Source of the DNA: Nannocystis bainbridge
GTDB lineage: Bacteria; Myxococcota_A; Polyangia; Nannocystales; Nannocystaceae
Direction: 5' to 3'
Assembly: GCF_028368995.1 (NCBI RefSeq)
Contig: NZ_JAQNDL010000001.1
Location: 2,496,001 to 2,560,000, forward strand
DNA: 64,000 nt
In this document: in pieces, positions 1 through 64,000 of the stretch
How the letters are laid out: every line of letters starts with the position of its first letter
Position numbering within the stretch: position 1 is the first letter of the stretch
The notes under the pieces: model-generated
The model's database searches: none
What the model saw: only the letters and a program-made list of their open reading frames with translations
Told to the model about the DNA's origin: nothing
Position numbers and translations under genes: made by a program

Positions 1-1476
1 CAGCTGGACGTCGACCTGGGTCAGCAGGTCGACCATGCGCTTGCGGACCGGCACCGCGTCGACCTTGCTGAGCTCGAAGCTGAACGCGTCGACGATGTGC
101 TGCCTCTCGTAGTCGGCCTGGTTGCGCCAGAACAGCTCGGCCTGGCCGAAGTGGTCGCCGAACCGCGGGCTGCGCTCGCGGACCTTCTTGCCCTCCTGCG
201 GCGCGGGGAAGCTGTTGAACCCTTTGCCGCCGGCCTGGAACGGGCAGCCCTTCGCCAGCGAATTCGGCGAGTAGGCGACCGGCCCCTTGTTGACCATGTG
301 GCGCATGTGCCCGTCGCGCTGATTGTTGACGATCGCGTTTTCAGGGCGGTTGATCGGCAGCTCGTGGAAGTTCGGGCTGCCGAGGCGGCTCAGCTGCGTG
401 TCGAGGTACGAGAACAGCCGGCCCTGCAGCAGCGGGTCCTCCGAGAAGTCGATGCCGGGCACCAGGTGCGACGGGCAGAACGCGACCTGCTCGGTCTCGG
501 CGAAGAAGTTGTCGGGGTTGCGGTCGAGCACCAGGCGGCCGACCTTCTGCAGCGGCGCCAGCTGCTCCGGCCACACCTTGGTCGCGTCGAGCACGTCGAA
601 CGGGAACTGGCCCTCCTCGCCCTCGGGGATGGTCTGGATCGCAAACTCCCACTCGGGGTACTGACCGCGCTCGATCGCCTGCCACAGGTCGAGGCGGTGG
701 TAGTCGGAGTTCTTGCCGCTGATCTTCTGCGCCTCGTCCCACACCACCGAGTGGAGGCCGAGCTTCGGCTTCCAGTGGAACTTGACGAAGTGGGCCTTGC
801 CGTCCTCGTCGAGCAGGCGGAACGTGTTGACGCCGAAGCCCTCGATCATGCGCAGGCTGCGGGGGATGGCCCGGTCCGACATCACCCACATCAGCATGTG
901 CGTCGACTCGGGCGTCAAGGACGCGAAGTCCCAGAACGTGTCGTGGGCCGAGGCCGCTTGCGGGATCTCGTTGTCCTGCTCCGGCTTCACCGCGTGGATC
1001 ACGTCGGGGAACTTGATCGCGTCCTGGATGAAGAACACCGGGATGTTGTTGCCCACGAGGTCGAAGATGCCGTCCTCGGTGTAGAACTTGACCGCGAAGC
1101 CGCGCACGTCGCGGGCCAGGTCGGTCGAGCCCCGCGAGCCGGCCACCGTCGAGAAGCGGACGAACACCCGCGTCTTCTGCCCGACCTTGCGCAAGAACTT
1201 GGCGGTCGTCAGCTTCTTCAGCGAGTTCGTGACCTCGAAGTAGCCGTGGGCCCCTTCGCCGCGGGCGTGGACCACCCGTTCGGGGATCCGCTCGTGGTCG
1301 AAGTGGGTGATCTTCTCGCGCAGGATGAAGTCTTCGAGCAGCGTCGGGCCGCGCTGTCCGGCCTTGAGCGAGTTGTTGTCGTCGCCGACTGCGACCCCCT
1401 GATTCGTCGTAAGTTCGGGGCAATTACCGGGCCCGCGGGGAGCCTCGTCCTTCTCGTTGCGATCGTCCGTCGACAT
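1..1476 (-). CDS. katE: Catalase, large-subunit HPII/KatE type (3' end runs off the window)
   Basis: Reverse strand reads AGGAGG then ATG at 1476: MSTDDRNEK...[52 protein letters not shown]. The heme-ligand motif RLFSYLDTQ is near 390-420. Missing from the ORF track because no stop lies in the window. Confidence 0.95.
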
Positions 1477-1646
1477 CTCGTCCTCCTGATGCGCCGACCA
1501 TCGCGACACGGTGCGGCCGCCCTCCTTAGCACCCTCGACGATCGGTGCAACCGAGCCCGCCGCGAACGACGGCTGACGAGACGTCTGCCGCGCCCCCGCG
1601 GGCTCGCGCGGGCTCGACCCCCCGCCTCGAGCGGCCGGAGGCGATC

Positions 1647-1660
1647 TGTCCTTCAGGACA
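1647..1660. repeat. 14-bp palindrome TGTCC-N4-GGACA (solo copy)
   Basis: TGTCCTTCAGGACA, 3 nt past the stop of the agmatine deiminase gene. Confidence 0.85.
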
Positions 1661-1663
1661 TCA

Positions 1664-2722
1664 TCAGGCTGCGGTGGACGGTCCCACGCTCAGCGGCCGC
1701 GGCAGTTGCATCGTCAGGCAATGCAGGCTGCCGCCCTGTTCGATGAGCGGCAGGCAATCGACGCCCACCACCTCGCGCCCGGGGAACACCCCGGCCAGCC
1801 GCGACAGCGCCTGCGCGTCGGCCGGGTCGTCATAGGTGGGCACCAGCACCGCGCCGTCGAGGATGAGGAAATTGGCGTAGGTCGCGGGCAAGCGGCGCCC
1901 GTCCTCGCCGAAGCGCGGGCGCGGCCACGGCAGCGGCACCAGCTCGTACGGTTCGCCGGCGGCGGTGCGCAGCCCGGCCAGCTCGTCGGCCATGGCCTGC
2001 AGCTCGTCCCAGTGCGAGTCGTCGGCGTCGGTGCAGCTCTGGTAGGCGATCGTGCGCGCGTCGCAGAGCCTGGCCAGCGTGTCGATGTGCCCGTCGGTGT
2101 CGTCGCCCTCGAGCCAGCCGCGGCGCAGCCACAGCACCCGCGTCGCGCCGAGGTGGCGCTGCAGCGCCGACTCGACCTCTGCGAGCCCGAGGCCGCTCCG
2201 GTGATCGGACAGCAAGCAGCGCTCGGTGGTGAGGATCGTGCCCTCGCCGTCGGACTCGACGCTGCCGCCCTCGAGGATAAGCGGCACGACCTCGAGCGGC
2301 GCCGCGCCGAAGGCCCCGAGCGCGTGCAGGCGCTGCGGGACGACGTCGTCCCGGGAAGCCGCGAACTTGCCGCCCCAGCCGTTGAACTCGAAGTCGAGCA
2401 CCCGCGGCGTCCCCGCGATCGTCACCGTCAGCGGCCCGTGATCGCGGGCCCAGGTGTCGTCGCAGGCGACCGCGTGCAGCCGCGCCCGCGCGTCGTCGAC
2501 CCCGGCCCGGCGCAGCAGCGCCCGCACGTGGCCGGCCAGAGCCGCGTCGTGGCACGCGATCACCACGACCTCGCGCAGCGCGATCTGCCGCGCGATCTCG
2601 ACGAACACCGGCTCGACCCGCGCCAGCATCGGGCCCCAGTCGCTGTCCGCGTGCGGCCACGTCAACATCACCCCGGCCTGCGGCGCCCACTCGGCCGGCA
2701 GTACACGTGTCTCTTCAGCCAT
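1664..2722 (-). CDS. Agmatine deiminase / porphyromonas-type peptidyl-arginine deiminase family
   Basis: PAEW...[46 protein letters not shown] and [10 protein letters not shown] (catalytic Cys) motifs. Confidence 0.93.
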
Positions 2723-2760
2723 GTCCCTTCGCCCCTGTCCCTTCAAACATGTCTCTTCAC
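2708..2760. repeat. 14-bp-phased array of degenerate TGTCC-N4-GGACA units
   Basis: TGTC at 2708, 2722, 2736 and 2750 (exact 14-bp phase); overlaps the start codon at 2720-2722. Confidence 0.8.
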
Positions 2761-3174
2761 TCAGGGCGCCGCCGCCAGCAGCGCCCGCAGCCCGATCAGC
2801 CCGCGGACCGACAGCCCCGGCGACCCCGGGACCCCCAGCCGCAGCGGCCCCTCGGCGTCCGGCAGCCCGAGCGCCACGATCACGTCGTCGCGTTTGACCG
2901 TGGCCGCGTCGATCGTCTTCGGCTCGCCGTCAGCCCCGGTCGCCTCGACGTCGACCCCCGCCGGGACCCCCGCCGCCAGCAGCGCCTCGCGCAGCCGCGG
3001 CCCGACGTGGCGAATGTCCCCGTCCTTCACCTCGACCTGCGGCAGCGCGGTCAGGCGGGCCGCCAGCAGCGACTCCGAGCGCGACGCCGTGTGCACCGCG
3101 AGCGCACCGGCCGGCGCCGCGGAGCAGGCGGACACGGCGAGCGCGACGGCGAACGCGAGCGACGGGCGGAGCAT
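2761..3174 (-). CDS. Hypothetical lipoprotein
   Basis: Signal peptide with lipobox (LAVSAC); GC3-rich codons. Confidence 0.65.
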   Translation of the reverse strand: MLRPSLAFAVALAVSACSAAPAGALAVHTASRSESLLAARLTALPQVEVKDGDIRHVGPRLREALLAAGVPAGVDVEATGADGEPKTIDAATVKRDDVIVALGLPDAEGPLRLGVPGSPGLSVRGLIGLRALLAAAP

Positions 3175-3220
3175 GCGTCGGCGAGCATATCCGCGCCGCC
3201 TGCGGCCGACAAGCCGCGGC

Positions 3221-3553
3221 TCACTCGAGGCGCTCGATCGCCGTGCAGTCGCTCGTCACCTGCGCCTTCTGCTTGCCCTGGATCGGCGCGTACGTGGCCA
3301 GCACCTCGCCGTCCTTGCCGATCAAGAACATCTTCTCGGTCCCGCCGGTGATCGTCTCGCGGGCCTCGTTGAGCAGCAGCACCTTGCGCCCGCTGCCCGC
3401 CGCGGCGCCGACCTCGACCGTGACGTCGGTGGCGCAGGCGTTGAAGATCGAGACGTGGAACTCGGTGACCGCGGTCGTCGGCGGCTCGGTCGTGGGACTG
3501 GGTTTGTCACAACCGACGAAGCACAGGAGCAGGGGGATGATGGCCAGTCGCAT
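3221..3553 (-). CDS. Small hypothetical lipoprotein
   Basis: AGGAGG upstream; MRLAIIPLLLCFVGC lipobox-like N-terminus. Confidence 0.75.
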   Translation of the reverse strand: MRLAIIPLLLCFVGCDKPSPTTEPPTTAVTEFHVSIFNACATDVTVEVGAAAGSGRKVLLLNEARETITGGTEKMFLIGKDGEVLATYAPIQGKQKAQVTSDCTAIERLE

Positions 3554-3639
3554 GGGTGGATCCTCTTGCTGCACACTCTATCAACTCGGGCCGTCGCGCG
3601 CGCCTCGGCCCGCTCCCTCGCCGGTCAGCCGCATGCCCC

Positions 3640-3668
3640 TTGACGGCCGGCGCGCCCGCGCGTCTCTT
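3640..3668 (+). promoter_or_regulatory. Putative sigma70-type promoter (leaderless-type)
   Basis: TTGACG-N17-TCTCTT-N7-ATG. The same geometry is kept upstream of the duplicate (6064-6092) although the spacer has diverged. Confidence 0.5.
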
Positions 3669-3675
3669 GGGCCTC

Positions 3676-5817
3676 ATGCATTCGTTACGGACCGTCGTAC
3701 CTCGTCTGTCGCTGCTCCTGTGTCTCCCTCTGACCGCCTGCGGCGACTCGAGCGGCAACGTCACCGACTCGGGCCCCGGCACCACCGCCGGCCCGGCCAC
3801 CGCCACCGATCCCACCGCCACCGGACCGACCACCGCGGGCCCGACCACGGACACGCCCACGACCTCGGCCAGCACCCTCGGCACCGACACCGCCTCGGGC
3901 ACCGAGACCTCGCCCGCCACCGACGGCACCGACACGTCCCCGGGCACCGACAGCACCGACGGCACCGTCACCGACACCACCGGCACCTCGCAGACCAACA
4001 CCGGCACCGACACCGGCAACGGCGTCCTCGACATCAACCCCAAGGACGTCACCCTCGAGATCATCGACGGCGTCATCGTCACCCAGGCTTACACCGCCAC
4101 CTACAACGGCGTCGACGTCACCGGCGACGTCGGCTGGTCGTACAACAAGCCCGAGATCGGCGAAATTCAGCTCAACGCCGAGTTCTTGCCCACCGGCAAC
4201 CTCGGCGGCACCGGCACCCTCAAGGCCACCTATCAGGCCGCGCAGGCCGAGACCTCCGTCTCCGTCAAGATCATCAAGAAGCTCGACCCCGGCGGCATCG
4301 AGCCCGGATGGGGCGACCCCGTCGGCCCCGACCCGTCGATGACGATCGTCTACCCGTACAACGAGACGGTCTTCCCGCTCAAGGTCGCCGCGCCCATCGT
4401 CCAGTGGAACAACGTGCAGAACGGCGACCAGTACAAGCTGCACATCAGCGAGCAGTTCTACGACTACACCCTCTACTTCTCGACCAACGTCCCCGCGCGT
4501 CACCTCATCGACGCCGCCGAGTGGATCGCCATCAGCGAGTCCGGCCAGGGCGCCCAGAGCGACCCGATCTCCTTCACGCTCCAGCGCAAGAGCGGCAACA
4601 ACGTCTACGAGTCGGTCAACCAGACCTGGCGCATGGCCCAGGCGCGCCTGCCCGGCCGCGTCTACTACTGGGAGCTGCCCGGCAACTGCGGCGGCGACGC
4701 CAACGGCCGCGTCCTCAGCATCAAGCCGCAGGAGGCCCAGGCCAACGAGTTCTTCCAGCCCGGCTTCTGCTGGGGCTGTCACACCGTCAGCCGCGACGGC
4801 CGCACCGTCGCCGTCGTCGCCGACAACGGCAACATCCCGTTCCCGACCTTCACCATCGACGTGTCGCAGGAGCCCGCCGTCTACGGCAACATCCAGCCCA
4901 ACCCGGGCCTCGGCGGCACCTTCAGCGCCTTCAACCACGACGGCACCAAGCTGCTCCAGTCCAACGACCCGATCAACGCCGTCGCGTCGGTGCTGCGCGT
5001 CATCGACGCCATGAACGGCCAGATCTTGAACCCCAACGTGCTGCAGCCCGGCTGCGGCGAGCCGGCCTGGTCGCCCGACGGCAAGAAGATCGCCGCCACC
5101 TGCGGCTACCCGAACGGCGGCTGGACCTTCGACGCCAACAACGCCGACCTCGTGGTCGCCGACGTCAACCCCGACGGCATCACCGTCAGCAACCAGAAGG
5201 TCATCGTCCCCAAGGGCGCCGACGTCGGCCGCCCCGCCTACCCCAACTTCTCGCCCGGCAACGAGTGGCTCGTGTTCGGCCGCCCGACCCAGGGTTCGCG
5301 CTCGACCGGCAACGGCAAGCTGTTCCTCGTCGGCGTCGAAGGCAACGACCCGGTCATGCTCGAGAAGGCCAGCTCCGACAACAAGAGCTTCAACCCCACC
5401 TTCGCTCCGCTGCGCGCCGGCGGCTACTTCTGGGTCGTCTTCATGTCCCGCCGCGACTACGGCAACACCCTGGTCGGCGCCAACCGCCAGCAGCTGTGGA
5501 TCACCGCCATCAGCGATCCGCCGAACGCCGGCGGCGACCCCTCCAACCCGCCCTTTTACGTCCGCGGCCAGGAGGACTGCGCCCTGTCCGAGAACGCCTA
5601 CTTCGCTCCGGACCCCTGCATCGAGGAGCCCAACAAGCCCTGCGAAGCGGGCATCGACTGCTGCTCCGGCCACTGCATCCAGATGGGCGAGATCAAGGTC
5701 TGCGGCGAGAAGGGCGCCTGCTCCGAGGCCGGCAACGCCTGCGAGTCCGACGCCGACTGCTGCGAGCCCGACAGCCCCTGCGTCGACGGCTACTGCCAGC
5801 AGATCTTCCCCCAGTGA
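3676..5817 (+). CDS. Surface lipoprotein: Thr-rich stalk, TolB/PD40-like beta-propeller with CxxCH motif, Cys-rich C-terminus (copy 1)
   Basis: Lipobox LTAC; T/S/G-rich linker; PAWSPDGKKI, YPNFSPGNEWLVF and FNPTFAP repeats; CWGCH; C-terminal CC-rich repeats. Confidence 0.88.
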   Translation: MHSLRTVVPRLSLLLCLPLTACGDSSGNVTDSGPGTTAGPATATDPTATGPTTAGPTTDTPTTSASTLGTDTASGTETSPATDGTDTSPGTDSTDGTVTDTTGTSQTNTGTDTGNGVLDINPKDVTLEIIDGVIVTQAYTATYNGVDVTGDVGWSYNKPEIGEIQLNAEFLPTGNLGGTGTLKATYQAAQAETSVSVKIIKKLDPGGIEPGWGDPVGPDPSMTIVYPYNETVFPLKVAAPIVQWNNVQNGDQYKLHISEQFYDYTLYFSTNVPARHLIDAAEWIAISESGQGAQSDPISFTLQRKSGNNVYESVNQTWRMAQARLPGRVYYWELPGNCGGDANGRVLSIKPQEAQANEFFQPGFCWGCHTVSRDGRTVAVVADNGNIPFPTFTIDVSQEPAVYGNIQPNPGLGGTFSAFNHDGTKLLQSNDPINAVASVLRVIDAMNGQILNPNVLQPGCGEPAWSPDGKKIAATCGYPNGGWTFDANNADLVVADVNPDGITVSNQKVIVPKGADVGRPAYPNFSPGNEWLVFGRPTQGSRSTGNGKLFLVGVEGNDPVMLEKASSDNKSFNPTFAPLRAGGYFWVVFMSRRDYGNTLVGANRQQLWITAISDPPNAGGDPSNPPFYVRGQEDCALSENAYFAPDPCIEEPNKPCEAGIDCCSGHCIQMGEIKVCGEKGACSEAGNACESDADCCEPDSPCVDGYCQQIFPQ

Positions 5818-5824
5818 CATGAGA

Positions 5825-5838
5825 TGTCCTTCGGGACA
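5825..5838. repeat. 14-bp palindrome TGTCC-N4-GGACA
   Basis: TGTCCTTCGGGACA, 7 nt after the stop. Confidence 0.9.
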
Positions 5839-6099
5839 TATCGCATGACCCGCGGCCGCCGGCGCGCCATCGCGCCGGCGGCTCTATTGATACGTATTTT
5901 CAATGCTATGATGATTTCGCGCCGCGGCCCGATCGAGGGTCTGCACCGCCGGCCTCAGGGGGATCCGCCCGTCCGCATCGGCTCCGTCGTGCTGTCTCGC
6001 GCCTGCTCCGGGCGGTTTCAAACCTGGCCTTGACGCCCTGTCCCGACTACCCATCGCTGTCGCTTGACGGCCGGCCGTCCTCCGCGTCTCTTGAGCGAC

Positions 6100-8238
6100 A
6101 TGCATTCGTTACGGACCGTCGTCCCGCACCTGTCGCTTGCCCTGTGTCTGCCTCTGATCGGGTGCGGCGACTCGAGCGGCAACGTCACCGACTCGGGCCC
6201 CGGCACCACCGCCGGCCCAGCCACCGCCACCGATCCCACCGCCACCGGCCCGACCACCGCGGGCCCGACCACGGACACGCCCACGACCTCGGCCAGCACG
6301 CTCGGCACCGACACCGCCTCGGGCACCGAGACTTCGCCCGGCACCGACGGCACCGACACGTCCCCGGGCACCGACAGCACCGACGGCACCGTCACCGACA
6401 CCTCCGGCACCTCGCAGACCAACACCGGCACCGACACCGGCAACGGCGTCCTCGACATCAACCCCAAGGACGTCACCCTCGAGATCATCGACGGCGTCAT
6501 CGTCACCCAGGCTTACACCGCCACCTACAACGGCGTCGACGTCACCGGCGACGTCGGCTGGTCGTACAACAAGCCCGAGATCGGCGAAATTCAGCTCAAC
6601 GCCGAGTTCTTGCCCACCGGCAACCTCGGCGGCACTGGCACCCTCAAGGCCACCTATCAGGCTGCGCAGGCCGAGACCTCCGTCTCCGTCAAGATCATCA
6701 AGAAGCTCGACCCTGGCGGCCTCGAGCCCGGCTGGGGCAACCCCGTCGGCCCCGACCCGTCGATGACGATCGTCTACCCGTACAACGAGACGGTCTTCCC
6801 GCTCAAGGTCGCCGCGCCCATCGTCCAGTGGAACAACGTGCAGAACGGCGACCAGTACAAGCTGCACATCAGCGAGCAGTTCTACGACTACACCCTCTAC
6901 TTCTCCACCAACGTCCCGGCCCGTCACCTCATCGACGCCGCCGAGTGGATCGCCATCAGCGAGTCCGGCCAGGGCGCCCAGAGCGACCCGATCTCCTTCT
7001 CGCTCCAGCGCAAGAGCGGCGGTAACCTCTACGAGTCGGTCAACCAGACCTGGCGCATGGCCCAGGCGCGCCTGCCCGGCCGCGTCTACTACTGGGAGCT
7101 GCCCGGCAACTGCGGCGGCAACGCCAACGGCCGCGTCCTCAGCATCAAGCCCCAGGAGGCCCAGGCCAACGAGTTCTTCCAGCCCGGCGGCTGTTGGGGC
7201 TGTCACACCGTCAGCCGCGACGGTCGCACCGTCGCCGCCGTGCGTGACAACGGCTCGCCGTTCCCGACCTTCACCATCGACGTGTCGCAGGAGCCCGCCG
7301 TCTACGGCAACATCCAGCCCAACCCCGGCCTCGGCGGCACCTTCAGCGCCTTCAACCACGACGGCACCAAGCTGCTCCAGTCCAACGACCCGGCCAACGC
7401 GGTCGCCTCGCTGCTGCGGGTGATCGACACCATGAACGGGGCGATCCTCAACCCCAACGTGCTGCAGACCGGCTGTGGTGAGCCGGCCTGGTCGCCCGAC
7501 GGCAAGAAGATCGCCGCCACCTGCGGCTATCCCCAGGGCGGCTGGACCTTCGACCAGAACAACGCCGACCTCGTGGTCGCCGACGTCAACCCCGACGGCA
7601 TCACCGTCAGCAACCAGAAGATCATCGTCCCCAAGGGCGCCGACGTCGGCCGCCCGGCCTACCCCAACTTCTCCCCCGGCAACGAGTGGCTCGTGTTCGG
7701 TCGCCCGACCCAGGGTTCGCGCTCGACCGGCAACGGCAAGCTGTTCCTGGTCGGCGTCGACGGCAACGACCAGGTCATGCTCGAGAAGGCCAGCTCCGAC
7801 AACAAGAGCTTCAACCCCACCTTCGCTCCGCTGCGCGCCGGCGGCTACTTCTGGGTCGTCTTCATGTCCCGCCGCGACTACGGCAACACCCTCGTCGGCG
7901 CCAACCGCCAGCAGCTGTGGATCACCGCCATCAACGATCCGCCGAACGCCGGCGGCGACCCCTCCAACCCGCCCTTCTACGTCCGCGGCCAGGAGGACTG
8001 CGCCCTGTCCGAGAACGCCTACTTCGCTCCGGACCCCTGCATCGAGGAGCCCAACAAGCCCTGCGAAGCGGGCATCGACTGCTGCTCCGGCCACTGCATC
8101 CAGATGGGCGAGATCAAGGTCTGCGGCGAGAAGGGCGCCTGCTCCGAGGCCGGCAACGCCTGCGAGTCCGACGCCGACTGCTGCGAGCCCGACAGCCCCT
8201 GCGTCGACGGCTACTGCCAGCAGATCTTCCCCCAGTGA
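6100..8238 (+). CDS. Near-identical tandem paralog of 3676-5817 (copy 2)
   Basis: Long identical nucleotide tracts shared with copy 1; lipobox LIGC; same domain order. Confidence 0.88.
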   Translation: MHSLRTVVPHLSLALCLPLIGCGDSSGNVTDSGPGTTAGPATATDPTATGPTTAGPTTDTPTTSASTLGTDTASGTETSPGTDGTDTSPGTDSTDGTVTDTSGTSQTNTGTDTGNGVLDINPKDVTLEIIDGVIVTQAYTATYNGVDVTGDVGWSYNKPEIGEIQLNAEFLPTGNLGGTGTLKATYQAAQAETSVSVKIIKKLDPGGLEPGWGNPVGPDPSMTIVYPYNETVFPLKVAAPIVQWNNVQNGDQYKLHISEQFYDYTLYFSTNVPARHLIDAAEWIAISESGQGAQSDPISFSLQRKSGGNLYESVNQTWRMAQARLPGRVYYWELPGNCGGNANGRVLSIKPQEAQANEFFQPGGCWGCHTVSRDGRTVAAVRDNGSPFPTFTIDVSQEPAVYGNIQPNPGLGGTFSAFNHDGTKLLQSNDPANAVASLLRVIDTMNGAILNPNVLQTGCGEPAWSPDGKKIAATCGYPQGGWTFDQNNADLVVADVNPDGITVSNQKIIVPKGADVGRPAYPNFSPGNEWLVFGRPTQGSRSTGNGKLFLVGVDGNDQVMLEKASSDNKSFNPTFAPLRAGGYFWVVFMSRRDYGNTLVGANRQQLWITAINDPPNAGGDPSNPPFYVRGQEDCALSENAYFAPDPCIEEPNKPCEAGIDCCSGHCIQMGEIKVCGEKGACSEAGNACESDADCCEPDSPCVDGYCQQIFPQ

Positions 8239-8245
8239 TTTCGCT

Positions 8246-8265
8246 ACATGTCCTCCGGGACATGT
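8246..8265. repeat. Extended palindrome ACATGTCC-TCCG-GGACATGT
   Basis: Read directly; lies between the stop codon and the terminator. Confidence 0.9.
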
Positions 8266-8284
8266 GCCGTGATCGGTGAGACAG

Positions 8285-8325
8285 CGACGACCCGCCGGCC
8301 CCCCGCCGGCGGGTCGTCGTTTTTT
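8285..8325 (+). terminator. Rho-independent terminator
   Basis: Perfect 15-bp stem CGACGACCCGCCGGC / GCCGGCGGGTCGTCG, 5-nt loop, then TTTTTT. Confidence 0.92.
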
Positions 8326-8347
8326 ATGGTCCCGGTCTGCGCCGCTC

Positions 8348-8527
8348 GGCGAGCGGCGCGTCCTTGGCGACGGTGCCCGCGCGTTCGGCACCACCCGGCT
8401 CACCACCCATCACGAGTTCTACAGCGAGATCCTCGCCTATGATGCGTTCGGCGCCGAAGAGTACGCGATCGCCGAGGGCACCCTGTTCGTCCGACCCGGC
8501 CCGCAGAACTGCTTCGGCCCTATTTGA
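8348..8527 (+). pseudogene. 3' remnant of a YCF48/BNR-like lipoprotein paralog
   Basis: RVLGDG...HEF...I..Y...EGTLF...C..* parallels the C-terminus of the 8575-9600 product (RILGDG...HDF...IDWY...EGRLF...C..*); no credible start. Confidence 0.5.
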
Positions 8528-8574
8528 GCGCAGGCCGGACCGCAGCGTGAACGACAAGTCGCCTCCTACGAGCG

Positions 8575-9600
8575 ATGGAGCCTGCGCGGCACGCTGGCTC
8601 GAGCCATACTTCGACCGTGCAGGTTCGCCGGCTCCTCCCTCTCCTGGCCCTCCACTTGGCCGCTGGTGGCTGCGCCGAGGACTGTCCGCGGTGGGAGCAA
8701 GAGCCGCTCGATCCGCGGATCTCTCGCGTCGAGAGCCGCCTCGGGATCTCCAAGACCGGTGAGATCTTCTACCCCGCCCCGGATGACGGCGAATCGTACT
8801 CGTTTGAGGTCGTCGCCGAGCTGAAGACACCGCTGTACGGCCTCGCGGGCCTTTACGAGGACGGTCTGGTCGTCGGCGCGAAGGGGGCCGTGTTCGTGTC
8901 GCCGTGGCCGAACACCACCTGGGAGCGAGCGACCACGCCGCCTATCGACGAGTCGCTGCTCGCGGTACGCTTCGCATGTCGGCGGACGAACCCGTTCGTA
9001 CAGCCCGAGATCGCGATCGCCGTCGGCGAGCGCGGGCGGATCCTTCGCAGCACCACGACCGGCCGCAGCTGGGAGCTCACGGACTCGACGACCGCCAGGA
9101 CCCTTCGCAGCGTCGAAGCCAGCATCGGCGCGAGCGAGAGGGTCGCCGTCGCCGTCGGCGACGCAGGCGCCATCGTGCGCTCGGAGGACGACGGTGCGAC
9201 CTGGAGCGTCATCGCCTCCGGCACCGACGTCGACCTCGCATGGATCGATTTCGTCAGCGCCTGCGACGCAGAGTCGGTCGACCCCGACGACCCGTGGCCG
9301 GGCTATGCGGTCGGCACCGGCGGCACCGTGTTGAAGTCGCTCGACGAAGGCCTCACATGGCAGCCGATCGACCTCGGGATCCCCGACGACATGCGCCAGA
9401 TCCACGTCCACAGCGACACCCGCATCCTCGGTGACGGCCGACTGTGGGTCCTGGTCGAGGGCAGCGACAGGGCCTCGGTCCTGCACGACTTCGGCCAGAC
9501 GATCGACTGGTACTCCGATCGCACCGCGCCGGAAAAGGCGGGCGGCGAGGGGCGCCTGTTCTGGTACCGGAGCCCCGGCTACTGCTCGGGCCTCAACTGA
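8575..9600 (+). CDS. YCF48/BNR (Asp-box) repeat lipoprotein (true start possibly GTG 8617)
   Basis: Repeated AVGxxGxIxRSxDxGxTW motifs; signal peptide ending AAGGC. Confidence 0.82.
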   Translation: MEPARHAGSSHTSTVQVRRLLPLLALHLAAGGCAEDCPRWEQEPLDPRISRVESRLGISKTGEIFYPAPDDGESYSFEVVAELKTPLYGLAGLYEDGLVVGAKGAVFVSPWPNTTWERATTPPIDESLLAVRFACRRTNPFVQPEIAIAVGERGRILRSTTTGRSWELTDSTTARTLRSVEASIGASERVAVAVGDAGAIVRSEDDGATWSVIASGTDVDLAWIDFVSACDAESVDPDDPWPGYAVGTGGTVLKSLDEGLTWQPIDLGIPDDMRQIHVHSDTRILGDGRLWVLVEGSDRASVLHDFGQTIDWYSDRTAPEKAGGEGRLFWYRSPGYCSGLN

Positions 9601-10171
9601 CGGGTCGCCCCGCGATCGGTGCCCGGCGCCTCCTCGCCAGGAGCAGCGAAATTCCCAGCCAGACCAGCCCGCCTGACGGAGCGCCGGTCATGCCGCATGC
9701 GCATCCGTCGTCGTCGCCGGGCGTCCCGCTCGAGCCCGAACCGTCTCCGGTGCCCGAGCTCGTACCGGGGTCCATGCCGTCGCTCGCATCGGTGGGTGCG
9801 GCCTCCTCCACGCTGACCTTGATCGGGTCGGAATACGAGAACACGGTGCCCACCGCGGCGGATGCCTCGAGCGTGTGCTCGCCCGGTCCGAGCATGATGT
9901 CGAACTCGACCCCGCCGGCGGGACAGGACAGGCATTGCTCCACCGTGCTGCTGTCCGCCGAGAGAGCCACCGTCTCGGCGGGGATGTCGAAGCAGCCGTC
10001 GGTGTCGCAGTACTGGATGTCACCATAGGTGACCTTGACCGTGAACTGGGCCGGTACGACAGCGCCGTCCTGCGGCGCGACGATGACGACAGGATCCTCG
10101 GCGCGCGCCTCCTGGCTGACAAACAGGCCGACGAGGCCGAAGAGCAGGGCGGATTTTTGGAGCACGAACAT
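9593..10171 (-). CDS. Secreted Ig-like protein with MYXO-CTERM-type sorting tail
   Basis: Signal peptide; IVAPQDGAVV...LGPGEHTLEA Ig-like pattern; tail DDDGCACG...LVWLGISLLLARRRR. Confidence 0.8.
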   Translation of the reverse strand: MFVLQKSALLFGLVGLFVSQEARAEDPVVIVAPQDGAVVPAQFTVKVTYGDIQYCDTDGCFDIPAETVALSADSSTVEQCLSCPAGGVEFDIMLGPGEHTLEASAAVGTVFSYSDPIKVSVEEAAPTDASDGMDPGTSSGTGDGSGSSGTPGDDDGCACGMTGAPSGGLVWLGISLLLARRRRAPIAGRPVS

Positions 10172-10294
10172 CAGATCATCTCTCCTTGGGCGGTGCGGAT
10201 CCCGTCGCCATGGTAGCAGCGCTCGTCATCTCTCGAGGTCTGGACACAGCGGTCTGCATGGCGCTAGGCTGAGCCGTCGTCTCGGAGCGAGCAC

Positions 10295-11539
10295 ATGCAA
10301 ATTCGACGTTCCACCGCATGCATCGTGCTCGTCGCGCCTCTCGTTCTTTCAGGGTGTCAACCGGAGCCAGGCGGCCCCTCGAGCTCAGAAGCCGCGGAGA
10401 CGAGCGATCCATCGGGCACCGCCGCGAGCTCCGGAACGCTGCCCACCGATGCGTCCAGCACGACCGACGGCGGCGGCCCGGCCGCTTGCAACAACGGCGA
10501 GCTCGAGGTCGGCGAGGTGTGTCTGGGCGCCTGGACGCTGCTCGCGCAAGAGGGTACGGCCCCCCTGCGCCTGGCCGATCTGGACAACGACGAACGGACC
10601 GATTTCGTCGCTGGATCCGCTCTGTTTCTCCAGCAACCCGACGGCACCTTCGCCTGGAGAGCGCCGCCGACCTCCGACGCTCCGCTCCAGGTCGGAGAGT
10701 TCGACGACGACGGCAACTCCGACATCTTCACCTACGATTTTTACGCTGGGCAGGTGCATCGCTTCCAGGGCAACGGCGACGCGACCTTCCTCGCCCCGCC
10801 GGTCACTTCGACGATCGGTGAGGTGCTGGGCTTGAGGGCGGTCGACATCGACGCGGACGGGCGTGACGAGCTCGCCGGCCTGGGCGACACGTTCGCGGGC
10901 CCCATCAAGGTCTGGACCGCACGACCCGATGGTGGATTCGACCCGCTCGCTACGTACGCGTTGCCCGGGTTCGACTTCGAGGTCGCGGACTTCGACGCCG
11001 ACGGCCACCCCGACCTGGCCGTCGCGGGCCTCGATCTGTTTCAGATCCGGTGGGGCGCGGCAGACCTCGAGTTCAGCGACGGCTTCGATGTCATGCAGCT
11101 CGGAATGGCAGACATCGCGCTCGCACACGACGTGAGCGGGCCCGCGCTCGCCCTCTACTCGAACTTCATCCAATACCCGGCGCCCCCGCTCAATCGGTTG
11201 GTCCTCGGCTGGCCGGAGCGGGCGGATGTCGATTCCTGGCCGTTCGCGGCCCACGACCTCGGTGAAAACGACACCCTGGTCTCATCCCCCTCGTCCGCCG
11301 ATATGAACGCCGACGGGCTCGTCGATCTGCTCGTTCTGCTGCGCGACAACAAGGGCGGAGCCCGCCGGCTGGAAGTGCTCTGTCAGACGGCCGAGCTCGC
11401 GTTCTCCGTCTGTGCCAGCGCAGCTGTCGAGGTGGAGGCGAAGAGCGTGCATCCGCTGCACGCCAACGCCGACGCTGCGATCGATCTGCTCCTCGCCACC
11501 GAGTACGAAGGGATCTGGCTCGCGCTCGCCCAGCCTTGA
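10295..11539 (+). CDS. FG-GAP/VCBS repeat lipoprotein
   Basis: LSGC lipobox; DLDNDERTD, EFDDDGNSD, DIDADGRDE, DFDADGHPD and DMNADGLVD repeats. Confidence 0.85.
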   Translation: MQIRRSTACIVLVAPLVLSGCQPEPGGPSSSEAAETSDPSGTAASSGTLPTDASSTTDGGGPAACNNGELEVGEVCLGAWTLLAQEGTAPLRLADLDNDERTDFVAGSALFLQQPDGTFAWRAPPTSDAPLQVGEFDDDGNSDIFTYDFYAGQVHRFQGNGDATFLAPPVTSTIGEVLGLRAVDIDADGRDELAGLGDTFAGPIKVWTARPDGGFDPLATYALPGFDFEVADFDADGHPDLAVAGLDLFQIRWGAADLEFSDGFDVMQLGMADIALAHDVSGPALALYSNFIQYPAPPLNRLVLGWPERADVDSWPFAAHDLGENDTLVSSPSSADMNADGLVDLLVLLRDNKGGARRLEVLCQTAELAFSVCASAAVEVEAKSVHPLHANADAAIDLLLATEYEGIWLALAQP

Positions 11540-11637
11540 TCGCGCCGGTGGGACTCCGGCCGCAATCGGCGAGCTCAGCGCATCATCGCATCCTATAAGG
11601 CGTCGGCGCCGCAGTTTCCCACGAATGCGAGACGATC

Positions 11638-12330
11638 ATGCGATTTGTGCTGTCGCCCATCTCCTTGTCGCTCACCGCGCTGGCGATCATGAGTTGTAGC
11701 GCGGATCCTGGGGACGGGTCAGATACGCAGCCTACCGAAGACGCAGGGACGACGAGCTCGTCGGACACATCACCACCCGTGGGCGACACGACCGAAGCCT
11801 CGACCGGAGCTTCCGACGCGGAGGTCGAACCGAGCGCGTCCTGTCGTTGTGTGCTGCCCGATCATGCCGAGCTCGACTCCTATGATCATCAGGCCTGCGG
11901 CTGGGGGCCTTGTGGGTCGATTGAAGTCGCGTGCCAGGGAGGAAGTGAGCACGCGCCGCACCCGCTGTGTGACGCCGGTTACGGTGAGCTGGTCATGGAC
12001 ATCACAGCGCTCGATTGTGCCCTCGACATGCTCGTTCAAGGGGCGTCGGGCCTCGTACACTTCACGTTCTCCGCGGACCGGGGCGTCTCGCGGTCGGGCG
12101 GGTTCTTGCGGATTGGCGCCGGCCGCCTGGGTCTCTCGCGGACCTGGCAGTCTGCCGATCTGGGAGGCTTCGAATCGGCGCTCGAGCTCATCCCGCTGAA
12201 GAGCGCTGCCTATTTCGAGACGTGCCGAGCGATGCAAGACCCGGCCGAGCGCTACCTGTGCCTCAAGAAATGGTCGGATGGATCGGCGACCGAAGTCTGC
12301 GACGAGTCCATGCAATACTCCGATCTCTGA
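11638..12330 (+). CDS. Cys-rich hypothetical lipoprotein
   Basis: Signal peptide ending IMSC; S/T stalk; several Cys; more A/T at third positions than flanking genes. Confidence 0.7.
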   Translation: MRFVLSPISLSLTALAIMSCSADPGDGSDTQPTEDAGTTSSSDTSPPVGDTTEASTGASDAEVEPSASCRCVLPDHAELDSYDHQACGWGPCGSIEVACQGGSEHAPHPLCDAGYGELVMDITALDCALDMLVQGASGLVHFTFSADRGVSRSGGFLRIGAGRLGLSRTWQSADLGGFESALELIPLKSAAYFETCRAMQDPAERYLCLKKWSDGSATEVCDESMQYSDL

Positions 12331-12499
12331 CGAGCCACGCTGGCCGCACCTCTTGGCATCGACAGTCGGTTGTACCGCGATGTGGGAATACCCGCTCGGC
12401 TTGATATCGAGCCCTTCGACCATCGCGGGGGGCCCTGGTTTCACATCACCGGCCAGGACAGTGACCCGCGCCGTGTGAACTCCGCTAACCTCGGAGGCC

Positions 12500-13705
12500 A
12501 TGCACGATCCACTCGGTTTGTACGCCCCCGAGAGTCGCGACGACCCCTACCCCGTGCTCGCCCGCCTGCGTCGCGAGGCCCCGCTCTACTTCGCCGGCAA
12601 CGAGGGCGCGGGCTCGTACATCGTCACGCGCTACGCCGACGTCGCCAGCGGCTTCCGCGATCCTCGCCTGTCGGCCAGTCGGGCCGAGGCGATGGCCAAG
12701 CGCTTGCCGCCCGAGGCGCGGCAGTGGGTCGCGCCGGTGATCGACAACCTCGCGCACTGGATCTTGCTGCGCGACCCGCCGGACCACACGCGCCTGCGCG
12801 GCCTGCTCAACCAGGCCTTCACGCCGCGCCTCATTGAAACCTGGCGGCCGCGGATCCAGCAGATCCTCGGCGAGCTGATGGCGGCGATCGAGCCGGGCGA
12901 GGTCGATCTGGTGCACGCGCTGGCGGCCCCGCTGCCGGTGCTGGTGATCGGCGACATGCTCGGCCTGCCGCCCGAGGATCGCCACCGCCTCAAGGCCTGC
13001 TCCGACGCGATCGCCGGCTTCTTCGGCGCCAGCGCCATGAGCCAGCAGCTGCTCGCCGGCGCCCGCGCGGCAATCCTCGAGCTCGAGGACTACTTCCGCA
13101 AGGCGATCGCCGAGCGGCGCGAAGCCCCGCGCCAGGACCTGCTCTCGGCCCTCGTCGTCGCCGAGGAGCAAGGCTCGGTGCTCAGCGAGCAGGAGCTGCT
13201 GTCGACCTGCACTGCGATCCTGTTCGGCGGCCACGAGACCACCACCAACCTGATCGCCAACACCGTCTACAGCCTGCTGCGCTTCCCCGACCAGCTGCAG
13301 CGGCTGCGCGACGAACCTGGCCTTTTGGCCAGCGCGATCGAGGAGGTCCTGCGCTTTGAGTGCCCCGTCTCGCGCATGGGCCGGGTCGCGCGCGTCGAGT
13401 TCGAGTGGCACGGCCAGCAGCTCAATGCCGGCGATCGTCTGTTCCTCTCGTTCGCGGCCGCCAACCGCGACGAGGCCCAGTTCCCCGAGCCCGACCGCTT
13501 CGACATCGCCCGCGCCGACAACCGCCACCTCGGGTTCTCGGTCGGCCCGCACTACTGCATCGGCGCCGCCCTCGGCCGCATGGAAGCCCGCCTCGCGCTC
13601 GAGGCCCTCCTGAAATTCCCGCGCTGGGAGCTGCGCGAGAAGCCGACCTGGCTCGACAACCTCACCGTGCGCGGCCCGAACTTCTTGCGGGTCGCCCTCA
13701 CCTGA
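12500..13705 (+). CDS. Cytochrome P450
   Basis: DPPDHTRLR, I-helix GGHETT, EEVLR (ExxR), heme motif FSVGPHYCIG; GGAGG RBS. Confidence 0.96.
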   Translation: MHDPLGLYAPESRDDPYPVLARLRREAPLYFAGNEGAGSYIVTRYADVASGFRDPRLSASRAEAMAKRLPPEARQWVAPVIDNLAHWILLRDPPDHTRLRGLLNQAFTPRLIETWRPRIQQILGELMAAIEPGEVDLVHALAAPLPVLVIGDMLGLPPEDRHRLKACSDAIAGFFGASAMSQQLLAGARAAILELEDYFRKAIAERREAPRQDLLSALVVAEEQGSVLSEQELLSTCTAILFGGHETTTNLIANTVYSLLRFPDQLQRLRDEPGLLASAIEEVLRFECPVSRMGRVARVEFEWHGQQLNAGDRLFLSFAAANRDEAQFPEPDRFDIARADNRHLGFSVGPHYCIGAALGRMEARLALEALLKFPRWELREKPTWLDNLTVRGPNFLRVALT

Positions 13706-13721
13706 TACATGCTCCCGAGCG

Positions 13722-14711
13722 ATGCTGCTTCCACGGTTCCTCCTGACCATCCTGCCGCTCGCTGCGGTCGCGGGCGGCTGTGGCGAGGAATGTCCGCGGT
13801 GGGAGAGCGAGCCGCTCGATCCGCGGATCTCCAGGATCGACGGCAACGTCGGGATCGCCGAATCCGGCGAAGTCTTCTACCCCGCCCCGGACGGCGGCCA
13901 GGTGTTTACCTTCCAGGTCTACACCGAACTCGGGACGCCGCTGTACGGCCTCGCCGGCAATCAACCCACCATGTTGGCCGCGGGTGAGGCCGGGGCGATC
14001 TTCTTCTCGGAGTCGCCGAACACGACCTGGGAACGAGCCATCACGCCGTCGATCGCGGAGGACCTGCTGGCGGTCCGGATCACCTGCCAGATCGCCGAGG
14101 GCACGGCGATCATGTCCGAGGTCGCGGTCGCGGTCGGCGAATCCGGGCGGATCGTTCGCAGCACCTCGAGCGGGATGGCCTGGGAGCTCGTCGAGTCGCC
14201 GACCTCCCGCACGCTCCGCAGCGTCGCCACCGGTATCGGCGAGCAATCCGACATCGTCGTCGCCGTCGGTGACGCCGGCACGATCGTGCGCTCGGCCGAC
14301 CAGGGCGCGACCTGGGAAACAATCACTTCCGGCACCGCGCAGGACCTCGCGTGGGTCGACTTCATCACGCCGTGCCATGTCGAGGCCAGTCACTGGGACC
14401 GGCCGTGGTGGGGGCTCGCCGTCGGTGCTGGAGGCACGGTGTTGCGCTCCATCGATGACGGCCTCTCGTGGCAGGCGCTCGACCTCGGCATCTCCGACGA
14501 CCTCCGGCAAGTGCACGTCCACAGCGACACCCTCTTCCTCGGTGAAGGTCGTCTGTGGCGCTGGGGAGGCAACCTCGATCTCCCCATGGTCTTCCACGAC
14601 TTCGAGCAGGCGATCGACTGGTACGCCGACGATCCGAATCGCCCGAAGACCGGCGGCGAGGGCCAGCTGTTCTGGCTGCGGAAAGGCGGCTACTGCCCGA
14701 ACTCGAACTGA
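13722..14711 (+). CDS. YCF48/BNR repeat lipoprotein, paralog of 8575-9600
   Basis: Shares CPRWExEPLDPRISR, FYPAPD, TPLYGLAG, AVGDAG and HVHSDT blocks. Confidence 0.85.
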   Translation: MLLPRFLLTILPLAAVAGGCGEECPRWESEPLDPRISRIDGNVGIAESGEVFYPAPDGGQVFTFQVYTELGTPLYGLAGNQPTMLAAGEAGAIFFSESPNTTWERAITPSIAEDLLAVRITCQIAEGTAIMSEVAVAVGESGRIVRSTSSGMAWELVESPTSRTLRSVATGIGEQSDIVVAVGDAGTIVRSADQGATWETITSGTAQDLAWVDFITPCHVEASHWDRPWWGLAVGAGGTVLRSIDDGLSWQALDLGISDDLRQVHVHSDTLFLGEGRLWRWGGNLDLPMVFHDFEQAIDWYADDPNRPKTGGEGQLFWLRKGGYCPNSN

Positions 14712-14715
14712 CGCG

Positions 14716-15654
14716 TCAGCGCACCCGTCGCCGGCGCCATGCCAGCCCGACGACCACCAGCCCGGACAAGCCCGCTCCATCACCGCCGCCGCGGCAGCCG
14801 CAGCCCTCCTTGCCCGTGTCCGTGGCCCCGTCGCCCGCGCTCGCCCCGTCACTCGTGGTGGTGTCCGGTGCCTCGCTCGGCAAGCTGTCGGCCCCGCTGA
14901 TCTCCGACGTCGACTCGCTGTCACTCGTCGAAGTCGTCGACTCCCCGCTCGTGCCCTCGCCCGTCGTCGTCGGCAGCCCCGTGCTCGTCGCTTCACCCGT
15001 CGTCGCTTCGCCGCCCGTGTCGCTCGTGGTCGTCCCGGGCTCGCCCGTCGTGTCCCCGCTCGTCTCGCCGGTCGTCGACTCCCCGCCGGTCGTCTCCTCG
15101 CCGAGCGGCGCCGGCGGCTCGTACGTGCTGCCCGGCTCGACCAGCGTGATGACCATGCGGACTTCGGTTGGCATGTAAAGCGCCGCCGTCTCGGGCCCGA
15201 CGTTGTCGGCCGACGGCTTGCCGTTCATCGTGTCCTTGAGGATGCACGCGAACTTGTTGACGCCCTGCTTCCAGTCGACGAACTGGTTCGGCGGCGACCA
15301 GAACTGCGCGAACGTCGACTCCCACGCGTAGATCCCGACCTCGGTGTACGTCGGCGACTGCAGCGTGCACGCGTACGTCGGGTTGGCCTCGAAGCACACC
15401 TGGAACTTCGTCTCCTGCGCCGTCGGCTTGCTCAGCACCTCGAGGTGGACCCACACCGAGCCCTTCGTCCAGTCGATCGGGCTCGTCCAGTCCGTCGGCA
15501 CCTCTCCCGTCGGCATCACCCGGTAGTGCGAATCGGCGAGCTCGGGCGCGTGCACCCACGTCTCGTCCATCACCACCAATTGCCCCGCCTGCGCCTCCCA
15601 GCTCGTCGCCGCGACGCCTGCCGCGATTGCGAGCGCCAGTCCCTTCGTGCTCAT
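14716..15654 (-). CDS. Secreted protein with Thr/Glu stalk and MYXO-CTERM-type tail
   Basis: Signal peptide (…WEAQA); tail KEGCGCRGG...LVVVGLAWRRRR. Confidence 0.82.
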   Translation of the reverse strand: MSTKGLALAIAAGVAATSWEAQAGQLVVMDETWVHAPELADSHYRVMPTGEVPTDWTSPIDWTKGSVWVHLEVLSKPTAQETKFQVCFEANPTYACTLQSPTYTEVGIYAWESTFAQFWSPPNQFVDWKQGVNKFACILKDTMNGKPSADNVGPETAALYMPTEVRMVITLVEPGSTYEPPAPLGEETTGGESTTGETSGDTTGEPGTTTSDTGGEATTGEATSTGLPTTTGEGTSGESTTSTSDSESTSEISGADSLPSEAPDTTTSDGASAGDGATDTGKEGCGCRGGGDGAGLSGLVVVGLAWRRRRVR

Positions 15655-15778
15655 GCCGGCCAAAGTATCGACCACGGCGGACCCTCGCCACCGCGATCGT
15701 CGTGCGCGCGGACGGGGCCGCGCCCGCGACGCGTGGGGGCCGCGCCCCACTCGGCGATCGCCGGGCCTGCAGACGCGC

Positions 15779-16750
15779 TCACGAGCGCTTGTACGTCAGC
15801 GCGTACTTGAGCGGCTCCGGCAGCCGGCTCGACGTGATCGTCACGCTCATCGTCAGCCTGTCGCCCGTCTCGTCGAGCGTGAACGTGCTGCGGCGCCCGC
15901 CGTCGTCGGCCTTGAAGTCCATCACCAGGCGACCCTTGACGATCGAGAACGCGACCGTCAGCGGCGAGCCGTCGTCGGAGGTCCACGCCACCGCCGAGCC
16001 GCCGATCGTGCCCGTGACCGTGCGCCCCGCGGCGAACGTCGCAGTCACTCTGGTGCCGTCGACCGCGAACGTGATCTGATCGCGGATGGGGTTGGCCGCG
16101 GTGAGCCGCTTGCGGCCGATCCCGCGGATCAGCGCGTTCAGCTGCTGCACCGTCGTCTCGATCGCCTCGGTCAGCTTGGTGCGCTGGGCCTCGCCGCCGG
16201 CGTAGCGGAACGTCCCGGCGAAGCGCGCCTGCTCGGGCTGGGCCGGCGCCGCCGGGGCTGGCGCGGGCGTCGGTGCAGGCGTCGGCGCGGGCGTCGGCGC
16301 GGGCGTCGGTTGCGGGATGTCCTTCGGGACAGGTTCCACCGGCGCGGGCGTCGTCGGTGACTTGTCCTTCGGGACAGGTTGATTCTCGCCCGTCGGCTTG
16401 ACCTTCTTCGCCGGCGCCGCCTTCTCGCCGTCCGGCTTGACCTCGGCGACCGCGCTCGCGGGGGTCGGCTCCGCGGTCGTCGGCCCCGGCTCACCCGCCA
16501 CCGTCGTCGGCGCCGGCTCGCCCGCCACCGCCGTCGTCGGCGCCGGTTCGGCGGCCGCGATCACCGGCACGGTCTTCGCCTCCTCCGCCGCGTCCTCGAC
16601 CTCCGCCTTGGCCCCCTTGGCCTCGTCGGCGAACGGATCGTCGAACTCCTCGGGCGCGGCCGCGGGCGCCGGCGGGGGCGTTGCTTCACCGCATCCGACA
16701 GCGAGGACGGTCGCGCACACGAGGACTCGGCGGAGCGGAACCAGGAGCAT
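15779..16750 (-). CDS. Hypothetical lipoprotein with long Pro/Ala linker
   Basis: LAVGC lipobox; PAPT repeats; globular C-terminal domain. Start placed at 16750 from the extended -10 element TGcTATGGT 7 nt upstream. Confidence 0.75.
   Translation of the reverse strand: MLLVPLRRVLVCATVLAVGCGEATPPPAPAAAPEEFDDPFADEAKGAKAEVEDAAEEAKTVPVIAAAEPAPTTAVAGEPAPTTVAGEPGPTTAEPTPASAVAEVKPDGEKAAPAKKVKPTGENQPVPKDKSPTTPAPVEPVPKDIPQPTPAPTPAPTPAPTPAPAPAAPAQPEQARFAGTFRYAGGEAQRTKLTEAIETTVQQLNALIRGIGRKRLTAANPIRDQITFAVDGTRVTATFAAGRTVTGTIGGSAVAWTSDDGSPLTVAFSIVKGRLVMDFKADDGGRRSTFTLDETGDRLTMSVTITSSRLPEPLKYALTYKRS
16318..16376. repeat. Two perfect TGTCCTTCGGGACA copies inside a CDS
   Basis: 16318-16331 and 16363-16376; both are read as PVPKD on the minus strand. 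Confidence 0.88.
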
Positions 16751-16885
16751 CCTCGCCACCATAGCAGCGAACCCACGCGGTCGCGCGCTCGGGCATCGCC
16801 CGACGAACGCCGCGACCGGGGCCTTTCGGCCAGGTCACGTCGCTCCTCGTGCACGCAGGAGCTCGCGGCGCGCCCTCCTCGCGCC

Positions 16886-17452
16886 TCAACTCGACCCGAC
16901 CGCCGCGACTTCCTTCTTCGCCAGCCACGGGCTCGACTCGGCCGGCGCCAGGCTCTGCAGCGTCTCGTCGATCCCCGCCGAATCGGCGGCGTCCGCCAGC
17001 TCCGGGATGCTCTCGTGGTCCCGCAGCCAGATCCCCTCGCGCACCCCCACCGACGCGTCGAACTCCGGCAGGAACACCGCGATTCGCCCGCTGCGCCCGC
17101 GGATCGGCTGCTTCGGCGCCTGCACGAAGCGCACCGGCCCGCGGATCCGCGAGCGCGTCGACTCCGACACCACGATCGGGCTCGCCAGCTGCTTCGTCAG
17201 CGCCTCGAGCCGCGACGCCACATTGACCACGTCGCCGATCGCCGTGTACTCGCGGCGGCGCGGCGAGCCGATGTCGCCGACGATCACCCGCCCGCTGTGC
17301 AGCGCGACCCCGATCTTCAGCGGCGGCCCCCCGGCGCCCTCGCGGCGGAGGTTGAACCGGCGCAGCGCCTCTTGCATGTGCAGCGCGCACCACATCGCCC
17401 GGTCGGCGTGATGCCGAGCCGGGACCAGTTCATCGCAGTCGCCGTGGATCAT
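16886..17452 (-). pseudogene. Class III adenylate/guanylate cyclase, C-terminal half only
   Basis: HADRA..CAL.MQ, KIGVALHSG.VIVGDIGS..R.EYTAIGD.VNVASRLE are present; the N-terminal F.DIxGFT and KxxGD metal-binding strands are not recognisable. Confidence 0.65.
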
Positions 17453-17576
17453 ACGCCCTCGATCCATCGACCGATCGTGCGAGGCGCTCGCGCGTGCGCG
17501 CGGCATCCGGTCAAGGTTGTGTAAAAGCCCACGCGGCCCTGCAGCGGCCTCGTCGTGTCACGCGTACGGTGCGGAC

Positions 17577-18761
17577 ATGCGTCACCGCCCCATGGAAGTC
17601 CTCGCCGCCAGCGCCATCGCCGTCTGCTGCCTCGCCCTGGCGCTTCATCCCACGCTGCGCAGCCCTGTCGAGCCCGCCGCGGCGCCGACCTTCGAGACGG
17701 TCCCGACGGTCGTCCAGACACCGACGCAACCGTCCGCGGCCGCGCGCCCCCGCATCGACGTCGTGTTCGTCCTCGACACCACGGGAAGCATGTCGGGGCT
17801 CATCGAGGGCGCGAAGCAGAAGATTTGGGCGATCGCCAACCGCCTCGCATCGGGCGAGCCACGACCCGAGCTGCGCATCGGCCTCGTCGCCTACCGCGAT
17901 CTCGGTGACGAATACGTCACGAAGCGGTTCGACTTCTCGAGCGACATGGACGCCGTCTACGCCGAGCTGCTCGGCTACGAGGTCGGTGGCGGCGGCGATC
18001 ATCCCGAGCACGTCGGCCGCGGCCTCGAGGACGCCATCGACCGCATGCAGTGGAGCGACGGCGACAAGGCCCTGCGCCTCGTCTTCCTCGTCGGCGACGC
18101 CCCGCCGCACGACGATTATGGCGACGACCCGACCACCGCCGAGCTGGCCAAACGCGCCGCCGGGCGCGGCATCGTCATCAACACCGTGCAGTGCGGCCTG
18201 TCGCCCGAGGCCGAGACCGCGTGGCGAGCGATCGCCGCCGCCACCAACGGCGAGTACAGCCAGATCGCCCAGAACGGCGGCGTCGTCGCCGTCGCCACGC
18301 CCTTCGACGGGCGCCTGCAGCAGCTCAACAACCAGCTCTCCGCCACCGTGCTCACCTGGGGCAGCCACGGCGACAAGCTGAACGCGCAGGTCAAGCTCGG
18401 CAACCGCATGGCGATGTCGGCCAGCGCCGCCGCCGAGGCTGCCAGCTACAGCGCCAAGATCGATCGCATGAACAACGAGGACCTGCTCGGCGCGCTCGAC
18501 GGCGGCCAGGCCCTCGTCGACATCCCGACCGACCAGCTGCCCGACGTCATGAAGACGATGACGCAGCAGCAGCAGGTCACCCACGTGGCCGACATCCGCC
18601 GCCAGCGGACCGCCGTGAACGAGGAGATCCGCGCCCTCTCGGTCCAGCGCGACGCCTTCCTGCGCGACGCCGAGAAGGCCGCCGGCGTCGGCGGCGGCTT
18701 CGACGGGAACGTCACCGAGACCCTGCGCCGCCAGGCCGCCTCGATCGGCGTCTCGTACTGA
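17577..18761 (+). CDS. vWA domain protein, secreted or membrane-anchored
   Basis: IDVVFVLDTTGSM, LRIGLVAYRD, GGGDHPE and FLVGDAPPH motifs; N-terminal hydrophobic segment. Confidence 0.9.
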   Translation: MRHRPMEVLAASAIAVCCLALALHPTLRSPVEPAAAPTFETVPTVVQTPTQPSAAARPRIDVVFVLDTTGSMSGLIEGAKQKIWAIANRLASGEPRPELRIGLVAYRDLGDEYVTKRFDFSSDMDAVYAELLGYEVGGGGDHPEHVGRGLEDAIDRMQWSDGDKALRLVFLVGDAPPHDDYGDDPTTAELAKRAAGRGIVINTVQCGLSPEAETAWRAIAAATNGEYSQIAQNGGVVAVATPFDGRLQQLNNQLSATVLTWGSHGDKLNAQVKLGNRMAMSASAAAEAASYSAKIDRMNNEDLLGALDGGQALVDIPTDQLPDVMKTMTQQQQVTHVADIRRQRTAVNEEIRALSVQRDAFLRDAEKAAGVGGGFDGNVTETLRRQAASIGVSY

Positions 18762-18768
18762 ACCTTTT

Positions 18769-18880
18769 ACATGTCACATTGGACATGTCCTATATGCCAT
18801 GTCCAATGCGACATGTCATCGCTCGCAGCGAGCGGACGGCCGTGACGCCACCCGACCTTCGGGACATGTCCCCGAAAACA
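18769..18880. repeat. 14-bp-phased array forming a long inverted repeat, plus a further unit
   Basis: TGTC at 18772, 18786, 18800 and 18814; arms ACATGTCACATTGGACATG / CATGTCCAATGCGACATGT (1 mismatch); another unit at 18867. Confidence 0.88.
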
Positions 18881-19010
18881 TCCGCGGGCGACCGCGTCAT
18901 GCGCCGCCGTGGCGGGCGGACGGGCGCTCGTCGGGGCGGGCGCGGCCTGGTGGCGCGGTCCAGCACGCCCGCGCTTGACGGCCGTGCGCGCTCGTCAATC
19001 TTGCCGGGCC

Positions 19011-19601
19011 ATGAGAGCCGTCCACCTGTCCCTCTGGGTGTTGCTTGCGACTGGCGCGGGCTGCCACAAGACCTCGGCCGACCGACCGGTCGAGCACCCG
19101 GAGGATGTCGCCGAGCGCGTCGACGACGCCCTCGTCGCCGAGGCCGAGGAGCGCAGGTCGTTGCCGCCTGCCACCGCCATCCCGGGCGAGCCCGCGGGCG
19201 AGCGGCCGCTCGAGATCACCGGCGTCTTCATCGACGTCCCGCTCGCCACGGCTTGTGGCATCCCCCTCGCGCCCGAGGCCTACTTCGAGTTCGACGTCGC
19301 CGCGCGAGCCCCGGAGAACAACATCCTTCTGCGGCGCGTCGCCGAGTGCCTGACCACCGGCCCGCTGAACGACCGCAGGATCGAGCTGCGGGGTTACAGC
19401 GACCCGCGCGGTGGCGACGGCTACGGCGACCGGCTCGGCATGTCGCGCGCTCAGTCTGTCAGCGAGTTCCTCGCCATGCAGGGCGTCGACCCCGAGAGCA
19501 TCGTCGTGCGCGCCGCCGGAGAGGCCGGCGCTGCGCCCGAGGCTCCTAGTGATTGGCCCTACGAGCGGCGCGTCGACGTCGTCCTGCTCCCGACCGAGTG
19601 A
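19011..19601 (+). CDS. OmpA-family (peptidoglycan-binding) lipoprotein
   Basis: GAGC lipobox; YFEFD, IELRGYSDPRG, LGMSRAQSV and ERRVDV motifs. Confidence 0.88.
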   Translation: MRAVHLSLWVLLATGAGCHKTSADRPVEHPEDVAERVDDALVAEAEERRSLPPATAIPGEPAGERPLEITGVFIDVPLATACGIPLAPEAYFEFDVAARAPENNILLRRVAECLTTGPLNDRRIELRGYSDPRGGDGYGDRLGMSRAQSVSEFLAMQGVDPESIVVRAAGEAGAAPEAPSDWPYERRVDVVLLPTE

Positions 19602-19671
19602 CATCGCTGCAGACGCCGCCGCTTGCCCGCGCCCCAACTTGGACAAGACTTGGAGTGCGGAGGAGATTCCG

Positions 19672-20514
19672 ATGACCCGGCGCAGACCACCCACCGACGA
19701 AGGATTCAGACACCCCGGCGATTTCGGACAGGGGCCGCGATTCCCCGGCGGATTCGCGGAATCACGTGCTCCTCTCGCCGATGCCTCGTACCAGGGCTAC
19801 GGCGCGTACGCGACGCTCGACGGCACTCGTGTCGACGAGTCCGAATACGCCGAGCTCGACTATACAGGCTTGGAGCTCGAGGCAGACCTCTCCCCTGACC
19901 ATACCGGCCGCGGCCCGCGCGGCTACCGTCGCAGCGACGAATCGATCCGCGACGACCTCCACGTCATCCTCACGGCGCACGACGAGATCGACGCCAGCGA
20001 CGTCGAGGTCCTCGTCGAGCGCGGCGAGGTGCTGCTGCGCGGCAACGTCCGCCGCCGCGCCACCAAGCGGCTGGTCGAGGACATCGCCTACCAGATCGGG
20101 GGGGTCCGCGACGTCACCAACCTGCTGCGGATCGGCCCGCCTGCGGCCCCACGACCGCAGCCCGAGCAGTTCGCCGACGACGACGTCGAGAGCAAGCTGC
20201 GCAGCACGACCAAGGACGATCACCCGTCGCGCCGCGACGCGTGGATCAGCGAGCACCTGCGCGACCGCGGCACCCTCGAGGAGGAGCTGCAGCGCACCCT
20301 CGACCGTCGTGATTTGCGCAGCCACGCGTACACCGGCCCGCGCGACACCTCGGCCGGCGAGCGCATCACCGCCCCCGAGCGGCCCCTCATCGTCCCCGAG
20401 CCGCGCTGGCCCGCGCCCACGGCCGTCGACGAGGAGGTCGAGCTCGAGAACAAGGACCTCGACGCCGAGGAGCTCAAGCTCGAGGACGTCGACGAGGACG
20501 CCACCGGATCATGA
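19672..20514 (+). CDS. BON domain protein
   Basis: GGAGGAG RBS; HTGRGPRGYRRSDESI...IDASDVEV.V..GEV.L.G.V...GVRDV.N.L. Confidence 0.88.
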   Translation: MTRRRPPTDEGFRHPGDFGQGPRFPGGFAESRAPLADASYQGYGAYATLDGTRVDESEYAELDYTGLELEADLSPDHTGRGPRGYRRSDESIRDDLHVILTAHDEIDASDVEVLVERGEVLLRGNVRRRATKRLVEDIAYQIGGVRDVTNLLRIGPPAAPRPQPEQFADDDVESKLRSTTKDDHPSRRDAWISEHLRDRGTLEEELQRTLDRRDLRSHAYTGPRDTSAGERITAPERPLIVPEPRWPAPTAVDEEVELENKDLDAEELKLEDVDEDATGS

Positions 20515-20516
20515 CC

Positions 20517-20571
20517 TGTCCGAAGGAGCATGCCCGACCGGGCATGTCCCTTCGCACATGTCCCGAGCGCC
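20517..20571. repeat. 14-bp-phased array between convergent genes
   Basis: Units start at 20517, 20531, 20545 and 20559 and fill the whole intergenic gap. Confidence 0.85.
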
Positions 20572-21987
20572 TCACGGTCCGTACTTGCGGACCCATACGT
20601 CGCTGTTGAGGCTCGGCGCCACCGTCACGGTGCCCGTCACCACCACCCCACCGTCGGGCGTCGCCGCCACGTCGGTGGCGCTGTCGTTCCCGCCGTTCAT
20701 GCCGGCGACGACGTCGGTCCAGATCACCGCGCCGTCGCCGTCGTAGCGGCGGATCCACAGGTCGACATCGTCCTCACCGACCGCGGTGCCGCCGGCCGCC
20801 ACGAAGCCGCCGCCCTCGACCGCCGCGATCGCCCTGGCGTCGTCGCTGCCCCCGAACTCGCCGGCGTAGGTGTCCGTCCACAGCACCTGGCCGGTGGCCT
20901 CGTACTTGCGCAGCCAGGCGTCCCCGTAGCCGCCGCCGGTGCCGGCGCGGCCCGCCACGTACACCACGCCGTCGAGGTCGACCGCGACGTCGAGCGCCCA
21001 ATCGTCGCCGCCCGTGCCGCCATCGACAGAGTCGCTCCACCCCGGCGCGCCGTCGGGCCCGAACTGCAGCACGAGGATGTCGAACCCCTGCGTCGCCGTC
21101 GCCTCACGCCCGACCGCGAACACGTTGCCCGCGCCGTCGACCGCCACGCCGCTCAGGAGATCGAGCCCGCCGCCCTCGCCGACGTGGGAATGCGACCACA
21201 GCTCGGCCCCGTCGGCGTCGTACTTGCGCAGCAGCCCGTCGGTGTCCTGACCCTGCTTGATGTTGCCGGCCACCACGAAGTCGCTGCCAGCCATCGCGAT
21301 CGACGCGCCGGCGACCGGCCCCGCGTCGGTGAACTGCCACACGAGCTGCCCGGTCGGCGTGCATTTGCTGAGCCAGAACAGGCCCGGCTGCCCCTGAGCG
21401 ATCGTCTGCCGACCGACCGCGACCATGAAACCGCTGGGCTCGGCCGCCAGCCGGATCGCCGAATCGGCGGCGTTGACTCCGCCGTCGTACTGCTGCGTCC
21501 ACTGGCTGACCCCGCCTGGGTCGAATTTTTGGATGCGCGCGTCGGGCCCGGCGATCATGTCGACCACGCTGGCGGCGATGTAGATCTCGCCGGCCGCGTC
21601 CACCGCGATCCCGCCCGCGAGGTCCTCGCCGTTCTTGGTGCCCTCGATGATCGCGGTCCAGCACACCTGCCCCGGCGCCACCTGTCCCTTGGTACAGGTA
21701 TTCGTGCAGCAGTCGTCGTCGATCTGGTTGCCGTCGTCGCACGCCTCGTCGGAGGTCACGATCCCGTCGCCGCACACCGGCACCGCGGGCTCGGTCGTCC
21801 CGGTGGTGCTGGCGGTCGGATCGACGGTCGGATCGGCGGTGACGGTGACCGGCTCGGCGGTGGTCGGCCCGGCGACGGTGCTCACGGTCGTCGTGTCCGT
21901 GGTCGTGCTCTCGCTGTCGCCCGCGAGCGGTGACGACTGACAGGCCAGCAGCGAGCACGCAGCGATGACGCGAGCTGGAATCGTCAT
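20572..21987 (-). CDS. Lipoprotein with Myxococcus cysteine-rich repeat and SBBP-like beta-propeller
   Basis: LLAC lipobox; CGDGIVTSDEACDDGN; repeated (V/I)AVDxxGxxY/F...D.W.RKY...G..LW blades. Confidence 0.85.
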   Translation of the reverse strand: MTIPARVIAACSLLACQSSPLAGDSESTTTDTTTVSTVAGPTTAEPVTVTADPTVDPTASTTGTTEPAVPVCGDGIVTSDEACDDGNQIDDDCCTNTCTKGQVAPGQVCWTAIIEGTKNGEDLAGGIAVDAAGEIYIAASVVDMIAGPDARIQKFDPGGVSQWTQQYDGGVNAADSAIRLAAEPSGFMVAVGRQTIAQGQPGLFWLSKCTPTGQLVWQFTDAGPVAGASIAMAGSDFVVAGNIKQGQDTDGLLRKYDADGAELWSHSHVGEGGGLDLLSGVAVDGAGNVFAVGREATATQGFDILVLQFGPDGAPGWSDSVDGGTGGDDWALDVAVDLDGVVYVAGRAGTGGGYGDAWLRKYEATGQVLWTDTYAGEFGGSDDARAIAAVEGGGFVAAGGTAVGEDDVDLWIRRYDGDGAVIWTDVVAGMNGGNDSATDVAATPDGGVVVTGTVTVAPSLNSDVWVRKYGP

Positions 21988-22275
21988 GATCGCCGAATCT
22001 AGACCATGGCCCTCGCCGGCGAAAGTCCGCGAGCTCGCGCGCGAGCGCCCGTGGGCCCCCAGACCCCCCGGCGAGCCGATCGCGGCGGCCTCAGCCGCCC
22101 CGCTGCCGCCTGCGCGCCGCGAGCTGGCGGCCCCTCGTTTGGCTTCGCTGCGAGTCCGCCCCCTGCGCGCCCGTTCGGCCGCCTCGTCGCATGGGCCGAT
22201 GCATCGGCAGCAGCGAGCGCTCCGCTCCGGGCGGCGCGCTCGCCGGGCCTGCAGCGCTATACCTCGCCACCTTTC

Positions 22276-24336
22276 ATGGCCGGCGACGTCGTCCACTACA
22301 TTCAGGACCTGAGCGTCATCCTGGCGACGGCGACCGTCACCAGCATGATCTCGCAGCGGCTCAAGCAGCCGCCGGTCCTCGGCTATGTGCTCGCCGGGGT
22401 GCTGATCGGGCCGTACGTGCCGGGCATCGAGGTCGCCCGCGACAGCGGCATGCTGACCCACGATCTTTCCGAGTTCGGGATCATCATGCTGATGTTCAGC
22501 ATCGGCCTCGAGTTCAACCTGCGGAAGATCGCCAGGATCGGCCCCGCCGCCGGGCTCACCGCGCTGTTCGAGGTCGCGCTGATGATGACGCTCGGCTTCG
22601 GCTGCGCGCGCCTGTTCGGCTGGGACCGCTTCCAGGCGCTGTTCGTCGCCGCCTGCATCTCGAGCTCGTCGACCATGATCGCCGCCAAGGCGTTCGAGGA
22701 GCACCACCAGCGCGCCGGCTTCGTCGACCTCGCGTTCGCCATCCTCGTGTTCGACGACATGTTCACGATCCTCGTGTTCGCCCTGCTGACCGCGGTCGCC
22801 GGCGGCAGCGGGGTGTCGGCCGGCGATTTCGCCTGGTCGGTGGGCCAGCTGATCGCCTTCCTCCTGGCCCTGCTGGCGCTCGGCCTGCTCGTGATCCCCC
22901 GCTTCATCCGCCGCGCCGCCGCCCACGAGCGGCCCGAGACGCTGCTGATCGCCAGCGTCGCGGTCTGCTTCATCATGACCTCGCTGGCCGCCGCCGCCGG
23001 CTACTCGGTGGCCCTCGGCGCCTTCATGGCCGGCATGCTGGTGTCGGAGTCGGGTGAGGGGCAGCGGCTCGAGCCGCACGTGCAGCCGCTGCGCAACATC
23101 TTCGGCGCGGTGTTCTTCGTGTCGGTCGGCATGCACTCCGACCCGCTCGAGATCTTCGCCCAGTGGCCGCTGGTGCTGGCGCTGACGGCCGTGGTCATCG
23201 TCGGCAAGGTCGTCGGCGTGTCGACCGGCGCCTTCCTCACCGGCAACGGCCTCTCCAACGCCGTGCGCGCCGGCCTCGGCTGCGCCCAGAACGGCGAGTT
23301 CTCCTTCATCATCGCCGCCTTCGCCATCGCCGCCGGGATCCTCGACGAGAGCATGTTCCCGGTGGTGGTCGGCGTGTCGCTGCTGACGCAGATCACCACG
23401 CCGCTGCTGGTGCGCCGCTCGGAGCGGCTGGCCCACGCGCTCGAGCGGCGGCTGCCGGGGCGGCTGCAGACGTTCGTCGAGTTCTACGAGTCGTGGATCG
23501 AGCAGCTCCGCACGGCGCCGCGCACGGTGACGGTGTGGAGCCGGGTGCGCCGACCGGTGATCCTGCTGGTGGTCGACGCGGCGCTGCTGATGGCCAGCGC
23601 GGCCGGCTCGCACCTGATCCACTGGGACGTGGTGAAGTTCTTCGCCGACCGCTTCCACCTGCCGCCGTCACTGGTCGACGTGGTGTGGCTGACGCTGACG
23701 CTGGTGGTCGGCGGCCTGTTCTTCCTCGGCGTGCTGCGCCACCTGCGGGCCGTCGCGCGCACGCTGGCGCGCATCGTCGTGCCGGCGCACGTCGACGACG
23801 GCCCCGACCTCGGCGCCGCCCCGCGTCGGGCCCTCACCGTCGCCCTCGAGGTCGCGCTCTGCCTGGCGGTCAGCGGCCCGCTGGTGGCCATCGCCCAGCC
23901 GTTCGTGCCGCTCAGCACGATCCTGTTCGTGCTCGGCCTCATCGCCGTGGTGCTGCTCTACGACGGCTGGCGCAGCCTCGCCAACCTGCAAGGCCACGTG
24001 CGCGCCGGCACCGAGCTGATCGTCGCCATGCTGGCCAAGCAGAGCTACGAGGGCAGCAGCGCCGAGCGACCGCTGCCGGGCGTGCGCGACCTCCTGCCCG
24101 GCTTCCCCGACCTCTCGCCGCTGCGCCTCGACCCCGGCGATTTCGCCATCGGTCACACGCTCGCCGAGCTGCAGCTGCGCCAGCGCTCGGGCGCGACGGT
24201 GATGGCGGTCCGCCGCCCGTCGACGCCCGACACCTCACCCGCGCCGTACGCCCCGCTCGCGCTGGGCGACGTGCTCGCGCTCGCCGGCACCCCCGAGGCG
24301 ATCACCCGCGCCCGCCAGATCCTCGAGCACGGGTGA
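22276..24336 (+). CDS. Cation:proton antiporter (CPA2/Kef-like) with C-terminal RCK_C (TrkA-C) domain
   Basis: LKQPPVLGYVLAGVLIGP, LMFSIGLEF, SSSTMI, ALGAFMAG, FFVSVGM, QNGEFSFII; tail GHTLAELQLRQRSGATVMAVRR. Confidence 0.93.
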   Translation: MAGDVVHYIQDLSVILATATVTSMISQRLKQPPVLGYVLAGVLIGPYVPGIEVARDSGMLTHDLSEFGIIMLMFSIGLEFNLRKIARIGPAAGLTALFEVALMMTLGFGCARLFGWDRFQALFVAACISSSSTMIAAKAFEEHHQRAGFVDLAFAILVFDDMFTILVFALLTAVAGGSGVSAGDFAWSVGQLIAFLLALLALGLLVIPRFIRRAAAHERPETLLIASVAVCFIMTSLAAAAGYSVALGAFMAGMLVSESGEGQRLEPHVQPLRNIFGAVFFVSVGMHSDPLEIFAQWPLVLALTAVVIVGKVVGVSTGAFLTGNGLSNAVRAGLGCAQNGEFSFIIAAFAIAAGILDESMFPVVVGVSLLTQITTPLLVRRSERLAHALERRLPGRLQTFVEFYESWIEQLRTAPRTVTVWSRVRRPVILLVVDAALLMASAAGSHLIHWDVVKFFADRFHLPPSLVDVVWLTLTLVVGGLFFLGVLRHLRAVARTLARIVVPAHVDDGPDLGAAPRRALTVALEVALCLAVSGPLVAIAQPFVPLSTILFVLGLIAVVLLYDGWRSLANLQGHVRAGTELIVAMLAKQSYEGSSAERPLPGVRDLLPGFPDLSPLRLDPGDFAIGHTLAELQLRQRSGATVMAVRRPSTPDTSPAPYAPLALGDVLALAGTPEAITRARQILEHG

Positions 24337-24349
24337 CGCCGAGCCGAAA

Positions 24350-24445
24350 TCACTGCGGCAAGATCTCGACGTCGTTGATCGCCTTGATCGCCGCGCCGGC
24401 CGGGTACGCGTACGACACGTACGTGGTGACGAAGTTGACGGTCGC
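24350..24445 (-). pseudogene. Orphan gene 3' tail or small ORF
   Basis: About 31 codons, all or nearly all G/C-ending (ATVNFVTTYVSYAYPAGAAIKAINDVEILPQ*), with no gene body upstream. Confidence 0.4.
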
Positions 24446-24509
24446 CGGCGAGCTGGTACGGCTCGGTGAGCCCGGGTGCACGCGAGCGGCGGACTCGTTA
24501 CTCTCCGCC

Positions 24510-25649
24510 GTGGTGCCCGCGCCTGCCTCCACCCTCGCCCTCGTGCTCGCGCTCGCGCCCGCGGGCTTCGACCTCGAGTGGCTGGCCCCGGAAGGTTGCC
24601 CGGGAGCCGACGCGGTCGTCACGGCCACCGCCCGGCTGCTCGGCCGGCCCGCCGAGGTCGACCCCTCGCGGCGCGTCCGCGCCCGCGCCGTGGTCGTCCG
24701 CGAGCCCCGCGGCTTCCGCCTCGATCTCGAGCTGCAGAGCGGCGCCGGCCTCGATCGCCGCAGCCTCCGCGATCGCCGATGCCAGGTGCTGGCTGACGCG
24801 GCCGCCAAGATCGTCGCCACCGCCGTCGACCCCAGCCTCGCCGCCGGGGTCCCGCCGGTGCTGCCGCCGGAGTCCGATGAGACATGGCGTGAAGGACATG
24901 CCCCATCGAACATGTCCCCGAGTCTCGCCCCTCCGAATCCCCTGTCCGATGGGACATGGCGTGAAGCACCTGCCCCATCGACCATGTCCCCGGGGTCAGC
25001 CCCAGCGCTCGTCGAGGGCCCGCCCACGGCCCCCGTCTCGCCGCTCGCGCCCGCGGGAGACGACCCACTCGCTACGCCGCCCGCGGGCGACGATCCGCTC
25101 GCTACGCCCGCCCCGACGTCGCCCCCGCCCGACCCGCTGCGCGCCTCGCTGCGCCTCGCCGGCGTGTTCGACCAGGGCAGCCTGTCTGGCCCGACCGGCG
25201 GCCTCGCGCTCGCGCTCGGCGTCATGCGCCGGCGCTTCCGCGTCGAGCTCGGGTTCGCCGGCCTGGCCCCGCGCGAGGCCCGACCGGACCCGGCCGAGCC
25301 TGCCGGTGCACGCCTGTCCTTGTGGACAGCCACGCTCCGCGCCTGCGGCGTCGCCGGGCTGCGGCCGCGGCTCGAGCTCGGCGGCTGCGGCGGCCTCGAG
25401 GCCGGGGCCTTGCTCGGCGCCGGCTTCGGGGTCGAGGCCGCGCGTACGCGCGCGCAGCCGTGGCTCGCGGTGGTCGTCGGGCCCGAGCTCGCGGTCCCCG
25501 TCGCGCCGCGACTCGCGGTCACCCTCGGGGTCGACGCGGTGGTCCCGCTGGTGCGCCCGCAGTTCGTCCTGGACGGCGTCGGATCGGCGTTTCGCGCCAA
25601 CCCTGCGGCCTTCCGCGCCGTCCTCGGCCTGCAGCTTAGAATCCCGTGA
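24510..25649 (+). CDS. Hypothetical exported protein with C-terminal beta-strand (outer-membrane-like) region; first gene of the ECF operon
   Basis: GTG start after TACTCT; WLAPEGCP...C..LADAAA.IVA.AVDP N-domain; Pro-rich linker; amphipathic strands; overlaps the next start (GTGA). Confidence 0.7.
   Translation: MVPAPASTLALVLALAPAGFDLEWLAPEGCPGADAVVTATARLLGRPAEVDPSRRVRARAVVVREPRGFRLDLELQSGAGLDRRSLRDRRCQVLADAAAKIVATAVDPSLAAGVPPVLPPESDETWREGHAPSNMSPSLAPPNPLSDGTWREAPAPSTMSPGSAPALVEGPPTAPVSPLAPAGDDPLATPPAGDDPLATPAPTSPPPDPLRASLRLAGVFDQGSLSGPTGGLALALGVMRRRFRVELGFAGLAPREARPDPAEPAGARLSLWTATLRACGVAGLRPRLELGGCGGLEAGALLGAGFGVEAARTRAQPWLAVVVGPELAVPVAPRLAVTLGVDAVVPLVRPQFVLDGVGSAFRANPAAFRAVLGLQLRIP
24871..24998. 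repeat. Two 14-bp-phased arrays duplicated at 72 bp inside a CDS
   Basis: Units at 24871/85/99/913 and 24943/57/71/85; peptides ETWREGHAPSNMSP and GTWREAPAPSTMSP. Confidence 0.8.
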
Positions 25650-26245
25650 CGGACCGCGAGCCCGGCGGCCAATGCCCGCCCGACATGCCTCCGCTCGCCG
25701 CGCGGTCCGGTCCTTCGGGGGTCGGCCCCGAGTTCGCCGTCGTCTTCCGCGAACACCACGACTTCGTGTGGCGGATCCTCCGCTACTTCGGCGTCCCGCC
25801 TGCGACCGTCGACGACAAGGTCCAGGACGTCTTCCTCGTCGTCTACCGCCGCTGGGACGACTTCGACCGCAGCAGCTCCATGCGCAGTTGGCTGTACGGC
25901 ATCGCCCGCCGGGTCGCCGCCGACCTGCGCCGCGGCACCGCGCGGGCCGAACGCAGGCTACGCGCCGTGCCCGAACCCACGCCCGCCGTCACGCCCGACC
26001 AGGCGCTCGCGCAGGCCGAGGCCGCCGCGTTCGTCGAGCGCTTCCTCGCCACCCTCGACGACGACAAGCGCGAGGTCTTCGTCCTCGCCGAGCTCGAGTT
26101 CCTCACCGCGCCCGAGATCGCCGCCGCCACCGACGCCAACCTCAACACCGTCTACTCGCGACTTCGTGCCGCGCGCGCCCTGTTCGATCGCGCCGTGCGA
26201 CGCTTCGCCCCCGAACTGCGGAGGACCCATGGCCAGCCACGATGA
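25646..26245 (+). CDS. ECF RNA polymerase sigma factor
   Basis: Region 2 DDKVQDVFLVVYRR...SWLYGIARR; region 4 REVFVLAELE..TAPEIA...NTVYSRLRAAR. Confidence 0.93.
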   Translation: MTDREPGGQCPPDMPPLAARSGPSGVGPEFAVVFREHHDFVWRILRYFGVPPATVDDKVQDVFLVVYRRWDDFDRSSSMRSWLYGIARRVAADLRRGTARAERRLRAVPEPTPAVTPDQALAQAEAAAFVERFLATLDDDKREVFVLAELEFLTAPEIAAATDANLNTVYSRLRAARALFDRAVRRFAPELRRTHGQPR

Positions 26246-26999
26246 CGACTCGCGCGACCTCCTGCTCGGCTATCGCGAGCGGCACGCCCCGTCGCCGCAG
26301 GCCGCCGCCGACAACTGGCAGCAGCTCCTGCGGCGCATCGACGCCGGCGAGCCCGCGCCCGTCCTCGGCGCTGGCGAGGCACCGATGCCCGCCCCTGCCT
26401 CCGCCGCGCGCACCTGGGCCTTCGGCTTGCTCGCCGCGGCCGCCGCCGCGCTGCTCGTGGCTCGCTTCGTCTGGCCCGAGCGCTTCTCGGCCCGCGGTCG
26501 CGACCTCGGCGCCGCCGCGCCCTACCAGCACGAGCCCGACGCGCGCCCGCAGAGCCTCGCCGTCCCCGCGCCCGCGCCGACCGCCTCCACGCCGCGAGCT
26601 GTCCCCGAAGACAGCCCTTCGCTCGCGCCGCCCACGGCCGCGAGCGTCCAGCGACCTGTCCCTTCCACCATGCCCGAAAAGCCAGCCGCCGAGATCGACC
26701 TCGCGCGCGAGCTCGCCGCCGTCCGCGCCGCCGCCCAGGCCGTGCGCGACGGCGACGGCGCGGCCGCTCTCGGTCACGCCGACGCTTACCTCGCGGCCCA
26801 CCCGCGCGGCTCGCTGGTCCCCGAGGCCCGCCTGCGCCGACTCGAAGCGCTGTGCCTGCTCGGGCGCGAAGACGAGGCCCGCCGCGAAGTCGACGCCTTC
26901 CTCGCCGACTACCCACAATCACCGTTGCGCGAGCGCGCGACCGCGGCCTGCAAATCGTCTCACGGGTCCGACGACCGGCGGCCATCGCCCGGTCAATGA
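26229..26999 (+). CDS. Putative anti-sigma factor (1 TM, Pro-rich linker, C-terminal TPR-like helices)
   Basis: Overlaps the sigma gene; TM WAFGLLAAAAAALLVARFVW; LARELAAV...HPRGSLVPEA...ALCLLGR...YPQSP. Confidence 0.75.
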   Translation: MASHDDDSRDLLLGYRERHAPSPQAAADNWQQLLRRIDAGEPAPVLGAGEAPMPAPASAARTWAFGLLAAAAAALLVARFVWPERFSARGRDLGAAAPYQHEPDARPQSLAVPAPAPTASTPRAVPEDSPSLAPPTAASVQRPVPSTMPEKPAAEIDLARELAAVRAAAQAVRDGDGAAALGHADAYLAAHPRGSLVPEARLRRLEALCLLGREDEARREVDAFLADYPQSPLRERATAACKSSHGSDDRRPSPGQ

Positions 27000-28342
27000 C
27001 ACGCCTACCTCTCAGCCTCTCCTTGCTCCTCCCCCTCGTCGGCGCCTGTGAGCTCAACGGCGTCACGCTCACCGGCGCCGACACCGACGGGGGCACCGTG
27101 TCCACCACGGGCGACGGACCCGGCAACTCGAGCGCGACGACCACCACCGCCCCGACGTCGACCACCGATCCCTCCGCCGGCTCTGACAGCGAGCCCACCA
27201 CCGAGGCCTCGACCGGCGAGGTGCCCTCGGTCAGCGCCGTCGATATCCTGTTCGTCATCGACAACTCCGGGAACATGGCCCGTCACCAGGAGCGCCTGGT
27301 CGAGAGCATCCCCGCCCTGCTGGCCGGGCTCGACGGCCAGGATCTGCGGATCGCCGTCACCACCACCGACACCGGCAACCCGCGCTGCCCCGCCGCGCAG
27401 ACCACCCCCGAGGGCGGCAAGTTCGTCATGCGCAGATGCGTCGACGCGATCGACCAGGGTGACTTCATCTTCGACGAAGAGGACTTCTCGAGCGCGTGCA
27501 CCGATCATTGCACGCTCTCCGCCATCGACTTCACCGTCGCTCCGACGTCCACGGCACTCGACCCCGCTCCGAAGCCGCGTAATTGGATCGAGCGCACCGG
27601 GGGCGACCTCAACGTCGGCACCAGCCTGGCCGACGCGCTCGCCTGCGCGCTGCCGCAGGGCGTGTCCGGCTGCGGCTTCGAGTCGCCGCTGCAAGCGATG
27701 TCGTTCGCACTGACCCTGGCACTCACCAGCGACAGCCAGACCAACTACGGTTTCCTCCGCCCCGAGGCCGACCTGCGCATCATCATCGTCACCGACGAGG
27801 CCGACTGCAGCTATCGGCACGAGTTCAAGGACATCTTCACCACCAACAAGACCTTTTGGGAGAATCCCGATCGCCCCGACGCCACCAGCGCCGTCTGCTT
27901 CAACGCCGGCGTGAAGTGCGACGGTCCCGGACCGACCTACGCGAGCTGCGAGGCGGTCGACTTCGCCGCTGACGGGACGGTGGCCGCCGATCCCGCGCAG
28001 GCCGTGCTGCGCCCGATCTCGGAGTACGTCGAGCTCTTGCAGGACATCCAGGCCACCAAGACCGGCGGCGCGAGCGTGGGGCTGTTCGCCCTCGCCGGTG
28101 TCCCGCATGGCTTCGAGACCGGGACCGTCCCGCTGGTCTACGCCGACGACCCCGACCCCGACCAGCAGGAGCTGTTCGGGATCGCCGCCGGCTGCGTCGC
28201 CGCCGACGACGCGAACATCACCGCCATCCCGCCGACCCGCCTGATCGGCCTCGCCACCTCGATGCTCGGCGCCCCGCAGATCTTCTCGATCTGCGACGAA
28301 GACTTCGACGCCGCCATGACTGCCGCCGGCTCCACGCCTTGA
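26996..28342 (+). CDS. Myxobacterial vWA-like lipoprotein
   Basis: ATGA overlap with the previous gene; LVGAC lipobox; VDILFVIDNSGNM, LRIAVTTTD, GCGFESPL, GFLRPEA.L.IIIVTDE.DCS. Confidence 0.85.
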   Translation: MTRLPLSLSLLLPLVGACELNGVTLTGADTDGGTVSTTGDGPGNSSATTTTAPTSTTDPSAGSDSEPTTEASTGEVPSVSAVDILFVIDNSGNMARHQERLVESIPALLAGLDGQDLRIAVTTTDTGNPRCPAAQTTPEGGKFVMRRCVDAIDQGDFIFDEEDFSSACTDHCTLSAIDFTVAPTSTALDPAPKPRNWIERTGGDLNVGTSLADALACALPQGVSGCGFESPLQAMSFALTLALTSDSQTNYGFLRPEADLRIIIVTDEADCSYRHEFKDIFTTNKTFWENPDRPDATSAVCFNAGVKCDGPGPTYASCEAVDFAADGTVAADPAQAVLRPISEYVELLQDIQATKTGGASVGLFALAGVPHGFETGTVPLVYADDPDPDQQELFGIAAGCVAADDANITAIPPTRLIGLATSMLGAPQIFSICDEDFDAAMTAAGSTP

Positions 28343-28391
28343 GCTCGTCGCGACGCGGAGACGGACGCGAGCGTCGCTCGCGTCCATGACC

Positions 28392-29243
28392 TCAGCGCGG
28401 AGTCTTCAGCTCGAGGCCCGGGTGCCAGATCGGCCGCGTACCGCGGGCCTGCTCCATCGCGTCGAGCAGGTGCAGCGCGCCCAGGCCGGTCGCTACGCAT
28501 GCCTTTTCGGCCATGTCCTTTTGGCCAGCCGAGATGAACACGTCGTCGGCGCGGGTCGCATAGACCGCGCACACCGCCCCGGCCACGAACCCGCGCAGCG
28601 TCGCCAGCGTCAGCAGGCACGCCGTCTCCATCTCGAGGTTCTTGACGCCCTGGCGGGCCAGGCGATCGACGATGTCGGGCTCGCGCGGCGCGAAGCCCTG
28701 GACCGCCCGGCCCTGGCCGGCGTAGAAGCTCGGCGACGTCGCCGTCACGCCGACGTGGTAGCGGTGCCCGATCGCGTCGGCGGCGGCCGCCAGGGCCATC
28801 ACCGCCTGCGGATCTGCGACGGCCGGGTACGAGTCCTCGACGTAGAACCGCGTCGTGTTCTCGAGCCGCAGCGCCGCCTGCGAGATCACCAGATCGCCGA
28901 GCGACATCCCCGGCTGCAGCGCGCCCGTGCTGCCGCAGCGGATCATCACCGGGCGCTCGACGCACTGGCACAGCTCGACGATCGCGATCTCGGTGCTGGC
29001 CGCGCCCATGCCGGTGCCCATCACGCTGACGCGCAGGCCCTGATGCACACCCGTGATCGTCACGAACTCGCGGTTCGAGCGCTCGAGCTCGACCTTCTCG
29101 AAGTTGCCGGCGACCCGGCGCGCGCGCTCGGGGTCGCCGACCAAAATCATGTGGCGGGCCACCTCGCCAGGCGCGAGAGCGATGTGATACTGCCGGCCCT
29201 CGGCGTCGCGGACGTTGGTGGCGGACTCGTAGCCTTGCGTCAT
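28392..29243 (-). CDS. udp: Uridine phosphorylase / nucleoside phosphorylase
   Basis: QYHI, LVGDPERA, NREFVTITG, GTGMG..STEIA..EL, IRCGSTGALQ, SFYAGQGR and NLEME motifs. Confidence 0.88.
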   Translation of the reverse strand: MTQGYESATNVRDAEGRQYHIALAPGEVARHMILVGDPERARRVAGNFEKVELERSNREFVTITGVHQGLRVSVMGTGMGAASTEIAIVELCQCVERPVMIRCGSTGALQPGMSLGDLVISQAALRLENTTRFYVEDSYPAVADPQAVMALAAAADAIGHRYHVGVTATSPSFYAGQGRAVQGFAPREPDIVDRLARQGVKNLEMETACLLTLATLRGFVAGAVCAVYATRADDVFISAGQKDMAEKACVATGLGALHLLDAMEQARGTRPIWHPGLELKTPR

Positions 29244-29953
29244 CTCTGCTCCTGACCTGCCCCGACGACCCTGTCGAAGGGGACATCTTCGTCCCAGCCG
29301 GCGACGATCGCCACCGACGCGCTGGCGCCGAGGCGCGACGCCCCGGCGGCCAGCATGGCCCTCGCGGTCGCGGCGTCGGCGATCCCGCCGCTGGCCTTGA
29401 CCCCCACGTCCGGGCCGACGGCCGCGCGCATGCGCTGGACCGCCGCGACCGTCGCTCCGCCCGGGCCGAAGCCGGTCGAGGTCTTCACGAACCGCGCCCC
29501 CGCGGCCACGCTGAGGCGGCACGCGACGTCGATCTCGTGCGGCTCCAGCAGCGCCGTCTCGAGGATCACCTTCGTCAGGTGGGCCCCGTCGCCCGCGCGC
29601 ACCACTCCCTGGATGTCCGAAAGGACAGCCGCTTCATCGCCGTCGCGCAGGGCTCCGAGCGCGATCACCATGTCGAGCTCCTCGGCCCCGTCGGCCAGCG
29701 CCTGCGCCGCCTCGGCCGCCTTGATCGCCGGCGAGTTGGCGCCGAGCGGGAAGCCGATCACCGTGCACACCTTCGCGCCCGCGCCCAGCGACGCCAGCGT
29801 GCGGCGGGCCAGCGCGACCCGGCTCGGCTGCACGCATACGCTGAAGAACCCGCCCTCGGCGGCCTCGCGGCACAGCTGCTCGACCTGCGCCGCGGTCGCG
29901 GTCGCGCGCAGCAGCGTGTGGTCGATGTGCGCGGCCAGCTCGGCGCGGCGCAT
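29240..29953 (-). CDS. deoC: Deoxyribose-phosphate aldolase
   Basis: IDHTLL, VCTVIGFPLG, ELDMVI, KVILET, FVKTSTGF, VKASGGI and RLGAS motifs. Confidence 0.96.
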   Translation of the reverse strand: MRRAELAAHIDHTLLRATATAAQVEQLCREAAEGGFFSVCVQPSRVALARRTLASLGAGAKVCTVIGFPLGANSPAIKAAEAAQALADGAEELDMVIALGALRDGDEAAVLSDIQGVVRAGDGAHLTKVILETALLEPHEIDVACRLSVAAGARFVKTSTGFGPGGATVAAVQRMRAAVGPDVGVKASGGIADAATARAMLAAGASRLGASASVAIVAGWDEDVPFDRVVGAGQEQR

Positions 29954-29958
29954 GGGCC

Positions 29959-30357
29959 TCAATCCAGGCACTGACGCAGCTCGTTGGCGATGTCGTTCGG
30001 CAGGTCGGGGCAGTCCTCGATGTCGTCGAGGGCATCGACGCCGCAGCCGAGGCGCGCGAGGTCGGTGCAGGTCTTGCCGTTGAGGCAGCCCGCGAGGCGG
30101 TTGTTGGCCGCGGTGAGGCAGTCGAGCTGGGCCTCGTAGTTGCCCTCGGCGTTCTTGAACAGCGCCTCGACGCACGCCTGCTCGCCCGCGGTGGGGGGCG
30201 CGTCCTCGCGGCACTCCTCTTCGTTGGGGGTGCAGCCGCACTCGGCCAGCTCCTTGGCGACCAGGGACTCGTTGAAGTCGTCGACGTGCGGACCGACCCC
30301 GCAACCCGCGGCGAAAGCGACCAACAAGGACACGATGGGCATCGAGAGGCGCTTCAT
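29959..30357 (-). CDS. Small Cys-rich lipoprotein
   Basis: FAAGC lipobox; several further Cys; AGGAG upstream. Confidence 0.75.
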   Translation of the reverse strand: MKRLSMPIVSLLVAFAAGCGVGPHVDDFNESLVAKELAECGCTPNEEECREDAPPTAGEQACVEALFKNAEGNYEAQLDCLTAANNRLAGCLNGKTCTDLARLGCGVDALDDIEDCPDLPNDIANELRQCLD

Positions 30358-30477
30358 GGGCAATTCGCTCCTGCGGCCGAGGCGGCCGGCGGGGCGGACC
30401 ATAACAGCCGGGACCGCGCGCCACAACCGCGTTATCTCCCCGAGGAGCGGCGCGGACTGGTACATTGCGCGCACGTG

Positions 30478-30882
30478 ATGGTCGCGCGCTGGTTCTGGTC
30501 CTTCGCCTTCACCCAGCTGGTGGAAGTGCCGATCTACCTGCGAGCGCTGGGCGGACCCGACCAGGCGCCGAGGCTCTCGCGGCCGCAGCGGTTGGGGCTC
30601 GGATTCCTCGCCTCGGCGCTGACGCACCCCTACGTGTGGTTCGTGTTCTTCGGGGTGTTCTACTCGCGCGCCTACGAAGATCTCGGCTACCACTGGCCGT
30701 TCGTCACCGCCCACCGCTACACCATCTACTTCATCGTCGCCGAGACCTTCGCCGTGGTCGTCGAGGCCCTGCTGCTGCGCGGCTGCGGCCTCCGCCGCGC
30801 CTTCTTGTGGGCCCTGCTCGCCAACGCCACCAGCGCCGGCCTCGGCTTCTTCAGCCGCCACTTCCTCGGCTGGCCCGGATGA
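30478..30882 (+). CDS. Hypothetical membrane protein (possible GTG start at 30475)
   Basis: FTQLVEVPIY, ASALTHPYVWF, ETFAVVVEA, ALLANATS; several hydrophobic helices. Confidence 0.75.
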   Translation: MVARWFWSFAFTQLVEVPIYLRALGGPDQAPRLSRPQRLGLGFLASALTHPYVWFVFFGVFYSRAYEDLGYHWPFVTAHRYTIYFIVAETFAVVVEALLLRGCGLRRAFLWALLANATSAGLGFFSRHFLGWPG

Positions 30883-30884
30883 CA

Positions 30885-30954
30885 TGCGCAAAAGGACAGG
30901 TCCACAAGGACCTGTCCTTCACGGCATGCCCTTCGGGTCATGCCCGAAGGGTCA
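30885..30954. repeat. Five-unit 14-bp-phased array between convergent genes
   Basis: Units at 30885, 30899, 30913, 30927 and 30941 fill the intergenic gap from stop to stop. Confidence 0.88.
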
Positions 30955-31932
30955 TCAATAACGGCGGGCCGGCGGCGGCGGGGCGTACTGGTTGTGGCGC
31001 TCGCTGCTGGCCGGGAACGGCCGCGGGTCGTGCGGCGGCGGCGGCGAGACGTAGGGATCGACGATGACGCCGCGGGCGCGCAGGTTCTCGGCGCTGTCGT
31101 AGTAGACCGTCATCATCACGTCGGGCCGGCGCTTGGCGCGGCGCTCGAACGTCACCTCGCGCACCGAGCTGTGGGTCGTCTCGCCGTACTGCGTGCCGAG
31201 CCGCGCGCTACGGCCGTCGTCGAGCGCCTGCTCCTGGGCGTAGCCGCCGCTCGGGGGCGCCGACGCGGCCCGCTTGGCCGCCGGCGCGTCGGCCGGCGCC
31301 GGCGCCGGTCGGACCTCGGCCGCGCCCGCGCGGCTGCTGGTGTCGTAGTCGCCGTAGAACGGCTCGTAGTAGGGCCGCGTGGCGATCGGCGCCGGCGGGG
31401 TCCGCGGCCGGCGCGGCTGGTGCTCCTTGAACACCGCCACCCCGATCACGCCGACGTGCTGCGGCGTGCCCCAGCGCCCCGAATAGCTGTTGCCGACGTC
31501 GGTGAAGCGGAACGCCGCCACGTGGTCCAGCGACTGACGGAAGCCCTCGATCAGCACCGAGCCGTAGGGCTCGAGCACGTAGCCGCGCTGGGTCTTGTAG
31601 TTGCCGAGCTGGCCGCTCACCACGTCGCGCCCGTCGACCGTCACCACCGCCTCGACGCGCTCGCCCGAGTTGTTGCGGACGCGGATGTTGTAGCGCTCGC
31701 CCATCTGCCCGGCGACGAACATCGAGCCGCGGTGCTGATAGGTCGGCAGCGTCCCGCCGTACCCGCTCTCGATCGAGAGCGACACCTCCTGGCCCCACGG
31801 CGGCGCCACCATCTGCCCCGAATCGCCCCACGGCCGGTGGGCCTCGGCGACGCCTGGTCCGCAGGCGAACACCGCCGTGCCGAGGAGAAGGGTCGCGATC
31901 AGGCCGAAGGACTTGATAGTGGGTCGTCGCAT
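30955..31932 (-). CDS. Exported hypothetical protein
   Basis: Signal peptide; GERYNIRVRN...VVTVDGRDV..G...GYVL.PY..V.IEGFRQS...VAAFRF...VGVIGVAVFKE globular domain. Confidence 0.8.
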   Translation of the reverse strand: MRRPTIKSFGLIATLLLGTAVFACGPGVAEAHRPWGDSGQMVAPPWGQEVSLSIESGYGGTLPTYQHRGSMFVAGQMGERYNIRVRNNSGERVEAVVTVDGRDVVSGQLGNYKTQRGYVLEPYGSVLIEGFRQSLDHVAAFRFTDVGNSYSGRWGTPQHVGVIGVAVFKEHQPRRPRTPPAPIATRPYYEPFYGDYDTSSRAGAAEVRPAPAPADAPAAKRAASAPPSGGYAQEQALDDGRSARLGTQYGETTHSSVREVTFERRAKRRPDVMMTVYYDSAENLRARGVIVDPYVSPPPPHDPRPFPASSERHNQYAPPPPARRY

Positions 31933-32104
31933 GTCGTCTGTCTCCGCAGGCCCCGAACGCCGCCGGGGCCCGAACGGGCCGTTCTCCGGCCCTCGCGCCC
32001 CGAACGCCCCCCTCCCCGCGCCGCTTACAGCCCGGCCCCTCCGTGAAGATCGTCACGCCTCCGGCCCCCGGGTCGCGAGCGCCCGCGCGCTACCCTTCGC
32101 AGCC

Positions 32105-33475
32105 GTGCCGCTCCGCCGCTCCGCCCTCGCTGTCGCGCTCGCCTTCGGCCTGTCTCTCGGGACAGCTTGCAAGGGCCGCCCGTCCGCCGGGCCCGATCCC
32201 GGCGCCGCGCAGGTCGCCATGGGCTCGTGGCCGGAGTGGCTCGCGCTGACCCCGCTGGTCGACGCCGCCCGCTCGCACGCCGGCCCCACCACCGTCACCG
32301 CGCTCGAGAAGGCCAGCAAGCTGCTGCGCGACGGCAAGGCCCGCAGCGCCGACGACGTGCTCGCCGCCCTGGCCGACAGCGAGGGCCGCCACTGGATCAC
32401 CGTCGCCCGCGCCGACCTGGCCGCGCTCTACTTCACCGTGTGCATCCGCGGCGTCGCCTGGCGGCTCGTCGACCTCGACATCAAGACCCCGCCGACGCGC
32501 AAGAGCGACTACAGCGAGGACACCAAGCTCGGCCCCGGCGACATCGCGGTCGAGGCGATGCTGACCAACCTCGACGCGGCGCTCACGGCCAAGGAGCCGA
32601 TCCTCCAGACCCAGGCGCGGATCGCCCGCGCGCGCGCGACCGCCTACGTGGCGCGCTGCCCGGCCTCGAAGGAGGTCGCCGAGATGGCCCAGGGCATCCT
32701 CAAGGGCGACCTCGCGGCGCTCGCCGCCGAGAACCACCTCACCCCCGACCTCGCGTTCCTGTGGGCCGGCGTGCAGATGGGCGAGTACTCCGGCGCCGCC
32801 GCCAAGCCGTTCCTGCTGCTCGCTCGCGAGGGCGGCTACGACGAGCCGACGATCGCCACCATGCTGGCCGTCATCGCCCTCGAGCAGCGCGAGTTCGCGG
32901 CCGCCGACAAGCACGCCGCCGAGGCCGAGGCCAACTACAAGAAGCTCGGCGACGTCGACCAGCAGGCCCAGGCGCTGTTCCTCCGCGGCGAGGTCGCGCG
33001 CAACAAGGGCGACCTCAAGGCCGCGCGCGGCTTCTACGAGGCCGCGCGCAAGCTCGACGGCGCCCACCTGCCGTCGCTGCTCGGGCTCACGCGCATGACC
33101 CTCGCCGCCGACGGCCAGAGCGCGGCGATCCGCCAGCTCCAGGCCGCCTTCCCGTCGATCCTCCTCGAGGGCCCGCTCGTCACCGACAAGCTCGAGCGCG
33201 CGCTCGACAACCTCGAGGCCTACGTCACCCTGCCGGCCGAGAACGACCTCATCACCGTGTGCCGCGACGCCCTCCTCGTCGACGTCGAGCTCGAGAAGGA
33301 CCTCATGCGCCGCGGCCTGCGCTACTTCTTCGCCGCGACCATGGACGCCCGCCTGGCCGAGTACGACCACGCCCGCTCGCACGCGGTGCTCGCCCGCGAC
33401 GAGTTCGAGGGCGCCAAGATCCCGCCGCCGATCGACATCAACGCCTTCATCGAGCGGCTCGACCGCGTGCACTGA
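32105..33475 (+). CDS. TPR-containing lipoprotein
   Basis: GTG after TACCCT; LGTAC lipobox; TPR-like ALFLRGEVARNKGDLKAARGFYEAA. Confidence 0.78.
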   Translation: MPLRRSALAVALAFGLSLGTACKGRPSAGPDPGAAQVAMGSWPEWLALTPLVDAARSHAGPTTVTALEKASKLLRDGKARSADDVLAALADSEGRHWITVARADLAALYFTVCIRGVAWRLVDLDIKTPPTRKSDYSEDTKLGPGDIAVEAMLTNLDAALTAKEPILQTQARIARARATAYVARCPASKEVAEMAQGILKGDLAALAAENHLTPDLAFLWAGVQMGEYSGAAAKPFLLLAREGGYDEPTIATMLAVIALEQREFAAADKHAAEAEANYKKLGDVDQQAQALFLRGEVARNKGDLKAARGFYEAARKLDGAHLPSLLGLTRMTLAADGQSAAIRQLQAAFPSILLEGPLVTDKLERALDNLEAYVTLPAENDLITVCRDALLVDVELEKDLMRRGLRYFFAATMDARLAEYDHARSHAVLARDEFEGAKIPPPIDINAFIERLDRVH

Positions 33476-33514
33476 CGGGAATGCGCCGCCGGGATCGTGT
33501 GTAACCCTCGGCAT

Positions 33515-34090
33515 ATGCGAACACCCGCGGCCGTCCTCTCGCTCACCCTCCTCGCCGCTTGCGGCGGAGATGACGACGAACCCTTCGTCCAGCCCGAGGT
33601 CCTCACCGACCAGAGCGGCGCGGTGTTCGGCTGGGAGTGCGACGAAGCCATGAAGTGCCGGCTGAGCCGGCTGGAGGACTCGCCGCCGGCCCCGGTCGAG
33701 GACTGCGGGCCGGAGCTCGAGCCCACCTTCAGCTATTCGTGGGGCCACCTGATCGAGCTGTCGGCGGTGTGCGCCGACTCGAAAGGCTGGGTCAGCTTCC
33801 CGCGGCTCGGCCGACTCGTCGTCTGCGAGGCCGACGGCGACTGCCCCGTCATCGGCAACGACGCCTACGAATGCAACGCCGGCTATTGCAAGAACTCCGC
33901 CCAGGCCGAGTTGTTCGACGACCTGCCCAATCGCTGGGCGATGGAGCAGATCTGCCTCGGCGACACCCCGCGTTACGAGCCCTACGAGGCCTCGCCCGAG
34001 CTCGCCGCCGCGATCGACGAGGCCTGCCCTGGCGGGTCCGACGACCCGTGCCTCAGCCTGCCCGCGGGCTGCCGCGACCCACGGGGCTGA
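33515..34090 (+). CDS. Cys-rich lipoprotein (paralog A)
   Basis: LLAAC lipobox; LTDQSGAVFGWEC...VVCEADGDCP...ECNAGYC...C.SLPAGCRDPRG. Confidence 0.82.
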   Translation: MRTPAAVLSLTLLAACGGDDDEPFVQPEVLTDQSGAVFGWECDEAMKCRLSRLEDSPPAPVEDCGPELEPTFSYSWGHLIELSAVCADSKGWVSFPRLGRLVVCEADGDCPVIGNDAYECNAGYCKNSAQAELFDDLPNRWAMEQICLGDTPRYEPYEASPELAAAIDEACPGGSDDPCLSLPAGCRDPRG

Positions 34091-34163
34091 AGGCGCTCGC
34101 CCGCTGATTCCCGGCGCCCCGGCGCCCGCCTGCACCTCGCCGCGCCCGTGTTAGGATGCGGCC

Positions 34164-34757
34164 ATGCGACGTCTCGCGGTCCTCCCGCTGCTCGCGGCCG
34201 CCTGCATCATCGGCGAAGATCCGGTCGAGGAGCTCAACCCGAAGCGGCTCACCGATCAGAGCGGCGCCGTGTTCGGCTGGGACTGCACGCAATACACCGG
34301 CTGCGAGGTGCGGCGGATCTCCGGCTCCGCCCCCTTGCCCGCTTGCGACCGCGACTACGATCCCTGGTACGGCTACTCGTGGTCGCGCTTCATCTCGATC
34401 GACGGCGCCTGCGTGATCCCGGGCGGCTACGGCGCGTAGGAGTTCGTCGACGAGTGGAGCCGCATGATCGTGTGCGAGGCCGACACCGACTGTCCGCAGC
34501 TCAACTTCTTCGTCGAGCCCGACGCGTTCGAGTGCCGCGCCGGCTACTGTCAGAGCACCAACCTCGCCGCCTATCCGGTCAACGAGCTGCCGCGCCGCTT
34601 CGAGATGATCGACCTGTGCCTCGGCGACGTCGCCCGCGAGGACGGCTGGGACGAGGACGAGACCTTCTGGGCCGCCCTCGACGAGGCCTGCCCGGCCGAC
34701 GACCCGCGCGAGCCCTGCGTGTCGCTGCCGCCCGGCTGCCCCGACACCCGCGGGTGA
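34164..34757 (+). pseudogene. Cys-rich lipoprotein (paralog B) interrupted by an in-frame TAG at 34437-34439
   Basis: ORFs 34164-34439 and 34464-34757 are in the same frame and together align end to end with paralog A. Confidence 0.85.
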
Positions 34758-34773
34758 GGACCGCCGGCGGGCG

Positions 34774-34843
34774 TGCCCGAACGAACATGCTCGAACGGAC
34801 ATGCCCCAGCGCGCATGTCCCGATGAACATGCTGCGAAGGACA
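34774..34843. repeat. Five-unit 14-bp-phased array between convergent genes
   Basis: Units at 34774, 34788, 34802, 34816 and 34830. Confidence 0.85.
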
Positions 34844-34862
34844 GGCTCGGCTCGCCCGCGGC

Positions 34863-35696
34863 TCAGGCGATGAGGCCCGAGCGCGCGTCTTCGGGCAGGT
34901 GCTCGAGCGCCGACGACAGCTGCTCGTGCACCGCCGCCGCGATCTTCTTGAGCAGCGCCTGCGCCTGATCCTTGTTGCCGCCGGCGTCGATGAACGCGTC
35001 GTACTCCACGCGGGCGAACTCCAGCATCACCACCGGACCTGGCTGAAGGGACAGCAGCGGCCACGAGTAGCGCTCGACCGAGTGCTCGGCGTTGGGCGAC
35101 AGCCGCCAGCGGTTGGCCAGCATGAAGCGGTCGTGGCCCTCGAGCGCCGCGGCCAGCGGCCCGCCGAGCTTGGCGATCACCGCGTCGCGGCTGGTCAGCA
35201 GCCGGTGCTGCAGCTTGAACGCCTCGAGCCGCTCGCGGCGGTCGTGCGGCGGGTAGCGCGGGTCGTCGCGGCGGAACGCCAGCCACGACAGGAACTCGTG
35301 GTTGTGGCGCCACGCCAGCCGCTGCGCCTCGATCTCGGCCACCAGCTTGGCGATGCGGTTCGAGTGGCGCCGCTTCAGCGACACGCCGGTCTCCGTCATC
35401 ATCTCGCGGATCTCCCGCGAGAACAGCGACAGCGAGGTGTGGCTGCGGGCCTCGTCGATCGCCTCGAGCGCCAGCCCGACGCCGAGGCCGACGTGGGCCG
35501 CGATCTGGATCGTCGTCACCACGATCCGCTCGTACAGGATCGGCATCACCTGCTTGAGCTCGTCCTGCGCGACCGTGCGCGCCTTCTCCAGCGCCTCCTG
35601 CTTGGCCGCGGTCAAGCTGCGGCGGAGCTCCGCCACAGTGGGGTCGTACGCCGGATTGTCCGCGTGCGCGAGGAAGACTTCCTTCGCAGGAGCCAT
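34863..35696 (-). CDS. Hypothetical protein (helical, cytoplasmic)
   Basis: 277-aa ORF with strong GC3 bias and protein-like composition; no motif recognised. Confidence 0.75.
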   Translation of the reverse strand: MAPAKEVFLAHADNPAYDPTVAELRRSLTAAKQEALEKARTVAQDELKQVMPILYERIVVTTIQIAAHVGLGVGLALEAIDEARSHTSLSLFSREIREMMTETGVSLKRRHSNRIAKLVAEIEAQRLAWRHNHEFLSWLAFRRDDPRYPPHDRRERLEAFKLQHRLLTSRDAVIAKLGGPLAAALEGHDRFMLANRWRLSPNAEHSVERYSWPLLSLQPGPVVMLEFARVEYDAFIDAGGNKDQAQALLKKIAAAVHEQLSSALEHLPEDARSGLIA

Positions 35697-35929
35697 GGGG
35701 CGCTAACAGTAAGCAACATCGCCCCGCCTGGCTATTACTTGGCGAGATCCGGCACGGATCACGGGCTGACGATGTTGCGGGCGTCCGCGCGCGGGCTCGC
35801 CCGGCCCGGGCGCCTCCCGCGGCGCTTCCGACTGTGTAAGGATGCCGCGCTGCCCTGCGTTTCCGGGGCCAGCGCCGGGCGAGACCACCCCCACCCCAGG
35901 GACGTTCCCCGCCCCGCCGGAGCCACCCA

Positions 35930-38900
35930 ATGCCGCACGCGCGACGCCTCCTCTGTTCGACCCTGTCCCTCGCGCTCGTCACCGCCTGCAACCCGCCGGC
36001 GCCAGCCGCCACCGAGGGCCCTGTCGGCCCCGGAGGTACCCCCGTCGCCCCGGCAGACCCCAAGGGCGAGCCCGTCGCCGAGCTCGTCAACGTCTCCGGA
36101 CCGACCGGCGCCCGCACCGAGGACCTGCCCGAAGGGACATTCCTCGGCCCCGGCGCCAAGCTGCGCGCCGGCCAGGTCCTCGTCGTCCCGCGCGGCACCA
36201 TCGTCGAGCTCCGCCTCGACGGCGGCACTGTGCTGCGGATCAACGAGGACACGCGCCTCACCCTCCCCGACGGCCCCCACGCCCGCGCCGTCAGCCTCGA
36301 CCGCGGCGAGCTCGTCGCCATCGTCGCCGCCGACCAGCCCCCGCTGGCCCTGCGCGCCGGCGCCGACACCCTCGACGTCTCGTCCGGCGAGGCCCGCGTG
36401 CTCGCCCGCGGCGACCATCACAGCTACGACGTGGTCTATGGGTCCGCCCGCCTGCGCACCGCCGGCCAGGACGTCCCGCTCGGCCCTGGCGCCCACGTCG
36501 ACACCCCGCTCGCCCCGCAGCAGCCGGTCCAGCCCGAGATCAGCATGCGCCCGCTCGAGGACACCGCCTGGTCGCGCGCCTTCGAGGTCGCCGCGCGCAT
36601 GGCCGACTCCGTGCCCGCCGGCGTCGGCAGCTTGACCGCGCGCCGGGCCGGCACCCAGACCGAGCTTTACAAGCTCGCGCTCGTCGATCAAAAGGTGAAC
36701 GTCGCCATCTCCGGCCGGATCGCCCGCACCGAGATCGAGCAGACGTTTTACAACGAGGCCGCGGAGGTGCTCGAGGGCACCTACCGGTTCCCGCTGCCGG
36801 CCGACGCCTCGATCTCCGGCCTCCAGTTGCTCGTCGGCAACACCTGGATGACCGCCGAGATGCTGGAGAAGGAGCGCGCCCGCGAGATCTTCCGCCAGAT
36901 CGTCGACGCCACCATCCCGCGCGACCCGGCCCTGCTCGAGTGGGAGCGCGGCAACATCTTCAAGCTCAAGATCTTCCCGATCCCCGGCCGTGGCGAGCGC
37001 AAGATCCGTCTCAGCTACACCCAGGTGCTCCCGGTCGTCGGCGACGACCTGCGCTACCGCTACCCGATGACCGGCGCCAGCAGCGGCGCCAGCGGCACCG
37101 AGATCGAGAACTTCGCCTTCTCGATCGCCGTCGACAAGTCCGAGCTGCCCGCCACCGGCGAGCTCGTCACGCCGATGGCCGCGCTGCAGCGGCGCGACCT
37201 CGGCGATCGCGTCGAGCTGACCACCAAGTCGCAGCGGTTCCGCCCCGTCCACGACCTCGGCGTCGACATCCCGCTGCCCGCGGGCGAGCGTCGCGTCCAC
37301 ACCGAGACCCACCTCGACCGCGACGGCCAGGCCTACTTCATGCTGGCCTTCAAGCCCGACCTCAAGCTCGCCGCCAGCGATCGCCCGCGCCACGTCGCCT
37401 TCGTCCTCGACCGCAGCCACAGCACCACCCCCGACCTGTGGACCGTCGCGCGCAGCCTCGTGCAGTCGACCGCCGCCACCTTGCGCGACGGCGACCGCAT
37501 GACCGTGCTCGCCTGCGACGCCGCCTGCGACGTCGCCCCCGGCGGCCTCGGCCCGGCGACTGGCGCTCACCTCGCCGACGCCGAGCGCTTCCTCGACACC
37601 CAGACCCTCGCCGGCGCCAGCGACATCGGCGGCATGATGCGCGCCGCCGCCGGGGCCCTCGGCTCCGCCTCGGCTGACCCAAGGGCCAGCCAGGCCGAGC
37701 GCGTCATCATCTACCTCGGCGACGGCAGCCCCAGCGCCGGCGCCCTCGCCCCCGACGAGCTGCTCCGCGACGTCGAGCGCCCGCTGCAGGGCACCCGCGT
37801 CCAGGCCGTCGCGCTCGGCGCCCGCTCCGACCTCACCGTCCTGGCCGCGCTCGCGCGCAAGACCGGCGGCGACCTCCTGCGCGCCGACGCCAAGGACGAC
37901 CTCCGCGGCCTCGCGCGCGAGCTCGGCGTGCGCGCGGCCCTCCCGGTCGCCCGCAACGTCGACCTCTCTCTGCCGCAGGGCATGGTCTACGCCCACCCCG
38001 AGCAGATCGCCGGCATCCGCCCCGGTGAGACCATCACCCTCGTCGGCAAGCTCAGCCAGCCCGTCCACGGCCCGCTGACGATCCAGGCCACCGGTCCCGA
38101 CGGACATGTCGTTTCGGACAGCATCCAGGTCGACCTCGAGGCCGTGCCGGGCCCCGACGCCTCGCGCCGGGCCCACCTCCCGCGCACCTGGGCGCGCGAG
38201 GAGATCGAGGCCCTCACCGCCGATCGCGGTCACGCCGCGCGGGCCGAGATCATCGACCTCTCGCGCCAGTACACCGTGCTGTCGCGCTACACCGCGCTGC
38301 TCGTGCTCGAGAACGACGCCATGTTCCGCGAGTTCAACGTCGTGCGTCAGTCCGGGCGCACCACCGGCTGGAACGGCGCGATCGAGCCTGGCAAGGCCGA
38401 CCCCAAGGCTCCGGCCGGCGGCGTCCCGGTGACCACCGCGCCCGCCCCCGCCCCCGTGCAACCTGCTCCGAAGGACAGCTCGCGCGCCGAGGCCCCGCCC
38501 GCAGCCGAGCCCGCCCCGCCGCCGGCCCCCTCGCCGACGCCTGACACCGCCGCCGCCTCGCGCCCCGGCCGGGGCAAGGCCGCCGAGGAGGCTCTCGACG
38601 ACGCTCTGGCCGACGCCGGCGAGAGCCGCCGCACCCGCGACAACGCCGAGAGCCAGGTCAGCGAGGCCGAGGCCCCGATCGATCTCGAAGAGGACGCTCC
38701 CGCCACCGAGAAGGCCGCCTCCACCAGGCCTCCGGCCCCCGCCCCCTCCCCCGCCAAGAAGGAGGCCGCCAAGACCAAGGGCGACGCCGCCGACAGCTGG
38801 GACGGCGACATGATCGCCGGCGGCGCCCTCGGTAGCGGCAAGGGTTACGGCCCGCGCCCGCGTGCGCCCAAACCTGTCTGGAAGGTCAGCCCCGGCGTCG

Positions 38901-39769
38901 CGCCCACCGCCGCCACCCTCGCCAAGATCGACGCCTTGCGCCGCAGCGTCGACGCCGACCCGACCAGCCGCTCCGCTCACCGCAAGTTGGTCCAGGCGGC
39001 CATCCGCGCCGGGGCCACCGACGCCTTCACCTACGCCCGCGCCTGGGCCGAGTCCGACCCCGACCACGCGCCCGCGCTGATGGCCGTCGCCGACCTGCTG
39101 GCCGCTCGCTCCGACCCCGCGGCCGCCCGCGCCTACGCCTCCGCCGCCGAGGTCAAGCCGTTCGACCGCACCATCCACCAGCAGCTCGCCCAGGCCTTCG
39201 CCAGCAAGGGCGACCTCGCCCGCAGCTGCGCCCACCGCCGCGCCCTCGTCAGCATCGACCCGGCGCGCTCGACCTACCGCGTCGAGCTCGCACGCTGCCT
39301 CTCGGGACAGGGTCAAACGGACATGGCCCGAGAGACACTCAACGCCGCCACCGCGCGCTCGACCGACCTCACCCGCGCCCTGCGCGACCTCGACCTCGGG
39401 ACCCTGCGGCCGCACGCGCCCGACCTGCCGGGCGGCGGCGACCTGCGGGCCACCCTCACGTTCACCGGCGCCGGCGACGTCGACATCGCCGTCGTCGACG
39501 CCGCCGGCCGCCGCCTCAGCGCCCTCCGCCCCGCCGACATCCTCGTCGGCGAGGGTCCGGGCGCCGAGGAGCTGCACTACCGCACCGTGCGCAAGACCCT
39601 CGCCATCGAGGTCTCGCGGATCTCCGGCCAGGGCCCCGTCACCGGCCAGCTCACCGTGTGGACCCCGAGCGTCAGCCGCACCTACCCCTTCACCCTCGAC
39701 CAGGGCAGCTTGCGCCTCGCCACCGTCGGCTACAGCCTCGATCACGGCCGCGCGTACTACTCCGAATGA
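35930..39769 (+). CDS. Large lipoprotein: FecR-like N-region, VIT domain, vWA domain, Pro-rich linker, TPR-like region
   Basis: LVTAC lipobox; LDGGTVLRINEDT (FecR-like); IARTEIEQTFYN...EGTYRFPLPADA...DPALLEW...IFPIP (VIT); FVLDRSHS (MIDAS); LSRYTALLVLE. Confidence 0.88.
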   Translation: MPHARRLLCSTLSLALVTACNPPAPAATEGPVGPGGTPVAPADPKGEPVAELVNVSGPTGARTEDLPEGTFLGPGAKLRAGQVLVVPRGTIVELRLDGGTVLRINEDTRLTLPDGPHARAVSLDRGELVAIVAADQPPLALRAGADTLDVSSGEARVLARGDHHSYDVVYGSARLRTAGQDVPLGPGAHVDTPLAPQQPVQPEISMRPLEDTAWSRAFEVAARMADSVPAGVGSLTARRAGTQTELYKLALVDQKVNVAISGRIARTEIEQTFYNEAAEVLEGTYRFPLPADASISGLQLLVGNTWMTAEMLEKERAREIFRQIVDATIPRDPALLEWERGNIFKLKIFPIPGRGERKIRLSYTQVLPVVGDDLRYRYPMTGASSGASGTEIENFAFSIAVDKSELPATGELVTPMAALQRRDLGDRVELTTKSQRFRPVHDLGVDIPLPAGERRVHTETHLDRDGQAYFMLAFKPDLKLAASDRPRHVAFVLDRSHSTTPDLWTVARSLVQSTAATLRDGDRMTVLACDAACDVAPGGLGPATGAHLADAERFLDTQTLAGASDIGGMMRAAAGALGSASADPRASQAERVIIYLGDGSPSAGALAPDELLRDVERPLQGTRVQAVALGARSDLTVLAALARKTGGDLLRADAKDDLRGLARELGVRAALPVARNVDLSLPQGMVYAHPEQIAGIRPGETITLVGKLSQPVHGPLTIQATGPDGHVVSDSIQVDLEAVPGPDASRRAHLPRTWAREEIEALTADRGHAARAEIIDLSRQYTVLSRYTALLVLENDAMFREFNVVRQSGRTTGWNGAIEPGKADPKAPAGGVPVTTAPAPAPVQPAPKDSSRAEAPPAAEPAPPPAPSPTPDTAAASRPGRGKAAEEALDDALADAGESRRTRDNAESQVSEAEAPIDLEEDAPATEKAASTRPPAPAPSPAKKEAAKTKGDAADSWDGDMIAGGALGSGKGYGPRPRAPKPVWKVSPGVAPTAATLAKIDALRRSVDADPTSRSAHRKLVQAAIRAGATDAFTYARAWAESDPDHAPALMAVADLLAARSDPAAARAYASAAEVKPFDRTIHQQLAQAFASKGDLARSCAHRRALVSIDPARSTYRVELARCLSGQGQTDMARETLNAATARSTDLTRALRDLDLGTLRPHAPDLPGGGDLRATLTFTGAGDVDIAVVDAAGRRLSALRPADILVGEGPGAEELHYRTVRKTLAIEVSRISGQGPVTGQLTVWTPSVSRTYPFTLDQGSLRLATVGYSLDHGRAYYSE

Positions 39770-40722
39770 CGCCCGCCCGCTCCCTCGTGCTCGCTCGCCT
39801 CGCCACCGTCCTCGTCCTCGCCGCCGGCCTCGCCGGTTGCAAGGCCGGGGCGCGCGCCGGCGCGGCGCCTGCCGTGGTGCTCGACCCTTCGGGCTCCGAG
39901 CCCACGGCGATCAGTGACCTGCCGATCTTGCGGCAGAAGGCGGCGATGGGCCTGGTCGACGTCGTGCGCGCCGAGCTCGTGCCGCGCCTCGCCGAGGCCG
40001 CCGACGCCGGCCCCGATCCCGGGCGCGACGCCCTCCGCGCCCTCGCCATCGAGCTCGCGCTGCGACAGGACGACCAGCCCGCCGCGCTCGAGCAACTGCA
40101 GCGGCTGGCCCGCGACCTCGACCGCCTCGGCCCGAGCGCCAGCGGGGCCGAGCGAGCCCGCTGGCACATCCTCCACGGCGCCCTGCTGAGCGCCCAGCAG
40201 CGCTACGCCGAGGCGCGCGGGCAGAACCTCGAGGCCCTCGGCGCCCTCGATCTCACGCGCGATCCCGGCCTCGCCGGCGACGCCTTCCGCGGCCTCGCCC
40301 GCCAGCAGCTCGGCCTCGGTCAGCCCGACAAGGCGCTCGAGTCGGTGCGCCGCGCCATGGCTGTCCACAAGGACAGCCTCGCCGTGTTCGAGGACGGCGT
40401 GCTCGCCGTCGACATCCTGATCGCCGTCGACCAGCCGATCGAGGCCGTCATCGCCGCCGGCAAGCTCTACGACGACGCGATCGCCGACGTCGGCCCCGAC
40501 ACCCTCGCCCACGCCGAGGCCCTCGCCGCCGCCGCGTCCGCCACCTTCGCCTCCGGCGACCTCGACGCCTCGATCAGCTTCCTCACCGACGCCCGCAAGA
40601 TCTGGCGCGAGCTCCAGGCCGCCCGCAGCGACCCCAGCCTGCCGCTCAGCGCCCGGCTCGAGCGCCGCCTCGGCGAGCTCGACGCTGTCACGCGCCGCGC
40701 CTCCACCGGCACGGCCCCGTAG
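39766..40722 (+). CDS. TPR-like helical lipoprotein
   Basis: ATGA overlap with the previous gene; LAGC lipobox; Ala/Leu-rich helical repeats. Confidence 0.75.
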   Translation: MTPARSLVLARLATVLVLAAGLAGCKAGARAGAAPAVVLDPSGSEPTAISDLPILRQKAAMGLVDVVRAELVPRLAEAADAGPDPGRDALRALAIELALRQDDQPAALEQLQRLARDLDRLGPSASGAERARWHILHGALLSAQQRYAEARGQNLEALGALDLTRDPGLAGDAFRGLARQQLGLGQPDKALESVRRAMAVHKDSLAVFEDGVLAVDILIAVDQPIEAVIAAGKLYDDAIADVGPDTLAHAEALAAAASATFASGDLDASISFLTDARKIWRELQAARSDPSLPLSARLERRLGELDAVTRRASTGTAP

Positions 40723-40739
40723 CAGCGCACCTCGCCGCC

Positions 40740-41246
40740 TGTCCCGAAGGACAGCATGACGAGCACGAGCCTCACGCCCGCGCTCGCCTCACCTGTCCCC
40801 GCGGACATCCGCCGCTCCGCGACGAGCCCTGTCGCTCTGCGTGCTCCGGCCCAACGGCTCGCCTCGCTGTCCTCGAGGCCGCATGGGTCTCGGCTGGGCT
40901 CGCAACGCCGCTCGCGCTCTGTCTCCTTCGCCCCCCACGGGTGGGCCTCGCTTCGCTACCTGTCCTCGAGGCCAGCTCACCCTTCCGCATCTGTGTCGTC
41001 CGCGACTGGGCGCTCGCCCGCGACTTTTCCGCCTGTCTACAAGGACAGCCCAGATCGCCTCCGAATCACCTGTCCCTTCGGACATCTCATCTATTCCCCC
41101 CTCACCGGCCTCTGCAGCCGTCCTCGGCTCCACCGCCGCGCGCGCCGCGATCCGTCTCCCATTTCATCTGTCCCCGAGGACACATCATTTTTCTCCCGGT
41201 TCTCGGCTCCCCGCGGTCGCCGCCGCATCACATGTCCCGAGGGACA
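40740..41246. repeat. Cluster of dispersed TGTCC-N4-GGACA copies in a long intergenic region
   Basis: Copies at 40740, 40794, 40868, 40961, 41034, 41071, 41169 and 41233, plus weaker ones at 40830 and 40920. Confidence 0.88.
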
Positions 41247-41510
41247 GCTCAGCCCGCGCCATTTTGACCCCGGGCGTGGCCGCGCGACCAGGCTTATTGG
41301 ACAGGCGTGTAACAACCGCAGGCGGTGACCGAGGTCACTCGTGTGGCTGCGTCCGCGTGACGCTTCGGTGACGAATTCGGGGCTACGCGGGCGACGTCGC
41401 GGGAATAAAGGCCGACCGTGGATCCTGGCCCTCAGGGGATCCCCCGACGAAGGAGCGCTTCGGCCGTGGACTTGAGCCTTGGTGCGCCTGCGGGTACCTT
41501 GCCGCGAATC

Positions 41511-42569
41511 ATGTCCGGAACCACCCGCCACGCAAGCGTCGAGCTCGAGGCTCCGCGGACTGGGCTTCTCGCCTTCCTCCGCGACTTCCACAACAAGACG
41601 ATCTTGTTCCGCGCCGGTGACTGGATCTTCGTCACCTACGGCATGATCGCCGGCCTCGCCTTCCTCGTCGGCGTCGCCACGGCGACCTGGTACATGGGCA
41701 TGGTCGGGGCCGACACGGCCCAGATCGCCGCGTTCTACCTGTTCTTCGCCATCCCCTCGATCCTCATGGTCTCGCGGCTCACGAGCATCCTGCTCGAGTG
41801 GCGCGAGCTGTTCCGCAAGCCGCTGCAGACCCTGCTCAAGCCGGGCTACATGCTGCACGGCGGCATCTTCGGCGGCATGATGGCGTTCGCGGGCTACTCG
41901 CTGTTCAACAACATCAGCCTGCTCGCCCTGCTCGACGCCGCCGGCTTCTGCATGCCGCTCGGCGAGGCGATCGCCCGGCTCGGCTGCTACGTCTACGGCT
42001 GCTGCTGGGGCCGCCCGACCGAGAGCCGGTTCGGCGTCGCCTACACCAGCCCGCACTCCAAGGTCCTGCGCTTCCGCCCCGAGCTGCAGGGCGTGAAGAT
42101 CCACCCGACCCAGCTCTACGCGCTGACGGCCCACCTGATCCAGTTCACGATCTTCTACGCGCTCCTGCCGGTGAAGGTGTTCGACGGCATGTTCGCCGCG
42201 CTCTACCTCATCACCCACCCGATCATCCGCTTCGCGCTCGAGCGGTTCCGCCAGGACGACCGCGGCCAGGTCGGTCGCTGGACGCACACCAACATCTACA
42301 GCCTGATGATGATCGCCTTTGGTGCGCTGGTCCTGGTGTTCGGCCTCGCCAGCGGCGCCAGCAACCTGCCGATCAACCTCCAGCTGCGCTTCGTCCACGT
42401 CGTCGCCAACCCGGCCTCGATCGCCTACTTCCTCTTCATCTTCCTCGCGGCTTGCGCGGCCTTCGGCGTCCACTACAAGTCGGTCGGCTCGTGGCTCAGC
42501 AAGCCCTCCGGCGGCATGAAGGTCGACATCACCGAGATGGGCATGGGCGCCACCGACCGCGATCGCTAG
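41511..42569 (+). CDS. Prolipoprotein diacylglyceryl transferase (Lgt) family protein, divergent
   Basis: TYG, GYMLHGG, ARLGCYVYGCCWGRPT, HPTQLY and IRFALERFR motifs; many TM helices. Confidence 0.85.
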   Translation: MSGTTRHASVELEAPRTGLLAFLRDFHNKTILFRAGDWIFVTYGMIAGLAFLVGVATATWYMGMVGADTAQIAAFYLFFAIPSILMVSRLTSILLEWRELFRKPLQTLLKPGYMLHGGIFGGMMAFAGYSLFNNISLLALLDAAGFCMPLGEAIARLGCYVYGCCWGRPTESRFGVAYTSPHSKVLRFRPELQGVKIHPTQLYALTAHLIQFTIFYALLPVKVFDGMFAALYLITHPIIRFALERFRQDDRGQVGRWTHTNIYSLMMIAFGALVLVFGLASGASNLPINLQLRFVHVVANPASIAYFLFIFLAACAAFGVHYKSVGSWLSKPSGGMKVDITEMGMGATDRDR

Positions 42570-42593
42570 CCTTCGCCCGTCGATTTCGCCGCC

Positions 42594-42629
42594 CGGCCCG
42601 CACCCGCAAGGGGCGGGCCGTCGTCGTTT
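42594..42629 (+). terminator. Possible terminator hairpin
   Basis: CGGCCCGC...GCGGGCCG stem followed by a weak T tract (TCGTCGTTT). Confidence 0.4.
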
Positions 42630-42938
42630 CTGCGGCCATTCCTTGCACTTGGCGCCAGCTCGGGCGTTCGCGCGCGGCTTGCTCCGCGGGCGCACGCGGG
42701 TCACCCTCGAGGTGTGCGCTCGTCGACACCTCCGCCTGGCCTGCGTCGCGCGGCGTCTCCATCCGACGAGCGTGCGGCGGCCGCCGCGGTCCGCGGCCGC
42801 CGATCTGCCGGCCGCGTGAGCCCGGACTGGCCCGTCGGCCCGACCGCGATCATGCCCCGATCGGGCCCGACGATCGCCGCCGCGCGACCGACGTGTAGGC
42901 CCACGTCCCAGCCCGCGCACTCATCTGTCCGTTCGACC

Positions 42939-44453
42939 ATGTCCCTTGGGTCTGCCATCGCCGCGCTCGCGCTGCTCGCCTGCCGCGAGCCCACGAGCCA
43001 CGACCCCGAGGTGCTGGCCCAAGCCTGCAGCGTCACCGAGCCCGCGCGCATCGTCGCCGCCCCGCCCGGCTTCGTCGCCGCCCCCGACGCCTGGTACGGC
43101 CTCCACGTCCTCGGCGACGACCTCCTCTTCACCTTCGATCGCCTCGACGATCCCCGGCGCACCTACTGGCGCCTCGATCGCTGCACCGGCGAGCTCGCCC
43201 CGTTCCCCTCGCTCGCGCCCGGCCTCCACAACCCCTACGCGATCACCACCGACGCCGGGCGCATCGCCTACGCCAACGACGCGCTCGGCACTCACTACCT
43301 CGTCGACCGTCTCGACATCGCCGGCGACGACGAGCCCCGGCCCGTGCCGGGCCTGCCCGAGCAGCTCGGCGGCCTGCAGTGGGGCCTCAGCGAGCTGCCG
43401 TTCGTCCTCCACGTCGAGCGCCACGCCAGCGAGCACGGCGCCTACGCGGCCGGCATCGGCGGCGCCACCCACACCCTCTACCGCCACGACGGCGACCCCG
43501 ACGTCCCCGCCGTCGCGCTCGGCGAGTTCGTCCAGCAGGTTCGCATCGACGGCGACGACACCCGGCGCCACGTCCTGCGCGACGACGGCGAGCTGCACCG
43601 CCTCGACCTCCTCACTGGCGACAGCGAGCGCCTTCTCACCGGCGTCCGTCACTTCCACCCGCTCGCGCAGCCCGACAGGATGATCTGGCAGGAGCTCGGC
43701 GACGACCTCGCCGAGACGATCTACGTCCACGACTTCGCCACCGGCGACGACCTCGCGCTCGCCGTCAACGACTTCACGCAAAAGTCGTGGTGGCGCGACC
43801 CGGAGGAGGGCGACCTCGGCGGCGTCCAGCCCAGCGCCGACGGCAGCCTGCTCGCCCTGCCGGGCCCCGGCCGCGTCCTCGTCGCCCTGGTGCGCACCGC
43901 CGACGCCGAGGCCTTCACCATCCCCGAGCACCGCCGGTTCCTCGGCTTCCGCGACCTCCAGGTCATCCTCCTCACCGAAGAAGCGCCCGAGCGCGTCCTG
44001 GCGCTGTGGGACCCGATCGGCGGCCGCTTGCGCGAGTGGTACCGCGGCCCGCAGGTCACCGTCGCCCTGCGCCGCGTCGACGGCGATCAGGTCGAGTACT
44101 TCGAGGCCGACCCCGGCGGCTCCGCCGTCGGCACGCTCTGGCGCGTCGACCTGACCACCGGCGCGCGCGAGCGGCTGCTGACCCGCTCGACCGCCGCCCC
44201 CGCCGCGCTCGCCGACGGCCGCTACTTCCTCGCCTTCGAGCGCCGTCAACTCGCCGGCCCGCCGCTGTCCGGCTCGAGCTACCTCGGCGCGGCCGCCCGC
44301 GACCTCAAGCTCGTCGATCCCGCGACCGGCCTCTACACCACGATCGCCGACGACGTCACCGCTTACGCGTCCCTCGCCGACGACGGCCTCGTCTACTTCG
44401 CCCCGCAAGGCCCCGAACCGGGCGTGTGGGTCCACCCGATCGCGTGGAACTGA
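42939..44453 (+). CDS. Beta-propeller-like lipoprotein (triplet paralog 1)
   Basis: LLAC lipobox; shares DRLD..G.D.PRP, HDGDPD.PA, IWQ.LGDD..E, AVNDF, WYRGP and GLYTT blocks with the next two genes. Confidence 0.82.
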   Translation: MSLGSAIAALALLACREPTSHDPEVLAQACSVTEPARIVAAPPGFVAAPDAWYGLHVLGDDLLFTFDRLDDPRRTYWRLDRCTGELAPFPSLAPGLHNPYAITTDAGRIAYANDALGTHYLVDRLDIAGDDEPRPVPGLPEQLGGLQWGLSELPFVLHVERHASEHGAYAAGIGGATHTLYRHDGDPDVPAVALGEFVQQVRIDGDDTRRHVLRDDGELHRLDLLTGDSERLLTGVRHFHPLAQPDRMIWQELGDDLAETIYVHDFATGDDLALAVNDFTQKSWWRDPEEGDLGGVQPSADGSLLALPGPGRVLVALVRTADAEAFTIPEHRRFLGFRDLQVILLTEEAPERVLALWDPIGGRLREWYRGPQVTVALRRVDGDQVEYFEADPGGSAVGTLWRVDLTTGARERLLTRSTAAPAALADGRYFLAFERRQLAGPPLSGSSYLGAAARDLKLVDPATGLYTTIADDVTAYASLADDGLVYFAPQGPEPGVWVHPIAWN

Positions 44454-44512
44454 TCCGTCGCCCTCTTTCGAGTCACGACCCGAGAGTCACTCCCCCACCA
44501 CGCTTCAAGGCC

Positions 44513-46042
44513 ATGCCGCTCCGACCCGCTCACCTCGCCGCTCTCTCGCTGCTGCTCGCAGCCTGCGGCGAGGATGCGGTCGCGCCGGAGAGCTTCGCCG
44601 CCGCCTGCCCCTTGCGCGAGCCGGTGCGCCTGGCCGCTCCACCCGACGGCTGGCAGCCCGGGCCCGCGCGGGTCTACCCGTTCAAGCAGCTCGGCGATCA
44701 CCTGCTCTACAGCTTCGACGGCGCCGGCGACATCGACCCCGGCTACTGGCTCGTGCACCGCTGCGGCGGCGCCCCGCAGCGGTTCACCACCTTCACCCCC
44801 GGCACCGTCCTGCCGTTCGCGCTCGACACGGCCGACGGCGCCCTCGTCTACGCCGTCGATGCGCAGGGCCGCCACGTCCTGCTCGATCGCCTCGACGTGC
44901 CCGGCTTCGACGACCCGCGCCCGATCGCCGACCTGCCCGGCTACGACGCCCCCGGCGGCGTCCCGCACGAGGCCGGCTACGCCCTGTTCGCCCGCGTCAA
45001 TCGCCCCACCGGCGCCGGTCGTCAGGCCGCCGGCGTCGCCGGCGGCACCGCCGTCGTGCACACCCACGACGGCGATCCCGACGCGCCCGCGCTGCACCTC
45101 GGCGACGACATCGTCAGCCTCGCCCAGCACGGCGGCCAGCTGCTGGTCCTCGACGACGCCGGCGAGCTGCGCCGCGTCGATCCGTTCACTCGCGAGAGCG
45201 AGCCGCTGCAGGCCGGGGTCCGCTACTTCACCCTCGCCGCCGACGGCCGCCACCTGATCTGGCAGGCCCTCGGCGACGACGCTATCGAGCCGGTGTTCCT
45301 CCGCGACCTCGAGGCCAGCGCCCGCCTGGCCGTCGTCGATCCCGGCGTCGATCGCGAGATCGCCGTCAACGACTTCGCCGCCCGCTCGTGGAACCGCATG
45401 CCCGAGCAGGGCCTCGCCGTCGGTCGATGGATCTGGACCGCCGACAGCCAGACCGCCGCCCTCGTCGGCCCCGACGACACCTTCGTCGCCGCCGTGCGCA
45501 GCGACACCGGCGAGCCGCTCGCCCTGCCCGAGCACCGCCAGCAGCGCGGCGCCCTCGGCGACGACCTCGTGCTCGTCATGCCCGACACCGACACCCTCGC
45601 GCTCGCGCTGTGGCGCCCGCAGGACGGCGACCTGCGCGTGTGGTACCGCGGCCCGGCCGACGCCACCGTCGAGGCGCGCGCGCGCGTCGGCGATGCGCTC
45701 GAGTTCTTCCTCGCCGACCCGACCGACCCCGCGATCGGCAGCCTCCTGCGCGTCGACCTCGGCACCGGCGAGCTGACCGAAGTGGCCCCGCGGATCGGTC
45801 ACGAGTACCAGCAGCTCGACGCCCGCCGCTACTTCACCGCCGTGCACGCCGAGCCGGTGCAGGCCGGCGCCGACATCAAGTGGACCTGGGACCTGCTGGT
45901 GTTCGACGCCGACACCCGCGTCTACACCACCGTCGCCGAGCGCGTCGACGACTTCGTCCACGTGCCCGACCAGGGCGTCCTCTACCTCGACAGCCGCGGC
46001 GACCAGCCCGGGCTGTGGGCCGCGCCGCTGACCACGAACTGA
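44513..46042 (+). CDS. Beta-propeller-like lipoprotein (triplet paralog 2)
   Basis: LAAC lipobox; same conserved blocks. Confidence 0.82.
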   Translation: MPLRPAHLAALSLLLAACGEDAVAPESFAAACPLREPVRLAAPPDGWQPGPARVYPFKQLGDHLLYSFDGAGDIDPGYWLVHRCGGAPQRFTTFTPGTVLPFALDTADGALVYAVDAQGRHVLLDRLDVPGFDDPRPIADLPGYDAPGGVPHEAGYALFARVNRPTGAGRQAAGVAGGTAVVHTHDGDPDAPALHLGDDIVSLAQHGGQLLVLDDAGELRRVDPFTRESEPLQAGVRYFTLAADGRHLIWQALGDDAIEPVFLRDLEASARLAVVDPGVDREIAVNDFAARSWNRMPEQGLAVGRWIWTADSQTAALVGPDDTFVAAVRSDTGEPLALPEHRQQRGALGDDLVLVMPDTDTLALALWRPQDGDLRVWYRGPADATVEARARVGDALEFFLADPTDPAIGSLLRVDLGTGELTEVAPRIGHEYQQLDARRYFTAVHAEPVQAGADIKWTWDLLVFDADTRVYTTVAERVDDFVHVPDQGVLYLDSRGDQPGLWAAPLTTN

Positions 46043-46044
46043 CA

Positions 46045-46086
46045 TGCTCTTTCCGTCATGTCCTTAAAAACATGTCTCGATAGACA
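46045..46086. repeat. 14-bp-phased array spanning the stop and next start
   Basis: Units at 46045, 46059 and 46073; the ATG at 46058 is the CATG junction. Confidence 0.82.
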
Positions 46087-47533
46087 CCTCATCCTCGCCG
46101 TCGCCGGCCTGCTCGCCTGCGACCCCGACGAGCCGGCCCCGGCCTCGACCTGTCCCGTCGAACAGGTGACGCGCATGGCCGCCCCCGGGCGCGACTGGAA
46201 CCTCGAAGCGGGCTCTCGCGTCTCGTTCTCGGCCTTCGGCGATCGCCTGCTCTACACCTTCGACGCCTACGACGACCCCGACCGGAGCTATTTCTTGCTC
46301 GACCGCTGCGGCGGCGTGCCCGAGCGGTTCAGCCTCCTCGACGGACCCGCGTCCCGATTCACCGGCATCGAGACCGACGCCGGCTGGGTGCTCTACGCCG
46401 AGCGGGACGAACGCTACTTCGTCCTCGACCGCCTGGACGTCCCCGGCTTCGACGAACCGCGCCCCGTCCTCGGCCTCCCCGACATTCGGCTTCATGGATG
46501 GGGCGACGCGCGCCGCCTGATCTTTACCAGCGACTCCGAAGGCCTCTCCAACCTCTCCGGGGTCGCCGGCCTCGGCGGCCGGACCTACGAGATGTACATC
46601 CACCACGGCGACCCGGACGTCCCCGCCGTCGAGCTCGGCAAGACCATCGTCAACCCCCAGTACGCCGACGATCACATCCTCGTCCTCTCCGACGACGGCA
46701 GCCTGCGTCGCGTCGACGACCGCATCGGCGAGTCCGCGCTGCTGCTCGGCGGCGTCCGCCGCCACTGGTTCCACGCCGCCACCCGCCGGCTGATCTGGCA
46801 GCAGATCGGCGACGACATCAGCGAGCCCGTGTTCCTCCGCGACCTCGCGGGTGGCGAGGATCTACCGATCGCCGTCAATACCTTCGCCCAGCTGTCGTGG
46901 AACCGCCTGGAGCTGCCGGATCAGGGCGCGACCGGCAACTGGCTGTTCAACGCCTCGGGCAGCCACGCCGCGCTCTTCGGCCCCGAGCGCTTCGTCGCCG
47001 CCGTCGTCCGCACCGCTGACGGCGCCGCGGTCGAGCCGCCCGCCGACTCGCGGCTGCTCGGCGCCCCCGCCGACGAGTTCAGCCTGCTGTTCGACGACGG
47101 CGACGAGGCCGCGCTGGCGCGCTGGAACCCGGACGTCGGCGCCCTGCGCGAGTGGTACCGCGGGCCCTCGGGCGCCCCGCTGCCGGTGGCCTTCGCGCTC
47201 GAAGACGACTTCATCGACTACCTCGTCCTCGACCCGGACGGCAACGCGGGCACGCTGTGGCGCTTCGACCACCGCACCGGCCAGGCCACCCTGATCGCCC
47301 CACGCATGGGCCCTGCCATCCGCCTCGACGACGACCGCTACCTCACCTTCCTCTCCACCTCAAAATACTACCGCCCCGCCGATATCGTCCTCTTCGACCC
47401 CGACTCCGGGCTCTACACCACCCTCGCCAAGGACATCGACAACTACCACTACTTCCCGGACCAGGGCCTCATCTACGCCGTCAGTCGCAGCGACGCGCCC
47501 GGCCTGTACGCCGCCCCGATCCCGTCGAAATAG
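46058..47533 (+). CDS. Beta-propeller-like lipoprotein (triplet paralog 3)
   Basis: LLAC lipobox; same conserved blocks. Confidence 0.82.
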   Translation: MSLKTCLDRHLILAVAGLLACDPDEPAPASTCPVEQVTRMAAPGRDWNLEAGSRVSFSAFGDRLLYTFDAYDDPDRSYFLLDRCGGVPERFSLLDGPASRFTGIETDAGWVLYAERDERYFVLDRLDVPGFDEPRPVLGLPDIRLHGWGDARRLIFTSDSEGLSNLSGVAGLGGRTYEMYIHHGDPDVPAVELGKTIVNPQYADDHILVLSDDGSLRRVDDRIGESALLLGGVRRHWFHAATRRLIWQQIGDDISEPVFLRDLAGGEDLPIAVNTFAQLSWNRLELPDQGATGNWLFNASGSHAALFGPERFVAAVVRTADGAAVEPPADSRLLGAPADEFSLLFDDGDEAALARWNPDVGALREWYRGPSGAPLPVAFALEDDFIDYLVLDPDGNAGTLWRFDHRTGQATLIAPRMGPAIRLDDDRYLTFLSTSKYYRPADIVLFDPDSGLYTTLAKDIDNYHYFPDQGLIYAVSRSDAPGLYAAPIPSK

Positions 47534-47544
47534 CTCTCGGGACA

Positions 47545-47600
47545 TGTCCTCTCCGACATGCCCTTTCTTACATGTCTTTGAAGGCATGTCCGATCGGACA
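47545..47600. repeat. Four-unit 14-bp-phased array
   Basis: Units at 47545, 47559, 47573 and 47587 (last one TGTCCGATCGGACA). Confidence 0.88.
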
Positions 47601-47740
47601 GTCATTCACAGCGTCGGCAGTGAGCGTCCTGCAGAGCGGCCCCTGCGAGCGCGTTCTCCCGCATCGTCGGCTCGCTCCGTCGACGCGGCACCTCGAGCGT
47701 CCAGCCCGGCCGCCGCTGCGAGCATCCCCTCGCGCGCGAG

Positions 47741-47875
47741 GAGCCGCGCTTCGAGAGCCTCCGGCCCGCACTTCTTCACCGCCGAGCCGCGCTTCGAGAG
47801 CCTCCGGCGCCCACTTCCTCAACGCGCGCGCGCCGGGCCGCACTGCGAACTTCCGGCGCGCAATTCCTCACCGCT
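47741..47875 (+). repeat. 43-bp tandem direct repeat (2 good copies, 1 degenerate)
   Basis: GAGCCGCGCTTCGAGAGCCTCCGGC..CACTTC.TCA.CGC at 47741 and 47784; decayed copy near 47835. Confidence 0.8.
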
Positions 47876-48076
47876 CCCCGCCGGGCCGCCGCTTCGGGCG
47901 GCCTGTCGCTCCTGAGCTGACCACGCCTCGCGCGCGCCGCGGTGCGCAGGCGCACCGCCTCGGGCCTGCGCTCCACGCTGCAGCGCCGCGGTGACGGTGC
48001 GGGCGCGCCCCGTGCGCGACCTCGCTCGCTGCGGGGCTGGCGGTGATGCTTCACCTCTGCTACCTCCCCGCGGACC

Positions 48077-49759
<1,683 letters not shown>

Positions 49760-49761
49760 CC

Positions 49762-49824
49762 TGTCCTCCGGGACAGGCAGACGCGGACGCTGCGGCGCGC
49801 GGCCACAACCTGTCCTCCGGGACA
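49762..49824. repeat. Two identical TGTCCTCCGGGACA copies
   Basis: 49762-49775 and 49811-49824, directly after the prfC stop. Confidence 0.9.
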
Positions 49825-49923
49825 TCTCACAGCGCCCGCAGCGCCGCCCACGCGTGCGCGCCCTCGCCCGCCCGCAGGCCCGCGTGACGCGCCGGTGATC
49901 CGCGAGCCCCCTCGCGGTCGCTC

Positions 49924-52668
49924 ATGAGGGTCATGCCCGTCCAGCCCGGGATCGACGGCGACGCCGACACTCTCGGCGCCGACCGGTTGTCCGCGCCGTC
50001 GCCGCCCGACCCGACGCGCGAGACCGACGGTGGCTCGTTCCTTAGCACCGAGGCCGCGGGCGAGCCCGGCGGCACCCGGCGCAGCCGCGGCCCCGCCACC
50101 GGCGACGAGATCGGCGACTTCACGCTCGAGCGGCGCCTCGGCGAGGGCGGCATGGGCGTGGTGTTCGCCGCGTGGAGCCACAAGCTGGCCCGCCGGGTCG
50201 CCATCAAGATCCCGACCCGCAGCCTCGACGAGGTCGCGCGCGCCCGCATCGTCCGCGAGGCCCAGAGCCTGGCCCAGGTCGACCACCCCCACGTGGTCCG
50301 CGTGTACGAGATCGGCGAGGAGGGCGAGAACCTCTTCATCGCCATGGAGCTGGTGGAGGGCGTCACCCTCCGCAGATGGCTGACGGAGGCGCCGCGCGGC
50401 TGGCGGGAGATCGTCCAGATGTACCTGCAGGCCGGCCACGGGCTGGCGGCGGCGCATCACCAGGGGCTGCTGCACCGCGACTTCAAGCCGAGCAACATCC
50501 TGGTCGACGGCGAGGGTCGCGTGCGCCTGATCGACTTCGGCCTCGCGCGCATGCGCGACTCGAGCCGCGACATCGCGGCGACGGTCGACGGCGACGAGCC
50601 CTCGGGCCCCGAGTTCGTGCTGACGAGCCGCGCCGGCACGCCGCGCTACATGGCGCCCGAGGTCTACGACACCGGCGCGACGGTCGACGCGCGCAGCGAC
50701 CAGTACTCGTTCTGCGTCGCGCTGTGGGAGGCCCTGTTCGGCGAGCTGCCCGACTGGCGCCGCTCGGCCCCGCAGCCGAAGACGGTGCCGCCGTGGCTGC
50801 TCGCGCTGCTCCGCCGCGGCCTGGCGCTCGACCGCGAGGGCCGGTTCCCGACCATGGACGCGCTGCTGGCCGAGCTGACCGCCGGCCTGCAGCCGCGCCG
50901 CCGCCGGCCGCTGGCGCTCGTGGCCCTCGCCGCGACCGTCGGGGCCGGGCTCGGCGCGGCGCTCCAGACCCTCGGCCCGGCCGAGGCCTGCGCCGAACCG
51001 GCCGCCCTCGCCGACGCGCTGTGGCCGGCCGACCAGCGCGCGGCCCTGCGAGAGTCTGGCCATTCGGTCATGTCCGTAGAGACATGGTTCTCGGAACATG
51101 TCCTCGAGTGGGCCGACGCCAGCGCCCAGGCCTGCCGGACCCGCGACGAGCTCGCCCGCGCCCGCGCGGCGACCTGCCTCGACGAGCGCGAGCAGGCGCT
51201 GCGCGCGGTCGCGTCCGCGCTGGTGGCCGCGCCCGCGGGCCCCGAGGGCGCACCGAAGCCCGGCTGGGACGGCCGCCTGGCCCTGTGGGACCGCGCGCTG
51301 CCGCCGGCCGCCGACTGCGTCGACCCGCGCCGCCTGGCCTTCACCGTCGATCCGCCGGTCCATGTCGACCTGTCCGAAACGACATGGCTCGAAGAACAGC
51401 TGCACCTGGGCGCCGCGCTCGCGCTCGCGGGCGACCCGGCGGCCGCGGCGGCGCGCCTGCACCCGGCCCGCGTGCGCGCCGAGCAGGCCGGTGATCGCTG
51501 GCGCCAGGCCCGGGCCGACCTCGCGCTCGGCGTCGCCGCCATGCACCGCGGCGACGAGACCGGCGCGCGCCGCCGCTTCGAGACCGCGGCCAGCGACGCC
51601 GGGGCCGTGGGCGACGATTTCCTGGCCGCCGACGCCTGGCGCTGGCTGGTGTTCGTCGACGCGGCCCGCGACCCCGACCCCGAGCACGCGCTGCTGCTGC
51701 TGCCGCACGCCGAGAGCGCGCTCTACCGCATCGGCCAGGCGACCGGGCCGCGCATGATCGACCTGCAGCTGTCGGCGGCGTGGGCCGAGCTGCGCCGCGG
51801 CGACCTCGACGCAGCCCACGCCCGCCTGGCCCGCGCGCTGCAACAAGGCAAGGCCGACGAGGCGCTGGCCGCACGGATCTTGCGACACCACGCAGAGCAG
51901 GCCCACCAGCGCGGGCAGTCGCTGCCGGCCGTCGATCTGGCCCGCCAGGCGCTGAGCCTGCAGCTGCGCCGCGAGGGCCCGGACTCGCGCGGCGTCGCCG
52001 ACACCCGCCAGAGCCTGGCCCGCTATCAGCTCGCCGCCGGTCAGTACGCCGAGGCCGAAGCCAACCTGCGCGCCGCCCTGGCCGTCGCCGCCGACGACCC
52101 CGACGCCCGCGAGCGCGCCAGCCTCGAGCTCGACCTCGCCGTCGTCCACTACACCCGCGACGACCTCGCCGCCGCGCGCGCGGCCGCCGATCGCGCCGCC
52201 TCGGCCTTCGCCGAGGTCGTCGATCCGCTGGCCGGTCGCGCCGACCGGATCGCGCTCGCCAAGCTCCGCGGTGACCTGTCCCTCGGGACAGACGATCGCG
52301 CCGCCGTGCGTCACTACGAGGTCGGCCTCGCGCTGGTCGCCGCCGGCCCCGCGCTGCCGGAGACGCGCGACAACGCGGTCGCCATGCGCGTCGGGCTCGC
52401 GGCCGCGCGCCGTCAGCTCGGCGACCTGCCGGGCGCCCTCGACGCCATGCGGCACGCGCTCGCCGACCTCGCGGGCGTCGCCGCGGACGTCGCCGCTTAC
52501 GCCCATGGCACCGCCGCCGAGCTCGATCTCGGGCGCGGCGCCAGGCGCGAGGCCGAGGCCCACTGTCGCCGCGCGCTCGCGCTGCTGCGCGACGACGACC
52601 CGATGGCCCGCGAGCTGCGCCAGCTGCTCGTACGGATCCGAGCCGCCGGCCCCGCGCGGCGAAAATAA
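49924..52668 (+). CDS. Ser/Thr protein kinase with TM segment and TPR-like C-terminus
   Basis: LGEGGMGVV, VAIK, HRDFKPSN, DFGLA, GTPRYMAPE and DQYSFCV motifs. Confidence 0.95.
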   Translation: MRVMPVQPGIDGDADTLGADRLSAPSPPDPTRETDGGSFLSTEAAGEPGGTRRSRGPATGDEIGDFTLERRLGEGGMGVVFAAWSHKLARRVAIKIPTRSLDEVARARIVREAQSLAQVDHPHVVRVYEIGEEGENLFIAMELVEGVTLRRWLTEAPRGWREIVQMYLQAGHGLAAAHHQGLLHRDFKPSNILVDGEGRVRLIDFGLARMRDSSRDIAATVDGDEPSGPEFVLTSRAGTPRYMAPEVYDTGATVDARSDQYSFCVALWEALFGELPDWRRSAPQPKTVPPWLLALLRRGLALDREGRFPTMDALLAELTAGLQPRRRRPLALVALAATVGAGLGAALQTLGPAEACAEPAALADALWPADQRAALRESGHSVMSVETWFSEHVLEWADASAQACRTRDELARARAATCLDEREQALRAVASALVAAPAGPEGAPKPGWDGRLALWDRALPPAADCVDPRRLAFTVDPPVHVDLSETTWLEEQLHLGAALALAGDPAAAAARLHPARVRAEQAGDRWRQARADLALGVAAMHRGDETGARRRFETAASDAGAVGDDFLAADAWRWLVFVDAARDPDPEHALLLLPHAESALYRIGQATGPRMIDLQLSAAWAELRRGDLDAAHARLARALQQGKADEALAARILRHHAEQAHQRGQSLPAVDLARQALSLQLRREGPDSRGVADTRQSLARYQLAAGQYAEAEANLRAALAVAADDPDARERASLELDLAVVHYTRDDLAAARAAADRAASAFAEVVDPLAGRADRIALAKLRGDLSLGTDDRAAVRHYEVGLALVAAGPALPETRDNAVAMRVGLAAARRQLGDLPGALDAMRHALADLAGVAADVAAYAHGTAAELDLGRGARREAEAHCRRALALLRDDDPMARELRQLLVRIRAAGPARRK

Positions 52669-52728
52669 ACCCGCCGATGTCGGATCTGCATGATCCGATC
52701 GACCTCGTCGCGCCACCCATATGCGCCG

Positions 52729-53208
52729 ATGTCGACCCGATTGAACCTCGTCCGCAGCACCCGTCCGCTGATCGCGTCGTTCGTCCCCGTGACGCTGCCG
52801 GACGGCCTCCTCACCGTGCGTTATGGCGCCAGCGGCAGCTCCCCGGTGTTCGAGTGCGTCGGCCAGCGCGTCACCGGCGGCCGCATCAACCTGTCCCGAG
52901 AGACATGGATCGCCTGGCAGGCCCGCGGGCTCGACCTGGCGATCGAGCCCGGCTCGCCGAGCCCGGCCCGCACCGTCCGGGTCACAGCCACCAGCGGCCG
53001 CCACCTGCTCAGCAGCGCCGGCCACCCGGTCCCGCTCGTCGCCACCGCGCAGCTCGGCGCTCGCCTGCTGTTCGATGGCGACGCCGGCATGAGCTTCAAG
53101 ATCGCGCTCGACGGCCTCGGCGCCGTCGAGATCGACCTCGGCGACATCAGCAGCCAGATCCGGCCCCCGCCGCCCAAGCTGCCGGTCGACGCGCCCAAGC
53201 CCAACTGA
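52729..53208 (+). CDS. Hypothetical protein
   Basis: GC3-biased ORF; no motif recognised; start uncertain (52690 or 52729). Confidence 0.6.
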   Translation: MSTRLNLVRSTRPLIASFVPVTLPDGLLTVRYGASGSSPVFECVGQRVTGGRINLSRETWIAWQARGLDLAIEPGSPSPARTVRVTATSGRHLLSSAGHPVPLVATAQLGARLLFDGDAGMSFKIALDGLGAVEIDLGDISSQIRPPPPKLPVDAPKPN

Positions 53209-53275
53209 GGGCGCAGACCTGTCTCAAACGCCACGTCTTGACGGCCGCCCGGACCGCGGGCTATTGCCGGGGTCG

Positions 53276-53785
53276 ATGTCCCGCCGCGCCCTCACCGTCG
53301 TCCTCTGCGTCCTCGGCGTGCTGGTGCTCGTCCCCTTCTGCGGCTCGTTCACGCCGCGCGAGCACATCGCCATGGAGACCGTGGTGCTGCCGGCCGCGCC
53401 CGCGGTCGTCTACGCCGCGGTGCGCGACATCGAGTCGCAGCCGAGCTGGCGCTCCGACCTCCAGCGCGTCGAGCTCCTGCCCGACCAGGGTGACAACCGC
53501 GTCTACCGCGAGATCGGCGACGACGGCGTGAACACCTTCGAGGTCGCCGAGGACATCGCCGACGAGCGCATCAGCATCGTGATCGCCGACGTCGGCCGCG
53601 CCTTCTCGGGCCGGTGGATCTTCCAGTTCGCCCCGGCCGAGGGCGGCGGCACGCGCCTCACCCTCACCGAAGTCGGCGACGTGCCCAACCCGGCCCTGCG
53701 CTTCGTCGTCGGCACCCTGTTCGGCTTCGAGGGCGCGACCCGGCGCTACCTCGGCGACCTCGAGAGCCACCTCCGCAAGTCCTGA
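53276..53785 (+). CDS. SRPBCC / polyketide cyclase-like protein
   Basis: N-terminal TM; APAVVYAAVRD...PSWRSDL..VE; FSGRWIFQF...GTRLTLTE. Confidence 0.82.
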   Translation: MSRRALTVVLCVLGVLVLVPFCGSFTPREHIAMETVVLPAAPAVVYAAVRDIESQPSWRSDLQRVELLPDQGDNRVYREIGDDGVNTFEVAEDIADERISIVIADVGRAFSGRWIFQFAPAEGGGTRLTLTEVGDVPNPALRFVVGTLFGFEGATRRYLGDLESHLRKS

Positions 53786-53792
53786 GGCGCGC

Positions 53793-54092
53793 TCACAGCA
53801 GCGCCAACCGCTCGACCGGCACGCCGCAGCGGCGCGCCGTCGCCACCTCGAGCCGCACCCATCGTGACAGTCGGCTGTGCGGCGTGGCCACGTAGAGCAG
53901 GCGGTCGGCCGAGCGGACCCATTCGGCGATCGTGCGCTGCGCCGAGGTCGACCACCGCTGCGGATAGTCGAGGAACACGAATTCGTCGCACGCGCGCAGC
54001 CGCTCGAGGTGCGCTAGCGACAGCGGCAGGTCGCGGACCGCGTAGCTGATGAACGTGCGCCGGCGGTCGAACCGGCGGAGCGGGTTAAGCAT
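53793..54092 (-). CDS. Minimal TIR-domain protein
   Basis: Box-1-like TFISYAVRD, FVFLD, SADRLLYVATPHS, and SRWVRLE carrying the Glu equivalent to the TIR catalytic residue. Confidence 0.78.
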   Translation of the reverse strand: MLNPLRRFDRRRTFISYAVRDLPLSLAHLERLRACDEFVFLDYPQRWSTSAQRTIAEWVRSADRLLYVATPHSRLSRWVRLEVATARRCGVPVERLALL

Positions 54093-54558
54093 GGTGCGTC
54101 AGCGCCAGGGCCACGAGCACGGCCACGCCGATGTAGAAGTAGAACAGCTGCGACGTGTTGAGCAGGCTCGACAGCACCGAGCCGACGGCGTCCTTCTCGA
54201 TGCCGAGCGGCGACACCGAGTTGCCGAGCCCGCGCGCCAGCCGGGCCCTGACGAGCGCCGCCGCGATCCCGCGCCGGGTCTTGCGCTGGTAGTAGTAGTT
54301 CTGCGCGTCGGCCAGCCAGAAGAACGCCAGCAGCGCCAGGCCCAGCACCGCGCACTCGATGAAGCGCAGGTCCTTGTCGGCCAGCCACACCACCAGCGCC
54401 GCGCACAGGGCCACGCACAGCTTCTTCAGCTCGAGGCACTTGCCGGCGAACTGCAGCGTCGCCGCGTGCAGTTGGTCGACCTCTTTCCACGCCACTTGCT
54501 CCTCGAACCGCCGCCGCTCGGCGGCATTCTCCACGGCGCGGGACGGCTCGGGCTTCAT
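54085..54558 (-). CDS. Small three-TM membrane protein, translationally coupled to the TIR gene
   Basis: N-terminal helix WKEVDQLHAAT...ELKKLC; hydrophobic segments LCVALCAALVVWLA, CAVLGLALLAFFWLADA and LFYFYIGVAVLVALAL; DAQNYYYQRK.R motif; 8-bp overlap with the TIR start. Confidence 0.8.
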   Translation of the reverse strand: MKPEPSRAVENAAERRRFEEQVAWKEVDQLHAATLQFAGKCLELKKLCVALCAALVVWLADKDLRFIECAVLGLALLAFFWLADAQNYYYQRKTRRGIAAALVRARLARGLGNSVSPLGIEKDAVGSVLSSLLNTSQLFYFYIGVAVLVALALTHHA

Positions 54559-55505
54559 CGGCGAGGAGACCGAGTCTGCCGCCTGCGCCGCGCGAACACC
54601 AGCAGCGGCAGCGCCCACGCCAGCGCCTCGCCCTGGCCCTCGCGCGAGATCGCACAGCCCTCGGCGGGCTCGGACATCACCAGACAGTCACCGTCGGGGC
54701 AGTCGCTCGGCAGCAGGTCGGCACCTGTCTCTTCGCGCAGCCAGGTCAGGATCGGGTACGGCACCCCGTACACGCTGTCGCCGGTGCCGCACGGGCGGAC
54801 CCCGCGGGACGTCACGCCCGCCAGCCGGTACGCGCCGCTCGCCAGGCGCACGAACGCCGGCCCGCCCGAGTCGCCGCCGCACGCGTCCTGGCCCTCGCCG
54901 CCGGCCCGGAACTCGCGCCGGCTCTTGCTGAACGTGTCGATCGGCGTGGTCATGATCCGCTTGTGACCGACGTCGGCGGTGGTCTGCAGCGGGTCGTCCT
55001 CGGCGTCGCGCACGACCCCGAAGCCGACGACGTGGATCTCGTCGCCGACGTGCATCGTCTCGTCCCACTCCTCTTGCGTGGTGAGCGGCGGCACCAGGGG
55101 GACCCCATACACGTCCTGGGCCAGGATCACGTAGCCGAAGTCCCACGCGTCCGACTTGCAGTTCTCGACGCAGGCCGTCGGGTAGGTGCCGTAGCGCTCG
55201 ACCCCGGCGATGCGCCGCTCGTCCTGGGTGTAGATCGAGTCGCCGAAGACCACCGCCATCTCCTCGAGCTTCGGCTCGTGGGTGAGGCAGTGAGCCGCCG
55301 TCAGCACCACCCGCGGGGCCACCAGCGTGCCGGTGCACAGGCTCGCGGTCGTGATCGTGTCCTGGCTGAGGATCGCCACCACCGACGTCCACTCGTCGAC
55401 CGGCACCTCCTCGCCGCCGACGATCGGCACCGGCCGCGGCGCCCCCGCGCCGAGCGGCAGTCCGCACAGGACGGAGACCAGCGCCGCGGTCGAACCTGCG
55501 AACAT
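54555..55505 (-). CDS. Trypsin-like (S1) serine protease with MYXO-CTERM-like tail
   Basis: IVGG, CTGTLVAP.VVLTAAHC, WDFG, DACGGDSGGP; tail EGCA...ALAWALPLLVFARRRR. Confidence 0.93.
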   Translation of the reverse strand: MFAGSTAALVSVLCGLPLGAGAPRPVPIVGGEEVPVDEWTSVVAILSQDTITTASLCTGTLVAPRVVLTAAHCLTHEPKLEEMAVVFGDSIYTQDERRIAGVERYGTYPTACVENCKSDAWDFGYVILAQDVYGVPLVPPLTTQEEWDETMHVGDEIHVVGFGVVRDAEDDPLQTTADVGHKRIMTTPIDTFSKSRREFRAGGEGQDACGGDSGGPAFVRLASGAYRLAGVTSRGVRPCGTGDSVYGVPYPILTWLREETGADLLPSDCPDGDCLVMSEPAEGCAISREGQGEALAWALPLLVFARRRRQTRSPRR

Positions 55506-55623
55506 GGGCGCCAGCATATCACTGCAACATCGTCCGCGCCCGCGCGCCGACGTCCGGGTTCCGACCGGCCCTTGCGGGCGGCCCCGCCCGCGGGTACTAG
55601 CCTTGACTCCAAGGAGCGTCCCC

Positions 55624-56112
55624 ATGACCGTCGCCGTCGGCAGCCCCGCCCCCACCTTCGATCTCTTCGACAACGCCAAGCAGCGCGTCACCCTCGCCGC
55701 CCAGCGCGGCAAGACCGTCGTGCTCGCGTTCTTCCCGGCCGCCTTCACCGCCGTCTGCGAGAAGGAGCTGTGCTCCTTCCGTGACTCGCTGACCGCCCTC
55801 AACGACCTCAACGCCGCCGTGTTCGGCGTCTCGGTCGACGCGCCGTTCTCCAACAAGGCGTTCGCCGAGCGCAACGGCCTCAACTTCCCGCTGCTGTCCG
55901 ACTACGCCCGCGAGGCCGTGCGCGCCTTCGGCGTCGCCCACGACGACTTCGCCGGCATGCCCGGCTACACCGCCGCCAAGCGCTCGGTGTTCGTGATCGA
56001 CCCCGAGGGCGTGGTCCGCTACGCGTGGGTCGCCCCCAACCCCGGCGTCGAGCCCAACTACGACGAGGTCAAGGCCGCCGTCTCGCAGATCGGCGCAGGC
56101 TCGGCTTCCTGA
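55624..56112 (+). CDS. Peroxiredoxin (AhpC/TSA family)
   Basis: AAGGAG RBS; VGSPAP.F.L, FFPAAFTAVC (PxxxTxxC), GVSVD, FPLLSD and KRSVFVID motifs. Confidence 0.93.
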   Translation: MTVAVGSPAPTFDLFDNAKQRVTLAAQRGKTVVLAFFPAAFTAVCEKELCSFRDSLTALNDLNAAVFGVSVDAPFSNKAFAERNGLNFPLLSDYAREAVRAFGVAHDDFAGMPGYTAAKRSVFVIDPEGVVRYAWVAPNPGVEPNYDEVKAAVSQIGAGSAS

Positions 56113-56166
56113 GCGCTCGCCCGGCTCGCCGGCCGCCACCCGCCCGCGGGCGGCGATCGACCTCGC

Positions 56167-56194
56167 AGCCCGCGGCCGCGCCGCGGGCTTTTTT
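56167..56194 (+). terminator. Rho-independent terminator
   Basis: AGCCCGCGGC-CGC-GCCGCGGGCT followed by TTTTT. Confidence 0.88.
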
Positions 56195-56197
56195 ATG

Positions 56198-56245
56198 TGG
56201 CACTTCAGACATGTCGCTTTGGACATGTCCATTCAAACATGTCAT
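56198..56245. repeat. 14-bp-phased array directly after the terminator
   Basis: Units at 56198, 56212, 56226 and 56240 with ACATGT junctions. Confidence 0.88.
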
Positions 56246-56352
56246 GCCGCTCGCTCGCGGCGTGGGCGGTCGCCCGACCCGCGTCGGTGAACGCGCGCGA
56301 CCACACGCGAGTCGCACGCCAGCCCGCGCGCGGCTCGGAGTAAAGTGCCGGG

Positions 56353-58044
56353 ATGAGCGCCCGTATCGTCGCCGCCCGGCCGTGCGCGCCGCAGTCCGCC
56401 GCAGCGCCCCCGTCGCGCCGTGAAGCCGACCCGCCGGGCGCCCCGCAGCCCGCCCTGCCCCGCACGCGCACGCGGCCGCGCCGGCGAGCGAGCCCACCGA
56501 GCAGCTCGCCGGCCGTCTTGCTGGCCGCCCTCGCGCTCGCGCCCGCCTGCTTCAGCGACGACGGCTACCACCCGGCCGGCGCCACCGCGCTCACCACCGA
56601 CGCCGACGCCACCAGCACCACGACCACCACCGGCACCACCGGCCCCGAGCCGCCCGCGACCACCACCAGCACCACCGGCGAGCCGGCGCCGGTGTGCGGC
56701 GACGGCGTCGTCGACCCCGACGAGGACTGCGACGACGGCAATCGCGACGACGGCGACGCCTGCCTCGCGACCTGCGTCGCGGCCGGCTGCGGCGACGGCG
56801 AGGTGTGGCTCGGCGTCGAGGCCTGCGACCAGGGCGCGGCCAACCATCCGACCGCGCCCGACACCTGCAGGCCGACCTGCGAGCTGCCCGCGTGCGGCGA
56901 CGGCGGCCTCTACGTCGGCCCGCTCGGCCCCGACATCGAGGTGCCCACCGGCGAGGAGGCGATCGGCGACGGCGACGACGCCCCGCGGATCCTCGGCGCC
57001 GCCGCCGACGGCAGCTTCGTCGTCGCCTGGCGCGTCACCAACATCGTCGCCAGGGTCCAGGCCCGCCGCGTCGATCCGTCCGGCGAGCCGCTCGGCGAGG
57101 TGATCGAGCTGGTCGAGCAGCCGTTCCTGCAGGTCCGCGACCCCGTCGTCGCGGCCCTGCCGAACGGCGACTTCGCGGTCGCCTGGCAGTCGCAGTTCGA
57201 GGATCCGCAGCTGCTGGTCCGCGGCGTCGCGGCCGACGAGCTCGCGCCCGCCTTCAAGCTCACCAACCGCGTCGCCGCCTCGCCCGCGCTCGCCCTCGAT
57301 CCGTCCGGCGCCCTGATCGCGGCCTACCGCGCCGGCGGCACCAAGCAGACGACCCAGATCTACCTGCGCCGCTTCCCGCTGTTCACCGAGTCCGGGAGCC
57401 CGGACGAGCAGGCGATCAGCGAGCACACCGCGGGCGCCGCCGGCTCGCCGACGATCGCGGTCCACCCCGACGGCAGCTTCCTGGTGGCCTGGAGCGACCC
57501 CGAGGGCGCGATCGTCTATCGCCGCTTCACCCCCGACCTGGTCGCCGGGCCGCTGGTCCCCACCGGCCTCCACGTCGGCGGCGGCACCAGCAACAGCGCC
57601 CTGCCGTGGATCGGCGCCGCCTTCCAGCCGACCACCGGGACCGCCGTGATCGCCGGCCGCGACCCCGACGACAGGCTCGTGCTGCAGCAGTTCGACCCCG
57701 GCGACCTCGCCCGCGGCCGCGTCCAGGTCGACGACCTGGACGCTTTGTACATCCCCTTCGTCGACGTCGCCAGCGACCCGTGGGGCAACCTCGCCGTCGC
57801 CTGGTCGACCTGCGGCGGGCCCGAGGAGGTCGAGCCGAATTGCGCCGACCTGGCCTCGGTGTCCTCGTTCCGGTGGTTCTACGCCGACCTGACCCCGCAG
57901 GGCCCGGCCGCCGTGGTCACCACCCGCGAGGGCATGCCCCACCCGCTGTCGCTCGCCGTCGCCGCCACCGGCGCCGCCGCGGTCGCCCGCGTCGAGGACA
58001 ACAAGGTCCTCCTCAACATGTCCCCGGTGCAATGTCCTCCATGA
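56353..58044 (+). CDS. Lipoprotein with Myxococcus cysteine-rich repeats and propeller-like C-domain (paralog A)
   Basis: LAPAC-FSD; CGDGVVDPDEDCDDGN; repeated DGSFVVAW. Confidence 0.85.
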   Translation: MSARIVAARPCAPQSAAAPPSRREADPPGAPQPALPRTRTRPRRRASPPSSSPAVLLAALALAPACFSDDGYHPAGATALTTDADATSTTTTTGTTGPEPPATTTSTTGEPAPVCGDGVVDPDEDCDDGNRDDGDACLATCVAAGCGDGEVWLGVEACDQGAANHPTAPDTCRPTCELPACGDGGLYVGPLGPDIEVPTGEEAIGDGDDAPRILGAAADGSFVVAWRVTNIVARVQARRVDPSGEPLGEVIELVEQPFLQVRDPVVAALPNGDFAVAWQSQFEDPQLLVRGVAADELAPAFKLTNRVAASPALALDPSGALIAAYRAGGTKQTTQIYLRRFPLFTESGSPDEQAISEHTAGAAGSPTIAVHPDGSFLVAWSDPEGAIVYRRFTPDLVAGPLVPTGLHVGGGTSNSALPWIGAAFQPTTGTAVIAGRDPDDRLVLQQFDPGDLARGRVQVDDLDALYIPFVDVASDPWGNLAVAWSTCGGPEEVEPNCADLASVSSFRWFYADLTPQGPAAVVTTREGMPHPLSLAVAATGAAAVARVEDNKVLLNMSPVQCPP

Positions 58045-58207
58045 CATGTTCTCGTGGACATGTCGCATGGAACATGCGCCGATAGACATGTCTTAAAGGG
58101 CATAACGTGGCGCTCGCTGCTGACTTCGACGCCCCACGGCCCCGCCTGACCTCACGAGCCGCCGAGCCTGCGGCCCACATGCCCCAAAGAACATGTCCCT
58201 CTCGCCA
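58019..58207. repeat. Six-unit 14-bp-phased array straddling a stop codon, plus a two-unit array
   Basis: Units at 58019, 58033, 58047, 58061, 58075 and 58089; then 58180 and 58194. Confidence 0.9.
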
Positions 58208-58257
58208 CACGTGCGCGCCCGCAGACACGCGGGGCGGACCGCGGTAGACTGATTCGC

Positions 58258-59817
58258 ATGTCGACCCGGGCGATCGCCGGAGCTGGAGCGCTGGTCCTCG
58301 CCTGCGCCGCCGCGGCCTGCTTCAGCGACGGCGGCCTGCACACCAGCGGCTCCCCGTCGACGACCTCGACCTCGAGCACCTCGACCGCCACCACCGCGGA
58401 CGAGCCCACCTCGAGCACCACGACCACGACTTCCACCGGCGAGCCCCTGCCCATCTGCGGCGACGGCCAGCTCGATCCGGGCGAGCCGTGCGACGACGGT
58501 AACCGCGACGACGGCGACGCCTGCCGCAACGACTGCACCCTCGCCGCTTGCGGCGACGGCGTGGTCCAGCGCGGCGTCGAGCAGTGCGACGACGGGCCCG
58601 ACAACCACCCGGGCGAGCCGGACGCCTGTCGACCCGACTGTCACAAGCCCGCCTGCGGCGACGGGGCGCTGTACGTCGGCCCGCTCGGCCCGCCGGTGAT
58701 CGCCGCCAGCGAAGGTAGCGTCGCCCAGAGCGACGACGCCCCGCGGGCCATCGGCGTCGACGCCGGCGGCACCTTCTCGGTCGCGTGGCGCGTCGAAGGG
58801 CCGATCGATCGCCTCGACGTCCAGACCGTCGGCGCCGACGGCAGCCTCGTCGGCGAGCCGCTCGACCTCGCCGATCCGCCGACCCAGCTCGTCCGCGATC
58901 CGGTGATCGCCGTGGCCCCGGGCGGCGATCTGGCGCTCGCGTGGGAGATCGGCGCCAACGCGGGCGACATCCTCGTGCGCGGCGTCGTCGCCGGCGTCGC
59001 CGAGCCCGGCCTCAACGCGCTCGACGTCACCGGCCCGGCGCAGGTGTCGCCGGCGATCGCCCTCGACGACGTCGGCCGGCTGACCCTCGCCTACGTCGAC
59101 GAATTCGAGTCCGACCTCGCCCACATCTTCGTGCGCCGGCTCGCCAACTTCGATCCCACCGCCCCGCCCGAGCTTCCGATCAGCGAGCACGCGCTCGGCG
59201 TCCCCGGGGCGCCCAGCGTCGCCGCCTGGCCCGACGGCGGCTTCGTGGTCGCCTGGGGCGATCCCGGCGGCGCCATCGTCTACCGCCGCTTCGCCGTCGA
59301 CGGCACCTCTGGCCCCGTCGTCGCCAGCGACCTCCGGACCGGCGGGATCGCCCTCGCGGGCAGCGCCAGCCCGTGGAGCGGCCTCGCGGTGACACCCGAT
59401 CTGCAGATCGTGATCGGCGGTGTCGGCGTCGACGCTCGCGTCTCCTTGCAGACCTTCGACCTCGCCGACGTCCCCGGCGCGATCGTCCCGGTCGCCGACA
59501 CGCCGCGGATGCACGCCCCGTTCATCGACCTCGGCAGCGACGCGTCGGGCAACCTCGCCGTCGCCTGGGCCGAGTGCGGCGACGCCGAAGCGCCTGCCGC
59601 GGAGGACTGCAGCGGCCTCGCCTCCGATCTGCGGCTGCGATGGTTCCGCGCCGACCTCACCCCGCACACCGCGGTGACCGCCGTGCACACCGCTGAGACC
59701 GGCGGCCCGCCCGCGATCGGCCTCGCGGTCGCGCCCTCGGGGATCACCGGCGTCACCTACCTCGACGGCGGCGCCGTCGTCGTCCGCGTCGCCGGCTTGC
59801 AATGTCCGGCCCCGTGA
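58258..59817 (+). CDS. Lipoprotein with Myxococcus cysteine-rich repeats (paralog B of 56353-58044)
   Basis: AAAC-FSDG; [23 protein letters not shown]; shares [32 protein letters not shown] and QCP* blocks. Confidence 0.85.
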
Positions 59818-59842
59818 TACCGTCCCGCCTCCACGCCGATCG

Positions 59843-60859
59843 ATGCACGCGGGCCGTCATTATCCCCTCAAACACGTCCTCCTGTGGACCCGGCGCGAGA
59901 CCTTCGCCTTCGCCGTCATCGCCACCGTACCGACCATCTTCTACAGCGCCGGCTGGCACTGGCTCACCATCCCCTGGCTGCCGATCGCCCTCATCGGCAC
60001 CGCCGTCGCCTTCATCACCGGCTTCAAGAACAACGCCTCTTACGGGCGGCTGTGGGAGGCCCGGCAGATCTGGGGCGGCATCGTCAACACCAGCCGCTCG
60101 TTCACCATCATGGCCTGCGACTACCTGCTCCAAGAGCCAGGTGATGCAGATCCCTCCCTCGACCTCCGGGCCGTGCGCGACGGCCTCGTCGCCCGCCACA
60201 TCGCCTGGCTGACCGCCCTGCGGTTTCAGCTGCGCGAGCCGCGGGCATGGGAGAACATCGGCCTGATCCACAACGCCGAGTACCGTCGGCACTACCAGAT
60301 CCCCGAGCGCGACAGCGACTACCTCGGCATCGAGCTCGGCAAGCTGCTGACCCCGACCGACTGCGCCGCGATCCTCGGGACCAAGAACCCGGCCGCGCAG
60401 CTGCTGGCGCAGCAGTCGCACGCGCTCCGGGCCCTGCGCGAGCGCGGCCTCCTGTCCGACTACCGCCACGTCGCCCTCACCGAGGCGCTGGTCGAGCTCT
60501 ACGAGCACCAGGGCAAGTGCGAGCGGATCAAGAACTTCCCATACCCGCGCCAGTTCGCCACCCTGAACCTGCTGTTCGTGTGGCTGTTCATCATCCTGGT
60601 CCCGCTCGGCCTGCTGCAGGAGTTCCAGAAGCTCGGCGACGAATTCGTGTGGCTGACGATCCCGGCCGGCGTCGTCGTCGCGTGGGTGTTCCACACCATG
60701 GACAAGATCGGCGAGAGCTCGGAGAACCCGTTCGAGGGCGGCCCCAACGATGTCCCGATCACCGCCATCGCCCGCGCCATCGAGGTCGACCTGCGCGAGA
60801 TGCTGGGTCAGAAGGACATCCCGCCGCTGCTGCAGCCCCGCGGTGAGATCTTGATGTAA
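59843..60859 (+). CDS. Bestrophin-family (YneE/VCCN-like) ion channel
   Basis: GFKNNASYGRLWEARQIWG.IVN.SR, GKCERIKNFPYP and ENPFEG.PNDVP motifs. Confidence 0.92.
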   Translation: MHAGRHYPLKHVLLWTRRETFAFAVIATVPTIFYSAGWHWLTIPWLPIALIGTAVAFITGFKNNASYGRLWEARQIWGGIVNTSRSFTIMACDYLLQEPGDADPSLDLRAVRDGLVARHIAWLTALRFQLREPRAWENIGLIHNAEYRRHYQIPERDSDYLGIELGKLLTPTDCAAILGTKNPAAQLLAQQSHALRALRERGLLSDYRHVALTEALVELYEHQGKCERIKNFPYPRQFATLNLLFVWLFIILVPLGLLQEFQKLGDEFVWLTIPAGVVVAWVFHTMDKIGESSENPFEGGPNDVPITAIARAIEVDLREMLGQKDIPPLLQPRGEILM

Positions 60860-60897
60860 TTTTTACAATGGTAGGACCTGTCCCGAAGGACCTATCT

Positions 60898-61374
60898 TTA
60901 CACCAGCAGATCTGGGTCGTCGGGGAACAGGCGCGCGGCGATGGCGGCGGCCCGCGACGACTCGCGCGGCAGGTCGAACACCATCACCTCGGCCTCGCTG
61001 ACCGCGATCGACCACACCAGGCGCTCGTCCCCGCAATAGGCGCGGAGCAGCTCCTCGTGGCGGCTGCCGGCCAGGTCGGCCAGGCTGGGCTCGGCGGCCT
61101 TGCTGAGGCGGTCGACCAGATAGGCGCGCACGCTCGACCAGATGCCCTTGTAACCGCGCTCGGCGGCGTCGAGCAGGCGCGCCTCGGTGGTCCCGAGCGC
61201 CAGCGCCAGCCGCTCACGGAAATCGACCGGGGCGTCGGCCGGCGGCGGTGTCACGACCTCGACATCGATCGGCACCTCGAAATCGCTGTCCTGCTGGGCC
61301 AGCCGGCGTAGCAAGATCGGCGCCGAAGGGGTGCGTTCGCGTCGCATGGGGGGTTGGCGGTGCATCGGTTCCAT
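60898..61374 (-). CDS. Hypothetical protein
   Basis: GAGGA upstream of ATG 61374; protein-like C-terminal half; start uncertain. Confidence 0.5.
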   Translation of the reverse strand: MEPMHRQPPMRRERTPSAPILLRRLAQQDSDFEVPIDVEVVTPPPADAPVDFRERLALALGTTEARLLDAAERGYKGIWSSVRAYLVDRLSKAAEPSLADLAGSRHEELLRAYCGDERLVWSIAVSEAEVMVFDLPRESSRAAAIAARLFPDDPDLLV

Positions 61375-61696
61375 CGCTGCTTCCTCTCCGGTCCGCGGAC
61401 GACTGTCCCGCGCGGGCTGCATGTCCATGCAATGATCCATTTCCCGGTGCGAGCAATGAGCAATCAGCGCGTTCGCGCGACCCGGCGCGCCCGCGATCGC
61501 GGCCGCCCGCGGCCGTTCGCCGGCGATCGCCGTTCGCACGCCGCTCCTGCCCGGTGCGAGTCGCGCACGCCGGAGCACCGGTGTGACGCGTCGCGCCTGG
61601 CCCGCCGCACGCGAAGGCCGCGAAGCCCGGGTCACCCCCGTGCATTCGCGGCCAATCGTCGGACCGTATGCGACGTTTCTCTGCGCCCCGCCGCGA

Positions 61697-62749
61697 TCAC
61701 AGCCGGCGACGCGGACGATCCTTGCGCAGCCGCGGCCCGGAGGCGCGACGAGCCAGCTCGTCCATGAAGCCGACATCGTCGAGGTCCGGCACGCGCGTGC
61801 GGATCTGCGACATCAGCTCCTCGACGTCGGGCTTGTCGCTGCCGCGGTGGAGCTCGTCGACCAGGCTGAGCAAGAGCCGCTCGGAGCGGGCGCGGTCGGC
61901 CTCGATCCGGCGCCGCAGCACCGACGAGCGGACCACCAGGGCGATCACGATCGCCAGCGCGAAGCCCAGCACCCAGGCGATGATCTGGCTGATCTGGATG
62001 CCCTTGTGCAGCGTGTGCTCGAGCCGGTTCCACAGCGAATCCTCGAACTGACCGAGATCGCGCCGGACCTGGAGCTCGGACAGCGCGTCGGCGGCGCCGA
62101 GCACGAGCTGCTTGCTCGCCTCACGCGACACGATGCTCACCACCGGCACCAGCTCGTCGCGCAGCGCCGCGCGCAGGGCCGGGGCCAGGTCCGCGCGCAC
62201 CATCTTCGCCATGCCCGGGCCCAGGTCCTGCTCCATCACCTTGCGCAGCGCCGGGCCGAGGTCGTCCGACAGGCCCTTGCCAGCCGACTGCGTCAGCGCC
62301 GTGACCGTCGAGCGCGTCAACGCGTCGACCATCGCGCTCGCCTCCTGGCGCGTCTTCGGCGACAGCGCGGTGTCGATGTTCTCGCGGATCGTCGCCGCCA
62401 GCGCCGGGCTGATCTGCTCGCGCAGGCTGGTGCTCGCGGCCTTGGCCATCGCGTCGAGGTAGCGGCTGCTCGCCTGGCGCAGCGCCGCCTGCCGCTGCTC
62501 GTCGGTGAGCCCGTCCAGCGCCCCACCGACCAGCGTCGCCGTCAGCTCGCGGCTCGCGGCCTGGAGCTGCGGGTCCTTCAGCAGCTTCTGGATCCGCGCC
62601 TGCGAGTCCGGGTCCTCGAGGAACCCCACTGTCTCGTCCAGCGTCGCCGGTACTGCCGTGCGGACCACTCCTTCGGCGGTGATACAGCCGGGAGCCGCGG
62701 AGACCAGGAGAGCGATCAGAGAGACGCCGCGCAGGTTGATGGGTCGCAT
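61697..62749 (-). CDS. Helical lipoprotein with C-terminal TM segment
   Basis: APGC lipobox-like; DLGPAL/DLGPGM/DLAPAL helical repeats; TM IIAWVLGFALAIVIALVV. Confidence 0.75.
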   Translation of the reverse strand: MRPINLRGVSLIALLVSAAPGCITAEGVVRTAVPATLDETVGFLEDPDSQARIQKLLKDPQLQAASRELTATLVGGALDGLTDEQRQAALRQASSRYLDAMAKAASTSLREQISPALAATIRENIDTALSPKTRQEASAMVDALTRSTVTALTQSAGKGLSDDLGPALRKVMEQDLGPGMAKMVRADLAPALRAALRDELVPVVSIVSREASKQLVLGAADALSELQVRRDLGQFEDSLWNRLEHTLHKGIQISQIIAWVLGFALAIVIALVVRSSVLRRRIEADRARSERLLLSLVDELHRGSDKPDVEELMSQIRTRVPDLDDVGFMDELARRASGPRLRKDRPRRRL

Positions 62750-63030
62750 GCGAGAGCCATGGACAGCTTCGCGTCGCGAGCCAGCGCCCGATGCATCGGA
62801 CCCGCTGCAGGCCCGAGGCCACGCCCGGCGAAACCCCGGAAAGCGGGCCGCGAGCGCCCGATCCGGCCGTCACCAGCGAGCGCGCGTCGTGGCCTCAAGA
62901 TCCCATAAGAAGCCTGCTTGGCGGAAGATGCGCGGCAGTTTTCATCGCGAATCGACCTCGTCGCTTGACACGGTCCGCACCTCGATCACGGTTCCGTTGG
63001 GAGCCGCAAGGCCCCGAATGGAGGTCCACC

Positions 63031-63183
63031 GTGCTTTACTGGTCCATCGTCTTCTTCATCGTCGCCCTCGTCGCCGCCATCTTCGGCTTCGGTGGCCTGG
63101 CCGCCGAGACCGCCTACATCGCCAAGATCCTGGCGTTCATCGGCCTCATCCTCGCCGTCGTCACCTTCGTGATGCGCCGCTGA
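63031..63183 (+). CDS. DUF1328 / UPF0391 (YtjA-like) small membrane protein
   Basis: GGAGG then GTG; MLYWSIVFFIVALVAAIFGFGGLAAETAYIAKILAFIGLIL. Confidence 0.9.
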   Translation: MLYWSIVFFIVALVAAIFGFGGLAAETAYIAKILAFIGLILAVVTFVMRR

Positions 63184-63204
63184 TTCGAGCGCGACTGTTC
63201 AACC

Positions 63205-63364
63205 TGTCCCGCGGGACAGCTCGCCTCGCCGACCCCGCGAGGCTCGAGTTGTCCCGCAGGCCCCCTCGCCGCGGAGCCGTGACTCACGACTCCGCGCTCG
63301 TCATTTCCGGCGCGCCGCCGCGCCGTCGCTACCACCGGTCCCAGAGGACATGTCCCGCAGGACA
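63205..63364. repeat. TGTCC-N4-GGACA copies between convergent genes
   Basis: TGTCCCGCGGGACA at 63205; tandem pair GGTCCCAGAGGACA-TGTCCCGCAGGACA at 63337-63364. Confidence 0.88.
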
Positions 63365-63372
63365 GGCTCGCC

Positions 63373-63831
63373 TCAGGGCCCGACGGGATAGCGGCTGGCG
63401 ACGGCGATCCGGTTCCACAGGTTCATCTGGATCGCCAGCCACTCGACCGCCGCGATCTCCTCCGAAGACAGCACCTCGGCGGCCTCGGCGTAGATCGTCT
63501 CGGGGATCTGGTCGTGGGCGACGAGCGTGACCGCCTCGGTCAGCTCGAGTGCCGCGCGCTCCTTGTCGGTGAAGTACTGGGTCTCGCGCCAGGCCGGCAG
63601 CACGCTGAGGCGGTCGCTGGTCTCGCCGGTGGCCAGCGCGTCGCGGCTGTGCATGCGCACGCAAAAGGCGCAGTGGTTGAGCTGCGACGCCCGCAGGCGC
63701 AGCAGGTGGACGAAGCCGTCGGCCAGGCCGGCGGCCTTGGCCCGCTGGGTCACCTGCGCGTCGAGGGCCACCACCGCCCGGTAGAGCTCCGGCGCGGCCT
63801 TGCCGAGGTTGACACGATCGTCCTGGTTCAT
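63373..63831 (-). CDS. Carboxymuconolactone decarboxylase / AhpD-like protein
   Basis: [19 protein letters not shown] (CxxC), [29 protein letters not shown]. Confidence 0.92.
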
Positions 63832-64000
63832 CGCTTGTCCTCCTTGGCCTCGAGCTTGGCCCACGAGTCGCGCAGGCCGATGGTGCGGTTGACCACCAGG
63901 CGCTCGTCGTCGCTGTCGCGGTCGACGCAGAAGTAGGCCAGGCGCTCGAACTGGACCCGCGTGCCGGTCGGCGCGGCGGCCATGCTGGGCTCGACCTTGG
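63828..64000 (-). CDS. glnS: Glutamine--tRNA ligase, 3' end (partial)
   Basis: Reverse strand reads [29 protein letters not shown]...[13 protein letters not shown]...*; ATGA overlap with the next gene. Confidence 0.88.

What the first reader, a model, noticed from the sequence alone, without database searches (positions are those of the whole stretch)
1647..63364. Highly iterated 14-bp palindrome TGTCC-N4-GGACA marks the window about every 2 kb
Seen: perfect copies at 1647, 5825, 8249, 16318, 16363, 29614, 40740, 40794, 41071, 41169, 41233, 47587, 49762, 49811, 52277, 63205 and 63351. Near-perfect copies at 21683, 29272, 32151, 36126, 38107, 38464, 39296, 41034, 46073, 46151, 51371, 52892 and 60879, plus about a dozen degenerate arrays; about 30 loci in all, counted by eye. 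The arms are fixed and the central 4 nt vary (often TTCG/CGAA). Solo copies usually extend to C[C/A]TGTCC...GGACA[G/T]. A motif with 10 fixed, partly A/T bases should be very rare by chance in 64 kb of such GC-rich DNA. Inference: fixed arms with a free centre, no orientation, and presence inside and outside genes fit a chromosome-wide site for a dimeric DNA-binding (nucleoid-organising) protein, or a HIP1/uptake-sequence-like iterated motif, better than a classic REP or MITE. I do not recognise it as a described element, and no cognate protein is evident in this window.
Basis: partly seen in the sequence, partly recalled or inferred. Interest (0 to 1): 0.9.

Follow-up and report, generated by a model that had tools for sequence, protein, structure and literature searches.

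The report
Genus-specific gene-end palindrome, thousands of copies
A 14-base palindrome, TGTCC-four bases-GGACA, occurs about two thousand times in this large myxobacterial genome, mostly just after genes, and its fixed arms are conserved between species, so it looks like a so far undescribed recognition site for an unknown protein.

Summary
The window has 20 perfect TGTCC-N4-GGACA (0.07 expected). The 11-Mb genome has 1987, against 0-16 for every other spacer and 4.5-13.5 under Markov nulls.

Anatomy:
- Extended unit: RCM-TGTCC-YYRR-GGACA-KGY.
- Copies abut into strictly 14-bp-phased arrays (GGACATGTCC-N4)n.

Distribution:
- Every same-genus genome searched has it (10 of 10). Only Nannocystis records hold the double unit as a dispersed repeat.
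- It is a gene-end mark: 57% of convergent gene gaps carry a copy with at least 9 of 10 arm matches, against 1 of 234 short divergent gaps.
- About 37% lie inside predicted genes. One such copy (DeoC) arose in place by point substitution, and the arms, not the centre, stay fixed between species.

Negative findings:
- No RAYT transposase in 11 of 11 genomes.
- No compensatory stem changes, no strand asymmetry, no U-tract.

Best reading (about 0.4): a selected duplex-DNA site for an unidentified dimeric protein acting at gene ends. Rivals are an RNA hairpin, a selfish REP-like repeat and a drive motif. No description was found in print. I rate it a new variant of the iterated-palindrome kind.

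The parts
1647..1660 (.). perfect dyad, 3 nt beyond the stop of the PAD_porph gene (1664-2671, -)
   Evidence: gene, Pfam; perfect in 5 of 5 aligned species
2708..2759 (.). degenerate 14-bp-period array in an intergenic gap
   Evidence: TRF period 14, 3.7 copies; sequence
5825..5838 (.). perfect dyad, 7 nt after the stop of gene 3667-5817 (+)
   Evidence: perfect in 5 of 5 species
8249..8262 (.). perfect dyad, 10 nt after the stop of gene 6091-8238 (+)
   Evidence: perfect in 5 of 5 species
16318..16331 (.). perfect dyad inside predicted low-complexity ORF 15779-16750 (-)
   Evidence: arms kept in 5 of 5 species while the centre differs (TTCG vs GCAG)
16363..16376 (.). perfect dyad inside the same ORF, 45 nt from the previous one
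   Evidence: identical in 5 of 5 species
18769..18817 (.). 14-bp-period array (ACATGTCC-type units) starting 8 nt after the stop of the VWA gene 17592-18761 (+)
24943..24956 (.). perfect dyad in a weakly supported ORF (24333-25649); perfect in this genome only
25315..25328 (.). perfect dyad in the same weak ORF, just upstream of an ECF sigma gene (25646-26245)
   Evidence: (5 of 5 species)
29614..29627 (.). perfect dyad inside the DeoC-family aldolase gene (29240-29953, -); arose in place by point substitution
   Evidence: codon alignment of 29 orthologues without indel
34774..34832 (.). 14-bp-period degenerate array filling a convergent gene gap (34757 to 34863)
40362..40375 (.). perfect dyad inside the TPR-protein gene 39766-40722 (+), uses the rare codon GCT
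   Evidence: identical in 6 of 6 species
40740..41246 (.). intergenic cluster of five perfect dyads (40740, 40794, 41071, 41169, 41233) plus degenerate ones, between the TPR gene and lgt
   Evidence: flanks not alignable between species, while 41169 and 41233 keep their place in 6 species
47541..47600 (.). short 14-bp-period array plus perfect dyad at 47587, beginning 8 nt after the stop of gene 46166-47533 (+)
49762..49775 (.). perfect dyad 2 nt after the stop of prfC (RF3, 48077-49759, +)
49811..49824 (.). perfect dyad in the prfC to kinase gap
52277..52290 (.). perfect dyad inside the Ser/Thr-kinase/TPR gene (49933-52668, +), uses the rare codon ACA
   Evidence: perfect in 5 of 6 species, one mismatch in the sixth
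63205..63218 (.). perfect dyad in an intergenic gap, 22 nt after the stop of a small DUF1328 gene
   Evidence: perfect in 4 of 5 species
63351..63364 (.). perfect dyad 8 nt beyond the stop of the CMD-family gene (63373-63831, -)
   Evidence: perfect in 3 of 5 species

Best explanation
TGTCC-N4-GGACA is the core of a highly iterated dyad element specific to this lineage. The genus is most likely Nannocystis. The full unit is RCM-TGTCC-YYRR-GGACA-KGY. Units stand alone or abut head to tail into arrays with an exact 14-bp period, (GGACATGTCC-N4)n.

I read it as a recognition site kept by selection, not as a transposed sequence. Inside at least one gene it was made in place by point substitution and then held. 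Between genes it sits on the terminator side: in about two thirds of convergent gene gaps, and almost never in short promoter-only gaps.

The likeliest reader is an unidentified protein that binds duplex DNA as a symmetric dimer. Each subunit would read one half-site independently at a rigid 9-bp centre-to-centre distance, and abutting sites would let dimers line up every 14 bp.

Its likeliest job is at gene ends. It could insulate neighbouring transcription units as a roadblock or termination aid, or handle the supercoils that pile up between convergent genes, as proposed for REP/BIME and gyrase in enterobacteria.

Shown: anatomy, enrichment, phasing, location, lineage restriction, in-place origin, and conservation of the arms. 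Inferred: that a protein reads it, that it reads duplex DNA, and what it does.
For: Enrichment and rigid geometry:
- 1987 copies at N4 against 0-16 at any other spacer. Markov nulls predict 4.5-13.5.
- Direct repeats peak only at periods 14, 28 and 42 (1321, 637, 587). There are none at period 7 (5). CATG-N10-CATG occurs 3736 times, against 72 at N9 and 262 at N11.
- Chains of at least 4 in-phase half-sites: 1615, against 1 for the backwards control.

The dyad, not the half-site, is the unit:
- 5434 of 12351 TGTCC have a partner. The 6917 orphans are below the median for 5-mers of the same composition.
- Only 210 of 2129 ACATGTCC lack any partner.

The halves behave independently:
- One-arm variants far outnumber compensated doubles. 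The doubles are near the product expectation plus background.
- Flank pair -1/+14 is Watson-Crick in 1066 of 1987 against 899 expected. The other flank pairs are at expectation.
- At 15 orthologous dyads in 5 species, 19 changes are one-sided and 1 is compensated, of 375 cells.
- No sense-strand preference for G-U over C-A: 337 to 294 in tandem gaps, 285 to 356 in genes.

Selection on the arms:
- In intergenic sites, identity to 4 other species is 0.76 in the arms, 0.45 in the flanks and 0.55 in the centre. Arms are fully kept in 3 of 13 sites (background 5.1%).
- In genes, arms are fully kept in 5 of 7 sites (background 17%).
- In-gene third-codon-position identity: arms 181/192 = 0.943, flanks 1304/1560 = 0.836, centre 45/60 = 0.750.
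- Rare codons GCT and ACA are kept.

In-place origin: in the DeoC gene there is no indel in 29 orthologues. The motif is present in 6 of the 9 same-genus orthologues and in none of the 20 from other genera.

Gene-end location:
- A copy with at least 9 of 10 arm matches lies in 743/1297 convergent, 1017/3796 tandem and 239/1448 divergent gaps. For divergent gaps under 120 bp it is 1 of 234.
- Density steps from under 1 per nt in the last 30 nt of genes to 16-19 per nt in the first 20 nt after stops. It is about ten times lower before starts.

No transposase of the REP kind in 0 of 11 same-genus genomes.
Against: - No binding protein was found. Forty small proteins beside divergent-gap dyads gave only an Rrf2, an ArsR, an ECF sigma and a TetR, with no pattern.
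- Nothing here shows protein binding or any effect on transcription or topology.
- A hairpin is physically possible. The core folds at -4.9, 7-8-bp versions at about -10.5, and the two-unit form at -16.5 kcal/mol. The stem forms in about two thirds of native contexts in silico.
- Weak but real -1/+14 covariation exists.
- A site right after stop codons is what a terminator or an mRNA-end hairpin would also show.
- In intergenic DNA the aligner may have paired non-orthologous copies, which would inflate conservation.
- Gene calls are from my own crude codon-usage caller (7932 genes, 82% coding, imprecise starts). Some copies called in-gene or intergenic may be misassigned.
- Conservation figures rest on one 64-kb window and related species that are not independent.
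Confidence: 0.4

Rival explanations
1. RNA-level (or single-strand DNA) hairpin. The palindrome gives the same stem from either strand. It would serve as a bidirectional transcription terminator or a 3'-end protecting stem-loop, probably read by a sequence-specific RNA-binding protein or nuclease. That reader would explain the fixed stem and the strict tetraloop.
For: - Sits right after stops: 348 perfect copies begin 0-19 nt after a stop.
- Present in 57% of convergent gaps.
- Per-gap perfect counts are 0.33 convergent, 0.15 tandem and 0.087 divergent, roughly 2:1:0.5 as expected per gene end.
- Predicted stems are -4.9 to -16.5 kcal/mol and form in 67-70% of native contexts.
- Classical hairpin-plus-T-run terminators are at chance level in window 34000-53999: 3 found, 3.3 expected. 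Two of the three are this motif.
- Mild pyrimidine bias of the loop on the sense strand: TTCG 29 to CGAA 17.
Against: - No T-run follows.
- No preference for G-U over C-A on the sense strand.
- Arm changes are one-sided, not compensatory.
- 727 of 1987 copies lie inside predicted genes, spread evenly along them and conserved. A terminator there would be harmful.
- Self-complementary centres (CCGG 81, TCGA 66) are common.
- Loop length is fixed 100-fold more strictly than folding requires.
Confidence: 0.25
2. Selfish REP/BIME-like repeat. A short palindromic element is copied around the chromosome by an unrecognised enzyme. It is tolerated mainly downstream of genes and decays by mutation, without a host function.
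For: - High copy number, genus restriction, and arrays of abutting units.
- Turnover of copies in fast-evolving intergenic DNA.
- Depletion where promoters lie, as for REPs.
- One-arm variants look like decay from a master sequence.
- Motif-poor 50-78-kb stretches are compositionally atypical and non-syntenic, as with REPs and foreign DNA.
Against: - No Y1/RAYT transposase in 0 of 11 same-genus genomes, although the search finds it in 6 control genomes and in relatives without the motif.
- The DeoC in-gene copy arose by substitution, not insertion.
- A 14-bp insert would break reading frames, yet 340 copies lie in confident long genes.
- The arms are more conserved than neighbouring synonymous sites and than intergenic flanks.
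- The variable N4 between array units argues against recent tandem copying.
Confidence: 0.15
3. Drive or self-marker motif of the HIP1, uptake-sequence or Chi kind. A DNA-processing system favours DNA carrying the dyad, so the motif accumulates by mutation plus bias throughout resident DNA. The system could be uptake, recombination or repair, an orphan methyltransferase, or a defence system that spares marked DNA.
For: - In-place origin and later conservation inside a gene.
- Reading-frame use follows codon preference: 413, 251 and 63 copies in the three frames.
- Density is about 1 per 5.6 kb.
- Genus-specific sequence.
- Depletion in non-syntenic, compositionally atypical DNA.
Against: - The half-site alone is not enriched, unlike uptake sequences and Chi.
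- An eight-fold or greater excess in non-coding DNA, with a sharp gene-end bias, is not predicted by a genome-wide drive.
- Exact 14-bp arrays are not a feature of HIP1, DUS, USS or Chi.
- No match in 2.9 million viral contigs for the double unit. This gives no sign of phage mimicry but is weak evidence.
Confidence: 0.1

Closest known systems
REP / BIME elements of enterobacteria and pseudomonads (REPINs with RAYT transposases)
   Same: Short palindromes in hundreds to thousands of copies. Lineage-specific. Concentrated after gene ends and between convergent genes. Arranged in arrays of abutting units. Scarce in foreign DNA. BIMEs are proposed (recalled knowledge) to bind gyrase and IHF, which is a model for a gene-end topological role.
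   Different: Only 14 bp and perfectly symmetric, with no 5' GTAG-like tag or doublet asymmetry. 37% lie inside predicted genes. One in-gene copy arose in place by substitution. No Y1/RAYT gene in 11 of 11 same-genus genomes. Arrays have an exact 14-bp period.
HIP1, the highly iterated palindrome GCGATCGC of cyanobacteria
   Same: A short palindrome over-represented a hundred-fold or more, found in genes and between them, made and kept by substitution and conserved at orthologous places. Its mechanism is unknown. (HIP1 properties are recalled, not checked here.)
   Different: Interrupted dyad with a strict 4-bp centre rather than a continuous octamer. Strong gene-end bias. Phased arrays. No known methyltransferase link (not testable here).
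DNA uptake sequences (Neisseria DUS, Pasteurellaceae USS)
   Same: Genus-specific, kilobase-scale density, present in genes in tolerated frames, and often found as inverted pairs after genes (recalled).
   Different: Those are asymmetric 9-12-mers enriched as single copies. Here the single half-site is not enriched.
Neisseria dRS3 / NIME repeats (fixed short inverted ends around a variable centre)
   Same: A dyad with fixed arms and a variable centre, in hundreds of copies, forming intergenic mosaics (recalled).
   Different: dRS3 is 20 bp with an 8-bp centre, flanks larger repeat units and serves as a phage or IS110-type integration target. None of that was seen or tested here.
FNR-type operators (TTGAT-N4-ATCAA) and other 5-N4-5 sites of helix-turn-helix dimers
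   Same: Same geometry: two 5-bp inverted half-sites 9 bp apart centre to centre, read independently (operator sequence recalled).
   Different: Operators lie in promoters and number tens to hundreds. These lie after genes, are nearly absent from short divergent gaps (1 of 234) and number thousands.
Rho-independent terminators, including bidirectional ones
   Same: Position after stop codons and between convergent genes, with hairpin potential.
   Different: One fixed stem sequence, a fixed loop length, no U-tract, no compensatory evolution, and many copies inside genes.

Membership tests
REP/BIME (REPIN-RAYT system) | High-copy short palindrome concentrated downstream of genes | tested here: met
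   1987 perfect and 6245 copies with at least 9 of 10 arm matches. Convergent gaps 1.50 per kb, tandem 0.60, divergent 0.22.
REP/BIME (REPIN-RAYT system) | Essentially extragenic | tested here: not met
   727 of 1987 lie fully inside predicted genes, 340 of them in confident genes over 900 nt. The DeoC, kinase and TPR gene copies were confirmed by Pfam and orthologue alignment.
REP/BIME (REPIN-RAYT system) | Cognate RAYT (IS200/IS605-type Y1 transposase, PF01797) in the genome | tested here: not met
   No match in the own genome nor in any of 10 other same-genus genomes. The same search hits 6 of 14 control genomes and 6 relatives that lack the motif.
REP/BIME (REPIN-RAYT system) | Asymmetric unit (5' tetranucleotide tag, imperfect stem) forming inverted doublets | tested here: not met
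   The consensus is symmetric on both sides. Asymmetric flank classes show little orientation bias: 138 to 91 in tandem gaps, 145 to 155 in genes.
MITE | 50-500-bp element with terminal inverted repeats, inserted with target-site duplication | tested here: not met
   The unit is 14 bp. The DeoC in-gene copy shows no indel against 28 orthologues. Target-site duplications were not searched for systematically.
HIP1-type highly iterated palindrome | Short palindrome over-represented a hundred-fold or more in both coding and non-coding DNA | tested here: met
   150-440 times the Markov expectation. In genes 0.07-0.08 per kb, against a phase-matched spacer control of 0-11 copies genome-wide.
HIP1-type highly iterated palindrome | Continuous palindrome overlapping a methyltransferase site; methylated | not testable with these tools
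   The motif is interrupted (N4). No modification data are on hand.
Uptake signal sequence (DUS/USS) | Asymmetric motif enriched as a single copy in either orientation | tested here: not met
   Orphan TGTCC (6917) are below the median for 5-mers of the same composition. 210 of 2129 ACATGTCC lack a partner.
Uptake signal sequence (DUS/USS) | Biased uptake of motif-bearing DNA | not testable with these tools
   Needs transformation assays.
Intrinsic terminator | G+C-rich stem-loop followed by a U-tract | tested here: not met
   No T-run at +14 to +33. The consensus scan finds 3 sites against 3.3 expected in 20 kb.
Intrinsic terminator | Stem kept by pairing, so compensatory change and G-U are tolerated on the RNA strand | tested here: not met
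   In one search, 19 changes were one-sided and 1 compensated.
Intrinsic terminator | Transcripts end at the element | not testable with these tools
   Only metatranscriptome contigs with small shares of the stretch were on offer. I did not lay them.
Transcription-factor operator (5-N4-5 dyad) | Sites lie in promoter regions of a regulon | tested here: not met
   1 of 234 divergent gaps under 120 bp has a copy. Density before starts is about ten times lower than after stops.
Transcription-factor operator (5-N4-5 dyad) | Two independently read half-sites at fixed spacing | tested here: met

The most novel reading that the evidence does not exclude
Nannocystis has a dedicated, sequence-specific gene-end marking system. 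A lineage-specific protein would bind TGTCC-N4-GGACA dyads and their 14-bp-phased arrays on duplex DNA after most transcription units. There it would act as a protein-dependent, bidirectional terminator or insulator, or as a recruiter of topoisomerase. This would stand in for the U-tract terminators that this 71.5% G+C genome seems to lack. Copies inside genes would be further stations of the same system.
Probability: 0.2. Interest if true: 0.85.

Novelty: new variant of a known kind. Interest (0 to 1): 0.66.

Why it matters
Highly iterated short palindromes (REP, HIP1, uptake sequences) are among the least understood features of bacterial chromosomes. Each well-defined new case gives a fresh handle on how they arise and what reads them.

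This one is unusually clean:
- exact 14-bp arrays;
- a sharp gene-end location;
- in-place birth inside a gene;
- no RAYT.

It cannot be filed under the REP-RAYT mechanism.

It occurs in cultivable, genetically interesting myxobacteria with 11-13-Mb genomes and very high G+C. How transcription units are ended and insulated in such genomes is poorly known.

The question is therefore directly testable.

Tried and rejected
- RNA evidence: the run search gave only 7 metatranscriptome or metagenome runs kept as contigs, each holding 5-11% of the sampled words. Contigs cannot show transcript ends, so I did not lay them.
- Fold-energy comparison of gene gaps with and without the motif: uninformative. 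Any 44-nt window of this genome folds at about -23 kcal/mol, divergent gaps included.
I scanned 40 of the 108 flanking proteins, those of at most 260 aa, against Pfam. Four were DNA-binding (Rrf2, ArsR-type, ECF sigma, TetR) with no common theme. Rejected as a lead.
- Densest motif cluster in the genome (contig 3, about 1,097,300-1,098,100). It turned out to be a roughly 120-bp coding-like repeat carrying GGTCC-N4-GGACA, not a special locus.
- Sequence 'dialects' in sister genera: no other hyper-abundant 5-Nk-5 palindrome in 200 kb of G011 or 64 kb of G013. The same scan picks the motif out of 200 kb of the own genome. The samples are small.
- Even spacing or an ori/ter pattern: the copies lie on all 5 contigs at 10-64 per full 200-kb bin. 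They are over-dispersed, not regular. The origin was not located.
- Rfam: no family match in the window.
- Viral contigs: no double unit.
- Mesorhizobium hits to the double-unit pattern are a different, roughly 44-bp perfect palindrome. It matches by coincidence of its inner bases.
- Literature: nothing on this motif in five full-text searches and one paper searched for terms. The searches were Sorangium palindromic/intergenic/repeat (listing only), GGACATGTCC with bacteria (listing), Nannocystis genome palindrom (listing), myxobacteria with 'repetitive extragenic palindromic' (listing), and written forms of the motif (zero papers). In PMC3696898 the term search found only CRISPR mentions (passages).
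- My first guess of Sorangium was wrong.

Full report
**1.

The window holds 20 perfect TGTCC-N4-GGACA. The mean over 100 dinucleotide-preserving shuffles is 0.07. Of the 13 near-perfect copies, ten have one arm mismatch and three have two. In all, 45 sites have at most one mismatch.

The window is bases 2,496,001-2,560,000 of contig 1 of an 11.05-Mb assembly in 5 contigs with 71.5% G+C. Genome-wide there are 1987 perfect copies. Each other spacer from N0 to N12 gives 0-16, including the spacers that keep the two arms in the same codon phase (N1 0, N7 2, N10 11). The pattern read backwards gives 3. Markov models of order 1-4 predict 4.5-13.5. With at least 9 of 10 arm matches there are 6245 sites, against 204 for the backwards control.

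**2. Anatomy**

- Flanks and centre are not free. The extended consensus is R-C-(A/C)-TGTCC-Y-Y-R-R-GGACA-(T/G)-G-Y.
- The everted form GGACATGTCC occurs 956 times.
- This is because units abut. Direct TGTCC...TGTCC distances peak only at periods 14, 28 and 42 (1321, 637, 587 occurrences). There is nothing at period 7 (5).
- CATG-N10-CATG occurs 3736 times, against 72 at N9 and 262 at N11.
- Chains of at least 4 in-phase half-sites number 1615, against 1 for the control. The longest chain has 16 half-sites.
- The four bases between units differ from unit to unit, so the arrays are not fresh tandem duplications.
- The half-site alone is not enriched. 5434 of 12351 TGTCC have a partner, and the orphans are fewer than the median for 5-mers of the same composition. 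Only 210 of 2129 ACATGTCC have no partner.

**3. Where it lies**

I had no annotation and wrote a crude codon-usage ORF caller (7932 genes, 82% coding). Stops are exact and starts are approximate.

- 1247 of 1987 copies are in the 18% called non-coding, and 727 are fully inside called genes.
- Density is 1.50 per kb in convergent gaps, 0.60 in tandem gaps, 0.22 in divergent gaps and 0.08 in genes.
- Per gap the perfect counts are 0.33, 0.15 and 0.087, about 2:1:0.5. That is what a gene-end element would give.
- A copy with at least 9 of 10 arm matches is present in 743 of 1297 convergent gaps, and in 63-65% of those of 60-500 bp. It is present in 1017 of 3796 tandem gaps and 239 of 1448 divergent gaps. 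Among divergent gaps under 120 bp it is present in only 1 of 234.
- Density jumps from under 1 per nt in the last 30 nt of genes to 16-19 per nt in the first 20 nt after the stop. It is about ten-fold lower before starts.
- Copies lie on all contigs but are clustered (CV of spacing 1.45), with gaps up to 78 kb.
- The eight largest motif-poor stretches mostly have lower G+C (0.68-0.71; one 0.72). Six of the eight also have lower codon scores.
- I sampled 20-kb pieces from three of the eight. They have no collinear counterpart in five same-genus genomes. The window itself is collinear at 82-96% identity in all five.

**4. Lineage**

All 10 other genomes of the genus have 114-2090 copies. Two other genera of the family have 87 and 161. 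The remaining 28 relatives have 0-8.

A scan of one genome for each of 185,579 species for the double unit returned 49 stretches. They were Nannocystis records, a set of Mesorhizobium records and three singletons. The Mesorhizobium hits are a different, roughly 44-bp perfect palindrome that contains the pattern by coincidence. I therefore take the genus to be Nannocystis, which is an inference. My earlier guess of Sorangium was wrong. No viral contig holds the double unit.

**5. Born in place, then kept**

The copy at 29614 lies in a DeoC-family aldolase gene (Pfam). A codon alignment of 29 orthologues shows no indel at the site. Outgroups already read ...GTC/GTG xxx xxx GAC ATC.... In the six large-genome species the motif is completed by substitutions, including a rare GCT or ACT codon that supplies the first T. 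Three other same-genus genomes and all other genera lack it.

The copies at 40362 and 52277 are identical in 6 of 6 and 5 of 6 species, and they keep the rare codons GCT and ACA.

In a five-species alignment of the whole window:
- 8 of the 20 perfect sites are perfect in all five species, and 4 are perfect only here.
- Intergenic sites have arm identity 0.76 against 0.45 for flanks and 0.55 for the centre.
- The arms are fully kept in 3 of 13 intergenic sites (background 5.1%) and 5 of 7 genic sites (background 17%).
- At 13 in-gene dyads, third-codon-position identity is 0.943 in the arms (181/192), 0.836 in the flanks (1304/1560) and 0.750 in the centre (45/60).
- In the closest pair (95% identical), 16 of 20 and 17 of 20 dyads are identical, even where flanks are only 30-60% identical.

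Caveats: this is one window, the species are related, and in unalignable gaps the aligner may pair non-orthologous copies.

In-gene copies use the three frames 413, 251 and 63 times. This follows codon preference (GTC and GAC are favoured; TGT, GGA and ACA are rare).

**6. Duplex site or hairpin?**

For a hairpin:
- The core folds at -4.9 kcal/mol, 7-8-bp versions at about -10.5, and the two-unit form (a 10-bp stem) at -16.5.
- The stem forms in 67-70% of native contexts in silico.
- The position is terminator-like.
- Classical hairpin-plus-T-run sites are at chance level in 20 kb of the window (3 found, 3.3 expected).

Against a hairpin:
- No T-run follows.
- The loop length is fixed at 4 with a hundred-fold or greater preference.
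- One-arm variants (for example 381 and 314 for T3C and its mirror) far outnumber compensated doubles (146). The doubles sit near the product expectation plus composition background.
- G-U is not preferred over C-A on the sense strand: 337 to 294 in tandem gaps and 285 to 356 in genes.
- Flank pairs show at most weak covariation (1066 Watson-Crick against 899 expected at -1/+14, none further out).
- Across species, 19 arm changes are one-sided and 1 is compensated.
- Hundreds of conserved copies lie inside genes.

Two independently read half-sites at a rigid distance point to a symmetric dimer on duplex DNA. Nothing here proves this.

**7. Not a REP-RAYT system**

PF01797 is found in none of 11 same-genus genomes, although the search works on controls and on relatives that lack the motif. 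The unit is symmetric, with little orientation bias.

**8. What I could not get**

No reader protein was found. There was no usable RNA data, no modification data and no proper annotation. Searches of the paper library found no description of this motif. Supplements were closed and were not consulted.

**9. Verdict**

This is a real, very strongly enriched, lineage-specific iterated dyad with a new combination of properties. My best reading is a selected duplex recognition site for an unknown dimeric protein working at gene ends (0.4). The rivals are an RNA hairpin (0.25), a selfish REP-like repeat (0.15) and a drive or self-marker motif (0.1).

Noticed in passing
window 3667-5817 and 6091-8238: Two adjacent paralogous genes (716 and 715 aa, no Pfam match). 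Both have internal 9-45-nt repeats rich in GGCACCGAC, and both end in the same ...cagatcttcccccagtga. Each is followed by a perfect dyad 7-10 nt after its stop.
   Followed up: no
window 41255-41510: About 250 bp upstream of the lgt gene is nearly invariant in six species, while the DNA just before it cannot be aligned. It contains TTGAC...TATAAC-like boxes and a GGGAATAAA...GGATCC...GGGGATCCCC stretch. It may be a promoter plus a structured leader. Rfam finds nothing there.
   Followed up: no
window about 28370-28405 (convergent gap between 27023-28342 and 28392-29243): One same-genus genome (G010) carries about 47 kb of extra DNA exactly at this gap, relative to this genome and four others.
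   Followed up: no
loci L063-L109 (Mesorhizobium records): A roughly 44-bp perfect palindrome, (C)6TC-TGTCCTGCCGGACA|TGTCCGGCAGGACA-GA(G)6, recurs in loci from 14 Mesorhizobium records. In one locus it occurs twice, 67 bp apart. It looks like a separate REP-like family that shares the inner bases by coincidence.
   Followed up: partly
own genome, contig 3, about 1,097,300-1,098,100: A run of roughly 120-bp repeats, each carrying GGTCC-N4-GGACA, in a stretch without a called gene. It may be a repetitive Gly/Pro-rich coding region that my caller missed.
   Followed up: no
own genome, contig 1, 1,165,001-1,185,000 (L165), bases 19221-19581: A 360-bp segment in a motif-poor island is present at 90-96% identity in several unlinked places in all five same-genus genomes queried. 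It is probably part of a mobile element.
   Followed up: no
window 13722-14711 and the aligned regions of four other species: This genome has a predicted 329-aa ORF without Pfam match. The other species have a run of four to six dyads spaced 30-100 bp apart. This locus has been remodelled.
   Followed up: no

Follow-up and report, generated by a model that had tools for sequence, protein, structure and literature searches.

Spacerless operator units in strict phase are known from the MetJ met-boxes, the omega-protein heptads and the Fur hexamers, where the units are degenerate, more so in longer arrays, and where the arrays occupy one or a few promoter, operator or centromere regions. Tandem short intergenic units at many loci are found as the STRR heptamer arrays of cyanobacteria and the MIRU minisatellites of mycobacteria, and MIRUs abut or overlap flanking stop and start codons. 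REP elements protect mRNA 3′ ends and bind gyrase, IHF and Pol I, and they are reportedly located close to stop codons. REP/BIME sequences are described as short imperfect palindromes that occur in hundreds to thousands of lineage-specific copies, mostly in 3′ intergenic positions, either singly or in regularly built clusters, that are maintained at orthologous loci and that have the capacity to fold into hairpins as RNA or single-stranded DNA (PMC3337134). HIP1 (GCGATCGC) of cyanobacteria is described as 15- to 300-fold over-represented and conserved within and between frames, with a proposed role in chromosome structure and a function that is not known (PMC5861425).

Here we analyze a 64-kb stretch of Nannocystis DNA, referred to as the window, which contains an array of six 14-bp units with seven CATG-type junctions at 58018..58104; the seventh junction (58101-58104) is degenerate and reads CATA. 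With moderate confidence, we regard this 84-bp array as a member of a lineage-specific, REP/BIME-like family of short palindromic repeats acting at gene 3′ ends. Like the REP/BIME elements of Enterobacteria and Pseudomonas, the family consists of lineage-specific short palindromes that are clustered, present in high copy number and found at 3′ ends. Unlike them, its unit is 14–18 bp and fully symmetric rather than 20–40 bp, its copies abut with a 4-bp overlap rather than alternating in orientation with linkers, and 20 of its 45 copies lie inside genes; the 5′ flank is G-A-C-(C/A) rather than the GTAG-type tetranucleotide of REP, and no RAYT or transposase domain was found among the 54 predicted window proteins scanned. 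With HIP1 it shares the character of a hyper-abundant, lineage-restricted palindrome that is enriched within reading frames beyond codon usage and conserved between genomes, whereas HIP1 is an uninterrupted octamer for which neither abutting phased arrays nor stop anchoring have been described. The abutting of short units in strict phase recalls the MetJ, omega and Fur operator arrays, but the present arrays lie behind stop codons and the elements number 0.7 per kb. Finally, STRR and MIRU units are direct repeats of other lengths and sequences from unrelated lineages, whereas the units described here are palindromic.

Site grammar and phasing of the palindrome

The basic unit of the family is an interrupted palindrome of 18 bp, C(C/A)TGTCC-N4-GGACA(G/T)G. 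With at most one mismatch, it occurs 45 times in the window compared with 1.95 expected (sd 1.32, maximum 5, 100 shuffles), and 20 copies in the window are exact. In 20 cases TGTCC and a downstream GGACA are separated by 4 bp, whereas none of the other spacings from 0 to 44 is seen more than twice. The flanks of the core extend the site, with a 5′ consensus of GAC(C/A) (among the 45 copies, G in 23, A in 28, C in 37, and C or A in 25 and 19) and a 3′ consensus of (G/T)G. A position-weight scan at 12 bits or more returned 30 matches in the window, compared with 0–5 in five Markov-1 controls. A second control, based on the commonest 5-Nk-5 palindrome at each of 80 loci, was uninformative because G+C-rich words such as CGCGC dominate high-GC DNA.

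This family of 18-base palindromes appears to be previously undescribed. No match at the gathering score was obtained when the window was scanned with Rfam 15 and no tRNAs were found in it, ruling out a known RNA family or a tRNA-derived element. Literature searches on Nannocystis repeats or palindromes and on myxobacterial REP, RAYT or REPIN sequences gave no description of the element among the matches listed. The 10-mer GGACATGTCC retrieved only p53 response-element and primer papers among the matches listed, which we took as coincidence.

Copies occur both singly and in abutting runs. As abutting copies overlap by 4 bp and CATG is the sole sequence that two such copies can share, the runs adopt an exact 14-bp phase. 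Among the 242 CATG tetranucleotides in the window, 26 pairs are separated by 14 bp, 16 by 28 bp and 7 by 42 bp, far above chance, compared with 0 and 1 pairs at lags of 13 and 15 bp and at most 6 at the other lags from 1 to 89 bp. The initial annotation of this DNA had predicted autocorrelation peaks at these three lags genome-wide, and had proposed overlapping 18-bp sites with 4 bp in common, a proposal that matches both the fixed N4 spacing and the flank consensus. All six units that it quoted are in the sequence, although they run from 58018 to 58101 and the start it gave, 58019, was off by one; the eight further arrays that it named are likewise present and in phase. In total the window holds about twice as many arrays, since it also contains arrays or pairs at 5818-5841, 8247-8264, 16318-16376, 24883-24998, 28498-28527, 49762-49824, 60877-60892, and 63337-63364, together with a cluster of seven single copies at 40740-41246. 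The suggestion that arrays are more degenerate than solo copies agrees with the counts, as 1 of 39 array units is exact and nearly all of the 20 exact copies of the window lie outside long arrays, but the contrast is subject to bias, since solo copies that have degenerated escape recognition.

Each consensus site comprises two 7-bp half-sites with an 11-bp distance between their centers, as in operators bound by helix-turn-helix dimers. One possible reading, which we nonetheless consider unlikely, is that the elements are duplex-DNA sites, each with half-sites separated by one helical turn, of a dimeric sequence-specific protein that would bind cooperatively on the 14-bp-phased arrays at 120 degrees per dimer and would act not as a classical regulator but as a nucleoid-associated, insulating or roadblock protein. 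The half-site separation, the absolutely fixed N4 spacing, and the strong constraint within arrays on CATG, the sequence common to two overlapping sites, are all consistent with such a protein. At the same time, half-sites at each junction overlap by 4 bp, such that adjacent dimers would be expected to compete for the same bases, and a density of 0.7 per kb would amount to thousands of sites per genome. The filament of dimers turned by 120 degrees is a matter of arithmetic and is disfavored by the location of the elements. The MetJ, omega and Fur arrays provide a precedent for the filament idea.

Placement behind stop codons and within genes

Gene positions were taken from a crude GC3-based call made for the present analysis. 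In co-directional gaps of at least 60 nt that contain an element, the first element began 2–17 nt (median 8) past the upstream stop in 9 of 9 cases, whereas the median distance to the next start was 252 nt (combined P = 5 × 10−6). Elements were found in 3 of 5 convergent gaps, two of which are filled end to end, in 9 of 23 co-directional gaps and in 1 of 6 divergent gaps, and the TGA stop often forms part of tGAC(A/C)TG. This placement is not that of promoters or operators, and such nucleotide-scale anchoring behind stops would be unexpected for sites of a DNA-binding regulator. A classical cooperative regulator of the arrays is unlikely, because the elements lie behind stops rather than at promoters and would number in the thousands; of the earlier interpretation, the site grammar and the phase hold and the argument from spacing does not.

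At the 58-kb locus itself, units 1 and 2 of the array form the end of the CDS at 56353-58044, namely its final nine codons and its TGA stop (58042-58044), which sits inside tGACATG. Downstream, a degenerate pair around GAACATGTCC (58178..58206) lies 52–80 nt upstream of the start of gene 58258-59817 and is kept together with its flank in N. pusilla. Single elements are found 3 nt past the stop of minus-strand gene 1664-2671 (1647..1660, exact), 7 nt past the stop of gene 3640-5817 (5818..5841, ATGTCC-TTCG-GGACAT), and 10 nt past the stop of the paralogous gene 6091-8238 (8247..8264, ACATGTCC-TCCG-GGACATGT, fold z = −4.1). Directly behind the stop of minus-strand gene 2761-3174 is an array of 4–5 units (2706..2765), composed of near-identical direct repeats (TGTCYCTTC) that fold poorly as RNA. 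Nine nucleotides past the stop of gene 17577-18761 begins an array with 4 junctions (18770-18815), which forms a single feature (18770..18880) with a degenerate triple at 18852-18880. The cluster at 40740..41246 comprises seven dispersed single elements (40740, 40794, 40961, 41034, 41071, 41169, and 41233), the first of them 17 nt past the stop of gene 39766-40722.

Further along the window, a three-unit array (46043..46086) spans both the stop of gene 44513-46042, a TGA that is part of tGACATG, and the beginning of the following gene, with its ATG (46058) and first codons, while a four-unit array (47543..47602) starts 10 nt past the stop of that gene (46058-47533). Two exact elements, both with a TCCG loop, occupy 49762..49824, the first one 2 nt past the TGA stop of prfC (48077-49759). 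An abutting pair (63337..63364) lies 8 nt past the stop of minus-strand gene 63373-63831, with an additional exact copy nearby (63205-63218). Amongst convergent gaps, those bounded by stops 20514 and 20572 and by stops 30882 and 30955 are spanned entirely by arrays (20515..20571 and 30883..30956), the gap between stops 34757 and 34863 holds an array with 6 junctions (34772..34845), and that between stops 60859 and 60898 holds one element (60877..60892). The array of 3–4 units at 56197..56252, about 100 nt upstream of gene 56353-58044, is directly preceded by a canonical hairpin and T-run (56167-56194), and it may therefore not be in a 3′ UTR.

Copies are not confined to these gaps: 25 of the 45 are extragenic and 20 lie inside predicted genes, giving a density of 3.4 per kb between genes compared with 0.35 per kb within them. 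In-gene copies use all three frames (3, 9, and 8) and the peptides they encode differ. Coding sequences contain 7 exact copies, about 30-fold more than the 0.2 (maximum 2) obtained in 200 synonymous-codon shuffles, and 20 copies with at most one mismatch, 6-fold more than the 3.5 (maximum 11) obtained there. The use of three frames and the failure of synonymous shuffles to reproduce the copies rule out a peptide motif as their source. The motif is thus over-represented within reading frames beyond what amino-acid sequence and codon usage account for, as in HIP-type repeats, and this enrichment in every frame also speaks for a protein-binding site. In-gene features include a pair of units (28498..28527) in the C-terminal tail of the minus-strand phosphorylase gene 28392-29243, past its Pfam domain, and three phased junctions (51069..51100) inside, and in frame with, the kinase gene 49924-52668; other copies are at 21683, 25315, 26600, 29272, 29614, 32151, 36126, 38093, 38107, 40362, 46151, 51371, 52277, and 52892. 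Two exact elements 45 bp apart (16318..16376) have an uncertain coding status, and two three-unit arrays (24883..24998) lie in an open frame stretch that carries no codon-phase signal.

Enrichment both between and within genes raises the prospect of a HIP1-like hyper-abundant palindrome linked to DNA methylation or to the marking of self DNA, which we judge very improbable. On this reading an orphan methyltransferase would act on the CATG/ACATGT core, and the motif would be kept genome-wide for chromosome organization, for repair or for recognition of the cell's own DNA during uptake. Cyanobacterial HIP1, over-represented within and between frames, offers a precedent (PMC5861425), parts of the literature link HIP1 to methyltransferases and transformation, and CATG is the most conserved part of the present element. 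Yet isolated copies mostly read CCTG...CAGG, so that CATG is not needed for the element. The 10-fold higher density between genes sets the element apart from HIP1, as does its anchoring at stop codons when compared with HIP1 as described in PMC5861425, and no methyltransferase domain or gene was detected among the 54 predicted proteins scanned in the window.

Turnover of the arrays and lineage distribution

At least one close relative was among the matches listed, and the comparison covered one region of it, N. pusilla locus L001. This syntenic locus carries arrays at matching places, and the differences between counterparts are whole 14-bp units. They are present at 4 of the 4 orthologous non-coding loci compared, despite the fact that the surrounding spacer DNA can no longer be aligned between the two species. 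The 58-kb array has 6 units in the window and 4 in N. pusilla (28 bp), the 56-kb array has one more unit in N. pusilla than in the window (14 bp), the 46043 array has three units in the same phase, and the counterpart of the 47543 array has four units with the register shifted by one unit. Thus, the claim that the junctions never slip finds support here: changes of 14 or 28 bp were seen at 2 of 4 loci and changes of 1–2 bp at none of the 4. The single copies at 40740-41246 turn over rapidly, as their positions are not kept except for the last, and the prfC 3′ locus (49762) carries a longer composite repeat in N. pusilla, where such composites in L001 measure about 92 bp.

Similarity among the units bears on how the phase arises. 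Over the 10 non-CATG positions, identity averaged 0.459 within arrays compared with 0.401 between arrays (permutation P = 0.001), while reverse-complement similarity was no higher within arrays than between them (P = 0.36). The units are degenerate, as the initial annotation had observed, but not unrelated. Together with changes in copy number by whole units, this similarity indicates that the phase is accounted for by tandem duplication and later drift, with no need to invoke selection on spacing, which runs counter to the earlier view that spacing was conserved rather than sequence. Local duplications also carry elements along, namely the 45-bp tandem repeat at 16295-16380, which contains the two exact elements there, the 72-bp repeat at 24870-24998, which contains the two three-unit arrays, and the composite repeats of L001.

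These observations bring into play a neutral or selfish origin, in which the palindrome would have spread by itself or through biased repair or mobilization and the arrays would be minisatellite-like by-products of slippage in tolerant DNA behind genes, without use to the cell. Direct-repeat similarity within arrays, whole-unit changes between species, the rapid turnover of single copies in the 40.7–41.2 kb spacer and the element-bearing duplications are what it would produce; we nevertheless consider it improbable. Arrays persist at four non-coding loci amid spacers that cannot be aligned, with CATG identical in 31 of 32 positions across species compared with 46–63% elsewhere in the units (arms 22 of 48, N4 20 of 32), although pairs were aligned on the CATG phase and the CATG identity is therefore inflated. 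Across array units, CATG is retained at 33–39 of 39 per position. The arrays change by whole-unit steps as slippage minisatellites (VNTRs) do, but their units are not near-identical (identity 0.46) and CATG is under position-specific constraint. Placement 2–17 nt past stops, the non-random loop composition near stops and the enrichment within genes also argue against a neutral by-product.

The element family is lineage-restricted. The window has 0.70 elements per kb and N. pusilla L001 has 0.83, compared with 0.017 per kb in 79 other loci (1.32 Mb), and the density falls to 0 at the Sorangium, Polyangiaceae, and two Anaeromyxobacter loci.

Folding of the elements and a proposed role at gene 3′ ends

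We next consider whether RNA structure accounts for the conservation of the palindrome. Compared with dinucleotide shuffles, arrays gave z = −4 to −9 in 8 of 16 folds. When the cores were kept and the spacers replaced, 2 of 13 arrays folded better than the resulting null, both of them in convergent gaps, and 3 of 13 folded worse than at least 98% of it. In the 20515 array, the spacers complement one another and give a long hairpin (fraction of null folds with equal or greater stability 0.007), and the 30883 array forms two strong nested hairpins (z = −8.8, fraction of null at least as stable 0.003). Long hairpins from complementary spacers are nevertheless rejected as a general rule, since 11 of 13 arrays gain nothing relative to the spacer null. 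The flanking pair at −1/+1 showed no covariation (18 C-G, 15 A-T, 17 C-T, 9 A-G; P = 0.43), giving no support to an extension of the stem through it, and the transcribed strand showed no excess of wobble pairs (single mismatches in stems: G.U 4, A.C 5, other 14). Within arrays, conservation is highest at CATG and lowest at the pairs that close the loops, whereas a row of small hairpins would be expected to show the reverse. Unlike what defines a REP element, pairing of the arms is thus not reflected in compensatory change by any of these three measures; what is kept is the sequence of the half-sites rather than their pairing, in agreement with a protein-binding site.

Loop composition points in another direction. 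On the transcribed strand, loops of intergenic elements read UNCG in 8 of 35 cases compared with 2 for the complement CGNA (sign test P = 0.055). UNCG loops occur in 7 of 22 elements near stops and 0 of 20 in genes (P = 0.009), where composition alone would give 0.018 per element; one of the seven (L001 20965) overlaps a stop codon and is doubtful. Such strand-specific loops near stops would not be selected by a protein on duplex DNA. The elements resemble intrinsic terminators in lying a few nucleotides past stops and in convergent gaps and in offering a stable hairpin, in some cases with a C(UNCG)G tetraloop. In contrast to such terminators, many arrays gain no stability from their spacers and the stem sequence is common to all copies. 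A U-tract follows only two elements (47543 and 41169), these being the elements among the five canonical hairpin and T-run sites found by the scan, and such sites are no commoner than chance (5 compared with 3.2 expected in 20 kb).

The REP/BIME-like reading would combine these observations as follows. Arrays would arise by tandem duplication or slippage of a 14-bp unit just 3′ of genes and then drift, with the palindromic cores, and above all the shared CATG, kept by constraint. The elements would be transcribed as the 3′ end of the upstream gene, and their self-complementary cores could form hairpins, with 5-bp stems singly or 8–10 bp when two cores pair, that may end or protect the transcript. 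That a constant sequence is kept, and not mere structure, might reflect common descent together with recognition of the palindrome by a dedicated factor, for which a DNA- or RNA-binding protein or a mobilizing enzyme would be candidates. A bolder proposal, which we regard as improbable and offer as speculation, is that a putative palindrome-specific protein sits side by side on arrays behind stops as a bidirectional terminator or insulator, with the in-gene copies serving a second, chromosome-wide role. Such a protein-dependent terminator would act in a genome with almost no canonical hairpin-plus-U terminators.

If the density of the window holds genome-wide, a 12-Mb Nannocystis genome would contain several thousand copies of one 18-bp palindrome, which would rank the family with the densest repeats known in bacteria. 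The family is unusual in its build, with phased arrays overlapping by 4 bp, anchoring at stop codons and enrichment in genes, and it joins traits of REP (3′ ends, clusters) with traits of HIP1 (in-gene enrichment, sequence over structure). The functions of REP and HIP1 are still debated. The present family would provide an experimentally simple test of repeat function, since compensatory mutants and ±1-bp mutants should behave in opposite ways under the RNA-hairpin and the protein-site readings. The arrays are potential strain-typing loci, and the elements are relevant to the annotation of these very large, natural-product-rich genomes, since they flag the 3′ ends of genes and may themselves contribute a stop or start codon.

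Structure and phasing of the repeat

The 14-bp phasing of CATG-type junctions in this window is real, statistically overwhelming and richer than the initial annotation described, and it is not an artefact of picking by eye. The six units on which that annotation rested are present, with the first A at 58018, one base ahead of the start it had reported, and the sixth unit ending at 58101; all eight further arrays that it named were found in the phase claimed. Within the window, the CATG autocorrelation it had anticipated peaks at 14, 28 and 42 bp (26, 16 and 7 pairs, respectively, among 242 CATG), with no pair at 13 bp, one at 15 bp and at most 6 at every other lag up to 89 bp. The nine arrays comprise 39 units, of which 38, 33, 38 and 39 keep the junction bases C, A, T and G, respectively; T(27)C(33)C(27) adjoins the junction on one flank and G(20)G(25)A(22) on the opposite one. 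A symmetrised weight matrix returned 30 sites of at least 12 bits, compared with 0–5 in five Markov-1 controls, and the scan roughly doubled the number of arrays and pairs originally listed.

The element is clearest in single copies, such as ATGTCC-TTCG-GGACAT at 5824 and ACATGTCC-TCCG-GGACATGT at 8247. TGTCC-N4-GGACA occurs in 20 exact copies and in 45 copies with at most one mismatch, the latter against 1.95 in dinucleotide-preserving shuffles (sd 1.32, maximum 5, n = 100), and GGACA follows TGTCC at a distance of four in 20 cases and at any other distance from 0 to 44 in no more than two. Among the 45 copies, position −2 is C in 37, position −1 is C (25) or A (19), and position +1 is T (23) or G (21), preferences that extend the element to 18 bp, C(C/A)TGTCC-N4-GGACA(G/T)G. 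Where the outer four bases of two such elements coincide, CATG alone fits both, and the period becomes 14; the fixed N4, the flanks and this overlap thus back the proposal of 18-bp sites sharing 4 bp. Equivalently, the arrays are runs of 14-bp palindromes set directly end to end. The array core, GGACATGTCC, exactly matches the half-site consensus of the p53 response element of animals; of the 15 literature matches listed, out of 47 for this 10-mer, seven concern p53 and none is bacterial, and we take the resemblance as coincidence.

Placement at gene ends and within genes

We placed the 45 copies on a crude GC3-based map of 53 genes checked against Pfam, which assigned 25 to intergenic gaps and 20 to predicted genes. 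Intergenic copies are tied to reading-frame 3′ ends on the scale of nucleotides. Of the co-directional gaps of 60 nt or more, nine contain an element, and in every one the first element lies 2–17 nt (median 8) past the upstream stop, compared with a median of 252 nt to the next start (combined P = 5 × 10−6 against uniform placement). Elements occupy 3 of 5 convergent, 9 of 23 co-directional and 1 of 6 divergent gaps, and the arrays at 20515–20571 and 30883–30956 each span the whole of a convergent gap, from one stop to the other. In six cases read directly from the sequences (5815, 20512, 30880, 46040, 49757 and 58042), the TGA stop lies inside the outer half-site, tGAC(A/C)TG. Arrays can also supply coding sequence: units 1 and 2 of the 58018 array form the last nine codons of the gene at 56353–58044, and the ATG at 46058, where a putative lipoprotein begins, is that of the second unit of the 46043 array.

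Several neighbouring features were recorded alongside. The tandem paralogous genes at 3640–5817 and 6091–8238 (weak PD40 match) are identical over the last ~47 nt of coding sequence, and each is followed by its own, differently sequenced element, at +7 and +10 from the stop. On the + strand, 56167–56194 comprises a 10-bp G+C stem and six T, the only clear canonical terminator between 40 and 60 kb; it directly precedes the 56197 array in a gap mapped as divergent, and upstream of it lies a conserved stretch without an assigned gene (55901–56096). GC skew stays negative in all 2-kb bins except the first, even though the + strand carries 36 of the 53 predicted genes.

The 20 in-gene copies are spread over the three frames (3, 9 and 8), and the peptides that they encode are unrelated. 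In 200 shuffles of synonymous codons gene by gene, with protein sequence and codon usage preserved, 0.2 exact copies (maximum 2) and 3.5 one-mismatch copies (maximum 11) were expected, compared with 7 and 20 observed. Five copies (16318, 16363, 24943, 24985 and 25315) fall in two stretches of doubtful coding status, and the excess persists after their removal. This excess indicates that genes, too, favour the motif as nucleotide sequence, at a density roughly a tenth of that between genes. Local duplications of 45 bp (16295–16380) and 72 bp (24870–24998) carry elements along; at 24840–25020 the codon-phase G+C signal of the open frame 24333–25649 vanishes, so this ‘gene’ may be two genes or hold an inserted array.

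Distribution and origin of the arrays

The Pfam content of the window is myxobacterial (DUF4215 cysteine-rich repeats, a Ser/Thr kinase with TPR, FecR-VIT-VWA, OmpA); a 99-aa protein with a TIR-domain match (PF13676, E = 2.5 × 10−6; 53793–54092, minus strand) overlaps by 8 nt the frame of a 157-aa protein of no known family (54085–54558). The RF3 protein (48077–49759) shares 95% identity with its counterpart in Nannocystis pusilla Na p29, the sole close relative among the matches listed in the RF3-based search. The N. pusilla locus (21.7 kb) is collinear with 37981–59759, its genes being 82–96% identical in DNA. It shows 9, 5 and 3 CATG pairs at lags 14, 28 and 42, six exact copies and 0.83 copies per kb with at most one mismatch, compared with 20 exact copies and 0.70 per kb in the window. 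Each of 79 other loci (1.32 Mb) has fewer than three CATG pairs at lag 14, with no exact copy and 0.017 copies per kb overall; among them, the Sorangium, Polyangiaceae and two Anaeromyxobacter loci have no pair at any of the three lags and no copy.

Within the shared region, every array has an N. pusilla counterpart at the same place, and in none of the arrays compared did we find a 1- or 2-bp phase slip. The 46043 array has three units there in identical phase, the 47543 array four units with the best alignment shifted by one, the 56197 array one additional 14-bp unit, and the 58018 array four units rather than six, a 28-bp difference; the in-gene triple at 51069 is kept as coding sequence and the degenerate pair at 58178–58206 along with its flank. 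Over eight unit pairs in non-coding DNA, identity is 31 of 32 positions for CATG (a figure partly circular, as alignment was by CATG phase), 22 of 48 for the half-site arms and 20 of 32 for N4. Neighbouring genes match at 85% of their third codon positions, and the remainder of the array-bearing spacers is essentially unalignable. Of seven single copies at 40740–41246, only the last has a positional counterpart. Elements thus turn over fast, yet arrays persist at their loci.

Units are more alike within an array than between arrays, both over the ten non-CATG positions (0.459 versus 0.401) and in the spacer (0.415 versus 0.326; permutation P = 0.001), with no such excess in the reverse-complement register (P = 0.36). 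Taken with array lengths that differ by whole units between the species, this points to tandem duplication or slippage followed by drift; the initial annotation was therefore wrong to argue against slippage, and on such an origin strict phase needs no selection on spacing. What does need explanation is that CATG is kept while the rest of the unit drifts.

Other non-coding features were noted in the comparison. A ~270-bp block at 41229–41498 (~3172–3455 of the N. pusilla locus), just upstream of lgt (41499–42569), is near-identical between the species and preceded by an unalignable spacer; it has no match in Rfam and could be a leader, small RNA or small ORF. Downstream of prfC, N. pusilla carries 4–5 tandem copies of a ~92-bp composite repeat (11690–12130 of its locus) with one palindromic element each, the window only two elements 49 bp apart (49762 and 49811). 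The long spacer upstream of prfC holds tandem repeats of 43–49 bp (47741–47896; ~2–2.4 copies, 77–90% matches), unrelated in sequence to the palindromic family and unalignable with N. pusilla.

DNA site, RNA hairpin and known repeat families

An RNA reading is favoured by the position behind stops and in convergent gaps, by stable folds (8 of 16 well below dinucleotide shuffles, z −4.1 to −8.8), by loop sequence and by the scarcity of canonical terminators (5 found versus 3.2 expected in 20 kb, two of the five being these elements). Closed by a C-G pair, UNCG makes the very stable tetraloop C(UNCG)G. Composition predicts 0.018 UNCG loops per element; on the transcribed strand they occur in 8 of 35 intergenic elements versus 2 with the complement (sign test, P = 0.055), and in 7 of 22 near stops, one doubtful as it overlaps a stop codon, versus 0 of 20 in genes (P = 0.009). 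When cores were kept and spacers exchanged, however, only 2 of 13 arrays folded better than the null, and three were less stable than 98% or more of it. Covariation is absent from the bases on either side of the 5-bp stem (P = 0.43), stems with one mismatch have G.U in 4 cases, A.C in 5 and another combination in 14, and conservation in arrays is highest at the junction and lowest at the would-be loop-closing positions. With the fixed spacing and the favouring in genes, these results argue for sequence recognition and against RNA pairing. Half-site centres lie 11 bp apart, as in dimeric helix-turn-helix operators. The protein filament originally proposed for the phased arrays, which we hold as a minority reading, has precedents in the MetJ, omega and Fur operator arrays. 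Those cooperative repressor arrays sit in promoters, and the 4-bp overlap of neighbouring sites here means that adjacent dimers would compete for the same bases. Our own reading, drawn from sequence comparisons, is that the element is probably recognised by sequence, and that copies behind stops may additionally be tuned as RNA hairpins.

Among the papers listed for Nannocystis or myxobacterial repeats, for REP/RAYT palindromes and for the core 10-mer, none describes the family. The closest kind is REP/BIME (REPIN), described as short lineage-specific palindromes of high copy number at gene 3′ ends, single or in regular clusters (PMC3337134). The Nannocystis element lacks the GTAG head of REPs and gives no evidence of their arm pairing, and nearly half of its copies lie in genes rather than extragenically. 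A further REP hallmark is a RAYT gene, and no transposase domain turned up in the 54 predicted window proteins scanned. With cyanobacterial HIP1, as portrayed in PMC5861425, the element shares over-representation in reading frames and conservation of sequence rather than structure; unlike HIP1 in that portrayal, it has an interrupted palindrome, builds phased arrays and is tied to stops. We put at about even chances a REP/BIME-like role, with the elements acting at gene 3′ ends. The family is a lineage-specific extragenic palindromic repeat, and its build is unusual in combining 18-bp sites, joined through 4-bp overlaps into arrays of 14-bp phase, with stop-codon anchoring and in-gene enrichment.
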